A DNA stretch of 49,212 bases. It comes from a virus. Its lineage: Duplodnaviria > Caudoviricetes. Below, in pieces: positions 1-49,212 of the stretch. Where the stretch lies: the IMG/VR virus record IMGVR_UViG_3300020045_004404, positions 1-49,212 of that record. The stretch is one strand, 5' to 3'. The notes below the pieces were generated by a model. That model had not been told where the DNA came from, searched no databases, and saw only the letters and a program-made list of their open reading frames with translations. Made by a program: the position numbers and the translations under genes. The stretch's first letter is position 1. Each line of letters begins with the position of its first letter.

Positions 1-121
1 AAGCTATTGTAGAAGAGATCAAGCAGTTAGGTGATAAGCTTATGGCCTTCACTGCCGTACCTCTCGAAGCTAAGCAGAAGCTCACAGCCGATATCTTAAC
101 TAAGCTAGGTGCGACTGGCAC
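1..121. repeat. Terminal direct repeat, left copy (circular assembly overlap)
   Basis: 1-121 is identical to 49092-49212, and one ORF reads continuously across the join. Confidence 0.95.
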
Positions 122-224
122 TAGACCTACATTGCTTCAACAGCCTGCACTTGGTCAGTTCCGTGACATGTACAAAGCTGCAGTAAATGCTACTACTAAC
201 CCTGTAATGGGCGGCCTAGTATGA
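1..224 (+). CDS. 3' part of a 221-aa hypothetical protein that starts at 48650 and crosses the circular junction; ends ...MGGLV
   Basis: The ORF-track entry 42..224 is in frame with ATG 48650 once the 121-nt overlap is collapsed. Its stop overlaps the next ATG (ATGA). Confidence 0.8.
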   Translation, partial: AIVEEIKQLGDKLMAFTAVPLEAKQKLTADILTKLGATGTRPTLLQQPALGQFRDMYKAAVNATTNPVMGGLV

Positions 225-823
225 CTTTAAAAGTAGTACCTACTGAAATTGAATCGAACGATGCTGCCCCTGAAACGACTACCGAGGCTGAAAAGCCTAC
301 GGTAGATCTACCTAGCTCAGCTGCTATGAGATTACCTATAGGAGTTGTTGAAAGTCTTAAGTCTATCAGACATGAGATTGCTTTACTTCATTCTCACTTT
401 GTTAAAGAGCACGGTCAGATCCCTTCTTACCTCGGTGGTGCTTATCAAGCTGTCGATGATGCTGAGGACTTCCTTAAGCGTGTTATCGGCGGGCAAGAGA
501 TATTCACTCCAGTACCTAAGAAGCCTGAGCTTAAAGACGAGGATAAGTGCCTTTATCAAGATACTGTTAAAGTACCTTCGAACTTATCTGACATCCCGTA
601 CATGCAAGAGTGGGCCGGGACTTTCTTCTTCCCTGAACTACGTAAACTAGTTTCACGTACAGATGTGGAAGTGAATATCCGTGCTGACCAAGTTAAGAAA
701 AAACTACAGCTTGCTATTATGGTTACTGTTGAGGGTAAACCTGCAGTGATTCTACCAGCTAAGTACAGAGCTAACGCTCAAGTTGATTTGAAAGCATTAG
801 CAAAGAGTATCGACGCTCTTTAA
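221..823 (+). CDS. Hypothetical protein, 200 aa
   Basis: Long ORF coupled by ATGA to the upstream gene; no recognisable motif. Confidence 0.8.
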   Translation: MTLKVVPTEIESNDAAPETTTEAEKPTVDLPSSAAMRLPIGVVESLKSIRHEIALLHSHFVKEHGQIPSYLGGAYQAVDDAEDFLKRVIGGQEIFTPVPKKPELKDEDKCLYQDTVKVPSNLSDIPYMQEWAGTFFFPELRKLVSRTDVEVNIRADQVKKKLQLAIMVTVEGKPAVILPAKYRANAQVDLKALAKSIDAL

Positions 824-839
824 ATTTTTGATACCACAC

Positions 840-937
840 AAAGGGTGCCACCGAAGGTGGTTAAACGCGCCTGCAATCCCGCCAGCGGTAATACGCTACT
901 CGCAAGAGTTAACGGGAGGCAGGTTCCGGCCCTTTTT
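840..937 (+). ncRNA. Candidate structured intergenic RNA (multi-branch fold ending in a U-run)
   Basis: Six compatible helices can be seen by eye, including ACTC-GCAA-GAGT (GNRA loop). It lies between the 823 stop and the helicase RBS. Confidence 0.5.
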
Positions 938-950
938 ATACGGAGGTTAC

Positions 951-2321
951 GTGGCATACTTGGCTCCCAGAAAACATCAGTTAGAGTTAAAAGATTTCCT
1001 ACTTGATTCAAAAGGTAACGGAGTAATCGGTTATCACGGTATGGGACTTGGTAAGACTTACACTACCATTCTCGCGGCCAGAGTCCTTATCACTAAGCTT
1101 AGACCTATATACGGTGACGCAGTAAAAGTCGTAGTACTTTGCCCTAAGTCTGCTATCCTCACATGGAAGCAGGAGTTAGCTAAGTTCGCGCCTGACCTGA
1201 TCCCTTATTTCATGGTAGTTCCATACTCACAACTTAAACATTTCATAAGAAGAATTGCTAACTCCAAGTACCACTATGCAATGCTTGCACTCGATGAGTG
1301 CCACTATATTAAGAACCCTAAAGCCGACCGCACCATAGACTTTGCTACCATGCTACAGCACATGATCCCTACCTTTCACGGTAAGATTCTCCCGCTAACT
1401 GGTACGCCTATTCCAAATGATGCTGCAGAAATTTACGTTAACTTGTGGTTAGTAGCTTCACCTAATATCAATGCGGCCATCAGAAAAATCTTGGACACTG
1501 AGGCCTTTGAAAAGTTCAGATCATTGTTCACACATGAAAGCCAATCTTCGATAAGAGTAAGAGATCCATCCAGCCCGTCTGGTTGGTCTTACCGTCAAGT
1601 AACATCTTACAAAGGTGTTAATGAAGAAGAAAAGTTTCATCAGTTGATCGCTCCATACGTTCACTATCGAAGAGCTGAAGACTGTATTGATATGCCAGAG
1701 AAGCAAGTCATCCCAGTTCGCTTAGATATCCCAGACGATGACATGCTTAAGGGTGCCAACATGGAGATGCCTGAGGCCTACATGAGTAAGCTTGAGCGCA
1801 TCGCTACTGCCAAGACCCCTTATGCTGTTGCTTGGCTTGAAGAGTTTTTCAAACTGAATGAGCAAATTGTTATCTTCTCACTATTCACTAAGGGTCTAAG
1901 AGTTTTAGAGCAGACTTTCCAAGGTAAGATTAAACTTATCACTGGTGCTGAGTCCCAAGTCGAAAGAGCTCAAACCATTATGGCATTTCAACAGGGCAAG
2001 CTTAAAGGTATTGCTATGTCATACGGTGCAGGTGCTGAGTCACTTAACTTACAAAACGCTAGAAATACTTTGTACCTAAACTTCCCATGGCACGATGATA
2101 AACTTGCTCAGGCCATGGCACGTACTCACCGTAGCGGTCAGGTCAGTAGAACGAACCATTACTTTTTATTCTCAGGTGAAAACGATCAGGCCTGCTACGA
2201 AAGAGTACTTCAGAAACGCGGGTTCAATGAAAGCTTACGTGAGAGATTACGTAACGGCGGTAACCCACCTGCTCTAGTTCAACCTTCAATCGAAGCTTCT
2301 TATGAGGACTTGGGACTATGA
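951..2321 (+). CDS. SNF2-like superfamily 2 helicase
   Basis: GMGLGKT (Walker A), LDECH, LTGTP, AESLNLQ and QAMARTHR motifs. Start moved from 828 to GTG 951 because GGAGG lies at 942-946. Confidence 0.9.
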   Translation: MAYLAPRKHQLELKDFLLDSKGNGVIGYHGMGLGKTYTTILAARVLITKLRPIYGDAVKVVVLCPKSAILTWKQELAKFAPDLIPYFMVVPYSQLKHFIRRIANSKYHYAMLALDECHYIKNPKADRTIDFATMLQHMIPTFHGKILPLTGTPIPNDAAEIYVNLWLVASPNINAAIRKILDTEAFEKFRSLFTHESQSSIRVRDPSSPSGWSYRQVTSYKGVNEEEKFHQLIAPYVHYRRAEDCIDMPEKQVIPVRLDIPDDDMLKGANMEMPEAYMSKLERIATAKTPYAVAWLEEFFKLNEQIVIFSLFTKGLRVLEQTFQGKIKLITGAESQVERAQTIMAFQQGKLKGIAMSYGAGAESLNLQNARNTLYLNFPWHDDKLAQAMARTHRSGQVSRTNHYFLFSGENDQACYERVLQKRGFNESLRERLRNGGNPPALVQPSIEASYEDLGL

Positions 2322-4315
2322 AAGAATTCTTCTTTGACTTTGAAACTAGATCGATGGTTGACCTTACTGTAGTTGGGGCAGTTAACTATGCCATGCACCC
2401 GTCAACACAAGTGACTGCTATATCTTGGTGCATAGATAATGGGCCGGTAAAAGGGTGGGATATTTGGGATGGCACGCCAATCCCTCAGGAACTTAAGTCA
2501 CTTGGTGCTACCCCAGATGAGTTCATGCACATCGCTCACAACGTAGAGTTTGATTATCTTATCTGGACATTAGTTTTCGCCAAGAACTTCCCAATGTACA
2601 AACGCCCAGCTATTAAAAACATTCATGATAACATGGCAGTTTCAAATTACTTCAGACTAGGCTCTACCTTAGAGGCCAACGCTAGGATGCTACGTTTGCC
2701 CCTAGTTAAGGATAAGAAGGGCAAGGCTGTCATGATGTACACTTGCAAGCCAAACTCCAAGGGTGAGCTTGTGGCCCCTAAGAATGCTGAAGACTATGCA
2801 GCGTTCAAACGTTATTACATGGGTGACACTGACATTTTGCGTAAAGCTTATAGAGCTATGCCTCAGCTTCCACCTAAAGAAAGAGAAGTATGGGAATGGA
2901 CATTTAAGCGTAACCTCACAGGTGTAAGAGTTGACACTGACCTGCTCCATGTCTTCGATAAGATCATAAACGATAAGCTTCCACCCCTTGAGCGCAGGTT
3001 CAAAGAGATCACAGGCTGCACTCATAACAGTTCACAGAAAATGCTTGAGTTCTTTCAGAACTTCTACCCTTGGATTGTAGACTTCAGAAAAGATACTGTT
3101 GAAGAATTGCTCATGGATACTACGCCTGTACCCGAAGAGGTGAGAGAAGCTTTAGAGATTAAGTTTCTACTCGGTGGGAGTGCAATGTCTAAAGTGCCTA
3201 CTGCACTGGCCACAATGTACAACGGTAGAATCTACCAGTTATTCGATTACTCCAAGGCACAGAACAAACGGTTTGCAGGTAGAGGAGTTCAACCTCAGAA
3301 CTTTCCACGCTTCGATAAAAAGCGCAGAGATAAACTGGAATTAGATTTAGACTCTCCAACACTTGCACATGACCTTTTAAAAGTTTACCCCACGCTAACT
3401 GATCCGCTAGGCGTAGTTAAAAATCTACTCAGACGGATATGGGTAGCCGAAGAAGGTAGGGAGTTTGTCGCAGGCGACTTTTCTAAGATCGAACCCACTG
3501 TACTTTTCTGGTTACTTAACATGGGTGAGATCCCGGCCAAGTGGTATGAAGAGATGGCCAGCAAACTTTACAACATTCCAATAGAGCAAGTTGGTAAAGA
3601 GTCTGATGAACGTCAGGTAGGTAAGACTGCTCAGCTATCATGTGGATACGGCTCAGGAGCTAAGGCCTTCAGAGTTAAAACTTTCCAAGATACTGGCATT
3701 CTGCTTTCAATGGAACAGGCGACTAAGACAGTCAACCTTTATCGTAGCATGTACCCTTTAGTGGTGCAGATGTGGGATGAACTAGAGAAAGCTTTCCACA
3801 TGGCGTCAACGTTCTTCAAGACTACATCTCTATATGAAAACAGGGTAGTAGTTATGCCTATGCCTAAACCTTGGAAGGGTGTAATGATTCAACTTCCATC
3901 AGGAAGTAAGCTGTATTACCATGATACTTCGACCCGTGAGATAACATTTAAAAAGAAAGTAACGGACTTAGATTCATTAGGTAATAAAGTTATCCGCGAG
4001 ATACAGGAAACTAAGCTTTCTATGACTTACATGACCCCGCTATCTAACGGTACCCTTGTACCTAAATCTGTATACGGTGGTTTGATTTGTGAAAACGTAG
4101 TCTCATGTATCGCTAGAGAAGCCATGGTTGATTCAATGCTAAGACTTGAGGCCCACGGTTTCCCTGTACCGGGCACTGTCCACGATGAAGCTTGGGGCGA
4201 CATAGAGAAAGGGCAGTCAAAAGAGTTTGAAAGAGTAATGAGTATCACACCTGACTGGGCACGCGGTCTAGTAATTAAAACGGAAGTTAAGGCAGGACCG
4301 AGATATGGAAAATAA
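2318..4315 (+). CDS. polA: Family A DNA polymerase with 3'-5' exonuclease
   Basis: ExoI FDFETRS, ExoII AHNVEFD, motif A DFSKIE, motif B RQVGKTAQLSCGYG (Leu at the 762-equivalent position), motif C VHDE. Confidence 0.95.
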   Translation: MKEFFFDFETRSMVDLTVVGAVNYAMHPSTQVTAISWCIDNGPVKGWDIWDGTPIPQELKSLGATPDEFMHIAHNVEFDYLIWTLVFAKNFPMYKRPAIKNIHDNMAVSNYFRLGSTLEANARMLRLPLVKDKKGKAVMMYTCKPNSKGELVAPKNAEDYAAFKRYYMGDTDILRKAYRAMPQLPPKEREVWEWTFKRNLTGVRVDTDLLHVFDKIINDKLPPLERRFKEITGCTHNSSQKMLEFFQNFYPWIVDFRKDTVEELLMDTTPVPEEVREALEIKFLLGGSAMSKVPTALATMYNGRIYQLFDYSKAQNKRFAGRGVQPQNFPRFDKKRRDKLELDLDSPTLAHDLLKVYPTLTDPLGVVKNLLRRIWVAEEGREFVAGDFSKIEPTVLFWLLNMGEIPAKWYEEMASKLYNIPIEQVGKESDERQVGKTAQLSCGYGSGAKAFRVKTFQDTGILLSMEQATKTVNLYRSMYPLVVQMWDELEKAFHMASTFFKTTSLYENRVVVMPMPKPWKGVMIQLPSGSKLYYHDTSTREITFKKKVTDLDSLGNKVIREIQETKLSMTYMTPLSNGTLVPKSVYGGLICENVVSCIAREAMVDSMLRLEAHGFPVPGTVHDEAWGDIEKGQSKEFERVMSITPDWARGLVIKTEVKAGPRYGK

Positions 4316-4763
4316 AGAAGCGCCAGCACCAAAGAAACGCATTAACGGTAATAAGAAAGGTAAGACCTACGAGAATGAAATAGCTACCCAGCTATGTCAC
4401 ATATTCCCTAAAGCACGTAGGCACTTAGAGTTTCACCACATCGATGCTGAAAAGAAAATGGACATTCAAGGTACAGCACCATGGGTCATTCAGTGCAAGC
4501 GAAAAAGAAAATATGAAATGCCTAAAGTTTTACTTGAAACTATAGCCGAAGAAGGTGAGCATAGAGTCCTTGTAACAAAGGCAGATAGATTACCCGCACT
4601 AGCAATCCTAGAGTGGGAAACACTTAAGATGTTAATCGAAGTTTATCACGGTATGCGCCCTCCATTTAAGAGTGAAGAGCAGTTGGCCGAGGATAAAAAG
4701 AAGTTAAACATCAGAAATTTGCCTCCCTTTAATAACGGTAGTATGAAGGACTTAGGACTATGA
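4305..4763 (+). CDS. PD-(D/E)XK nuclease, likely Holliday junction resolvase
   Basis: KGKTYENEI...D...IQCKR pattern and position in the replication module. Confidence 0.7.
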   Translation: MENKEAPAPKKRINGNKKGKTYENEIATQLCHIFPKARRHLEFHHIDAEKKMDIQGTAPWVIQCKRKRKYEMPKVLLETIAEEGEHRVLVTKADRLPALAILEWETLKMLIEVYHGMRPPFKSEEQLAEDKKKLNIRNLPPFNNGSMKDLGL

Positions 4764-6907
4764 GCATTGTCATCGGTAATCTTAAAGCGTGTCGAGTAGC
4801 AAGAGGCGAAAGATACTCTCCAGTAAACAACGTATCAGCAGATAAACTCCCAACATATATAGAACTAGTTAGAGAAGGTACCTGTGACGTAGCTATCCCA
4901 GCTATGCAGAACAGACTTGTCATTATTGATATTGATTTACCTCGTGAACGTAGCAAAATGGTTAACGGGGTAGAGCAGAAGTATATGACTCCCGATGGTA
5001 GGATTTGGTGGCGTAACTTTGCCCAAGCTAACAACATCCCTAACACTTATACAATTATCTCTAAGAGTGGTGGCTTCCATTTATACTATGAACTACCAGA
5101 TAGTATTGACCACTTAACGTTCAGACCTAAAAGCATAATTAAAGATGAGCAGAATAACCCTGTAGGCGTAGAGATCAAGTACCGCGCTACAGTCCACGCT
5201 CCACCTACTAAAGGTTATCAGGTTCACCCGCAAGCACCGTTGGCCCCTATGATAGTTCCTATCGCTTTGATGGAGGAATTACTTCGAGGTAAGACTGAGC
5301 TAGAGCGTACTCCTGAAGAACTTCTAATGTCAGGTTCTCATAGTGCATTTTCTCAGGCACAAGTAGATTGGCTTCGAAAGAACATCCCATGGGTACAAGA
5401 AAACTGTGCGCTCACCCGTGAGAACTGGCGTGACGGTATCTTCTCAATCAAAGCTGGTACTGAACACCACGCTGAGATAGGTGAAGAGCTAAGTATCATG
5501 TGGACCATGAACCAAGGTTACTCTGAGGGTGATGAAGTTCAGGCCATAGATATGTATCATAAGGCCGATGCTCTTGGTGACATCCAAGGTGGTACTATCA
5601 TTCACTTGATCAGGAGTTTCTTCGATGAGAAGGGCGTACCTCTTTCACTCTCTGAAGTTATGGGTGGTGACATTGGTATCTCTATCTTAGAGAAAGCTGG
5701 CGTGACCTTTAACATTAGTAAAATGGGTAAACCTCAGTTCATTGATAACGAAACTAATGCTGCTTTAATCTTGGACACTTTAATCCCTAAGCAAGAAATG
5801 TTTTTAAATACCCGCACTGACACATTCATATACAAAGGTAAGCAGATGTCCGATAAGGACTTGCTGAACAATATCCTCCCTATGCTTCAGAAGGTAGGCG
5901 GGGGCCTTGGCTTTGAGAAGATGAAGAAGTCAACTGTCCAGACTGGCATAGAAATTGCTATGCACATCAGATCTATTGACCCTCACGAAGAGTGGGTAAA
6001 ACAGCAGGTATGGGATGGCAAGCATCGTATTGAAAGGTTTTTTATTGATGTCATGGGTGGTGCTGACAATGAGTACAACCGCATCCTAGGTAAGAATATG
6101 TTTAGCGCACTAGCTGCGCGAAGCCTTTCCAAGGGGTGTAAGTTTGACGCAATGTTTATCTTCGAAGGTGATGAGGGGGCAAGAAAGTCTACCTTAATCT
6201 CTATCTTGGGGCGCGGTTCATACTATTCAGTTCGTGGTAGAAACATCCTGACAGCTGATGACTCGCTTAGACAGATGCACCAAGCGGTTACAGTTGAGTT
6301 CCCTGAGCTTATCGGTTTACGTCATGAAGACCCTGAGATCGCTAAGGCGTTCGTTACTTCTCCAGTTGATAAGATGAGAGGGCTGTACGAAAGAAAGGCC
6401 GTAGACAGGCCCAGAGGCTTTCTGATGTTTGGTTCTACTAACAAGGATGAGTACCTATCGCTTGATATGGGTACCCGTAGATGGTTACCTTTCAAAGTGC
6501 CTAAGGGCTTTATCATCGACACTGCCGAAGTTGAACGTACCTTGGGGCAGCTTTATGCTGAAGGTAAAGTTATGTGGGAGCAAGGGTACAACTACTGGTA
6601 TATGCCGGAAGACCTTCTTGCCAATGTACAGGCAGCTAAGCAGACAGGTAGCTACCTTAGAGAAGAGATTAAAAAGATTGTCGTTCGTAAGGGCCTCTTC
6701 GATATTAAAGAAATCTTTGATGAGCTTACTACTACCAGAGTTATCGGAGCAGGTGGACTTTCTACTTGGGGTAAAGAGGTAGAGTCAGAAGTTAGAAGGC
6801 TCGGGTGTGTGAAAGATAGCGAGTCAGGTAAGTGGATGATGCCGGGCCAGATTATGCCTTTGCCTGTTGAAAACAATTTACTGTTACTACAAGGAATGAA
6901 CTTATGA
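4760..6907 (+). CDS. Primase-helicase (N-terminal prim-pol plus C-terminal VirE/VapE-like P-loop)
   Basis: IIDID and SKSGGFHLYY prim-pol motifs; WDG...KFD...EGDEGARKST...GSTN...GTRRW VirE-type motifs. Confidence 0.9.
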   Translation: MSIVIGNLKACRVARGERYSPVNNVSADKLPTYIELVREGTCDVAIPAMQNRLVIIDIDLPRERSKMVNGVEQKYMTPDGRIWWRNFAQANNIPNTYTIISKSGGFHLYYELPDSIDHLTFRPKSIIKDEQNNPVGVEIKYRATVHAPPTKGYQVHPQAPLAPMIVPIALMEELLRGKTELERTPEELLMSGSHSAFSQAQVDWLRKNIPWVQENCALTRENWRDGIFSIKAGTEHHAEIGEELSIMWTMNQGYSEGDEVQAIDMYHKADALGDIQGGTIIHLIRSFFDEKGVPLSLSEVMGGDIGISILEKAGVTFNISKMGKPQFIDNETNAALILDTLIPKQEMFLNTRTDTFIYKGKQMSDKDLLNNILPMLQKVGGGLGFEKMKKSTVQTGIEIAMHIRSIDPHEEWVKQQVWDGKHRIERFFIDVMGGADNEYNRILGKNMFSALAARSLSKGCKFDAMFIFEGDEGARKSTLISILGRGSYYSVRGRNILTADDSLRQMHQAVTVEFPELIGLRHEDPEIAKAFVTSPVDKMRGLYERKAVDRPRGFLMFGSTNKDEYLSLDMGTRRWLPFKVPKGFIIDTAEVERTLGQLYAEGKVMWEQGYNYWYMPEDLLANVQAAKQTGSYLREEIKKIVVRKGLFDIKEIFDELTTTRVIGAGGLSTWGKEVESEVRRLGCVKDSESGKWMMPGQIMPLPVENNLLLLQGMNL

Positions 6908-7236
6908 TACTTGAGAAAAACTTTATCCAGATTCAGTACGCTGCTAAAGATAAGTACATGTATAATGTTACTAGTAAGACTAAGTACACTGAGAATGAAA
7001 AAGTGGTAGCGGGTAACGCTTACATCCAAGGGCGCGTAGACGCTGTGGCCGACATGGAAAGCTTGGTAGGTAAATACAACCAAATGCTAAAAGAGAAGAA
7101 TGCTATGGCCAAAGAGTTAGCTGATATCAAAGCCCCAAAAACTAAGATAGTGAGCCCTCCAATATCTGGCCCTAAGAAAGGTAAAGAGGGGTATGTACAA
7201 CATGTACCTGATACCTCTGAGGACTTAGGACTATGA
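6904..7236 (+). CDS. Hypothetical protein, 110 aa, ends EDLGL
   Basis: ATGA-coupled on both sides. Confidence 0.75.
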   Translation: MILEKNFIQIQYAAKDKYMYNVTSKTKYTENEKVVAGNAYIQGRVDAVADMESLVGKYNQMLKEKNAMAKELADIKAPKTKIVSPPISGPKKGKEGYVQHVPDTSEDLGL

Positions 7237-7574
7237 AGAAGCAGACTTACCCAGAGAACTTTTCTGTCACACTTCGAAGAGAAACTTTTGACTTAGTTAA
7301 AGAGTCTGCTATTCGCAATGGTACTGGGCTTTACCGCGCACTTAAGAACTATCTAACTCTCCACCTATTCCCATACATGCTTAAAGGCGACTATGTTAGA
7401 ATCATTTATCTAAATGAGACTGGAGCTAGCACTAGCGTAGGGGTTATACTACACTTGAATCAGAGACTACTTACCAAAGCTAAAGAAGAGGAGGGTAGTG
7501 TAGGCTTATACGCTGCTACCCGGCAACGCGGAAAAAACCCTCTGGGAGGGACGGAGCCCACTGCCGCTGACTGA
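7233..7574 (+). CDS. Hypothetical protein, possible ribbon-helix-helix DNA-binding fold
   Basis: Coupled start with RBS. FSVTLRRETFDLVKESA resembles an RHH strand-helix; the fold call is weak. Confidence 0.6.
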   Translation: MKKQTYPENFSVTLRRETFDLVKESAIRNGTGLYRALKNYLTLHLFPYMLKGDYVRIIYLNETGASTSVGVILHLNQRLLTKAKEEEGSVGLYAATRQRGKNPLGGTEPTAAD

Positions 7575-7646
7575 ATAACCCAGATACCCTTGCTTCAACA
7601 AGTGAAGTAGTTGGCCTAAGATTATATTAACTACGAGGATACTGAT

Positions 7647-8036
7647 ATGCTATCACAAAATGAAATTCAGATTATGACTAAGTACGCTTGGAGCTTAGTG
7701 GGTATAGGATATAAGCTAGGGGGTAATGTACCTCAGGATGGCGGTATAGACTGTAGCGCCTTCTGCTTAGAGCTTATGAGATCAGTGAGTAAGTGGGGTA
7801 CTGACGATGCTACTGCGCAGATGATATATGACAGATTGAGTAATTATTCTATGCGGGTAGGGTTTAAGGAAGGAGACTTACTATTCTTCGGTAAAGACAC
7901 TACGAGCATCACGCACATTGCATATGCTATCGATGATACTTTTATGCTTGAAGCTGGCGGTACTGATAAGACAGGTATGGTCAGACCTAGGAAAAGTACT
8001 TGGCGTAAAGACTTAGTAGCCGTTATCCGCCTCTAA
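7647..8036 (+). CDS. NlpC/P60 peptidoglycan hydrolase (endolysin candidate)
   Basis: YKLGG...GIDCSAF catalytic Cys, GDLLFFG, and ITHIAY catalytic His; GAGGA RBS. Confidence 0.9.
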   Translation: MLSQNEIQIMTKYAWSLVGIGYKLGGNVPQDGGIDCSAFCLELMRSVSKWGTDDATAQMIYDRLSNYSMRVGFKEGDLLFFGKDTTSITHIAYAIDDTFMLEAGGTDKTGMVRPRKSTWRKDLVAVIRL

Positions 8037-8197
8037 CCTTTAAACTTCTCATCCTGCTTCTTGATTAGAAAGAATAACAGCTTCTTCTCGGCAGGATGAA
8101 TATTCTCTTGCATGTACGCCTGCTTAAGATCTTCTAAGCTTTTACCCTTAGGTGCCTTGATTAACTTGTTAGCTTTACTCTTTGGCTTTGGTGGCAC
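8033..8197 (-). CDS. Small basic hypothetical protein, 54 aa
   Basis: AAGGAG precedes GTG 8197, in frame with ORF 8033..8257. Its stop overlaps the convergent NlpC/P60 stop. Confidence 0.6.
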   Translation of the reverse strand: MPPKPKSKANKLIKAPKGKSLEDLKQAYMQENIHPAEKKLLFFLIKKQDEKFKG

Positions 8198-8501
8198 ATG
8201 ACTCCTTTCGTAGGCGTTGTAGGGCGGTAAACTTAGGCTGTATCTCAGCAATAGCAAAGGTAGCTTTCACACCATGTATACCATCACACTCATGCAGTTC
8301 AACTTCAACTAAGTCTTCTTGGTTCTCCCACACGTTCACGTCTAGCGGTGCTTTAAAGCAATGGCCACGACGATAGAAGTAACCCTCAGTCAGGTCAATC
8401 TGATACTTAGTTACCTCAGCGCAGATTAGAGAACGTTCAAGGCTTCGGCAGCTTGCTACCGCGAAGAGCATCATTAAGAGTACGCATGTAAAGATCTTCA
8501 T
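8175..8501 (-). CDS. Lipoprotein, o-spanin-like candidate
   Basis: Signal peptide with lipobox (MKIFTCVLLMMLFAVASC); overlaps the 3' end of the upstream gene in a lysis-like cluster. Confidence 0.65.
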   Translation of the reverse strand: MKIFTCVLLMMLFAVASCRSLERSLICAEVTKYQIDLTEGYFYRRGHCFKAPLDVNVWENQEDLVEVELHECDGIHGVKATFAIAEIQPKFTALQRLRKESCATKAKE

Positions 8502-8790
8502 CGTTGGATTCCTCTGCTAATTGGAGTCTGATTACCACTCTGTCTGCCTGAGCATCGTCGAACATATACCCAAGTCGTATTACACCTACGCGAGTTAACA
8601 CCCGCACTATCTGATCATAGAAACGGGTTACTAGTACATCAGTAAACCACTTTAAGAAGCGCCCACCTACATAGGTACCTAGCCATTGTTTAATCATCGG
8701 TTCAGTTATATCTAAGAGTTTATCCGCTATGTACTTGGCAGTTTTGTAAAAGACTTCTGATGTAAAATATGCTTTGAGTTTTTCTTTCAT
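8437..8790 (-). CDS. Hypothetical amphipathic protein (possible lysis accessory)
   Basis: Likely start is MKEKLK at 8790; the longer ORF runs through a terminator hairpin. Confidence 0.6.
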   Translation of the reverse strand: MKEKLKAYFTSEVFYKTAKYIADKLLDITEPMIKQWLGTYVGGRFLKWFTDVLVTRFYDQIVRVLTRVGVIRLGYMFDDAQADRVVIRLQLAEESNDEDLYMRTLNDALRGSKLPKP

Positions 8791-8793
8791 ATT

Positions 8794-8821
8794 AAAAAGG
8801 CTACCCGAAGGTAGCCCTTTT
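8794..8821 (-). terminator. Intrinsic terminator (possibly bidirectional)
   Basis: Minus strand reads GGCTACC-TTCG-GGTAGCC-TTTTT; T-runs flank the hairpin on both strands. Confidence 0.8.
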
Positions 8822-8845
8822 ATCAAATCTAAATGTAGGTAATGA

Positions 8846-9085
8846 TTACCCTTCTTGACCATCGATCTTATCGATAGCTTTAAAGGCAAGCTTCTCTAGT
8901 TCTGGTAGAGCTACTGCGAAGCCCATGTTGTCGTAAGGAGTTACTGAGATTTCAGCAGACTCTTTAAGCCATGCAAATGTAGCTTTTGCCAATTGCTCTA
9001 CTGCTTCTTCAGCTAGTTCAAGTCCTTGGTCTTTACATTTCTCACCTAGTAATTTTAAATCGTAAGCTTTCTTTTCAGGTGTCAT
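8846..9085 (-). CDS. Hypothetical acidic helical protein, 79 aa
   Basis: Strong AGGAGG RBS; has its own candidate promoter and terminator. Confidence 0.8.
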   Translation of the reverse strand: MTPEKKAYDLKLLGEKCKDQGLELAEEAVEQLAKATFAWLKESAEISVTPYDNMGFAVALPELEKLAFKAIDKIDGQEG

Positions 9086-9111
9086 ATATCCTCCTATGGA
9101 TGTGTACCACT

Positions 9112-9141
9112 ATGGTAGGAGGGGTTACTTAGTTTTGTCAA
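9112..9141 (-). promoter_or_regulatory. sigma70-like promoter TTGACA-N18-TACCAT
   Basis: -35 at 9141-9136 and -10 at 9117-9112, upstream of the 9085 gene. Confidence 0.55.
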
Positions 9142-9448
9142 CGGTAGTTAGCTCTACTTGCTGATAGCGTTTAGCACCTAACTGTTCGAGGGCCATAGCT
9201 TTTACGAAGGAATTTGTTTCATCTGCTTTATCATTGAGGGTATCGATACGCTGGTTAATATCACTCATCTCTTCTTTAACATCTCTTTTGAAAGGTGCCA
9301 TTACAGCTAGGGCACGAGTATCAATCTTACCGTAAAACCAGTCACGTGTTTCTATAGGTGCCATCCAGCCTACGATGACTAGAGCTATAATAACTTTTAC
9401 CCATGTTGGAGTTTTAGATTCTAAATAAGCTATAGCTGTTGCGAACAT
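9125..9448 (-). CDS. Single-TM membrane protein with coiled coil (holin/i-spanin-like candidate)
   Basis: Hydrophobic WVKVIIALVIVGWMA segment; lies after the tail genes; AGGAG RBS. Confidence 0.6.
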   Translation of the reverse strand: MFATAIAYLESKTPTWVKVIIALVIVGWMAPIETRDWFYGKIDTRALAVMAPFKRDVKEEMSDINQRIDTLNDKADETNSFVKAMALEQLGAKRYQQVELTTVDKTK

Positions 9449-9492
9449 GTGCGCTCTCCTATTAGGTACTATCTTAACCTAAGAGCGCACAT
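9447..9492 (-). promoter_or_regulatory. Hairpin sequestering the RBS and start codon of the 9448 gene
   Basis: Perfect 11-bp inverted repeat 9447-9457/9482-9492 plus an inner 5-bp stem 9463-9467/9477-9481. Confidence 0.65.
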
Positions 9493-9505
9493 AGTCTAGC
9501 GTTAA

Positions 9506-9865
9506 TTACTCTTGAGCATCAAGTAATAGTTTTAAAATAGGTTTAAGTTTAGCGATAGTGGTAGCGCCTTCAATGTCTACTGATTTAAGCGCCTTCTTGG
9601 CGGCTTTTAGCTTATCATCTTTCTCAGCCTCAGCTTCGGCCTGCTCGGTTAGGTCTTCAATAGTAAACTCGTGAGTCTTCGGTAGGATATGCTCCTTCTC
9701 AAGGATATCCCCAAACACAGTTAGAGAAGCTGGGACTACCTTATCTTCGAATCGGAATGTGCCCATCTCTACGTGGTTAGCTTTCCACTTCTCTAGCTCT
9801 TTTAAAGTTGGGAAGGATGCTTCGTTTGTAACGGCTGAGTCTTTTGTAATTGTAATTTTATACAT
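9506..9865 (-). CDS. Hypothetical protein, possible tail fibre chaperone
   Basis: Directly downstream of the tail fibre; assignment by position only. Confidence 0.6.
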   Translation of the reverse strand: MYKITITKDSAVTNEASFPTLKELEKWKANHVEMGTFRFEDKVVPASLTVFGDILEKEHILPKTHEFTIEDLTEQAEAEAEKDDKLKAAKKALKSVDIEGATTIAKLKPILKLLLDAQE

Positions 9866-9868
9866 AAA

Positions 9869-12853
9869 CTATACTACCTCACTAATAGAGAAAAAGTTTG
9901 CAGCCCCAAGAGCTATTAGAGTATTTGCACCACTTCTTGAATGGACGACTTTAACCAGTAAAGTTTCGCCAAAAGCTAAGTATACGTCAGTCGAACCTAT
10001 TGAACCTATTTGGGCCGTAACGGTGTTTTCAGTTTCATGATATGACCCCAAGGCGTAGGTAACTCCGTTCTTTTGTAAGTCAGTGTACATGTCTTCACCT
10101 AGCGCCCAAACGGCTTGAGCAAATAATACCGCCCATTTTACCGTATAGTACGTAGATTTAGGAGATGTGAATACTCCTGTAGTAGTGTTAATTGCCCCGT
10201 ATGGGTCAAAAGTTTTAACACCGTCATATACTAACGTATTACTGCCAATTGCATATGAAGTTCCAGCGCTGTTAATAGATCTAGCTACAATGGGTCCAGC
10301 GCCCACTGTCCCGACTATATAATTGCGGTATGAGAATCTAATCCAAGCGTTGAGTGCAGTATTCTTAGGGCGTGTTTCGACAGCAGTTCTAGGTGTGCCG
10401 TATGAACCCATTGTCATAGGATCTTTTACTACGTTGACAGCTCCACCTGTAGATATTACCGTTGCACCAGCAGCTAATCCATTATCCCCGAGGGCTGTGA
10501 ACCCAGAGCCACCTCCAACTATAGAGTGCCAGTGACCTTGAAACGCATCAGCTTGGTATGACCCAAGATTTCTAGCAGAGCCCTTACCGCGAACGAAAAC
10601 CTCATTAGTCTCGTAGTCAATTGTGATGCGTTTATTTGCTGCCCAGTCTGCATCGGCAGAAGCACCCTTAGCAGACGAGATTCTATATGTATCACCTGCA
10701 GTAGTGCTTAGACCTGCCATTGCCCACAGAACATCGTAGAGAGCTTTGTATTCAGAACCGTTATAATCTGCACCTGTCGCACCGATAGACTTGTTCATTG
10801 CTGAAATAAAGTTTTTAGGTGCTACTGTACCACCTGTGAACATGATCTCACTGATAGATCCGGGGTTATTCTCGGGCTCTATTACACCTGTTACATCTTG
10901 CTCAACAAAGTATAAGTTTAAACTGTTATATGACGTAGCCCCTAACACCGCAGTAGTCGATACCCGGATAACATCTCCGGGGATTACTGAAGTCTCTCCT
11001 GACAGTGCAGCAGAGTTACCTATAGCAGGTGCCGCAGTAATCGCAAAAGTTTCTGATGTAGATCCAATACTAGTTTTGGTGACTTGGTTTTTTGTAACTG
11101 TGAAAGGTTGGTTCGCAACAGTAGGAGTGACATAAGTATTTACTATCAGCACTCCTGCCTTTTTCATGGTGATATAAGTCCCTAAAGTAGAGTTGCTTAT
11201 TACATCAAATGCGTCCCCGGTATTCTTTATTTGAGTGTCAAACTTTATAATTCCTGTATCCGTAGACCCACGAGCAGATGCTCCTTCATATCTTAGTTCT
11301 GAAACTTTTCCTCTGAGGTTTACGTACCTAGTACCGTCTCTAGTCAACACGATTGAATCAAACGATAAGACCTTAGCACTGTTAAGTACCTTTACATGGA
11401 ATCCCACACGAATAGACGCACAAGTTGAAGGGACATATACAGTCGCGGCCATTATACCGTTAGTGCTTGAGATCGGTGCGAATACTGGAGAGCCTAACGC
11501 TGCTCCGGCCGTAGCATCCCATAACATTAACTGAATATCAGAAGCTCCACCGTTATAGTTCTCAGCAAGGTATATCGTAAGGTCTTTACCTCTGAATACT
11601 GAGTCAACAGGAATAGCAGGAGAAGCAAACCAATCGTTAAGTGATCCCGCTGCTTGAGTGTATTTATATGATTGAACACCTTGGATAGGTGCTGCGGTTT
11701 CAGGTACTAATGAACCTGCAAATGATCCTGCTCCAAGAAACGTAGCGTTATTTCCCTTGGTCCATAGTGAAATGTCTGAACCATCCATGATTTTAAGAAT
11801 GCTTGGATCTTGTGGTGCTGTACTAACTGAACCTGCTACCCACTTTGTCGATGTGTGGTTACGCGAAACACTGAACATCATACCGTCAGCAACATCAACC
11901 CCTGAGCCCTCTCCGAGAATCATGTCTGAGACGTTACCGCCAGTGTTGAACAGGAAGCGAATCGGGTTGCCAGTATTGTTAAAGAAGTGTAGCTCACGTG
12001 CGCCAGTACCACTTGCAGGTGCAGGGATCTGAGCGACAGATACTAGCGAGGCATTTGTGAAACGAGTATATGGAGTAGTTGGCATTGCTGCTAATACAGC
12101 AAGCGCACCTGTAGTCGTAGAGTCATCCGTCACAGCTTTAGTAAGTAGTTTAGGAAATACAGTGTACCCGTTAAGTGCTAGGGCCTGATCCGCTGATGTA
12201 CCTGATGTAAGTGAAAGAGCATCAGTGCCAGAAGTTCTGACATTGTTATTGTTAATTGATACGCCTGAGAAGCTAGATGTAGATGAGGTACTAGGCGCAC
12301 TGAATGCTGTGGCACTTATAGTGCCATCGTCTGCGATGGTAGCGAGTGAATCCTGTACCGCCTTTCCCGTTACACCATCGAACCTCGCAATAGCATTGTC
12401 GGTACTAGTACCAGCGTTTGTAACAGCATTAGGGTCGGCGACAGGTGCCCAGACCGCAGCACCGATAGTATCATCAACTAAGATGAATGTTGCACCTGAA
12501 GTAATGTTATACCAGAACGTACCTTCGTTAATGAATTCACTAGCGTCATCGGTAACCGTAGGGTCTACAGTCGTCATGATGGTACGGCTTTCCATAAGCT
12601 CTTCGATAAGGGCTTCAATGAGTGAGGTATCCCCACCGCCAGCAATTGCCCAATCGAAATTGGTAATGCCACTTTGAAGCTGGTAACTCTGTGGATTACC
12701 TAACCCGTCTGAGTCCACTACGTATACCACCATACCGTCATATCGCACGCCGGATACAATTGAGTCTCGGGCACCTATAGTGGCCACAACAGCTAGGCTA
12801 TCTAGTGGGACGCCTGCGCCTCTATCGAAACTGGAGTTTAATGGAATACCCAT
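9869..12853 (-). CDS. Tail fibre / receptor-binding protein, 994 aa
   Basis: G/S/T/A-rich beta modules, TDNAIARFDG fibre motif, collar-like segment (FVRG...LGSYQADAFQGHWH...ETRPKN), C1q-like C-terminus. Confidence 0.85.
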   Translation of the reverse strand: MGIPLNSSFDRGAGVPLDSLAVVATIGARDSIVSGVRYDGMVVYVVDSDGLGNPQSYQLQSGITNFDWAIAGGGDTSLIEALIEELMESRTIMTTVDPTVTDDASEFINEGTFWYNITSGATFILVDDTIGAAVWAPVADPNAVTNAGTSTDNAIARFDGVTGKAVQDSLATIADDGTISATAFSAPSTSSTSSFSGVSINNNNVRTSGTDALSLTSGTSADQALALNGYTVFPKLLTKAVTDDSTTTGALAVLAAMPTTPYTRFTNASLVSVAQIPAPASGTGARELHFFNNTGNPIRFLFNTGGNVSDMILGEGSGVDVADGMMFSVSRNHTSTKWVAGSVSTAPQDPSILKIMDGSDISLWTKGNNATFLGAGSFAGSLVPETAAPIQGVQSYKYTQAAGSLNDWFASPAIPVDSVFRGKDLTIYLAENYNGGASDIQLMLWDATAGAALGSPVFAPISSTNGIMAATVYVPSTCASIRVGFHVKVLNSAKVLSFDSIVLTRDGTRYVNLRGKVSELRYEGASARGSTDTGIIKFDTQIKNTGDAFDVISNSTLGTYITMKKAGVLIVNTYVTPTVANQPFTVTKNQVTKTSIGSTSETFAITAAPAIGNSAALSGETSVIPGDVIRVSTTAVLGATSYNSLNLYFVEQDVTGVIEPENNPGSISEIMFTGGTVAPKNFISAMNKSIGATGADYNGSEYKALYDVLWAMAGLSTTAGDTYRISSAKGASADADWAANKRITIDYETNEVFVRGKGSARNLGSYQADAFQGHWHSIVGGGSGFTALGDNGLAAGATVISTGGAVNVVKDPMTMGSYGTPRTAVETRPKNTALNAWIRFSYRNYIVGTVGAGPIVARSINSAGTSYAIGSNTLVYDGVKTFDPYGAINTTTGVFTSPKSTYYTVKWAVLFAQAVWALGEDMYTDLQKNGVTYALGSYHETENTVTAQIGSIGSTDVYLAFGETLLVKVVHSRSGANTLIALGAANFFSISEVV

Positions 12854-12859
12854 ATTAAA

Positions 12860-14155
12860 TTACCTCTTAAATGTGTAAGTCGTTGTGCCCGCTACCACAG
12901 GGTTATTAAACTCGTATATACGATACGACTGTGAAGTAGCATCAAGCCCAGTGATATTGCCTGTTGTTGCTGTCCAGTCTCCAATAGTTTCGAAACCGTT
13001 TGGATCTAGGATAGAAGTTAAAGCGCCGTATGAAGCTGGGAAAGCAAAGTAGTAAACGTCACCACCAGCCGCAGTAAATGCACGAGGGTAGTTGTTAGTA
13101 TTCGACATTACCACTTTAGTAAGTGCTGCCACTTGGGTAGGTGTTTTGCCGGGTACGCCTGCGCCCATGTAGTAAGGGTACACATAGCTGTACGTAACAG
13201 TGTTTGATGTGATTGTAGATATCCCGTCACTCACGCGAGAGTAGAAACTCATAGTATCAGAGAAAGGAGTGCTTTCTACGTAAGTCTCTACGCCACCGCC
13301 AGCCGCTGGAGAAGCTTCAGTATCTACCAGTACGCCGTTTCTATAATGAGTGACTGCAGTAATGTCTTCAGTATTCTTCACAGTCGTAGCGGACATTGTG
13401 ACTGCAGCTACTACAGTACCTTTCTCACGTACTGATGTAGACGGTGAACAAGATAGAGATATTGAAGGAGCTAGATAACCAAAGTTTAAAACGTACAGGA
13501 GTGCTTCACGAAGACTTTGCATACTTAGGTACGTATTATATCGTAGGGAGAAACCTTCGAATAAACCTGACTGCCAGAGGGCATCGGTACCATCAAACTC
13601 TAAATACTCGCCCGCTTCTACCCCCGGTGGGAGTAAACCACTTGCACCGCCACCTGACTGTAGTTGAATGAGATCTCTAAAGCCTTCTTCTACTTTATGA
13701 TTGAGGCCCTTCATGTGCATAGTAAGACGGTCAAGATCTTTCGATAATGCTGGGACTAATTGATTGCCGTTAGACAGCACTGAAGGTCGCATAGGGTTTG
13801 CTATAAACTCTACGTACAAGTAGTACCCAGTGTTCAAGTTTCCAGTGGCACTTAGCCATTCTTGTCTATCAGGTATTGGACCCATCCAACCGGGAGGGAC
13901 ATCAGAAGCATCAAGTAATGTAACTGAGGTATTTGGTCTGTTAATATTCTGTAGGGTAAAATCAGTACCTAGTACTAGATCGAAGACTACTAACCCTGAT
14001 AACTCGTCCCCTGCAATGTGGGACCAGTCAGGCATGTTAGTAATGTACACTTCAATAGTGGACTCTTCATACGTTGGAAACGTAATAGGGTACACCTTTA
14101 GGGTATCGTTACCTGTGTAGTGATCATAAGCTTTTGTACTCAGTGGTATAGTCAT
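12860..14155 (-). CDS. Tail fibre/adaptor protein with T7 gp17-like N-terminal anchor and Ig-like C-terminus
   Basis: YTGNDTLKVYPITFP...DLDRLTM anchor pattern and beta-rich C-terminal half. Confidence 0.75.
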   Translation of the reverse strand: MTIPLSTKAYDHYTGNDTLKVYPITFPTYEESTIEVYITNMPDWSHIAGDELSGLVVFDLVLGTDFTLQNINRPNTSVTLLDASDVPPGWMGPIPDRQEWLSATGNLNTGYYLYVEFIANPMRPSVLSNGNQLVPALSKDLDRLTMHMKGLNHKVEEGFRDLIQLQSGGGASGLLPPGVEAGEYLEFDGTDALWQSGLFEGFSLRYNTYLSMQSLREALLYVLNFGYLAPSISLSCSPSTSVREKGTVVAAVTMSATTVKNTEDITAVTHYRNGVLVDTEASPAAGGGVETYVESTPFSDTMSFYSRVSDGISTITSNTVTYSYVYPYYMGAGVPGKTPTQVAALTKVVMSNTNNYPRAFTAAGGDVYYFAFPASYGALTSILDPNGFETIGDWTATTGNITGLDATSQSYRIYEFNNPVVAGTTTYTFKR

Positions 14156-14193
14156 AATTCCCCTATACCACCATTTAACACTAGATTATTACG

Positions 14194-17100
14194 TTAATCA
14201 ACAAGTGGATTGTACTCTTCTCCAAACTGTTGAGTATAAGCTCTTCTCTCAGCATCCTCCATTAACCTTTCAATCATTACCTCGTCGTGATCTCTGAAAG
14301 CAGTAATGAAATCATTAACGTTAGAAATACCTGAGAATGGAACACCTGTAACCATAGTCGCCATGCCGAATACGTCTGCATAATCTCTGGCCCCCATCTT
14401 GTAATCAGTACCTGCGGTAACTGCTAACTTAGGTACTCCACGTAAAACTTGCTTAAGCGTGTGCTCTACAGGAGATATGGAAACGTCTGACCCTCCTCCG
14501 ATGTTAATGGCAGAAGAGAGTACTCGCCCGTATGGACCAAGGAAATAAGGTAACATTTCAGAGTACATCTGCACCTGCATACGTAGCTTTTTCTTATCCT
14601 CTTCTTCCTTAGGTCTGTCAGGCGTTGCGTAGTCCATGATCTCTAAAGCTATCTTGGTAGACGCTAATGCTGCACCAATGACAAGGGATGACATATACGC
14701 TTTACGCCATGCGTACCCATCACGGTTCATTTCTACATTAATCTGTCTTTTGAAGGTAATTAAATGCTGAGATGCGATATTAGTAAGTCTTCCAAATACT
14801 CCGCTTTTTTGACCTAGTGCCTTATTAGACAGTGCATATCTTCCTAAAGATCTCTCAGTTACTAAGTCTGCTTGCTTGATAGCGCCTTCAGTAGTGTTAC
14901 CTTTTGCCACCTGAGATTCATACTCAGTATTCCAGATAATGTTTTCTAGTACGTGCTGAGATACTTTCTGCAGCGTCATAGCAGCAGTGTTCATAAACTC
15001 TTTAGTCGTAGTGAGTTTAGAGTAAAGTTCTTCAGTATTCTCCGATAGAACAAACTGAACAAACTGACGCTCATTTGACTTCATCATCTCAGAAAGCTTA
15101 GTGCGGTTTCTCCACTTATTAATGTGTAGTGGCCATGTCATTGTGTTGAGAGAAAGTCTAAGCTTAGAAGATGTGTAAGGTGCTGCAGCTGGTACGCCCG
15201 CTACTAAGTTAGTGGCCGATGCGATGGCATCCATAGAGTAAAACACGAAAGAAGTATTTCTGAGAATCCAGTTCACTAGCTTAGGAGTATTAGGGTCGAT
15301 GTCATAGCGCACTTGGTTTTCTACTGTACCAACCCAGTCATTGATAATGCCAGTCTCAATAGTATTTGGCCCCGTCTTCACAGGCGCTTGAAGGGCCCCC
15401 GGACGGGTCATTTGAATGTGGGGGTAAATCTCAGGGTCGTTTACAAAAGCCTTAAATAAGTACATTGACGGCTTAATGTAGTACTCTCTCATAACCATGT
15501 TGATGTATGAAGTGACTGGAGTTAAGCCCAGCTTAACAGGAGTCTTCTTACCTTCGCCACGCTCTTTAGTACGGCTGAAATTTCTCATACCGAATACGTT
15601 GTAAAATAGTGACTCTGCTTTCACATTGGTACCGACTTCCATTACTTCATTGTACGAAATAGGGAAGTACCCACCTGTCAGATCAAAGCCGCCTACCTTG
15701 AACGGTACTGCAGGAATTGCCCCAACTAGGATACCTTTGTCTCTACGGTAAACGTCTTGGATCATTTTGAGCATCGGTACAAATTCGGCCCAAATAGCAT
15801 TAGTAAGGGCAATATCATCAGCTGTTATTGTCCCGTTAGCTACTAAGTCATCTAGGTCTTGCTGTAATTCTGTCTCTTTTAAAGTAGCAGTTTGAGTAAT
15901 AGGGTCTACGTTCACAAGCGCATGTGTTCTCATGAAAGTTTCTTTACCTGAGGCTGAGCCCATGTAAAGTAATACGCTGATCAACTCATCGCGGGATTCA
16001 ACATGTAACCCGGTTAAAGGTAAGTCCATTGGTTCAAGCTTCTTCGATAAAGACTTCTGAGCAAACTTACTAAGCTTGATAGATACTTCACCCGCTTCAT
16101 TCGTAGACTGAGACTCACCTTTAACAATATCGTAGATAATCTGCGCGATAGCAGAATCACGGTAAGATTCTTCACTTGAGAAATACGTACTAAAAACTTC
16201 ATGGATTGAGTTTGCTTGAGGGAGTTTACTTCTCATGTCCCAAACCTTAGTAGATTTGAGAACAGTAGTTTTAGCTTTGTTCACCTTTTGAGAAGTTACA
16301 AAGTCCCTACCTTCTTTCTCTAGTTGGCTTGCTGCGGCCGCTACTCTGGCCATAAGTTTAGTGTAGTCACCCATTGCGATAATAGCTGACACTGAGTCTA
16401 ACTTTTTACCAGCAACATCATTCACCATGGAAGTAGTGATACCTTCGACAAAAGCATTAAGCTCGGCATCCAAGTTTTCAATTACAGCACCTAGAGGCAC
16501 TGGCACCTTAGCAGCAATACTGTTAAGAACATCTCTGAGGTACTGCATAGTTTCAGGGTGAACTTTACCAGCATTCGCATACACGTAATCTAATGAACCG
16601 TAGTTCTGTAGGGCCGCTTTAGAAGAGTCCACTTTTTTAATAATGTCAGGTGCAAGTCTTAGCATCTCAGACTTAGTGAGCTCATCGTACTTAGCAATCA
16701 AAGCATCAACGTATTTGCCTTGGTTGAAGTAGTTAACGACATCAGTACTGGCATCTCTAACATTTTTAATTAGAGCTTTGATACGTAGATCTCTAATACT
16801 CATGGTATCGAGTTTTTCTTGAGCAGCAATAGTCACATGCTTATTAGCAATTCTCGAAGATACTTTACCGTTCTTGATGTAGGCCGCAAAAAGCTGTTTA
16901 GCTTCTGTAGGATACGCAGCTACCAGCTGAGTGAACTGGTCATTAAGAATAGTTGGGAGCGCTTTAGCAAGCATCTCTTCTGAGGCCTGTTTGATTTTAT
17001 CGTCAGTAACGTAACCTAGTTCTTCTAAAGTCTTCTGATAAATATCAACTTTAGTATTGAAGAATGCATTAGCAATACGGCCCATAACTGTATCAACAGA

Positions 17101-20100
17101 ATCACCCGCATCAAAAGCATCAGTATTCTGAGCAAGTAACGCTTCAATATCATCTAACGTGGCATCTCTGTAAAATGGAACTCTCTCAGGGTTATATCGC
17201 TCCATAAGTTCTTGGATGTTACTTAGATCTTTTGACATAGACTCAGGGATCTTTAGGCCCAATTGGCTGAGAGAATTTACTAACTCGCCTGAGTATGTAG
17301 CTCCAAAAGCTTCAGCTAGGTCTTTATTCATATTGCCGATAGCTTCAGGAGTATTGATTGCAGTTCTAGCGTTGATTGAGTCTGCATACATTTTAGCGAA
17401 GACCTTAGCGATGGCAGTATGCTTAGAAGCAATAACCTTATCTAAGATAAACTGCCCGCCTTTCCCTAGGATTTCTACAGGGAAATAACTGAAGTTGAAC
17501 ATAGGTACAGTAGTCTTATCGATCTGTTGGTTAACTGAGTACATGCTGTGAAACACATCACCCACTTCTGTAGTAGGGTCAAGAGCTTGATGGTATTCAC
17601 CTGAATACTCCCAGCCTTGAGACTCAGCTACAGAGGCTTGACGACTCAACACTTCCGAAGGAATTAGACCTCTCCAGTAAAGTAAGATCTTGGCTATCTC
17701 AGTATCCATTGCTTCAGTTTTTAAATGTCCGGCCTTAAGATACACTTCCATAGTCGTAGCAAGTTTCTCATGGATAACAGTACGCTTGGTTAAAATCTGT
17801 CTGCTCTGGTTACGAGAAATCATCTTACCAGTTTTAGGATTAGTCAGCGTAGTAGCTGCAGAGTCATTAACTTCTGAAATATCTTTCAAACCTAAAAGTT
17901 TTGCAGTGGCTTCGATAACGGATAAGTACTCAAGGCCCTCAGGAGAAATTGAACCTGCTTGTTTTTGAGCTTCTAATTCAGGTCCATCAACTGTCATGAA
18001 GTGAAGAATAGCGTGAGCGAACTCATGTGCTACAGTTGAAACTCTTTGAGCAGTTCTTCCTACTCCGTAGACGACTTTACTTGGATCCGCAGAGTTGGTA
18101 CCGATGTAAGCACTTCCAGCAGAGGCATCACTTTTAAACGTAATACTCTTGGCCATCTCTGAGATAGGTTTACCTAGCGCCTTAGCTCTTTTAACGAGTA
18201 CGCGCATGATGACCGGGATACCTTGGAGAGAAGCTTGCTGAACAGTCTCAGTAGTTCTACCAGAAGCTTTTAGGGCCTTAGCGAATTGAGCAGATAGTTT
18301 GTCAGCAATCCCTTGAATATCTAATGGGGATTCTTTGTCATAGAGATCAATAAGGTGAGTACTTCCGTCAACCAATTGTAATGATACTTGGTTCACGTTT
18401 CCAGTAGGATTAACTGCTTTTACTACTCCTGTTTGTTTACGGGCACTGATAGCAGCGGGATTAGCATCGGCAGCTAGTTCAGCAGAAATGCCGGGGATCG
18501 CTGGAGGTGTGGACTCCACGGCTTGGACAGCTAGACTATCGTATTGAGACTGCAACAAGTCTAACACTTCTGATAGGTGGGATACCGCTTCGTACCCCGA
18601 CATTTCTGTATCGGTATTAATTACTAGGTGGTTAATGGTAGGGTGTTTGTCTTTGAGTTTATTTGCAGCTACTACCCATTCGCCGTAAGTAAACTTAAAG
18701 TCTTCACCTGCGTTGATTGCTTGCGCTAGTTCTGACTGTCTTTCTTCTACCAGCACACTTTGCAATACAGCTACATCAGCCCCGAGCAGAGTTTCAATAT
18801 CAGCACCGTTAACAATTGTTTCAGTTGGAGTACCTTGGATTACTACACCGTCTTCTGTAGTGACTGAATCAGTGTTGGCACTATCGATAAGAGTCACTTT
18901 CTCTTGATCAGTCATACCTTCAACAAAGTCTAAAGCATCAGTATCGTTATCAAGCTCTGAGGCGAGCTCTAACGTTTCTTCGGCCTGAGCCGTTTTATAT
19001 TCTGATGCTGCAGTTTCTTCGGGGGTACGCTCATTGAAAGGTTTCGACTCAGTGGTATTTGTGAACTCAGCATTAACGTCAGGCTTAGCTTGACCACTTG
19101 AATCCGCAGCACTTGCTTTAGTTTCTACACTTGGAGAGTCATCAGCACTTAGTACAGTGTTTATTGCTTTGCCTGCAGCCGCATTTCCTGCGGCCAGAGT
19201 ACCTGCAGTGATCGCACCCGCAACACCTTCACGTACACCGTCTTTAAGGTTAGTGAGTGCTTTATTTTTACTTAGCCTACCGTTTTGAAAGTCGATCAAT
19301 GTCTTAGGTGCGGCATCACCAATACCTTCACCAATAAACTCTTCAGCACCTTTAGTCGCCACTTTAACAGCGGCCTTACCAAGCTTCCCAGATTTAGATA
19401 ATGCTTTAGCTGTGGCAGTTCTAAATACCTTAGGTACTACTTTTGAAACTTTACTGCCTGCATTTGCAAATATCTTAGGGGCCCAAGCTTCTGCAAACCC
19501 TCCGATAAGACCTTGTTCTGCAGCTTCAATACGCCACTTGTTCTTGAGAGTTTCAATATCAGCACGTACCGCTTTCCAGTTAATGTCTCCATTAACATCT
19601 CGGTAGTTAGTGTCAATTTCATTTTGAAGGTATTCATCCATAGCAGCAATTGCGCCCGCTGTGTATGCCCCTGCAATACCGCCTGTAACTGCTCCTATAG
19701 GACCACCTAAAGCAGCTACCCCAGCACCTGCACCAGCACCCGCCGCTCTACCTGCGATAGAAGTGGCAATGGAGGCGGCTGAGTTTGAAGCCTCCGCAAA
19801 AGCCGCTCTGAAGCCTTCCGGGTCAGTAGTGATATATTTTGCAATGTCAGTGAACGATACAGCACTGTCGCTAAAAGGAGTCCAGTCGTTCCACATTCTA
19901 TTAAGCTTAGGAGTACCTTCAGTCGTAGCGTTATTCGCTTTACGCTCAGAATCGATAAGCTGGTAGCTCAGCGCCCACTCTTCAAAGTCACCCTGAGGGC
20001 CCAAGAACTTTAGGGTATTCCCCATAGAGAGGATAGAGGCTTTATTAGTAGCAACAAACTTATCTAAAGTTGTGGCCTTCATGGCTCTTGCTTTAGCTGA

Positions 20101-20616
20101 GTTGTTAAGCTGCTTTACTACTTTAGGGTTAACGAACAATTGCTCAAGAGATTTTTGATCAGCCTTGTTAACGTAATCAGGGTACATACCTGCAGCCTCT
20201 TGGGCACGCTTACGGTATAGAAGACGGTCTACGCTTTTCTGGTCAACATCTCTTAGGTCATTAACGTTCATACCTAAGATAGATGCTTTGTCTTGAAGTC
20301 TTAACTTTTGGTCAGTAGGAGTGTTGCCTTCGGGAGTGCTATCGAAAAGAGTATTGACCTTATTAATGGCGTTTGCGTAAACGGGCTTAACAGCTTGAGA
20401 AGCTTCTCTGAGGTAATCGGTGTACTCGGATTGTACTTGGTCTGCGTTACCGTTATATACGTTGGTAGATTTTGCTACGGCTTCCGCAGGTGATTCAGTC
20501 TGGTTAATATAGGTGGCTACATCATCGGGAGTAAACTGTTGGTCTACCTGTGTATCATCAGTAGTCGCTAAGTACTCAGTTACATCTTCTTGTGTGAACG
20601 TATTAACAGTGGCCAT
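14194..20616 (-). CDS. Large internal virion/ejection protein, 2140 aa, with glycine zipper and HEXXH motif
   Basis: Last and largest of three helical ORFs after the nozzle gene; AGAGAGAGVAALGGPIGAVTGG and VAHEFAH. Confidence 0.8.
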   Translation of the reverse strand: MATVNTFTQEDVTEYLATTDDTQVDQQFTPDDVATYINQTESPAEAVAKSTNVYNGNADQVQSEYTDYLREASQAVKPVYANAINKVNTLFDSTPEGNTPTDQKLRLQDKASILGMNVNDLRDVDQKSVDRLLYRKRAQEAAGMYPDYVNKADQKSLEQLFVNPKVVKQLNNSAKARAMKATTLDKFVATNKASILSMGNTLKFLGPQGDFEEWALSYQLIDSERKANNATTEGTPKLNRMWNDWTPFSDSAVSFTDIAKYITTDPEGFRAAFAEASNSAASIATSIAGRAAGAGAGAGVAALGGPIGAVTGGIAGAYTAGAIAAMDEYLQNEIDTNYRDVNGDINWKAVRADIETLKNKWRIEAAEQGLIGGFAEAWAPKIFANAGSKVSKVVPKVFRTATAKALSKSGKLGKAAVKVATKGAEEFIGEGIGDAAPKTLIDFQNGRLSKNKALTNLKDGVREGVAGAITAGTLAAGNAAAGKAINTVLSADDSPSVETKASAADSSGQAKPDVNAEFTNTTESKPFNERTPEETAASEYKTAQAEETLELASELDNDTDALDFVEGMTDQEKVTLIDSANTDSVTTEDGVVIQGTPTETIVNGADIETLLGADVAVLQSVLVEERQSELAQAINAGEDFKFTYGEWVVAANKLKDKHPTINHLVINTDTEMSGYEAVSHLSEVLDLLQSQYDSLAVQAVESTPPAIPGISAELAADANPAAISARKQTGVVKAVNPTGNVNQVSLQLVDGSTHLIDLYDKESPLDIQGIADKLSAQFAKALKASGRTTETVQQASLQGIPVIMRVLVKRAKALGKPISEMAKSITFKSDASAGSAYIGTNSADPSKVVYGVGRTAQRVSTVAHEFAHAILHFMTVDGPELEAQKQAGSISPEGLEYLSVIEATAKLLGLKDISEVNDSAATTLTNPKTGKMISRNQSRQILTKRTVIHEKLATTMEVYLKAGHLKTEAMDTEIAKILLYWRGLIPSEVLSRQASVAESQGWEYSGEYHQALDPTTEVGDVFHSMYSVNQQIDKTTVPMFNFSYFPVEILGKGGQFILDKVIASKHTAIAKVFAKMYADSINARTAINTPEAIGNMNKDLAEAFGATYSGELVNSLSQLGLKIPESMSKDLSNIQELMERYNPERVPFYRDATLDDIEALLAQNTDAFDAGDSVDTVMGRIANAFFNTKVDIYQKTLEELGYVTDDKIKQASEEMLAKALPTILNDQFTQLVAAYPTEAKQLFAAYIKNGKVSSRIANKHVTIAAQEKLDTMSIRDLRIKALIKNVRDASTDVVNYFNQGKYVDALIAKYDELTKSEMLRLAPDIIKKVDSSKAALQNYGSLDYVYANAGKVHPETMQYLRDVLNSIAAKVPVPLGAVIENLDAELNAFVEGITTSMVNDVAGKKLDSVSAIIAMGDYTKLMARVAAAASQLEKEGRDFVTSQKVNKAKTTVLKSTKVWDMRSKLPQANSIHEVFSTYFSSEESYRDSAIAQIIYDIVKGESQSTNEAGEVSIKLSKFAQKSLSKKLEPMDLPLTGLHVESRDELISVLLYMGSASGKETFMRTHALVNVDPITQTATLKETELQQDLDDLVANGTITADDIALTNAIWAEFVPMLKMIQDVYRRDKGILVGAIPAVPFKVGGFDLTGGYFPISYNEVMEVGTNVKAESLFYNVFGMRNFSRTKERGEGKKTPVKLGLTPVTSYINMVMREYYIKPSMYLFKAFVNDPEIYPHIQMTRPGALQAPVKTGPNTIETGIINDWVGTVENQVRYDIDPNTPKLVNWILRNTSFVFYSMDAIASATNLVAGVPAAAPYTSSKLRLSLNTMTWPLHINKWRNRTKLSEMMKSNERQFVQFVLSENTEELYSKLTTTKEFMNTAAMTLQKVSQHVLENIIWNTEYESQVAKGNTTEGAIKQADLVTERSLGRYALSNKALGQKSGVFGRLTNIASQHLITFKRQINVEMNRDGYAWRKAYMSSLVIGAALASTKIALEIMDYATPDRPKEEEDKKKLRMQVQMYSEMLPYFLGPYGRVLSSAINIGGGSDVSISPVEHTLKQVLRGVPKLAVTAGTDYKMGARDYADVFGMATMVTGVPFSGISNVNDFITAFRDHDEVMIERLMEDAERRAYTQQFGEEYNPLVD

Positions 20617-20639
20617 AAATCTCCCGTGGGTTATGATTT

Positions 20640-20669
20640 AGTGTACCACTGCTATTTCTTTACCGACAA
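20640..20669 (-). promoter_or_regulatory. Promoter TTGTCG-N18-TACACT with extended TG
   Basis: Intergenic, upstream of the 2140-aa gene. Confidence 0.55.
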
Positions 20670-20675
20670 TAAGTA

Positions 20676-22493
20676 TTACTCTGCGGTAGCTGTGCTGGTC
20701 TGTGCTTTTCTGCGGCGGAAGTCCATTATCTGTCTTTGTGCAGTAGCTTTGTCTACTACCTTACCAGCTGATTTCATTTGGGCTTGCCAGTCCAATATCT
20801 CATTAGCCGTAGGCTCTGGTACTCTTACCTGACCTCTACCACCTGTTTGACGCTGACTGGTAAATTCATCACTAGGACGGGCCTCTACTTTATCGTTGTT
20901 GAACCAAGAGTTACCTGATGTATCAATGTTGATTTTATTTAATAGGTTACCCATAAAGTTAGGTTTCGTAATACCTTTGAGAACCCCGTTCTCAGGGTCA
21001 TTCATACGGTCACGTACGTAACCCATAATGATGGCCTCATTCTTTTCGTTAGGGTACTTGTCGCGGATTTCGTACAAGATATCCCGAGCATTTTGAGATA
21101 CCTGAGCTGCACGTTTTACATCAGTCTGGAAGCCTAGGCCTAACTTAGCTTTACCAATGTTTTGGGCCATAGAATCGGCTCTAGATTCAAGGGATCCGCT
21201 GTCAATTTGGAAGTTCTTTTCTTGGGTATCTCTACCGATAACTCGCTTAGCGGCTTCCGCTGCTCTACGGTCTTCACGGCTTAATTGGAACTGATCAAGG
21301 TCAATCTTAGCAAAAGACTCTCTGTCAGTTTGTTGCAGCTTCGATAGAAATTCACGGTCCTTAGGGTTAGTGAATGCTCGCGCAGTTCCGCCTTCCATAG
21401 TGTTCAGGTAGCTACGGGCTTTTAGTTCTCCGTCAGGTGATTTCATATTTTTGGTTAGCTTCTCTGCCTGAGCTGGGTTACCTGAGCGCATGGCCTTAAC
21501 TGCTTGCCCAAATACTTCGCGGTCACCCTTTTCTATTTCAGCCTTGCGGGCAGTCTCAAGTTGGTTATATAGCGCAAAACCTTGAGTGGAAGCTTTAGTG
21601 CTACCTCTAGCATTTTTAAAAATGAAATCTCTTGCAGCTACTGGTTCAAGTCCTAACTTCTGAGCTTCCGCAGCTAGTGAATAACCTAGGTCACCTTCAG
21701 TTTTATCTTTAGCAGCAGCAAAGGCATTATTGATTTTAGTCTGGTCTTCAGTGGTAACATGGATATCAGGGTCTTTAAGAACTACTTCGTTGAAATACTT
21801 TTGATACTGCTCCACTCGGTCAGGAGTTGCCGACTGCGATAGTGAGAACTGAACACCTTCATACACTGAGTTTGACGCGATTACGGCAGAGTTAAATACT
21901 TGCGCATCTTCACTTCCACCTTTCATGGCTTCGGTGTAGCGAGCGTACTCATACACTTTATTGTATCCGGGCTTGAAGGCATTAATATCTGGGAACGAAC
22001 TGGCAGCGTCCATCGTGAGGGCTTTCACATTGGAATTACCAGTGTTGATAGCATCCTTACGCCCTTCGACGTTGATTTTATCAGTCATGAGAGTAGTTAG
22101 CTCTTGAATCTTGATCTTACTGTCGCGACTAACTTGATCGGTAAGTTCCGCAGGGGCATTCTGTACGAGGTCTTCAGCTGCACGAGTCGCTTGGTCTAAT
22201 ATCCCTTGGCTCTCAGTAATAGCATTACTACCTACAAGTGCTGCCATTCGGCTTTTATATTCACTCGTAACACTTTCAACTGCGTATTTAGATTTGATCT
22301 TAGTGAGGGCATCTTTACGGGTAACTACAATCTTATTAACTGAGTCGATCTGATCACCGATCGCTTTCTGCTCCATGAAGTTTTTCGTGGGAGTCGCTAG
22401 GTCTAGGACACTAGTTTTTCCCGCTTCGACTAAGGGAATATTAGGGGCAGTTAACTGTACCTGCTCTAACTGTTGTGGTGATCTAAGACCCAT
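20676..22493 (-). CDS. Internal virion/ejection protein, 605 aa
   Basis: Helical A/K/Q-rich composition; podovirus synteny. Confidence 0.7.
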   Translation of the reverse strand: MGLRSPQQLEQVQLTAPNIPLVEAGKTSVLDLATPTKNFMEQKAIGDQIDSVNKIVVTRKDALTKIKSKYAVESVTSEYKSRMAALVGSNAITESQGILDQATRAAEDLVQNAPAELTDQVSRDSKIKIQELTTLMTDKINVEGRKDAINTGNSNVKALTMDAASSFPDINAFKPGYNKVYEYARYTEAMKGGSEDAQVFNSAVIASNSVYEGVQFSLSQSATPDRVEQYQKYFNEVVLKDPDIHVTTEDQTKINNAFAAAKDKTEGDLGYSLAAEAQKLGLEPVAARDFIFKNARGSTKASTQGFALYNQLETARKAEIEKGDREVFGQAVKAMRSGNPAQAEKLTKNMKSPDGELKARSYLNTMEGGTARAFTNPKDREFLSKLQQTDRESFAKIDLDQFQLSREDRRAAEAAKRVIGRDTQEKNFQIDSGSLESRADSMAQNIGKAKLGLGFQTDVKRAAQVSQNARDILYEIRDKYPNEKNEAIIMGYVRDRMNDPENGVLKGITKPNFMGNLLNKINIDTSGNSWFNNDKVEARPSDEFTSQRQTGGRGQVRVPEPTANEILDWQAQMKSAGKVVDKATAQRQIMDFRRRKAQTSTATAE

Positions 22494-22506
22494 ATAAAAC
22501 TCCCTA

Positions 22507-23208
22507 CTATGCTTTTCCTGCGTAATACCCGCCCGCAGACATTCCTACATTTAGGATACCTTGGTAAAGGGCCATGTCGTTAGCGTTATCTGCCATTTCA
22601 ACATTATAGTCTTGATTGGCTATCTGTATCTCTACTCCCGCCATTTCTGCGTACATTTTTGATTCTTCGCGTGCAGCGTTCTGTAGGGCCATAGCTCGGT
22701 AAGAACTAGTGACCTTATCCACTCCAGCACCTCGAAGGTCTTGGCCTTGTGCTGCTAGTGATAGTGACGCTTGGTCAGCATTGAGCTCTCCTTCCATTTG
22801 TCTATCAAGTGCTGCCTGTCTACCTGCCACCATGATCAAAGACTTCTGGTGGTTCAACAAATAAATGTTGGTATCAGCTGCACCCTTAATAGCCTCATAT
22901 TGAGTTTGTGAGGCCATCACATCAGTAACTGCCTGAACCGCTGAAACCGCTAAGGCAGTCTTTCTTTGACTGTCTAAAGCTTTAGCGCGGGCCTCTGCTG
23001 TCGCAAGCGCCGAAGCAGCTCTAGACTCATCAGCACCGCCCAAATTAAAAGGGTCAGACTTGCCCTGCTGAGAAGGTATCTCAGTAGCTAGAGGGTTATT
23101 ATCTTGCTCTTGTAAACGGTAAGTATTAGCAGGACTTGAAACTAACAAGTTAGAGCCCCTATTTAGGGCAGCATCAGCGTACTTGTCCATGCTACTTTTC
23201 TCAGCCAT
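22507..23208 (-). CDS. Internal virion/ejection protein, 233 aa
   Basis: A/Q-rich with a LAAQGQDL motif typical of small podovirus core proteins; synteny. Confidence 0.7.
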   Translation of the reverse strand: MAEKSSMDKYADAALNRGSNLLVSSPANTYRLQEQDNNPLATEIPSQQGKSDPFNLGGADESRAASALATAEARAKALDSQRKTALAVSAVQAVTDVMASQTQYEAIKGAADTNIYLLNHQKSLIMVAGRQAALDRQMEGELNADQASLSLAAQGQDLRGAGVDKVTSSYRAMALQNAAREESKMYAEMAGVEIQIANQDYNVEMADNANDMALYQGILNVGMSAGGYYAGKA

Positions 23209-26200
23209 TAAATGCTCCTACGTTACCTTTAGGTATGATACCTGAGATACTGAATGGCTGTAAATCCATCCCTGATACTCTTACCTTACCATGGTCATTC
23301 CACGTTGAGCCAAAATTGTAGCTCTTAGGTCCTGAGAATGCTACTGGCTCTGTAACCGAATCTTCAGTGGTGAAATCGAATCTTTCAAGCTCAATGTCAG
23401 GCTGACCTACCTCACCTACGCGAAGACCTTTAGTATTGTACAGAAGTACTGAAGCGTAATCGATATTCTTTCTAGCATCAGTAATATCTTGCTGAGCGGA
23501 AGCCACTGGTAAAGTTTCCATCTCACCGATAGCAGGGGCACCCATAGAGAACCAGCTGCATAGTTCTGGTAGTTCGATCTCAAAGTAGTTGTCTGCAGGG
23601 TAAAAAGACCCGTCATACTCTGGAGGAGCATCGTAATAGTGCTTCAACATTACACTGGTAGAGCTTAGAGGGTCTTTAAAATTACCGTAAATGTTACCGT
23701 TAACTTCAAGCGTTATAGGTACTTCGATAGGAGCTGCAATAGTTCCTAGACCTTTGACATCGTACCCTAGCATTAGGTCATAGAAGCCTTTAGCATACAT
23801 GTAACTACCGTACCCAACTCCGTAAGCAAACTCCACCTTATCGAAAGCAAGTTCTGCAATAATGTAGCCGCTACTTAGTAGTGTATCGATATTGCTATTG
23901 CTTGGAGGGTTTAGGTACAGGGATCTAGTTTGTAAATCCAAAGGCACTTCAACATCAAATTCAAAAGTACATGATCTATAGAAAACGTATAGAGAACTGA
24001 CAGGTATAATCCTAGCGTATATGGTTTGCAGCTTACTTGAGTCATCCAACCAAGTGAACTTCATATAAGGGTTTCGGATAATTCCGGGTGCGCTACCTGC
24101 TAAGTCTAAAGGTACTAGTCCTTCAGTAATTTCGATAGGCGTGTTAGGAAGCCAGTCACCCGTAGGGTCTGCCAGATTTGTAATTAGTGAGTGACCCTCA
24201 TGCGGGAGCGATGCTTCTACTACACTATACGCTGATTTATATACCCATCCTGCTGCAATACTTCCACCTACTGCGCCTGTAATCTCGCCCGTCATATCAG
24301 TGGTCTGGTCAGGTACGTAAGAAGAAAAGCTTCCCAGCTCAGTGCTGAAGTCTAACTGCGTTTCGTAGTCTATATACTTACTCTGAACTAATGGCTCTGG
24401 AGTAATAGCGATTTCTACTACGTAGTTATTAAAAGTAGTAGTATCTAACATTCTATAGTTTGTGTACGCCTCAGCTCCGAAAGAAGTCTTAGCGAAAGAA
24501 GGGGCGTGTACTACGGTCATAGGGAATGTGGCCCCTGCATATACTTTCCCAGAAGTAGGAGCTCCAAGCATTTCTACTCTGAAGAAAGAGAATACTTCGC
24601 CTACTTTATAACACTCATACAAGTCGCCTGCAGTAGTGTTAATTAGAAATCTAGGTAATGATTTACGGTCCTCAATTGGTACAATCGAAAGGATGGTTTT
24701 ATTTTCAAACATGTGCCCTGCTAGCGCAGAAGCATTACCGCCTACGGCCCCACCGTCTGAAGCAAGCGTTAGGTATCCTACCCCGCCACCAGTAGAAGCG
24801 AACAGGCATGTGTCGCCAGAAACTACAGGAGGCACGCCTTCCATGCAGCCAAACGATAGAACCTTGAAAGGGTTAATCGAAGTCGGGGTAATAATCCCAG
24901 CCTCGTCACCCTGAATGATAAACGTAGAAGTATTAGTGAAGGCCACAAGTCTCGACATACTCGCTAAGTGAGTGAGGAAACCCCCACGCTCTTCTGGTAC
25001 GTTAAACTGGAAAGCCTCAGTAGGGTTAGATATCTGAGGGAAAATAACTTGCCCTACGGCAGAAATTCTCGAAGCTACAATTGTATTATTGTAAACACTT
25101 GTGCCCCACCATAGACCTTTGTTAATCGCGTAATATGCTCTCTGTTGGAATACGGCGGTATCTACTACCGTCTTTAGACCACCAGTTAAAGTATTAACAA
25201 AAGTGCTGGTACAGAGAGTGTGAAATGAAGGCTGTTGGTAAAGAGCAGAAGTATCGCAACATACACTGTACGCTGGCTCTTCTTGCCCCCCGTCTGTGAC
25301 TTTAATAGCAGTGGCACCATCCACTCCAAACTTAGCTACAAGCTTGTATAAACTATTGTACGCAGTATGTACCCCGGTAGTACGGTACACTTTGAGTTTA
25401 ACTATTTCCTTACTACCGAAAGACGGGATAGAGCTACTGACACTTGTGGCACCTATGTAATTAGTCACCGTACCGCTAATAGGATACGGTATCACGTTTG
25501 CGACTACACTGGCGGGCATAGTAATTGCCAAACTTGTACCCGGCAAATCTCGTATCACGTACATAGATACATCATTGCCATCGGCAGTTTCTGCTACTAA
25601 TGCGTACGAGGCACTACCTGTAATGGCACCTGTATAAGTGCTTTGCATCGATATTACAAATGGGTCTGTCAGCCTCGTCATATTCTGAAGCGTAAGATTA
25701 GATTCTAACCTGATACCTACAGTCTCACTCAGAGAAGGCGACCCGGTGAAATCGGGGGGTACCATTCTAATACAAAATTGAGTTTCAGTATATGAGTAGT
25801 CATCGTCGATAGGGAGTACGTATTGTTCTCCTCCTGCGACTGAAGCATTTATAAATCTTAAAGGGAGCGTCTTAGAAAATATAACTAAGTCGTTATGAAT
25901 AATAAAGTGCAGCCCTTTCAGGCCCTTTAGTACGTCACCCGCAATATCTAGATCGACCGTTCCCGGTATAGGTCCACAAACCTCAGTATCAAGTTCCACG
26001 CCCGCGCAGTATATTTTTATAACACCTTGGTTGTTGAACACTTCTAGCTTTAACATTTGCTTAGTAATGTAGTGTTGAAACACACATGCTACATAGTCAT
26101 TTGAAGATTGAAGATTTGTTATTACTTCTGCTATCGAAGCTGGGGTCATTCTCGCTTTACTACCCTTACGGTTAGAAAGCCCACCTAATGGGCCCAGCTT

Positions 26201-26314
26201 TACGTTAGACGCTTTTGAGAGTGAGCTGTTGAAACTAGCTAAGTCACTCCGATAATAGAACTCAGGGGAGATTTCCCCCTGCATGAATGATAGTTGTTGT
26301 GCTTCTCCGGCCAT
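23201..26314 (-). CDS. Tail tubular protein B / nozzle
   Basis: N-terminal QLSFMQGEISP...RSDL...N...GGLSNRKG and FQQR motifs of the podovirus nozzle family. Confidence 0.85.
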   Translation of the reverse strand: MAGEAQQLSFMQGEISPEFYYRSDLASFNSSLSKASNVKLGPLGGLSNRKGSKARMTPASIAEVITNLQSSNDYVACVFQHYITKQMLKLEVFNNQGVIKIYCAGVELDTEVCGPIPGTVDLDIAGDVLKGLKGLHFIIHNDLVIFSKTLPLRFINASVAGGEQYVLPIDDDYSYTETQFCIRMVPPDFTGSPSLSETVGIRLESNLTLQNMTRLTDPFVISMQSTYTGAITGSASYALVAETADGNDVSMYVIRDLPGTSLAITMPASVVANVIPYPISGTVTNYIGATSVSSSIPSFGSKEIVKLKVYRTTGVHTAYNSLYKLVAKFGVDGATAIKVTDGGQEEPAYSVCCDTSALYQQPSFHTLCTSTFVNTLTGGLKTVVDTAVFQQRAYYAINKGLWWGTSVYNNTIVASRISAVGQVIFPQISNPTEAFQFNVPEERGGFLTHLASMSRLVAFTNTSTFIIQGDEAGIITPTSINPFKVLSFGCMEGVPPVVSGDTCLFASTGGGVGYLTLASDGGAVGGNASALAGHMFENKTILSIVPIEDRKSLPRFLINTTAGDLYECYKVGEVFSFFRVEMLGAPTSGKVYAGATFPMTVVHAPSFAKTSFGAEAYTNYRMLDTTTFNNYVVEIAITPEPLVQSKYIDYETQLDFSTELGSFSSYVPDQTTDMTGEITGAVGGSIAAGWVYKSAYSVVEASLPHEGHSLITNLADPTGDWLPNTPIEITEGLVPLDLAGSAPGIIRNPYMKFTWLDDSSKLQTIYARIIPVSSLYVFYRSCTFEFDVEVPLDLQTRSLYLNPPSNSNIDTLLSSGYIIAELAFDKVEFAYGVGYGSYMYAKGFYDLMLGYDVKGLGTIAAPIEVPITLEVNGNIYGNFKDPLSSTSVMLKHYYDAPPEYDGSFYPADNYFEIELPELCSWFSMGAPAIGEMETLPVASAQQDITDARKNIDYASVLLYNTKGLRVGEVGQPDIELERFDFTTEDSVTEPVAFSGPKSYNFGSTWNDHGKVRVSGMDLQPFSISGIIPKGNVGAFNG

Positions 26315-26322
26315 ATATCCCT

Positions 26323-26895
26323 CTAGTATTTCTTAGGTGCGGTATCGTTCTCGTAATTTGAAATGATACCTTCATTAGCAGCTAACGCTCTTTTAGCCGT
26401 TTGGGAGTTGTATATTGCGGCGTCCACGCCTTTGATGTATCTAGCGTTTCCGCCTCCAGCCGAGTACTCAGATTTTCTGGCATCCCAGTTCTCTTCGTTA
26501 ATGCCGCTTCTAGCATTGAAAGATCTGTAACCTAACTGCTTACCTACCTCAACCCCTGCCACACTTGCATCATTTACTAAGCCCGCAGTGCGTGACCTAG
26601 CGTCCATGACTTGATCTTCTTTATTAATACCGATATCAGCTAGGGCCCATTGTTCGGCCTGAGCTTTAGCATTAAAGTCTGCAGTGTTTTGGCGCTCAAT
26701 AGCTCTTTGGATTTCTTTCTGGCGTTCTTCTTCAGCCTTACGGGCAGCGTCTTCTTGCTTACCTCCAATGAGGCCCCCAGCTACAAAACCTATAGCAGCT
26801 CCAACAGCGGCCCCCGGAACTCCCCCGACCATAGCGCCTGTCGCTGTACCTGAGGCAGCACCTTGATAAGATGATTGCTCACTCCATGAAGCCAT
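26323..26895 (-). CDS. Glycine-zipper protein, probable virion/ejection component
   Basis: GAASGTATGAMVGGVPGAAVGAAIGFVAGGLIGG followed by a coiled coil. Confidence 0.65.
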   Translation of the reverse strand: MASWSEQSSYQGAASGTATGAMVGGVPGAAVGAAIGFVAGGLIGGKQEDAARKAEEERQKEIQRAIERQNTADFNAKAQAEQWALADIGINKEDQVMDARSRTAGLVNDASVAGVEVGKQLGYRSFNARSGINEENWDARKSEYSAGGGNARYIKGVDAAIYNSQTAKRALAANEGIISNYENDTAPKKY

Positions 26896-27515
26896 TAATA
26901 GTCCCCTCTAACAGTGAGCATAGAAGAGTCATACGTATATGATTCAGGTTGATGGGCAATGTCTCTAGCGATAGCACGTTGAATTTCGCCGTTATAGTCC
27001 GGCATAACGTTTTGGAAAATCTTCGGCCAGTTCTGAGTAATTAACTTAGGACCGATAAGCTTGGCCAAGAAGAATGAAAACCCAATTGCAAAGTGGTAAG
27101 GAAAATCATAATCATCACCGATAGCAACCGTGTACTCGGCGTGGGCTGTAGGTACATCACTCCAAATTTCAGTTCCTGTACCAACGTTGATTTCGCGCCA
27201 TCTAAGGGCGTACTCTTGCTGTATCTCGGCTTTAGGAAAGCACCCATTTGGTGCCAGTCGCCTAATAACCAGTGCGTCTGCAGGTTTAGTGTATGCGTAC
27301 GAGTATCCCGCTGAAGGAGTACTAAGCCCTACTGGCAATGCTGCGAATGAAGTGGCAAATGTCCATGGGTGGGATTCTAGGTAAGCTATTAAGCCTATCC
27401 TCCACCATTGATTAATTATTTTTGCAGCTAGTGAAGGGTCCGTAGCGAAGTCTACGATCTTGATCGTCTGGCCTAAGTTGGATGTAGTTAAGTTAGCAAT
27501 TTCGTTCTTGTTCAT
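26895..27515 (-). CDS. Tail tubular protein A / head-tail adaptor
   Basis: EIANL...LG, LESHPWTFA and YAYTKPADAL motifs. Confidence 0.85.
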   Translation of the reverse strand: MNKNEIANLTTSNLGQTIKIVDFATDPSLAAKIINQWWRIGLIAYLESHPWTFATSFAALPVGLSTPSAGYSYAYTKPADALVIRRLAPNGCFPKAEIQQEYALRWREINVGTGTEIWSDVPTAHAEYTVAIGDDYDFPYHFAIGFSFFLAKLIGPKLITQNWPKIFQNVMPDYNGEIQRAIARDIAHQPESYTYDSSMLTVRGDY

Positions 27516-27542
27516 AACTACATCCTATTATAATAACAGAAT

Positions 27543-27875
27543 TTATACTAGAGGGATTTCTCCAACTGGTTTAACATCAGCAGGCTTAACCGCTGGTTTA
27601 GCAGCAGCAGGCTTGCGAGAACGAGTAGCAGGAGCAGCTGCAGCTGTTTTAACAGGAGCATCAGCTTTACCAGCTTTAACTTCTTTAGCTAACTCTTTGA
27701 TAGTATCAGCTACTAACTTTTCAGACTCAGGAGATAGTTCTACTACCTCAGGAGCGTAACTTTTCTTATCTGACACTAGTACTTGCATAGTAATTTTCTC
27801 TGACCCCATGTAGTAAATGTTACCAATGTAAGCAGGAGCGCGGAGAGTACCATTAATTTCAACAAACTTTTTCAC
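27543..27875 (-). CDS. Hypothetical protein with K/A/P-rich disordered tail, ends IPLV
   Basis: GAAGGA RBS before a GTG start; lies between the cement and adaptor genes. Confidence 0.7.
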   Translation of the reverse strand: MKKFVEINGTLRAPAYIGNIYYMGSEKITMQVLVSDKKSYAPEVVELSPESEKLVADTIKELAKEVKAGKADAPVKTAAAAPATRSRKPAAAKPAVKPADVKPVGEIPLV

Positions 27876-27905
27876 GTTTCTTCCTTCGATGAGTGTTTAT
27901 GTTAT

Positions 27906-27930
27906 AAAAAAGGAGAGCCGTAGCCCTCCT
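27906..27930 (-). terminator. Intrinsic terminator after the capsid/cement genes
   Basis: GGAGGGC-TACG-GCTCTCC followed by TTTTTT on the minus strand. Confidence 0.8.
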
Positions 27931-27958
27931 CTCTTTTAATAATGATGTAACTTAATTA

Positions 27959-28435
27959 CTAAACTGACAAGTTTTTAGCTGTACCAATGTAAGCATCAAC
28001 AGTACCAACAGTAGTGTTAGATGTAAGTGGAGTAAACTTAAGACCTAGGTAACGCTTAACTAGACCCATTGGGATATACTTCATAGGTACTTCGTAACCT
28101 GCTACCGAAGCAGCTGGGATAGTGAAAGTTCCAATAACCACTGGGGCAGTGATAAGGTCAGACGCTGAATCTGTTACGACATCAACTCTAACACCGCCTG
28201 AACCGCCTACTAGAGTAGTGGTAACCTGACAGTTAAAAGGGATATTAACAGCATCAAAGTTATTAACCTGAGCATTCTGACTAAGAGCTTGACGAGGTAC
28301 GTTTGCTGGCACGCCCATGTCGATTACGTTCTTCGAGATGATGGCAGTACCAAAAACTCCCACTACTGACTGGTTAGAGTGGTTGGCTGATGAGGCCATA
28401 TCTTTTGTGAAACTTGACTGTAAATCTTGATACAT
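27959..28435 (-). CDS. Capsid cement/decoration protein (BPP-1 Bbp16-like)
   Basis: S.NVIDMG and KRYLGLKF...GTVDAYI motifs; directly follows the MCP gene. Confidence 0.8.
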   Translation of the reverse strand: MYQDLQSSFTKDMASSANHSNQSVVGVFGTAIISKNVIDMGVPANVPRQALSQNAQVNNFDAVNIPFNCQVTTTLVGGSGGVRVDVVTDSASDLITAPVVIGTFTIPAASVAGYEVPMKYIPMGLVKRYLGLKFTPLTSNTTVGTVDAYIGTAKNLSV

Positions 28436-28469
28436 ATAAAAACCTTTGTTTAATTGTAAGTCTTATAAT

Positions 28470-28498
28470 AAAAGGCCCCCCTACTTATTGTAGAGGGT
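28470..28498 (-). terminator. Weak terminator/hairpin at the MCP stop
   Basis: CCCTCTAC-AATAA-GTAGGGGG then CCTTTT on the minus strand. Confidence 0.45.
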
Positions 28499-29597
28499 CT
28501 TCAGTGTTAAGAATTGCTGCGCACTCTCTGATTCTGATACCACGGAATTTCAGAACTTCTGATCCGTTTTCAATTTCAGAGCGAGAGAACCCCGGAAGAC
28601 CTAAGTCAACCATGAAGTCTAAAGCCGCTACTACCATTGTATTGGCGTAGATGAAAGTTTTACCTTTCTGTTGGTTACGACCTTCGTGCTGGTAGTATGC
28701 AAGCTTGAAAAGCCCTGCAATGTTATCAGCTGAAGCTACCAAAGATGATACAGTATCTGGCGCACCCGGAGTGTTAGCGTTAGCTGTAAGTGCGTTCGCA
28801 GAAGAGAAGTATTTAACTGTCTTCTGAGCGTTGATAAATGCTAAAAGGTTTTCAGTGTCGATACCAGCTACACGTACTACGTATCTCCAGTCACGTAGAG
28901 AAACCCCTACTTGCCAAGAGAAATCGTCACGGTAAACAAAGTAAGTACCTTCTGGGCCTTCTTTGTTGATTTTACCGTTATCTACTTGGTTTACCCCAGC
29001 TTTAGAACCTTTAGGGTAGATCAAGTGAAGAGTAGAGCTGTCCCAAGTAATAAACCAAACTGAAGTACACTTACCAGAGTCACCGCCAGCAATTGTACCT
29101 GCACCGTGTACAATGTTCTTACCGTTTTCAGCAGTAAGAGAAGAGAAACGCTGAACTAGGCCGCGTGGAGCACGTGGGTTAGTAGATGAGTTACCGTAGA
29201 TAACCAAAGTTTCTACACCTTGACCGAGGGCTTCAACGTGATCAGAAGCTTCTTCTAAACGAGCAGACTTCTTATCTTCAGCTTTTTCAAAGATGTCGAT
29301 GTAATCTGTCTCAATCTCTGCAGCAGTAGCGATAACAGAACAAGTATCTTCTACTTGCATTTTGTTACCACGTGAAGCAGGTACCCCACCGTACAACGCT
29401 TTTAACACGTAAGTAGGTAGACCTTTCTTGATTAGAGTTTTGTGTTTCGTACCATCGTTACACGGTAAAGCTAGAGCATCTTCGATGATCGGCTTATTAC
29501 GTGAGGCCATATTGATAACGTCTGCTTCAGACATGTCTTTGCCCATTTGAATGGCCAAATCTTTGAACGAGTAGTAGTTTGAAGAAATAACTGACAT
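28485..29597 (-). CDS. Major capsid protein (BPP-1 Bbp17 / epsilon15 gp7-like)
   Basis: CNDGTKHKT...GLP, TSVWF..W, IYPKGSKAG, RDWRYVVRVA and FRGIRIRECAAILNTE motifs. Confidence 0.92.
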   Translation of the reverse strand: MSVISSNYYSFKDLAIQMGKDMSEADVINMASRNKPIIEDALALPCNDGTKHKTLIKKGLPTYVLKALYGGVPASRGNKMQVEDTCSVIATAAEIETDYIDIFEKAEDKKSARLEEASDHVEALGQGVETLVIYGNSSTNPRAPRGLVQRFSSLTAENGKNIVHGAGTIAGGDSGKCTSVWFITWDSSTLHLIYPKGSKAGVNQVDNGKINKEGPEGTYFVYRDDFSWQVGVSLRDWRYVVRVAGIDTENLLAFINAQKTVKYFSSANALTANANTPGAPDTVSSLVASADNIAGLFKLAYYQHEGRNQQKGKTFIYANTMVVAALDFMVDLGLPGFSRSEIENGSEVLKFRGIRIRECAAILNTEDPLQ

Positions 29598-29639
29598 ATA
29601 TTAAACCTTTGTTTAGTTACCTATTAGGTATTCATTTTT

Positions 29640-29669
29640 ATGTTAAGAGGTACTACCTGTACGTGTCAA
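29640..29669 (-). promoter_or_regulatory. Promoter TTGACA-N18-TAACAT upstream of the MCP gene
   Basis: -35 at 29669-29664 and -10 at 29645-29640, intergenic. Confidence 0.7.
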
Positions 29670-29677
29670 CTACCTTT

Positions 29678-30382
29678 TTACATATCTTTATAAAAATTAT
29701 TAGCTGCCTTATTAGTGTCAGCGTTACCTTCCCCTAAAACGCTAGCACTTTTCTTAACTGCAGGTAGGTTATTACTCCCGCCTCTAATCTTATCACCTAC
29801 CGAAATAAGGAACTTAGCTAGGGGAATGTTAAAGTTCATCGAAGGGTCTTTAAACATTTCTTTGAACTCAGGGGTATTACCGAAAGCCTTGATAGACTCC
29901 CGCATAGAAAGTTTAGCCTCTATAGTGTGTAGGCTAGCTTCACCTTTATACGCGGTAACCATATTCTTAGTGCGCTCTTCAGCAGCTTTTTCAAAAATTT
30001 GGTGGCTAGCTTTATGAGAAGACTCGCGTAAGGCAATAAGCTTTTCCGCATCAGTCTTACTTAGTTTAAGGCGCTCGGCTTCAGCTACCACTTCATCAAA
30101 CTCTTCATCTGACAAAGGGCTTTCTTCAGAAAGCTCTAACTCGTAAGGCTCAATATCTGTAGCTGCGGGCTCTTCTGTTTTAGGGGGTTCAACTGCAGCT
30201 TCTTCAACAGGAGGTTCAGTACTAGTACCTTCTTCAATAATCCCAGTAGGAGTACTAGAGGCCGAGTCCTTCGCCTGAGTCGTGGCTTCCGTTTTCGCCT
30301 CTGTTGAAGTAGTGGTCGAAGTCGAACTCGCGTCCGGCGTCGTGTTCTTCAATGCTGCGTTTGTTGTGCTTTCTTTGCTCAT
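29678..30382 (-). CDS. Scaffold / capsid assembly protein
   Basis: Acidic disordered N-terminus and PYEL...LKLSKTDAEKL pattern; immediately upstream of MCP. Confidence 0.75.
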   Translation of the reverse strand: MSKESTTNAALKNTTPDASSTSTTTSTEAKTEATTQAKDSASSTPTGIIEEGTSTEPPVEEAAVEPPKTEEPAATDIEPYELELSEESPLSDEEFDEVVAEAERLKLSKTDAEKLIALRESSHKASHQIFEKAAEERTKNMVTAYKGEASLHTIEAKLSMRESIKAFGNTPEFKEMFKDPSMNFNIPLAKFLISVGDKIRGGSNNLPAVKKSASVLGEGNADTNKAANNFYKDM

Positions 30383-30614
30383 TTTCTAGCTCCTTGCTTG
30401 CCAGATACGCCTCTTCTTGCATGACGTAGTACTGGGATCTGTTGTTTTCCTGAATTTGACTTAATACGTATAGGGCCACTTGCCTCTTACCTTCCTTCCG
30501 ATAAAGGTCATTAGCTGACCCGTCTGCAGAGTGGTAAAGACCGCAGAAGGCAATAAGATCATTAATGAACTTACGACCCTCTGGGTGATCCATGATTTTG
30601 TTAATATAACTCAT
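30255..30614 (-). CDS. Bbp19-like small protein after the portal, with extended tail ending EGLGL
   Basis: EGRKFI..L...CG and EGKRQVAL motifs; 128-nt overlap with the scaffold gene. Confidence 0.75.
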   Translation of the reverse strand: MSYINKIMDHPEGRKFINDLIAFCGLYHSADGSANDLYRKEGKRQVALYVLSQIQENNRSQYYVMQEEAYLASKELENEQRKHNKRSIEEHDAGREFDFDHYFNRGENGSHDSGEGLGL

Positions 30615-30615
30615 T

Positions 30616-32400
30616 TTAAATTCTCGATGCTGCCATCAGAGTATCAAGCGCTGAGCCTTCTCCAACTTTGGCCTGTCCTAGGTTTTTAGCTACTTCAGAC
30701 TGATTAATAGCGGTTTGCTGTTGCTGCATAGTAGCCTGCTTCAACTGCTCCTGCTCTTGTGCTTTCTTAAACTCATCTTCAGTTAATAGTAAATTAGGGT
30801 TTAATCCTATCGAATCGCCGTACTCTCGTAAATATCTTTCAGACTTAATAATTTTAACTACGCTTGGGTCACCTGTAGTTTCCGCTACTGATCCCGCAAC
30901 TCCTAAGAATCTTTCCATAGTCGTAAGGTTAGCTGCTTTCTGTGCAAGTGCTAACGACGATACGTACTCAATTTTAATAGGTGTACCACCATTTTCTTTA
31001 AGCATTGATTCAGGTAACTTCTCAAGTCTACCCTGCTCGCGCAAGATGTGACGGTTGTTACCGATGATCTTGGATCCGATATCAAAGTCCCACTGTGAAA
31101 GTGCTGGGCCTAGAAGCTGTAACTTTTCTGCCGAACGAGAACTAATCTCAGTAGCAGAAACGTGTGACTTAAGATCTTGCCCTAAAAGAGACATGAATAA
31201 GTTGATGAAATATGCTTCTTCAATTATTTCTTTATAATCTGCCTGACTCCCAATTAACTCTGCCACTCTAGCATCAACTTCGAAAGCAGGTTTAAAAGTG
31301 GCCCCTAAAGCACTGTCTTCTACGTACGTAATACCGCCAGCTAGGATAGACGACTGATGTCTTCTCATACTAGCAGGTGCCACCATAGGTGGACGTACAA
31401 TCTTATCAACCGCATTGACTCTCGCTCTCTGCATTTCTTGGAAAGTCATAATGTCAGCAAGCGATAACTGAGTCGGTCCACCTGTACCAAAATTTTCTTC
31501 GGCCAGAAGCTCCCAGCGTGAAATGATAACAGGGAAGTAACTAAAGCCAGTTACCTTTAAAAACCCGTTATTACCGCCGACTACCTCCGCTCTATCGCGG
31601 TTTAGTTCTCTAGCAGACATGCCAGATAACTGACCAGACGCCGAACCAAAGCGCTGAACGTACGTGTAGGCCTGAAACTTTCTATCAGTACTATCAAGTC
31701 TATTTTCGTTAGCAGGGTCCCATTTTCTGTTAGGTACGATAACCAGAGTTAAGTATACCTTCTCATTGTACATTGCCTTCTCGTAGCAATCCCTAATGTA
31801 CTTGTGCATATTAGCCCAGATCTTGCGACCGTTCTCATCTACTGCACAATAGTTATCAACTACCTGTTTAACCGTGTACACAAAGTCACGGCAAAACATG
31901 TCGGGGTTACCTTCGGCGTCACAAGAGAATGAGTACGTACCTATCGCTAGCGGATACAGCCAAGACCCGTAAATAGGGTGCGGAAGCTGTAAGCAAGCGC
32001 CAGTAGAAAATGTCAGGGTATCTTTATATAAAAGAGGTAGCGCCCGGTAAGTGTTATTTACCTGCATTACTTCCGCAATGATATCATCTTCGCGCTTGAT
32101 AAACTGTTTGTTAGCAGTACTTTTGGCCGCAATAGGATTCGCCACTACCGAGTTAAACCAAGGTCTAGTTTTAGGTGTAGCACCGTTAAACATCCCCGAG
32201 GTAGAAGTACGTAAGCACATACCTGCAGTATTTATCAGTACTTTAGACTCTAGTTTTCTAGCTATCTTTTCGCCACCGTTCTTAATCGCCCTAGGGTTAA
32301 CATAAGCGGCCGCTAGTCGAAATTCTGGCATGTACTCTTGGAGCTCATTAACCATGTCCGACCGCAGATACTCTATTTCAGACAGTGTGTAAGTGTACAT
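30616..32400 (-). CDS. Portal (head-tail connector), T7 gp8 / Bbp21-like
   Basis: TP..RPWF, SRW...FG.GP, SATEI..R..EKL..LGP and IEYVSSLA.AQ motifs. Confidence 0.92.
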   Translation of the reverse strand: MYTYTLSEIEYLRSDMVNELQEYMPEFRLAAAYVNPRAIKNGGEKIARKLESKVLINTAGMCLRTSTSGMFNGATPKTRPWFNSVVANPIAAKSTANKQFIKREDDIIAEVMQVNNTYRALPLLYKDTLTFSTGACLQLPHPIYGSWLYPLAIGTYSFSCDAEGNPDMFCRDFVYTVKQVVDNYCAVDENGRKIWANMHKYIRDCYEKAMYNEKVYLTLVIVPNRKWDPANENRLDSTDRKFQAYTYVQRFGSASGQLSGMSARELNRDRAEVVGGNNGFLKVTGFSYFPVIISRWELLAEENFGTGGPTQLSLADIMTFQEMQRARVNAVDKIVRPPMVAPASMRRHQSSILAGGITYVEDSALGATFKPAFEVDARVAELIGSQADYKEIIEEAYFINLFMSLLGQDLKSHVSATEISSRSAEKLQLLGPALSQWDFDIGSKIIGNNRHILREQGRLEKLPESMLKENGGTPIKIEYVSSLALAQKAANLTTMERFLGVAGSVAETTGDPSVVKIIKSERYLREYGDSIGLNPNLLLTEDEFKKAQEQEQLKQATMQQQQTAINQSEVAKNLGQAKVGEGSALDTLMAASRI

Positions 32401-32409
32401 TTATTCCCC

Positions 32410-33006
32410 TTACTCGTTAGTCGCTGATAGGGCCGATTTAATCTTTTCAATTTTCTGTCTGGCCGTACCAATCTTCTCATCGTCGTCAGCAGCATCTAGC
32501 TCGCCCATAAGGTCATTTAACTGAGTACTCAATGTAGCAATGTCAGCTTTATACGGGGCAATCTTAATAGCTTTTTGTTCTTGCATCTCTAGGTTCTGAG
32601 CAGGAGTAATCTGTTGGCCAGTCTTGTCAGTCTTTGGTACTTCTGTTGCAGCTACAGTATTGATAGTGGCTTTAGGTGCTTTACTATTAGAGTATCCTGT
32701 CGCAGGGTCATAACTATCGTCACCCTCCCCAGCAGTAGCTTTAAAGCCTGCTTTAGCTGCAGTAGGGACTTTACTATCTCCAAGAGTCTTAGCAGTACCT
32801 TTCAAGCTACCTGCGCTAGGAACGATACCTAGACCGCCCACTACTGCTTTACGCTTAGGAGCAAACTTACCGTCTTTGTTAATACTATGAGTAGCGGGGT
32901 CGATTTCCCCAGACTTAATCTTGGCAGCAATCTCAGGAGTAGTGGTAACTTTCTGTTTACCAAATAATGTTGCTACCCTCTTTGCTTTCTTTTTATCTGT
33001 GGCCAT
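32410..33006 (-). CDS. Hypothetical basic protein, 198 aa
   Basis: AAGGA RBS; lies between TerL and the portal. Confidence 0.75.
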   Translation of the reverse strand: MATDKKKAKRVATLFGKQKVTTTPEIAAKIKSGEIDPATHSINKDGKFAPKRKAVVGGLGIVPSAGSLKGTAKTLGDSKVPTAAKAGFKATAGEGDDSYDPATGYSNSKAPKATINTVAATEVPKTDKTGQQITPAQNLEMQEQKAIKIAPYKADIATLSTQLNDLMGELDAADDDEKIGTARQKIEKIKSALSATNE

Positions 33007-33021
33007 ACTTACGTCCTTGTT

Positions 33022-34791
33022 TTAAGATAGATGTTTTGAGTTTATACTATGTCTCGAACCCGTGTCATTAGATTTATGAAGCCCTTCATTAGAGGCTTCC
33101 GCACGCATTCTAAGCGTTCTAAGTAGTATCCTCTCATCCAGTGGTCTGAGGTTTCCTTCCTCATCGTAAGAGTCTTTATCTTCAGTGGGATCAACTGCCC
33201 CCTGCTTTAGCATACTAACTTCGGCAAAGGTCTGCGCAAGGGCATCAGCTCTATCGGGTGAACGACCTATACGTTTTCTGATTTCTTCTTTAGGTTCAAG
33301 TTCAAAACGTGAACCTCTGATATTTAGCTTAGGTGCTAGCAGGTCTTCTTTGAGCATAGGGTCATTAGGTATCGCTAACCCTGCCCGAATCGAATCCCGC
33401 ATCTTACAGTACATTTCAGTACGGATGTTGTTAAAACTCTCCGGCTGAGTAGCAGTCCTGTTATAGATAATAGATACTACGTCAAGTGAGCCTTCTGCCT
33501 TTAGATAATCTACGACTGAAAGTCCATAACCCCCGGTACCATCCACTTTAACTCTTTGAACCTTGCGAGCAAAAGCCTCACGTAAAACTGCTCGCCCTAC
33601 TTCATGCCCATCAGCTTTAGGATTAACTTTAACAAATGGATGAGTTTTAAGCCCTCTACGGGTAACGATAATCGTATCATCTCCACCACGGGAAACGTCC
33701 ACGCCCATAGAAGGTTCATGGTGGGCCACTAAGTGGTCTTCATAGGTCCGGCGCATGGCCTCGTCGATTTCCCACTCGGCTAAGAAGAGCTCTTGAGAAG
33801 TATCCGGGTAAATCCCTAATACGTTAATTTTAACTACTGGGTGATCTCTCCCACCGTACTTATCGATTACCCCTTGCGCCCAAGCTTTTGAAACTCGCTT
33901 AGAACGTTTAGGGTCAAGTGGATCCGAGCTGATGTTAATCATCTGCCACTGAGTAGCTTCTACAGACTTATTGCCTGACTGGTTAGAAGTGTACACGCGG
34001 TAAAAGAGGCCCCTTGGCATCTCGGCGTTAGCGCAAGCTAGTATCCGGGCAAACTTTGGAATAGTCGGGTGAAGCTGCTCATTCGCTAGAATCGCATCGG
34101 CCGTATCCCATAGTGAGTCAGGCATAGAACCCGCCTCATCTACAAAAAACGCTACGTGGTTAGCGTGAAGCCCTGCTAGAGCAGACTTCATGTCTTCTTC
34201 GTTGGATCCCTTGGGAATTGAACGAGAAGCGATAAAGGCAATGGTTGAACCTTTAATCCCAATACGGGTAGCACTGTAATCTAGGTGCGATTTTAAGAAG
34301 GGAGACTTCTCAATGAACTTCGTTATCTCGGCCCAAAGGTTATCTCGCAAGTGATCTTTAGTAACTGACATCACGGCAATCTTCGGCTCGTGATACAGGA
34401 CCAACATATAAAGCGCACATCCAGCAAGAAGCTTAGTTTTACCTACACCCTTTGATGCGATGGCAACAGTTCTCTCGTTTTTGAGAAAGCTATCCACGAA
34501 GTCAACTTGCCAATCGTCCAGCTCCATCCCAAGGACTTCTTCGAAGAAGATCTTGTACTTTACCCGCCACAGCCTAAGCTTCTCAGGTAGGGTTACTTTT
34601 AATGCGTTATTCGGATTGTTGTTAAACTTTTCATTGAGGCTAATAGACTTCTTCTGAAGCGCCTCTTCATACTTAGGTGCAAACATTAAGATGTCTGCAG
34701 GTTCTAAGTACTCAACCGTTTGGCTTGGTATCGGTACATCTACCCTAGGTGCTAGCAGTAAATCGAAAATATCGTCATGCTGAGCACTCAA
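33022..34791 (-). CDS. terL: Terminase large subunit
   Basis: ASKGVGKT Walker A, FFVDEA Walker B, GVDVSRGGDD and SPDRADAL nuclease motifs; TTG start. Confidence 0.93.
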   Translation of the reverse strand: MSAQHDDIFDLLLAPRVDVPIPSQTVEYLEPADILMFAPKYEEALQKKSISLNEKFNNNPNNALKVTLPEKLRLWRVKYKIFFEEVLGMELDDWQVDFVDSFLKNERTVAIASKGVGKTKLLAGCALYMLVLYHEPKIAVMSVTKDHLRDNLWAEITKFIEKSPFLKSHLDYSATRIGIKGSTIAFIASRSIPKGSNEEDMKSALAGLHANHVAFFVDEAGSMPDSLWDTADAILANEQLHPTIPKFARILACANAEMPRGLFYRVYTSNQSGNKSVEATQWQMINISSDPLDPKRSKRVSKAWAQGVIDKYGGRDHPVVKINVLGIYPDTSQELFLAEWEIDEAMRRTYEDHLVAHHEPSMGVDVSRGGDDTIIVTRRGLKTHPFVKVNPKADGHEVGRAVLREAFARKVQRVKVDGTGGYGLSVVDYLKAEGSLDVVSIIYNRTATQPESFNNIRTEMYCKMRDSIRAGLAIPNDPMLKEDLLAPKLNIRGSRFELEPKEEIRKRIGRSPDRADALAQTFAEVSMLKQGAVDPTEDKDSYDEEGNLRPLDERILLRTLRMRAEASNEGLHKSNDTGSRHSINSKHLS

Positions 34792-34792
34792 A

Positions 34793-35374
34793 TTAAAGTC
34801 CTAATGTTGTTAGATCTGGTATCTCTTTACCAGTCATATCTTTATAATCCGCTTCAATCGCTTCGATCGGACGGTTCACATCCGTAAAGCTAGATAGGAT
34901 TAAATCTGTAATACTCACGTTATGATTCACGTTTAAGTTACTATGATAGTCCCCTTCCATCTTGTTATACATGTCAAGCGCCTTAAGCCTTTCTGCCATA
35001 GTAGGTGGTGCAGGTGGGACCTCTTGCCCGTAATCATCTTTCACCATTCGCTCGAACGGGTCGGCATTCCTCACGATAGAAGTCAAAAACTCCATACGGT
35101 CAATCTTAGTTAGCAGATTAGCTTCACGCCGTTCTCCTTTAACTTGGGCATTGCGAATAGCTTGCTGGATGTCTGGGCGTCTAAGTAACTCCATACCTCG
35201 CGCCTGAAGTGCTAAGTCCGTACCTTGGTAACCCGCTATTCTAAGCGCATATACAAGATCACCCTCGTACGCACGTACAAAGCGAGCTATGCGCGGATTA
35301 TCGAGGTCAGGGTACTTTATACCCCTTTCGATAATATCTTGAATGTCGGGAGCAGTAGCTACTTCATTGGTCAT
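34793..35374 (-). CDS. terS: Terminase small subunit, ends TTLGL
   Basis: RFVRAY...A.RIAGY...G.ELL.RPDIQ HTH-like pattern and ERLKALD; directly upstream of TerL. Confidence 0.85.
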   Translation of the reverse strand: MTNEVATAPDIQDIIERGIKYPDLDNPRIARFVRAYEGDLVYALRIAGYQGTDLALQARGMELLRRPDIQQAIRNAQVKGERREANLLTKIDRMEFLTSIVRNADPFERMVKDDYGQEVPPAPPTMAERLKALDMYNKMEGDYHSNLNVNHNVSITDLILSSFTDVNRPIEAIEADYKDMTGKEIPDLTTLGL

Positions 35375-35383
35375 TTTAAAAGA

Positions 35384-35620
35384 TTAACATGGAGTAGGCT
35401 GAGGTATCAAGCCTTTAGCTTCGGCCGCACGTTTGGCAGTATTCTCAGCAAAGATCTCTGCCCGGTCAATGTGGTAGCCTTCGGGAGCAGTAAAGCCTAT
35501 ACGTATCTGCTTACCCTTGATTTGCACTAGGGCCACTTTGATTACGTCCCCATTAGGAACGGTAATCATGATGTCAGTTTCTCTGGTCTGTGATGTGATT
35601 CTTCTAGTTAATACAAGCAT
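35384..35620 (-). CDS. csrA: Carbon storage regulator CsrA/RsmA homologue
   Basis: MLVLTRR...IKVALVQIKGKQIRIGFTAP...IDRAEI is the CsrA signature. Confidence 0.92.
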   Translation of the reverse strand: MLVLTRRITSQTRETDIMITVPNGDVIKVALVQIKGKQIRIGFTAPEGYHIDRAEIFAENTAKRAAEAKGLIPQPTPC

Positions 35621-35642
35621 GTTTTTACCCTTCGATAGTAAG

Positions 35643-35703
35643 TTGTGTAGGCGCAGGTTTTAAACCTTACTGGTACTCCTGCCTAGGACTATGGCCTACA
35701 CAA
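35643..35703 (-). ncRNA. Structured RNA element in the csrA leader (tRNA-like, lacking an anticodon arm)
   Basis: Perfect 10-bp closing stem TTGTGTAGGC/GCCTACACAA enclosing TCCT-AGGC-AGGA and AGG-TTTAAAA-CCT hairpins. Confidence 0.45.
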
Positions 35704-35726
35704 ATATTCTAGGTGTATTACGCTAA

Positions 35727-35909
35727 TTAAGCAAGGCAGGGTTTAGCTTTAGACTTTACTCCGCAGATAAACCCGTCACGCCAGATTTGTACAATCTCGT
35801 GAACTTTTAAGTTTTTAAGGAGGGTGAAGTTTTTACGGCGGAATAGCGCTAGCTGGTCACGTTGACCCTTCGATAAAGATGAAGTGCCGGATTTCTTAGA
35901 TACGCTCAT
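35727..35909 (-). CDS. Small basic hypothetical protein, first gene of the leftward arm
   Basis: AAGGA RBS, with a candidate promoter directly upstream. Confidence 0.65.
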   Translation of the reverse strand: MSVSKKSGTSSLSKGQRDQLALFRRKNFTLLKNLKVHEIVQIWRDGFICGVKSKAKPCLA

Positions 35910-35936
35910 TTAGGTGTCCTTGTTAGGTTGACCTAA

Positions 35937-35966
35937 ATTGTCTGAGGTGTTTGGTGAAGGTGTCAA
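35937..35966 (-). promoter_or_regulatory. Promoter TTGACA-N18-GACAAT for the leftward arm
   Basis: Perfect -35 at 35966-35961; weaker -10. Confidence 0.5.
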
Positions 35967-36182
35967 CTGAAGATTAAATGGTCAGTCCTACCAAGCCTAA
36001 GAACGATTAAAAACTTAAACTTGGTAAAACTGGTTTGTCCGACGGTATTGAGAATTTTAAATCTCACCTTAGGACGGTACTTTAAACTTTCGGACTGTGC
36101 TATTCGCCGTCAACTAGATTCAAAGTTCAACCAGCATACTTTTAGATAAGTTAAACAGTCAAGCAGAATTTTATGAGGAGTG

Positions 36183-36352
36183 AAAATTTTTAGCCGGGTA
36201 TCCTAGGTTAACAGGTTAACAAGTGGGCGGGAATCAAGGTTAACAGGTTAACAACCATACGGAAGTAGTAAGCCTGTCTGAAAATTACCCAGTAAAATTT
36301 TTAGCGGGGGTGGGATATACCCCCCTGCGCGCGTGCGGAAAGGGGGAAGGCC
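36183..36352. repeat. Short direct repeats and a G/C-run block; candidate genome terminus/packaging site
   Basis: AGGTTAAC at 36205, 36213, 36237 and 36245; AAAATTTTTAGC at 36183 and 36294; GGGGGTGGGATATACCCCCC block. Confidence 0.55.
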
Positions 36353-37147
36353 CACTTGACACACTGAGTCAACCATCAAGCCTCTAACTAAGAATATACG
36401 CAGCACATGTGAAATCTTACATCTTGTCAAGCAATGTCAAGCAGTTAACTCTCCAAGCTTGACAGGTTAACCGCTTGACAATGTAATCAAGCTCACCAAG
36501 TCCACTAGGTTACAGATCACATGCTCGGAGAGTTACCTAGCTAAACAGGCATTCAGCTACATTATATAGGACATACAAGCTTAACCGCTTAAATCGCGTT
36601 AAGCCGTTAAGCATGTTCAAAGTTGGAGAGTTTGAGGCATTATGTCCCGTTTGTGGCCTTCGAGGATCGACGAGGTGACGTTTTCAGGGCAGGGTCAAGG
36701 TCTAGACATGGACTGGCAGGTGAAACGATCGTCAGGGCGATTTGAGCTTGAGCATGGATGCAGTGTGTAAACAGGCACGCAAGTTCAACCACTTGACAGG
36801 TTAACCTGAATGACTTGCTTGACAGGCTGGACGGAGAGTCACTTGACACAGAAGTGCCCTTTCTACGAATGTGATTACGGGCAGTTAGTTTGATATCAAG
36901 TACATAGGTAGGGTAAATACTTATCTTGTAGATTGTGCTAACAATATGCATGTTTACAAATTTACAGACAAGAAAACTTGTATAACTATTAACTTTTATT
37001 TTTAAACAATCGACATGATAAGTATTAATAAAGCTTAAGATATTGATTAACTGTTAAAAGCTAAACTATGTGCATTTATACTCCATGCGTAATAGGTATA
37101 ATTTACAATACATGTTTACTTGTACTACAAACAAACGTACAAATAGC

Positions 37148-37175
37148 TTGACAGCATATAATAACGCTGTACAAT
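37148..37175 (+). promoter_or_regulatory. Early rightward promoter TTGACA-N16-TACAAT
   Basis: Near-consensus hexamers ahead of the first + strand gene, following an AT-rich tract. Confidence 0.6.
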
Positions 37176-37206
37176 GTTGACAACACTAAGGTGTAAAGGA
37201 AATATC

Positions 37207-37482
37207 ATGAAAGTCATAACCGTAACGCGCTCCGCTCGACCTTCTACCACGGCACTAGTCAGTGAAACGCCTAGATTACATAAGGTATCAGAATCCAGCG
37301 TTACTATCGTAGTATCTTACCTACTTGAGACTAAGGACATGTTTCTTACATTCAGCGAGCAAGAATTACGCGATATGTTAAGTCATATAGCAGACAAGGT
37401 AAAAGAGCAGGATAACTTCATGGATACACTGAAAGGTAAGTCCACGCCCAGCACACCAAACGACTCAGGATCACTAGTTTAA
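37207..37482 (+). CDS. Early hypothetical protein, ends SGSLV
   Basis: AAAGGA RBS favours ATG 37207 over 37174. Confidence 0.75.
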   Translation: MKVITVTRSARPSTTALVSETPRLHKVSESSVTIVVSYLLETKDMFLTFSEQELRDMLSHIADKVKEQDNFMDTLKGKSTPSTPNDSGSLV

Positions 37483-37510
37483 ATATTTAACATATAAGGA
37501 GAATATTCAC

Positions 37511-37660
37511 ATGAGACTTCCAAAACACATCATTGTTACTCGTAACGGTCACTACATGCTTCATTTTACATCAGGCGACCCTAAACGCCTTACCCTTGCT
37601 CAGTTCATCGCTGAAGTACGTAAGGATGAATGGCTACCTGTATATAAAGAGGTGGCATAA
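37511..37660 (+). CDS. Small hypothetical protein, 49 aa (not in ORF track)
   Basis: AAGGAG RBS; MRLPKHIIVT...KEVA; TAATG coupling to the next gene. Confidence 0.7.
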   Translation: MRLPKHIIVTRNGHYMLHFTSGDPKRLTLAQFIAEVRKDEWLPVYKEVA

Positions 37661-37878
37661 TGAAAACATTACTCATCTTAGCCTTTTGCCTTTATGCCTT
37701 ACCATCGAAAGCGGTAGTCATTGATACCGTTGTTTGCCTAGACCATGTTAAACGTGAAGCCACAGTACACCGTAATGTGAGCGTGCATCCTGATACTGCC
37801 AGCCTTCCATTCGAAGAGGCGAACGAAATAGTATGTAAACGAATTAAACGATCTAAACGTAATAAGAGAGGGAAATAG
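37660..37878 (+). CDS. Small exported/membrane protein
   Basis: Signal peptide-like MKTLLILAFCLYALPSKA. Confidence 0.65.
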   Translation: MKTLLILAFCLYALPSKAVVIDTVVCLDHVKREATVHRNVSVHPDTASLPFEEANEIVCKRIKRSKRNKRGK

Positions 37879-37879
37879 T

Positions 37880-38362
37880 ATGTCTACTATTAAAAAGATC
37901 AAAGTAACAGAGCATACAGACGGTGGGCATGGATGGCTTGCGGTTAAAAGAAGCCTACTGGTAGAGGTAGACGCGCTTAGATTTATCTCAGCATGTAGTT
38001 ACCAGAAAGGCGGCACAGTTTACTTAGAGGAAGATTGTGACGCTGGAATATTCTACAAGTTATTCTTCGCGAGTAAGGGACTTGATTATACCTCAAACGT
38101 GCAAGCACAGGAGTACTTCGACATTAGCAGGTCATACAAGGATAGAAGCCCAGTGAGATCATTTGCACCTTTTAACCCTCATACTATTCTAGCTAAGGAC
38201 GTTTTAGTAGGTAACTACATTAAAGTGGATTCAACCCACTATTTCGTAGAGAAGCCCTTCGACGGTAAGCAGATCATTATTAAAACATCTATGGGCCAGC
38301 GTTTTAGACTTGCAGGGCAAAACCTAGACCGTATCCAACTAGCAACACTTGGGGGTAATTAG
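37880..38362 (+). CDS. Hypothetical protein with D.GHGWL.V and YLEEDCD motifs
   Basis: Motif pair recurrent in phage early proteins; GAGGG RBS. Confidence 0.75.
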   Translation: MSTIKKIKVTEHTDGGHGWLAVKRSLLVEVDALRFISACSYQKGGTVYLEEDCDAGIFYKLFFASKGLDYTSNVQAQEYFDISRSYKDRSPVRSFAPFNPHTILAKDVLVGNYIKVDSTHYFVEKPFDGKQIIIKTSMGQRFRLAGQNLDRIQLATLGGN

Positions 38363-38363
38363 T

Positions 38364-38570
38364 ATGAAAGATCAATTTAGAATGGTAGCAAGTTGCCCAA
38401 ACAAACGCCTGTATATAGTTGACATGATTGCTAAGGCATTTTACGGAAATACTCCCGATGCTAAGTATAACCTTGCTACTGGCGAAGTCAGTATGTGGGG
38501 TAAGGTTAAACCTGATTGGCGCGTAGTGGTTAAAGGTACGCGAGTTAGACTTGAATTTAAAACGGAGTAA
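38364..38570 (+). CDS. Hypothetical protein
   Basis: In-frame ATG (MKDQFR) just after the upstream stop, with GGGGG RBS. Confidence 0.65.
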   Translation: MKDQFRMVASCPNKRLYIVDMIAKAFYGNTPDAKYNLATGEVSMWGKVKPDWRVVVKGTRVRLEFKTE

Positions 38571-38573
38571 TGT

Positions 38574-38735
38574 ATGACTACTTATAACCCTATGTTCTTA
38601 TCGTGGTGTAAAAGCTACGAGCAAGAAGTGCAGGAGATTAGAGAATTAATTGAAGATAACCCAGCAGACGTAAAACAACTTAAACAAGAGTATCACCAAT
38701 TAACAGGTAAACAATACCGCAAAGGAACAAAATGA
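38574..38735 (+). CDS. Small hypothetical protein, 53 aa (not in ORF track)
   Basis: GGAG RBS; fills the gap; ATGA coupling at 38732. Confidence 0.65.
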   Translation: MTTYNPMFLSWCKSYEQEVQEIRELIEDNPADVKQLKQEYHQLTGKQYRKGTK

Positions 38736-39352
38736 AAGAGAAACTTAACCCTAATCCAAACGCAGACAAGCTTATCGCAGCCCTTAAATTATTAGGTATT
38801 AAAGCGGATAGACCGTATGATCACGGCGTAAGCGCCCAACTATCACCAAACCAAGAGCTTTGGGCACGCGTTGGCGACTACGACCTGAAAAGCGGCAAGT
38901 ACTCTATTACCTGCTCATCCAATGCGAAACTGTTTAGAGAGATCAGCATTTCACAGTATCAAAATATTACTATTGGAGTAGCTACTACGAAAACAGTTGA
39001 GCAAATAGCTCAGGATATTGAAAAGCGCATACTAAAGACTGAGCAGTTTTCACTTAATAACTTATACCTGATTAAGCGTATGGTAGAGGACGCTGAGTAT
39101 CACCGTGACCTGAGCAACAACATTCAATTCTTTGCTGATAACTCAGGACTGATATTTAAAACTAATGATAATGGCGAAGTCTCTAATACTGCCAGCGAGT
39201 GGAAAAACACTAAGCAAGGTTACTTATCAATCAAAGCAGAAGTTTCGAGTAACATTGACTACTGCGAAATGACTATTAGAGGGTTAACCCAGAATCAATG
39301 GGTACAAGTTTTAAAAGTGATTAAACCACTTATCGAAGCTGAGGAGTTTTAA
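38732..39352 (+). CDS. Hypothetical protein, 206 aa
   Basis: AAGGA RBS; long ORF. Confidence 0.8.
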   Translation: MKEKLNPNPNADKLIAALKLLGIKADRPYDHGVSAQLSPNQELWARVGDYDLKSGKYSITCSSNAKLFREISISQYQNITIGVATTKTVEQIAQDIEKRILKTEQFSLNNLYLIKRMVEDAEYHRDLSNNIQFFADNSGLIFKTNDNGEVSNTASEWKNTKQGYLSIKAEVSSNIDYCEMTIRGLTQNQWVQVLKVIKPLIEAEEF

Positions 39353-39544
39353 ATGAGCAAACCACAAGTAACTGTTGAGCAGCTTAATACCTTAGCAGAA
39401 GAGTTCTTTTTAGTGTACTTCAACGACTACTTATCTATTGAGAAAATGGCAGAAGATTACGGCATTAGTGACGAGCTTGCTTATGAACTACTGGCACACG
39501 GTAAGAAACTCAACCGTGCGCGACCAACTAAGGATGAAACATGA
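39353..39544 (+). CDS. Small HTH-like protein
   Basis: YFNDYLSIEKMAEDYGISDELA pattern; GAGGAG RBS. Confidence 0.7.
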   Translation: MSKPQVTVEQLNTLAEEFFLVYFNDYLSIEKMAEDYGISDELAYELLAHGKKLNRARPTKDET

Positions 39545-39762
39545 AAACTAAATACTTGACTAAATTACAATTAAAAGAGCGAGTCGAGTACCGCTTTATT
39601 ACATCGGAGGATAAACCTTCTGAGCTAGTGCTATGGTGGGAATGGTATGCTACTCCAGCACCTACGAGAGGCAATGTTAAAGTATGGAAGGTGCGCTTAG
39701 ATAGCGGTGTAATTGAAACCTTACCTAACATTGTACCTAAGTTATTTGTGGAGGTGGTATGA
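39541..39762 (+). CDS. Hypothetical protein
   Basis: ATGA-coupled chain. Confidence 0.65.
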   Translation: MKTKYLTKLQLKERVEYRFITSEDKPSELVLWWEWYATPAPTRGNVKVWKVRLDSGVIETLPNIVPKLFVEVV

Positions 39763-39935
39763 TTGAATCAATCCAAATAGTACTTAGCTACATTATTGAA
39801 CATGAAGAACAGGATTTTAAAGAAAACCCTTCGCCTGATCACGTTTACTATCATGCCTTAAGAGCTATGTACGGTGGTGTGAGAGCTAATCAAGCGTACC
39901 ACTCAGCGTGCTCAGTAATTCTAAGGAGGTCTTAG
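39759..39935 (+). CDS. Small hypothetical protein, 58 aa (not in ORF track)
   Basis: GGAGG RBS, ATGA overlap, fills the gap. Confidence 0.65.
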   Translation: MIESIQIVLSYIIEHEEQDFKENPSPDHVYYHALRAMYGGVRANQAYHSACSVILRRS

Positions 39936-40133
39936 GTGAAGAACTTCGTAATAACGGTCATTCAATTAGTCCCAAATGTAGAACTAGACTTAGACGACTA
40001 TATGGAGCGCCCAGATGGTCAGTATGAGTACGAGGCAAAGTGTGAATATAAGGCACTAGATAAATTTCACATGACTATACCTATAGCGTGCTTAGATCAC
40101 TATGAGATTACTTGTACCGAGGTGAGAAGATGA
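39936..40133 (+). CDS. Acidic hypothetical protein
   Basis: AAGGAGG RBS with GTG start. Confidence 0.7.
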   Translation: MKNFVITVIQLVPNVELDLDDYMERPDGQYEYEAKCEYKALDKFHMTIPIACLDHYEITCTEVRR

Positions 40134-40396
40134 AAAGTAAAAAGTTTAAAGTCCCCGATGTACTATACCGCTTTGGGTACCAAGGTCACCTTCACCAGTA
40201 CACTGTCATCGAAGGAGTGACCCAAGTGACCTTAATAGGTAAGAACATGTATAGAGCGCAAGGGTCAAACCACAGAAACTTCTTTACAGGATACGCCACG
40301 AAGGAAGAGGCGAAATCTGAGGTACTAAAAGCATTAGCAGTTAGAGGGCAAGACCTCTTAAACAGAATTAAAATTGTGCTGGAGACTAAGGTATGA
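40130..40396 (+). CDS. Hypothetical protein
   Basis: In-frame ATG (MKSKKF) overlaps the upstream stop; GAGGTG RBS. Confidence 0.65.
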   Translation: MKSKKFKVPDVLYRFGYQGHLHQYTVIEGVTQVTLIGKNMYRAQGSNHRNFFTGYATKEEAKSEVLKALAVRGQDLLNRIKIVLETKV

Positions 40397-40647
40397 AACG
40401 CTACCTAGTTATCTTAGAGAAGAACCGTTCAACGCCTGTACAGCTAGCAGCAGATTGCGAGTTCCATGAGACTGACTGTCCTAATCTTGCTCGCAAGCTG
40501 TTACGTGCCAATAGGCATAATGGTGTGATTATCCCAAGTCAGTATCTTGGCAAAACGTTAGAAGAGATGATTGAATTTCGCCACAAGTATGGCCAGACCA
40601 CTCAGCATACAGTGCATATCAAGCGCGCTGGAAGGAATAGAGGATGA
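40393..40647 (+). CDS. Hypothetical protein
   Basis: ATGA-coupled chain. Confidence 0.65.
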   Translation: MKRYLVILEKNRSTPVQLAADCEFHETDCPNLARKLLRANRHNGVIIPSQYLGKTLEEMIEFRHKYGQTTQHTVHIKRAGRNRG

Positions 40648-41027
40648 TAAAGAATTTTAAGCATCTCAAGTGCGCACACGTAATGCCAGTACTCGGATGC
40701 GCTGTGTGCATTTGTACTAGAGAGCGTATAATGAAAAAGACACATTATTATGGTAAAGTTCACCCGCAATCAATTCGCGAACAGGAAGGTGAGGCGTGGC
40801 TTAAGTCGCATTCTACTCCACACCCTGAAATGGTGAGTAAGTACACATATGCGTATGTAATGGAACGCAAGGTAGGTGCCAGTGAAGCCCTTGGTGCGCC
40901 TTATAAATCCTCACTAACCTTCGAGCAAGCGGTAACAGTCGAGCACCGTAAAGCAGTGTCCAAGCTAGTGTTTAAGTATCTGGCGGTATTAATAATGGGC
41001 TTTTTAGCCTACTTAGCAGTGAGGTAA
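40644..41027 (+). CDS. Hypothetical protein with C-terminal TM helix
   Basis: LVFKYLAVLIMGFLAYLAV; the start could be further downstream. Confidence 0.6.
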   Translation: MIKNFKHLKCAHVMPVLGCAVCICTRERIMKKTHYYGKVHPQSIREQEGEAWLKSHSTPHPEMVSKYTYAYVMERKVGASEALGAPYKSSLTFEQAVTVEHRKAVSKLVFKYLAVLIMGFLAYLAVR

Positions 41028-41030
41028 AAT

Positions 41031-41474
41031 ATGAAAAAGAGATCTATCGAAGTTTACGTAAGGCATTACACTGATAAAATACTTGATAAGCACGGTCAGG
41101 ATACCATTATATCACCTAACCGCTACGACAAGCGAGTGAGTCAAGGGCAATCTAGTGTAGGGGTTTACGTTAGGGCAATACTTACTTACGAAGTGCCAGA
41201 GAAGATCATTACCATTACGGAGACTCAGTTTAAAGAATACCTAGCTAAGGCTAAGGTAGTACCTGATGCCTATGTGAAGTGTGACACTATTGACGCTGAT
41301 GAGTTCATTGAGATGGTCATGCAGCACGCTAAGTTTGAAGCGCCAACTGAGCAGGAAAAGTACCCGAACGGTAAGCATCCATGCCCTGAGTGTCAGGATA
41401 ACCCTAGCTACATAGCAATGTACAATTGGGATGAGGGCGGAGCTAAGTGTAAATCATGCGGAGGTGCTAAGTGA
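41031..41474 (+). CDS. Hypothetical protein with C-terminal zinc finger
   Basis: CPEC...CKSC; GAGG RBS. Confidence 0.7.
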   Translation: MKKRSIEVYVRHYTDKILDKHGQDTIISPNRYDKRVSQGQSSVGVYVRAILTYEVPEKIITITETQFKEYLAKAKVVPDAYVKCDTIDADEFIEMVMQHAKFEAPTEQEKYPNGKHPCPECQDNPSYIAMYNWDEGGAKCKSCGGAK

Positions 41475-41698
41475 ATAAAACATTCTTTTACACTTATACC
41501 AGAATGTTCATTACCCGAGACGGTAGACTGGTAGTTGGAGTACGTGACACGTATAGGAATGGTAAGTACTTGTACTCTCAGCTTTCAAAAGAATCTGCTC
41601 CTACGTGGGACAGGCACCACAGGTTAGCTCAGCTAAAAATACCCCTTATCCCTTACTTTGAAACCATGACTATATTTGAGTCAATAGGTGAAATATGA
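41471..41698 (+). CDS. Hypothetical protein
   Basis: GGAGG RBS and GTGA overlap. Confidence 0.65.
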   Translation: MNKTFFYTYTRMFITRDGRLVVGVRDTYRNGKYLYSQLSKESAPTWDRHHRLAQLKIPLIPYFETMTIFESIGEI

Positions 41699-41916
41699 AA
41701 CCTCACCGACAAGAACGATACCAGCACCTAAAGACCCTAGAGTATGAGCATTTCACCTTTATCGGTAATCACACATACCAGCGTGCAGACGGTGAGGTGG
41801 TAAGTGTTAGGCAGCTACTTCGAGATTACAAGTTTATTTCAACCTATCACATGGGCCCACAGAATCAGAAGTGGGAATTTAACCCAGTTAACGGTTTTAG
41901 AGTAAAGGTAAGTTAG
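41695..41916 (+). CDS. Hypothetical protein
   Basis: ATGA-coupled. Confidence 0.65.
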   Translation: MKPHRQERYQHLKTLEYEHFTFIGNHTYQRADGEVVSVRQLLRDYKFISTYHMGPQNQKWEFNPVNGFRVKVS

Positions 41917-41946
41917 TTGACTAAACAAATTTATCCAGTCTACAGT
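41917..41946 (+). promoter_or_regulatory. Promoter TTGACT-N18-TACAGT
   Basis: Intergenic, upstream of the 41986/42210 gene pair. Confidence 0.6.
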
Positions 41947-41985
41947 TTAAGGGTACACTGAAGTACTAGGCTAGGGAGAAGCAGC

Positions 41986-42213
41986 ATGAAGCAAGCAAAT
42001 TTCGGCAAGGTGGAGTTTTATCGGGTAGCCATTAATACGGTCACTAGCCTGATAGAAGAGCGTACAGGGCGCAAAATGCACGCTATAAACCCTACTATAG
42101 AAGCCAAGGTAGAAACCGCTATCGAGTACGGCAATGTTAAAGAGTTAAAAGAGCTTCATTTAAAGCTAAGTGAAATGTACGACACGTTAAAGAAAAAGGC
42201 ACTGACAGCATGA
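41986..42213 (+). CDS. Hypothetical helical protein
   Basis: GGGAG RBS. Confidence 0.7.
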   Translation: MKQANFGKVEFYRVAINTVTSLIEERTGRKMHAINPTIEAKVETAIEYGNVKELKELHLKLSEMYDTLKKKALTA

Positions 42214-42512
42214 ATCCTAAACAAAAATTCAAACGTATGGCAGCATTCATAAAGTCGTACCGCTTAGGCATGGGGCTAAGCCAAGTAGCATTTGCTAAGG
42301 CAGTAGGCTTAGGAGATGTACAGTACGTTTCCAACATCGAAAGAGGTATGTGCGGATTACCGTCTAAGCAGATACACAATGTATCTAAGGCACTTGGAGT
42401 ACCCCATGCCATAATCATCGACATTATGGTACTAGACCACGCAGAGTATCTTGCTGGAATTGTTGCTAACTCCATCGTACTTGACAGAACAACTACCGAA
42501 CCCGTAGCATAA
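42210..42512 (+). CDS. XRE-family helix-turn-helix regulator
   Basis: R...GLSQVAFAKAVG....QYVSNIERG...P....VSKALGV. Confidence 0.9.
   Translation: MNPKQKFKRMAAFIKSYRLGMGLSQVAFAKAVGLGDVQYVSNIERGMCGLPSKQIHNVSKALGVPHAIIIDIMVLDHAEYLAGIVANSIVLDRTTTEPVA
42481..42510 (+). promoter_or_regulatory. Promoter TTGACA-N18-TAGCAT
   Basis: Lies at the 3' end of the XRE gene, upstream of the 42539 gene. Confidence 0.55.
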
Positions 42513-42538
42513 TTATATTCAATTTTAGCGGAGGCAAA

Positions 42539-42745
42539 ATGAAAATCTCGTTCTTACTATTCACCTTTACCATTTTAATCTTTGCGTGCGGTAAACCTAA
42601 AAATACCTCAGGTCTAAACTACCCCCACTGCTTACGCAGAGACTTCGAAATAACCAATTGCAGGCGTATGTACGTTAGTAGTTATGGGCAGCCTTACACC
42701 AATGATATGTGTCACCGTTACGGTCAAACAGTAGCGTGTAACTAA
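42539..42745 (+). CDS. Small Cys-rich lipoprotein (possible superinfection exclusion)
   Basis: Lipobox ILIFAC after a hydrophobic signal; four further Cys; GGAGG RBS. The function is inferred. Confidence 0.7.
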   Translation: MKISFLLFTFTILIFACGKPKNTSGLNYPHCLRRDFEITNCRRMYVSSYGQPYTNDMCHRYGQTVACN

Positions 42746-42746
42746 T

Positions 42747-42992
42747 ATGAAAGGTACACCTATTGCTCACCAATGCGCATTCTGTAATGAACAAGGTTTC
42801 GACCTAATGGGCTTAAAACATCATCTACGCATGTACTGCCAAGGTTACGAACTTACCCCCTGTATCGTTATGGACAAGGTTTTAAATGAGAACGTAGTTC
42901 AAATATCTAGTGATAACTGGGTATGGTTAAAAGACGGTACGTGGCAGACAATGACTGTGGAAGATCAGATTGCTTGGACAGGTAGGAACTAA
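42747..42992 (+). CDS. Hypothetical protein with C2HC-like zinc finger
   Basis: CAFC...LKHHL..YC. Confidence 0.65.
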   Translation: MKGTPIAHQCAFCNEQGFDLMGLKHHLRMYCQGYELTPCIVMDKVLNENVVQISSDNWVWLKDGTWQTMTVEDQIAWTGRN

Positions 42993-43156
42993 TGAAAGAA
43001 GTTATTGTGACGGGTATATTTGCCACGCTGTTATTCCTGTATGGACAAGAACAGTACAAGCGTGGCGTGCAGAGTGAGCAGTACGATAGAGAATCAGCTA
43101 ACATAAAGCTGCAAAATTGTAGTGAAGTAATAACCAAGTTTAACCTAGAGCATTAG
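42992..43156 (+). CDS. Small membrane-anchored protein, 54 aa (not in ORF track)
   Basis: TAATG coupling, AGGA RBS, MKEVIVTGIFATLLFLYG. Confidence 0.55.
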   Translation: MKEVIVTGIFATLLFLYGQEQYKRGVQSEQYDRESANIKLQNCSEVITKFNLEH

Positions 43157-43432
43157 TTCCTTTGTAACATGGTCTAGGTAGAACTTACGTAAGAACTGTA
43201 GCTCACTATTGATAGAGGAAGTAGGCTTAGCGGTTAACTCGTGGTGAGCTTTAAGTAGCCCATTACGTCTTTTCCACTTAGTCATGTAACGGTTAACTAC
43301 TTTGTAGGGAACTTTTAACTCAGCAGCTATATCAGAGTAGCGTTGAGTACCAGACAGATAAAGCCGTTCCATTTGTTTAGCAAGTAGCTCGGTAATGATA
43401 AAAGGTTCTTTGGGTTTAGTTTTGGCAAGCAT
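43145..43432 (-). CDS. HTH DNA-binding protein on the opposite strand of the early region
   Basis: RYSDIAAELKVPYKVVNRY HTH; GGAG RBS; own promoter. Confidence 0.75.
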   Translation of the reverse strand: MLAKTKPKEPFIITELLAKQMERLYLSGTQRYSDIAAELKVPYKVVNRYMTKWKRRNGLLKAHHELTAKPTSSINSELQFLRKFYLDHVTKELML

Positions 43433-43483
43433 CGTTTTTCTCCAAGGTTAAAGTTACTTCGGAGATTGCAAAGCTAGGGCCAG

Positions 43484-43513
43484 ATTATATGTAGTTGAAA
43501 TTTAGTTAGTCGA
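43484..43513 (-). promoter_or_regulatory. Promoter TCGACT-N18-TATAAT for the 43432 HTH gene
   Basis: Perfect -10 at 43489-43484. Confidence 0.55.
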
Positions 43514-43554
43514 TCAATAGGCGGGTAAAACTGCCACGTAGTAACGGGGAATAA

Positions 43555-43647
43555 ATGAACTTTGAAGCAGTATTATGGGCTTTATACTTAATATTAATGA
43601 TTGTCGCTTCGGTTATTGTAGCGGCTCACACACCAATAGGGATGTAG
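43555..43647 (+). CDS. 30-aa single-TM peptide (not in ORF track)
   Basis: GGGGA RBS; MNFEAVLWALYLILMIVASVIVAAHTPIGM; ends 1 nt before the next ATG. Confidence 0.55.
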   Translation: MNFEAVLWALYLILMIVASVIVAAHTPIGM

Positions 43648-43648
43648 C

Positions 43649-44089
43649 ATGAAAAGATTTCAGAATAGTACCGTAGGCTTACCAAAGTTAATTGAAGCTA
43701 TCCGTTTAGCTGAGCTTGACCTGCACCCCGATTCAGAGTTAACAGGTAAGGTCTTAGATAAGAACGATTGGAAGTATAACTCTGGTACGGGCAAAAAGGT
43801 TTACCTTCAACTAACAGAGCAACGTCAGTTTGTTAGCGTTTACGTGAAGAAAGGAAACCCTAAGTCTGCGGCTATCGGAGCTTACTCTAAGGGTGTAATC
43901 ACTTTATATGAACACTATGTAGAGCGTGCCACTGTAGATGATCTAAGAGCTTCACTTCGACATGAGTATGCCCACTACGCAGGTTTTGGACATAAATCAG
44001 GCCCATTCGGTTTAACCAGTAACTATAAGACTAAAGATAAATGCCTTTATAGCGTGCCTTACTGGTTATCTGAGTATGGTAGAGTGTAA
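43649..44089 (+). CDS. Zincin-like metallopeptidase
   Basis: LRHEYAHYAGFGH (HEXXHXXGXXH). Confidence 0.8.
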   Translation: MKRFQNSTVGLPKLIEAIRLAELDLHPDSELTGKVLDKNDWKYNSGTGKKVYLQLTEQRQFVSVYVKKGNPKSAAIGAYSKGVITLYEHYVERATVDDLRASLRHEYAHYAGFGHKSGPFGLTSNYKTKDKCLYSVPYWLSEYGRV

Positions 44090-44132
44090 CTGGAAATAAA
44101 CCTTATCGAGCGGAAAAACTAAAGGAGCACCT

Positions 44133-44402
44133 ATGTTAAACAGCAAGCTTACAGGATTAACCGAAAGAGAGATATCCGAGGACAAGATTTTTCTCGGTAC
44201 AGCTCAAGAGAATAACAATCAGGCAGACACCAGTCACATGACTGAAGCTGAGAGCCTCGTGGTTTACATTTTAAGTAACTTTACCTGTGGTCAATACAAT
44301 GGAGAGCTTCGTAATGCCTCGGAAGTTCTTCAAAGTGTCGATTCATGGCTTCAAGATAAGGACAGAGGCGGTTACATGAGAGCAAAGTCCGAGATTAAAT
44401 AA
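44133..44402 (+). CDS. Hypothetical protein
   Basis: AAGGAG RBS. Confidence 0.7.
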   Translation: MLNSKLTGLTEREISEDKIFLGTAQENNNQADTSHMTEAESLVVYILSNFTCGQYNGELRNASEVLQSVDSWLQDKDRGGYMRAKSEIK

Positions 44403-44491
44403 ACAATGGCGAGAAAATAGGGATGAAAGATATGAAGTATCACTCCAAGACTTCATGCCAACGGTTCAATTTTTACGGTTAAGGAATAGTC

Positions 44492-44653
44492 ATGAATAAC
44501 GAATTAACAGACAAAGAAAAATCTCTAATTAGAGCAGCTTTGATTGGCTTACCTCTTTCCATGGTTGCTGCTCAAGCGACACTTGATGATCTTAAAGAAA
44601 TTGATGCCACTCCAGAAGCGATTAAATCAATCATGACAAAGCTGAAGCTGTGA
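44492..44653 (+). CDS. Small hypothetical protein, 53 aa (not in ORF track)
   Basis: AAGGA RBS; GTGA overlap with the next gene. Confidence 0.6.
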   Translation: MNNELTDKEKSLIRAALIGLPLSMVAAQATLDDLKEIDATPEAIKSIMTKLKL

Positions 44654-44850
44654 AAGAGTTTTGGATTAATAAGCACGGCCAGATTGAAGAGACTGAAAGA
44701 AATCCGTGCCGTTGTTGTCCTGATACTTATGACATGAGCAGAACTAGATTTAATAATCCTTCTCGAATTCAGACAGTACATATTGGTCACTATGACAGAC
44801 CGAGATTTTTAAGAATGATGAGAAAGAATGGTTACTCAAAATTAAAGTAA
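44650..44850 (+). CDS. Hypothetical protein
   Basis: GTGA-coupled ORF. Confidence 0.55.
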   Translation: MKEFWINKHGQIEETERNPCRCCPDTYDMSRTRFNNPSRIQTVHIGHYDRPRFLRMMRKNGYSKLK

Positions 44851-44882
44851 TCGAGAAGATAAATTATCAGGAAGTAGCGACT

Positions 44883-45089
44883 ATGACATTGCGAGAACTT
44901 AAAAAGCGTATTGATGAAATTCTTGAGGTTGACCCCACCAAGATTGATGCTGGTGTTTTGGTTGATACCGAGGCAAGAAGATTTAATGCTCACATGATTG
45001 ACGTTGTTAATATCTGGGATCTCGATCATGAATGTGGCATGGGAAATATTGTTTATTTGTCGCTTGATTATTCAGGCACAGATAATTAA
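44883..45089 (+). CDS. Acidic hypothetical protein
   Basis: AGGA RBS; MTLRELK..I-type small phage protein. Confidence 0.65.
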   Translation: MTLRELKKRIDEILEVDPTKIDAGVLVDTEARRFNAHMIDVVNIWDLDHECGMGNIVYLSLDYSGTDN

Positions 45090-45176
45090 CCGCTAACTGA
45101 GTGACTAAATAACGACTTGATCGGGAATTCATTATCATGCTCTTGTCCCGACTAAAGGGAGCATGGTGGGTGTGTG

Positions 45177-45219
45177 GGCGGTAATTGCACCTGATAAAAA
45201 CCGCCATTTTTTTTTTTTT
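45177..45219 (+). terminator. Hairpin/pseudoknot followed by a 13-T run
   Basis: GGCGGT/ACCGCC stem then T13 at 45207-45219. Confidence 0.55.
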
Positions 45220-45238
45220 ACTAACTGATCGAGGGATT

Positions 45239-45475
45239 GTGACTAAAACATTGAGACAGAAAATTGATGATGCCATTGGAAGTATGTCGAATGCTTGCCA
45301 CAACTCACTTGATTGGGATGTTGAGACTTATAGATATATTGAGCCTGTTTTTAAAGAAGCTGAAAAGAAAACTCACCCATGTATGGTCACCTTTGAGCAG
45401 TTACCGAAAGCTCAGCAGCTTAAGGACTTTATCTTCTTAGCAGTGGTTAGAGCGTTTAAGGATGCTGCTAAATGA
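45239..45475 (+). CDS. Hypothetical protein with a partial RyR-repeat-like C-terminus
   Basis: KTHPCMVTFEQLP..QQ.KD.IF is RyR-domain-like; the start is uncertain. Confidence 0.5.
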   Translation: MTKTLRQKIDDAIGSMSNACHNSLDWDVETYRYIEPVFKEAEKKTHPCMVTFEQLPKAQQLKDFIFLAVVRAFKDAAK

Positions 45476-45513
45476 AAAAGCCACATCCTAGAGAGATTAT
45501 CGGGAATAAGAAG

Positions 45514-45630
45514 ATGAAATGTGAACGGGAAGGTACTTGTATCCCTGTAGGCTCCACTAAGTATTTTAATAGTTACATGCGGTGCAAGACCTGTAATCGC
45601 CTGATGGAAACTAAGAAGACGAGGCAGTAA
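45514..45630 (+). CDS. 38-aa zinc-ribbon-like peptide (not in ORF track)
   Basis: C...C and CKTC; ends immediately before the next GTG. Confidence 0.45.
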   Translation: MKCEREGTCIPVGSTKYFNSYMRCKTCNRLMETKKTRQ

Positions 45631-45936
45631 GTGGAAACGATCAAACATGCGGCTGTAGTATCTGAGTCAGGCTGGGTCTTTATCGGGAAGTGCCACGCTG
45701 ATTGCTTCCATAAGATGCACCACTTAACAGTTAAGTCTTCACAGAAAGCTGCTAACCAAGGTTTTGTTACTAGCACTGGTAGGTATGTTGACCGCCATGA
45801 AGGGGCTAAGCTCGCATACGCAGCAGGGCAGGTAGATAAGCTAGCATCGCATCTGTTCTCTGAGGACTTATGGTGTGAACGGTATGAAGGCAAGTTTAAG
45901 TACGACGAAATAAAGGGGTACGTGCGTGACACCTAA
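45631..45936 (+). CDS. Conserved phage hypothetical protein
   Basis: H.DC...QGFVTS.GRYVDR.E...A..AGQ...LFSEDLW motif set. Confidence 0.75.
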   Translation: METIKHAAVVSESGWVFIGKCHADCFHKMHHLTVKSSQKAANQGFVTSTGRYVDRHEGAKLAYAAGQVDKLASHLFSEDLWCERYEGKFKYDEIKGYVRDT

Positions 45937-46126
45937 AATAACCTGCGCCTACTGTGACAAGTTCCCATGTTCGAAGTGGTGTACTCGCTTCGGTATACCT
46001 GATCCAACTGTCAAGCTTGACATGAAACCGCTTGACATCGCCTTTAAAAAGATGGATAATGAACTTGTCCGTAGACCTTTAAAAACTTTCTCCAGATTAC
46101 TGGACGCCTTCAAGGAAATAACATGA
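45926..46126 (+). CDS. Small Cys-rich hypothetical protein
   Basis: CAYC...C...C; coupled ORF. Confidence 0.55.
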   Translation: MTPKITCAYCDKFPCSKWCTRFGIPDPTVKLDMKPLDIAFKKMDNELVRRPLKTFSRLLDAFKEIT

Positions 46127-46461
46127 TCCGCATACTAAACGACACGCACTGCCAAGTGCTACACCGTAAAACTACCCACGAAGTAATGATGCAGGCTATT
46201 GCTGACATTGTGACCGTTAAACCTGTCGCCATGCTGGACGCTCTACTAGAGTTTGAGACTCTGACCCTAGAGGACATGCTAGTACTTATCCCTGTCGCCA
46301 CTGAATTAAAGCACCCTAAGCTAACTCTCCTCATCCTTATCGCAGGTGAGTATAGCTATTTCGATGGTATGTACCGTAGACGTAAGCATCACAGCGAAAC
46401 AGGTCTTGAAGCCTATTCCAAGGTTAAAACCTTTGTGACTGAGTATCTTAGCAAGCTATGA
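46123..46461 (+). CDS. Hypothetical protein
   Basis: AAGGA RBS; ATGA coupling on both sides. Confidence 0.7.
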   Translation: MIRILNDTHCQVLHRKTTHEVMMQAIADIVTVKPVAMLDALLEFETLTLEDMLVLIPVATELKHPKLTLLILIAGEYSYFDGMYRRRKHHSETGLEAYSKVKTFVTEYLSKL

Positions 46462-46862
46462 AAATCATCTTAGATAACGGCAAGTATAAAGTCCACACAG
46501 CACAGCGGAAGTACGTAGACGTACTGGGCGTTTGTAGTGTTCTGACTGATGAGGACATATCCATCATTGCAGAAGAGACTAACTACAGAACCTTTAAACG
46601 TATAGTTAAAGGGTGCCTAGATAACCATGCGTACAGGTACTCACTAGAAAAGGTGTGTAACATACTGGCCGATGGGGTATTCACATTAAAACGGGATAGA
46701 ACTATTACGTTGTCAAGAAGAGGTTCAAGTTTTAACCGCAGACTGACGAGAATGATTAATAACTATGAGCTAGCTCAAAGGCTAGGCATAGAGTGCCACT
46801 TAAAAAATAAACTATTGGAGAATGAACGTGCTAACAATCAAGCCGAGTTTTTGGGCCTTTAA
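46458..46862 (+). CDS. Hypothetical protein, ends EFLGL
   Basis: ATGA-coupled; 41-nt overlap with the next gene. Confidence 0.7.
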   Translation: MKIILDNGKYKVHTAQRKYVDVLGVCSVLTDEDISIIAEETNYRTFKRIVKGCLDNHAYRYSLEKVCNILADGVFTLKRDRTITLSRRGSSFNRRLTRMINNYELAQRLGIECHLKNKLLENERANNQAEFLGL

Positions 46863-47664
46863 TCCAGACGGTGAACACTCAGTGTATGGCCCATCCTCTC
46901 ACAAGAGATGGAAGGCTTGCCCAGCTTCGATAGAACTATCACGCGGTATCGTTATCCCTGATAAGAGTTACAATATCAGAGGTACCCTTTGCCATGAACT
47001 AGCTGAGGCATTTGTTCGTAGAGAGTACTTAGCGTTTCCATACCTTCTACCTTGGCAGGTAGCTGAGATACTTAAGAAGCGTGAAGAAGAGTGTGGTGAC
47101 TCAGATGACATCCTATGGGTATCCCGTGGAGCGCTAGAAGCAGTCGATTACTTCTCAAATATGGTGGGTAATGTCCTGCAGGTTCTCTTCGAGAAGAAGT
47201 TACATATCAGTGGTGAGATGTGGGGTAGCGCTGATGTGATTATCATCGGTACAGATGCTTGCGTAGTACTCGATTACAAGTTTGGCAATGCTAAAGTAGG
47301 CGCTGATGAAATTCAGTTAAGAGATTACCTAATGGGAGTATTCAGGCACTTAGAAAATATCCCAGAGCATTACAGATTCATATCAGGTATCTACCAACCA
47401 AGTGTATCAATTGGTTACGACGAACACGTATATAGTCCATACGAAATGATTGACGGTTTAAATTCGGTAGAACAAGATATTTGGGAAACCAAACAGCCTA
47501 ATATTTATCCCAATGAGGGGAGCCATTGCTTCTTCTGTCCAGCAGCTCAGACCGCTGACCCAGCAAGAAAATGTCCTGTAATTAAAATGAAGATCCAAGA
47601 CAAAGCTGGAGACTCATTAATGACCGCACTAAACGAATACGAGAGCACTAACGCTTTAGTATAA
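46822..47664 (+). CDS. DUF2800-like PD-(D/E)XK (Cas4-like) exonuclease
   Basis: HS..GPSS..RW.ACP, GTLCHELAE, WGSAD, LDYKFG, QL..Y and HCFFCPA...CP motifs. Confidence 0.88.
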   Translation: MNVLTIKPSFWAFNPDGEHSVYGPSSHKRWKACPASIELSRGIVIPDKSYNIRGTLCHELAEAFVRREYLAFPYLLPWQVAEILKKREEECGDSDDILWVSRGALEAVDYFSNMVGNVLQVLFEKKLHISGEMWGSADVIIIGTDACVVLDYKFGNAKVGADEIQLRDYLMGVFRHLENIPEHYRFISGIYQPSVSIGYDEHVYSPYEMIDGLNSVEQDIWETKQPNIYPNEGSHCFFCPAAQTADPARKCPVIKMKIQDKAGDSLMTALNEYESTNALV

Positions 47665-47682
47665 TTGATAAAGGAAAATATC

Positions 47683-48570
47683 ATGACCACTCAGAACGCC
47701 GGAAACGGACAAAAGAAAGCTAAGTCAGATTTTGTAGTAGCATGTAACAGCATTAAGTTTGCCATCAAGGGTAGACTTGCACGCGCTCACATCATCTCTA
47801 CTTTTGACTATCAAAACAAAGGTTTCCCGAAGCACTCAACTTACCTCATCGTAGACCCTAACGACCCTAAGGTTCAACAGCTTGCTCAAGCTTTCAGAAA
47901 TATCAAGCAACAGTTCTACCCTCAAATGCCTGACCTTTTATGGAGTAACCCAATCAAAGACGGTCGCACTCCAACTAGACCAGACGGTGAGCAGTGGCAG
48001 GACTGGCAGAAAGGTAACGTATTTATCGGTATGTCTACAGGTGTTCAGTTTCCACCTACTGCACTTGTTAAAGATATCAACTCTCCTAAAGGCTACCGTG
48101 AGGCCAACGTACTAGATGAAAAGAATTTCTACTACGATGGTGCTGAAGCTGTAGTGGAGTTTGCTGCAGGCGGGATGGAAGGAAACACTAAAGGGATTAA
48201 CCTCTTCTTTAACGGTATCCTAGGTCTTGGTACAGGTGATCGCATCGTGATCGCTTCAAGCGGTTCATTCAATGCTGAGGAAGCTTTTGGTGAGTTCCTA
48301 GGTGCTACTGCTAGCGGTGGCGCTTTGACTGGTAATCTTCAAGGTCAAGCTAATGTCCAGAATCAGAACTTTAACCAGAACAATGGTCAGAACTTTAATG
48401 GTAACAATGGTCAACAAAATAACCAGAATTACCAGCAACAGAACGGTCAGAACTTTAACCAAAACCAGAATGGAAACATGAACGGCAACGGTCAGAACTT
48501 CAATGGTAACAATGGCCAGAACTTTAACAATAACAACTATAACGGTAATGGCGGGGGCTCTCTTGTGTAA
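47683..48570 (+). CDS. DUF2815-like (T7 gp2.5-type) ssDNA-binding protein with Q/N-rich tail
   Basis: GRLA..HI, NPIKDG, YDGA and KGINLFFNGI...G.GDRI motifs; follows the DUF2800-like gene; AAGGA RBS before ATG 47683. Confidence 0.85.
   Translation: MTTQNAGNGQKKAKSDFVVACNSIKFAIKGRLARAHIISTFDYQNKGFPKHSTYLIVDPNDPKVQQLAQAFRNIKQQFYPQMPDLLWSNPIKDGRTPTRPDGEQWQDWQKGNVFIGMSTGVQFPPTALVKDINSPKGYREANVLDEKNFYYDGAEAVVEFAAGGMEGNTKGINLFFNGILGLGTGDRIVIASSGSFNAEEAFGEFLGATASGGALTGNLQGQANVQNQNFNQNNGQNFNGNNGQQNNQNYQQQNGQNFNQNQNGNMNGNGQNFNGNNGQNFNNNNYNGNGGGSLV
48361..48545 (+). repeat. Imperfect coding repeat (NGQNFN units)
   Basis: About five CAGAACTTYAA-containing units within the SSB tail. Confidence 0.8.
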
Positions 48571-48604
48571 ACCTTGGGAAGTCGCTTTGTTTGGAATACT
48601 TTTT

Positions 48605-48625
48605 GTAGCCGTCATTGGCGGCTAC
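48605..48625 (+). terminator. GC-rich intergenic hairpin after the SSB gene
   Basis: GTAGCCG...CGGCTAC stem with only a weak U-tract. Confidence 0.45.
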
Positions 48626-48649
48626 TTACTTAAATAATTGGAGAATCAA

Positions 48650-49212
48650 ATGGAACTAAGATTAGAAATTAAACTAGCATCAGTGGAAGAACTTTCAACT
48701 ATTGCTAAGGCCCTAGCTGGACTTCAAGTCGGAGAAGGTAAACCTGCTCCAGCAGTTAGTTCACGTAATACACGTGCTACTGTCACTCATGACTTAGATA
48801 CTGATGTTGTAGGTATTACTGAAGAGACTACTGGCGACGATGAGATGATTGAAGTTGAGAGCCCGTACAAAGCTCACCCTTCTGAAGTTAAAGAAACTCC
48901 AGCACCTGCCACGACTAAGACTAGCAAAGCTCCTAGCGCAGCTGAAAAGAAAGCGGCTAAGAAAGCTCAAGAAGATGCAGAACGTGCAGAACGTGTACAA
49001 CGTTTGAAAGATCAGATGGAACAAAACAAGGCCATCGGTACTCAGGCCCTAGATAACCGTGCTGCTAACACTCAGGCAGTAGAGTCAAACGAAGCTATTG
49101 TAGAAGAGATCAAGCAGTTAGGTGATAAGCTTATGGCCTTCACTGCCGTACCTCTCGAAGCTAAGCAGAAGCTCACAGCCGATATCTTAACTAAGCTAGG
49201 TGCGACTGGCAC
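48650..49212 (+). CDS. 5' part of the 221-aa hypothetical protein crossing the junction (MELRLEIKL...)
   Basis: GGAG RBS; open to the end of the window and continues into 1..224. Confidence 0.8.
   Translation, partial: MELRLEIKLASVEELSTIAKALAGLQVGEGKPAPAVSSRNTRATVTHDLDTDVVGITEETTGDDEMIEVESPYKAHPSEVKETPAPATTKTSKAPSAAEKKAAKKAQEDAERAERVQRLKDQMEQNKAIGTQALDNRAANTQAVESNEAIVEEIKQLGDKLMAFTAVPLEAKQKLTADILTKLGATG
49092..49212. repeat. Terminal direct repeat, right copy
   Basis: Identical to 1-121. Confidence 0.95.

Follow-up and report, generated by a model that had tools for sequence, protein, structure and literature searches.

A short C-terminal ending common to unrelated proteins of a family A polymerase phage, a candidate docking tag

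The C-terminal tail of the primase-helicase gp4 of phage T7 docks on the T7 DNA polymerase gp5, and the gp45 clamp of T4 and RB69 is bound by the C-termini of gp43, gp55, and gp33. According to the available portions of the papers cited here, the C-terminal tail of the T7 SSB gp2.5 docks likewise on gp5 (PMC12339929), phage Mu C uses the host clamp (PMC12867686), and the glycine in the QLVLGL ending of Escherichia coli Pol IV lets the flanking leucines fill a pocket usually taken by bulkier consensus residues (PMC3716654). A description of a tag set such as the one reported below was not found for this phage family in the literature searched, which was mostly freely available text without supplements.

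The window, which is the whole stretch of 49,212 nucleotides that was analyzed, encodes six unrelated proteins with an -LGL C-terminus, ending at positions 2321, 4763, and 7236 on the plus strand, 30255 and 34793 on the minus strand, and 46862 on the plus strand. All six had been listed in a sequence-only reading of this DNA and were located where it had placed them, as was the QGMNL ending of the primase at 6907. These are 6 of 68 called genes versus 0.03 expected from composition (P of about 1e-12, or about 2e-8 once multiplied by all 8,000 tripeptides), which agrees with the earlier estimate of far fewer than one by chance. An aspartate or glutamate is present at most 4 residues upstream of every LGL, again as had been claimed. 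A second C-terminal class, -LV, occurs on five genes, those for the SSB and four other proteins, versus 0.39 expected. The C-terminal tagging is real and wider than first described.

The strong LGL cases are the helicase, the terminase small subunit (TerS), the nuclease, and the product of the gene beginning at 6904. The SNF2-type SF2 helicase (951..2321, plus strand; Pfam and PHROG matches; tag YEDLGL, with the LGL codons at 2310-2318) begins with the GTG codon at 951 in a database gene call of 456 amino acids, and its residues 437 to 456 are modeled as coil with a pLDDT below 50, that is, as a predicted disordered tail with the tag at its end. LGL is found in 11 of 13 helicase homologues with at least 59% identity, the protein itself counted, and in 25/25 TerS homologues with at least 63% identity, and in both cases it is kept though the linkers ahead of it diverge. 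In the alignment of TerS (34793..35374, minus strand; phrog_51; DLTTLGL), a conserved IEAIEA[DE]Y segment is followed by a variable linker and then by the tag. MKDLGL terminates the RusA-like resolvase/nuclease (4305..4763, plus strand; phrog_244), and SEDLGL a 110-residue protein of no known function (6904..7236, plus strand), the two homologues of which that were found end in EPEGLGL and SDDGLGL. The QGMNL variant of the Prim-Pol/VapE primase-helicase (4760..6907, plus strand) is GMDL in the relative L095. The family A DNA polymerase (2318..4315, plus strand) is untagged, and a fold search with its model returned an ordinary family A polymerase without an extra domain.

The alignment of orthologous C-termini that the sequence-only reading had proposed was run; LGL was conserved, codons varied synonymously, and the upstream linkers diverged. 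Across 18 LGL ends, the three positions are encoded by six, four, and four different codons. Where a residue is common to two tails of the same genome, its codon is the same in 177 of 546 cases versus 183 expected from codon usage, which is the chance level. Free synonymous change and divergent linkers therefore indicate that selection acts on the peptide rather than on a ribosome-binding site, and the earlier claim of selection at the protein level stands. Unrelated proteins end in Φ-Φ or L-G-L at the tip of a flexible segment, and the C-terminus they have in common is short, acidic-hydrophobic, and preceded by a divergent linker. Alternatively, LGL may be a by-product of the Shine-Dalgarno sequence and spacer in ATGA overlaps, of a tandem GGA site for the CsrA-like protein of the phage, or of DNA being copied from one gene end to another. 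Such an origin is favored by the 18 bases that three junctions of the window have nearly in common, by the CsrA-family protein encoded by the phage (35384-35620; Pfam), by the dual coding of the 46862 case, and by a codon identity slightly above expectation in two genomes (G000, 17/57 versus 14.0; G015, 18/37 versus 12.3). However, ATGA stop/start overlaps hold only three of the LGL ends (2321, 4763, and 7236) and not the four suspected earlier, 9 of the 14 ATGA junctions of the window are without a tag, TerS keeps LGL without ATGA coupling in 4/4 loci, most tags of the relatives are not ATGA coupled, and just 9 of 18 LGL ends use GGA for the glycine. Because of the synonymous variation, a nucleotide signal at the junctions is largely refuted as the source of LGL and hardly tenable; the ribosome-binding-site, CsrA-site, and DNA-copying versions were all rejected on codon variation and junction counts.

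The ends at 30255 and 46862 run 128 nt and 41 nt (46822-46862), respectively, into the next gene. Both overlaps had been measured correctly and used as an argument for selection, but these two are in fact the weakest cases. The Bbp19-like protein (30255..30614, minus strand; Pfam PF25181; tag GL[GEDN]L), with its tail overprinted into the scaffold/protease gene, is a weak LGL case because its close relatives (3/3) end in LEL, LDL, and LNL. The 134-residue protein of no known function at 46458..46862 (plus strand), which ends in FLGL inside the exonuclease gene, is weak because its end is dual-coded with the overlapping exonuclease frame, which reads FW[AG]F; LGL is present in 4/4 copies with three different stop codons. 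An assignment of the 46458 gene as part of a split exonuclease was ruled out, its profile being without matches to longer exonucleases.

Second-class tags are EIPLV on a 110-residue protein encoded after a Bbp16-like gene (27543..27875, minus strand), with PLV in 3/3 close relatives and a tagged positional counterpart in 10 of 12 genomes; GSLV on a 102-residue protein of no known function (37174..37482, plus strand), the relatives of which end in TSLI (G001), GSLV (G002), and LEDL (G003); GGSLV on the Enc34-type SSB (47683..48570, plus strand; Atlas PF10991), which has an N/G/Q/P-rich tail across the alignment and is tagged in 9/14 genomes; and MGGLV on the post-SSB protein of about 220 residues (48650..49212, plus strand, and on through the 121-nt terminal repeat up to 224), tagged in 11/14 genomes. 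An Atlas search with the C-terminal domain of the post-SSB protein gave a best score of 0.80, which was uninformative. The DUF2800 exonuclease (46822..47664, plus strand) ends in NALV, an ending that is not conserved, and is tagged in 3/14 genomes.

A DNA search against cultured phages gave no match, a genome-contig search gave two hits only, with 21 to 26% identity, and the hits at the protein level were remote and spread across many hosts, without a host assignment. One helicase relative is labeled as coming from a Candidatus Babeliales assembly, which is too weak for a host assignment. In distant relatives, the helicase, primase, resolvase, TerS, and often the SSB and an HTH protein end in h-D-x-Φ-Φ, for example, LDDLI, LDSFI, or xxYL, and helicases at 38 to 53% identity have two hydrophobic residues at the end in 62/62 cases. 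The common address on replication and packaging proteins, which the sequence-only reading had claimed, is thus borne out by matching endings on the same proteins of relatives. Counted with a tag pattern defined after the data had been seen, TerS is tagged in 13/13, the helicase in 14/14, the primase in 14/14, the nuclease in 13/13 (where clustered), and the polymerase in 0/14 genomes, as is 1 of 153 virion and assembly proteins; TerL, the scaffold, and mostly the exonuclease, which are non-virion proteins, are also without a tag. The similarity between tails of different genes within a genome is 6.25 versus 3.47 ± 0.23, a value reached by 0 of 3,000 shuffles, and no such similarity was seen in nine control families. 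The tag type (FI, LI, YL, or LGL) follows the phage tree, with about four to five coordinated changes across genes, and shuffling within clades gave 94.4 versus 96 observed (2,365 of 10,000). The covariation lies between clades and therefore rests on few independent events. Tail intermediates, DLWI and KLWL, were found at 60% identity. Two HNH endonucleases seen in no genome but G022 bear its own SxFI/DFI ending; in the outgroup G019, TerS and primase are the sole pair with a common tail. Of four cultured phages whose polymerase or helicase is related, one showed shared tails among the genes examined. In the cultured Rhodoferax phage P26218, DDLL is the ending of three proteins.

A hydrophobic C-terminus that is free on a flexible linker and nearly absent from virion proteins may also be a degron that targets non-structural proteins to a host protease (of the Lon, Clp, FtsH, or Tsp type), and the variant would then track the host. 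The inclusion of clients without an evident DNA role, the Bbp19-like and 27543 proteins, would fit this explanation. The untagged polymerase, TerL, scaffold, and most exonucleases do not, although they are non-virion proteins. Moreover, aspartate or glutamate occurs just upstream of the terminal residues in 55/68 tails from other lineages and in 22/22 distinct LGL-clade tails, and C-terminal acidic residues are disfavored by Lon and ClpXP in the available portion of PMC11986505. Because acidic residues flank the tag, a protease-read C-terminus, as suggested earlier, is disfavored and rather improbable.

That most identified clients act on DNA would agree with another explanation, in which the tails bind the host beta sliding clamp through a non-canonical motif and the clamp carries these proteins along newly copied DNA. 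Mu C provides a precedent for use of the host clamp, and the exchange of LGL and Φ-Φ seen here is the same as that between Pol IV and the consensus, which would allow LGL and LV in one genome. The classical motif of clamp-binding peptides such as that of E. coli DinB, cited earlier as a parallel, is however not present, since the glutamine is missing: 0/68 tails from other lineages match the glutamine-led pentamer or hexamer, glutamine occurs at -5 or -6 in 2/68 of them, and at -6 in 0/22 distinct LGL-clade tails. The polymerase, which should be the main client, has no terminal tag and, in the six genomes checked, no internal copy of the tag patterns; and if a conserved host pocket took both registers, it would not compel a simultaneous switch in several genes. 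Host clamp binding is thus unlikely.

The established part, from the comparison of sequences, is a peptide that is conserved behind a variable linker, restricted to non-virion proteins, and changed in a coordinated manner between lineages. LGL may be the lineage version of a C-terminal docking peptide for one phage-encoded hub, most likely the family A polymerase, a reading close to an even call. The tag on helicase, primase, resolvase, TerS, and accessory proteins would dock in a hydrophobic pocket of one common phage partner, and we infer the binding, the single partner, and its identity as the polymerase alike. The phage replisome would then recruit the functions of priming, unwinding, branch resolution, and the initiation of packaging, and the -LV class (SSB, post-SSB protein, and two small proteins) would use the same pocket in an older register or a second site. 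Consistent with a hub other than a clamp, no Pfam clamp family was found among the 65 window ORFs scanned and no unassigned clamp-like core gene common to 16 genomes, a search that a very divergent clamp could escape. A scan of 15 core proteins for covarying columns yielded nothing above the null, with no column of the polymerase or of the 14 others cleanly tracking the LI/FI split, and comparison of gene content with the weakly tagged outgroup G019, in which the post-SSB gene is present, revealed no convincing gained hub gene. A polymerase would not be expected to have TerS, the Bbp19-like protein, or the 27543 protein as clients, which counts against the polymerase as hub. Also counting against the docking reading are the missing receptor column, the few independent events behind the covariation, the limited tail sharing in G019 and in the cultured phages, and the contrast between the acidic T7 gp2.5 tail and the N/G/Q-rich SSB tail here.

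A more far-reaching version of the docking reading, possible though doubtful, is a private address code in small family A polymerase podoviruses. One phage pocket would recruit about 10 unrelated proteins, among them TerS and a protein of head assembly, and thereby physically hand the DNA from replisome to packaging, with pocket and client tails drifting together. The LGL clade would have shifted the register from Φ-Φ to L-G-L via L-W-I/L while the second, -LV address stayed, and new or mobile genes such as those for the HNH endonucleases, or the overprinted Bbp19 tail, would join by gaining the tag. These data touch on two open questions, the organization of replication proteins in clampless phages and the coupling of replication to the start of packaging, and are a clear example of concerted change in numerous short linear motifs of unrelated genes. 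A tag of three to five residues marks the whole client set, and the natural variants LGL, DLI, SFI, and xYL are ready-made specificity swaps; the partner should therefore be findable by a simple peptide pull-down. Were it the host clamp, recognition would follow a rule that dispenses with the canonical glutamine; were it a protease, one that tolerates acidic residues.

Among the relatives, the h-D-x-Φ-Φ ending is similar to the gp45-binding epitope of T4. Unlike in T4 and RB69, no gp45-, PCNA-, or beta-like gene was detected in the 49-kb phage, and its polymerase does not bear the ending. The conserved Gln-Leu start of the bacterial beta-clamp motif is absent in this phage family. T7, as far as the available portion of PMC12339929 describes it, is likewise a family A polymerase phage for which no clamp gene is found, and its SSB and primase/helicase bear a flexible tail with a hydrophobic end while the polymerase has no tail. 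The gp2.5 tail, however, is acidic and binds a basic patch, whereas the SSB tail here is N/G/Q-rich and a long acidic tail of the T7 type was not found in the SSB alignment. Moreover, the tag described here comprises three to five mostly hydrophobic residues in two classes, switches between lineages, and reaches TerS, the resolvase, an HTH protein, and head-region proteins. With Pol IV QLVLGL, the tag of this phage shares the identical last three residues, LGL, and the equivalence of LGL and Φ-Φ has a structural precedent in Pol IV and the QL[S/D]LF consensus (available portion of PMC3716654).

The window is the complete genome (49 kb, circularly permuted, 121-nt terminal repeat) of an uncultured podovirus. 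Its head module is epsilon15/BPP-1-like, and its replication module encodes a DUF2800 exonuclease, an Enc34-type SSB, an SNF2 helicase, a family A polymerase, a RusA-like nuclease, and a VapE primase; searches for a cultured relative or host of this phage found neither. A CsrA-family protein (35384-35620 (-), Pfam PF02599), a phage-borne translational regulator with homologues in six of the clustered relatives, is encoded directly upstream of TerS. Six proteins end in LGL, the helicase (2321), nuclease (4763), "6904" protein (7236), Bbp19-like protein (30255), TerS (34793), and "46458" protein (46862), and the primase ends in MNL, exactly where the sequence-only reading had placed them. That this exceeds chance by far, as also claimed, was borne out: 6 of 68 called genes carry LGL at their end where 0.03 would be expected, with a P value near 1e-12, or near 2e-8 once corrected for all 8000 tripeptides. 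A second ending, LV, occurred in five further genes versus 0.39 expected: SSB, the subsequent post-SSB gene (48650 onward), the exonuclease, and the genes starting at 27543 and 37174. Other conserved leucine-ending tails may be tag variants, namely ELML (43145-43432 (-), found in genome G002 too), SIDAL/VIDEL (221-823 (+)), and YLSKL/YLNQL (46123-46461 (+)).

In close relatives, LGL was kept with synonymous variation and the linkers diverged, the outcome sought in the proposed comparison of orthologue C termini. Thirteen helicase matches with at least 59% identity, including the window's own, ended in LGL (11), DLWI (1), or KLWL (1), and the preceding linker varied in length and sequence; residues 437-456 at the end of the window's helicase were a low-confidence coil in the structure model. 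All 25 full-length TerS matches of at least 63% identity (44 matches in all) ended in LGL, a count excluding one 100-aa fragment, likewise LGL; at 28-40% identity, 14 of 15 finished with two hydrophobic residues, and three weak matches had no tag. Nuclease and 6904 homologues in G001 and L095 also retained LGL. A ribosome-binding site or a GGA site for the phage's CsrA-like protein does not account for the peptide, because six, four, and four codon forms were used at the three positions (18 LGL ends at five loci, GGA in 9 of 18) and nine of the window's 14 ATGA junctions are untagged (LGL, 3; MNL, 1; GLV, 1). Where two genes shared tail residues, the codons were identical in 177 of 546 cases, a count including the near-duplicates G012 and L020, versus 183 predicted by codon usage.

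The two LGL ends that run into the next gene, 30255 and 46862, had been the best argument of the sequence-only reading for selection on the protein, but they are the weakest of the set. The Bbp19-like protein ends in LEL, LDL, or LNL in three close relatives and thus keeps only L-x-L. Its gene and the scaffold gene overlap by 80-167 nt in 17 of the 19 records compared; of the remaining two, one has no overlap and the outgroup has 11 nt and no tag. A tail acquired through overprinting would fit. For the 46862 end, the exonuclease frame across it encodes F-W-[AG]-F in all four copies, so that the L-G is already forced; since three different stop codons keep the stop position of the 46458 gene, either of the two frames could be the one that constrains its partner. 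This exonuclease (46822-47664 (+)) has 274-280 aa in the LGL clade, whereas every more distant relative has 415-446 aa, and alignment of the N termini indicates that the C-terminal part is absent from the short form.

Across the family, unrelated non-virion proteins carry a terminal motif that is kept at the protein level, sits on a flexible linker, and changes in concert. All 62 helicase matches at 38-53% identity, a count excluding 45 listed matches at 32% or below, ended in two hydrophobic residues, 61 of them as h-x-x-Φ-Φ (h and Φ, hydrophobic) and none as LGL. Over 14 genomes, a loose pattern set after seeing the data found tags on TerS (13/13), helicase (14/14), primase (14/14), nuclease (13/13), an HTH protein absent from the LGL clade (12/13), the gene after the cement protein (10/12), post-SSB (11/14), SSB (9/14), Bbp19-like (9/14), and exonuclease (3/14), compared to 0/14 for the polymerase and 1/153 for eleven virion or assembly families. 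The near-absence from virion proteins would suit tags acting as degrons, an explanation that fits in part; however, acidic residues flank the tag in 55 of 68 tails of other lineages and 22 of 22 LGL-clade tails, and Lon and ClpXP disfavour acidic flanks (PMC11986505). In TerS, a conserved IEAIEA[DE]Y segment is followed by a variable linker and then the tag, which therefore looks like an added appendage.

The tag flavour was genome specific: xxYL in G009, DFI/SFI in G010, G011, G013, G021, and G022, DLI/TLI in G006, G012, and G015, and GLV/DLI in G005, sister to the LGL clade. Similarity of the last three residues between different genes was 6.25 within versus 3.47 +/- 0.23 between genomes (221 pairs from 15 lineages), and none of 3000 shuffles reached the observed value; the excess persisted without G000 and G009 and was not found in nine control families. 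Among 27 accessory proteins scanned, most had no family match; identified carriers in relatives were HTH regulators, a PAPS-reductase-like protein, and two G022 HNH endonucleases with that genome's tag, one in the place of the RusA-like nuclease and the other adjoining TerS (L244:8031-8675 and L246:207-701).

Shuffling only inside each of four clades, grouped before the final tree, removed the excess (96 observed, 94.4 +/- 2.2), so the covariation is a few coordinated changes, about four or five as counted by eye on two trees, not dozens of independent ones. In outgroup G019, FL[ES]DIL was common to TerS and primase only, and L119 had no consistent tag. Rhodoferax phage P26218 (L210, KP792623.1) was the only one of four cultured phages related by polymerase or helicase to have a shared ending among the genes checked, DDLL on three hypothetical replication-region proteins (P26218_05, _09, and _15); its helicase ends in QDLLA.

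A single pocket may read the last hydrophobic residues of the tagged proteins. The variants follow phage phylogeny, with changes shared by several genes at once, and a phage-encoded receptor is therefore favored. The main rival is the host beta clamp: LGL of Pol IV occupies the pocket of the consensus residues (PMC3716654), and Mu C is a case of a phage using the host clamp (PMC12867686), but none of 68 tails of other lineages matched the Gln-led clamp motif, none of 22 distinct LGL-clade tails had Gln at -6, and the polymerase has no tag. By analogy to T7, where gp4 has a tail parallel to that of gp2.5, the family A polymerase leads as candidate phage-encoded receptor, being a core gene that never carries the tag, in contrast to SSB, helicase, and primase. 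In T7, the polymerase is the docking site of the gp2.5 tail (PMC12339929). Against this candidate, a column scan found no polymerase column tracking the LI/FI split, and the SSB tail is not acidic. The SSB (47683-48570 (+)) ends in a low-complexity tail that is long and N/G/Q-rich, whereas SSB tails are usually acidic; in relatives, this tail is Q/P-rich and ranges from almost absent to more than 100 residues. In the polymerase, a conserved h-D-F-D-h after the QNFPR motif (residues about 338-345) looks like a hexameric clamp motif lacking its Gln, but most of it is ordered in the structure model, and a long beta-hairpin of variable length (about 538-574) lies near the C terminus. The 912-aa polymerases of G001 and G021 (L001:9-2747, L228:9992-12730) and the interrupted 889-aa TerL frame of G013 suggest inteins or other insertions.

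The paper listings and opening lines of abstracts searched described no such tag set in this phage family. Clamp genes are usually absent from mid-sized family A polymerase phages (PMC3201878). The tags would work like the client epitopes of T4 gp45 (PMC2988020) or the T7 tails, yet lack a defining feature of each, and one of the beta-clamp motif as well. The tag set is real and resembles known kinds; particular to it are a register switch to LGL with intermediates in the window's lineage, two tag classes within one genome in the window phage, and a phylogeny of coordinated changes in the tag family.
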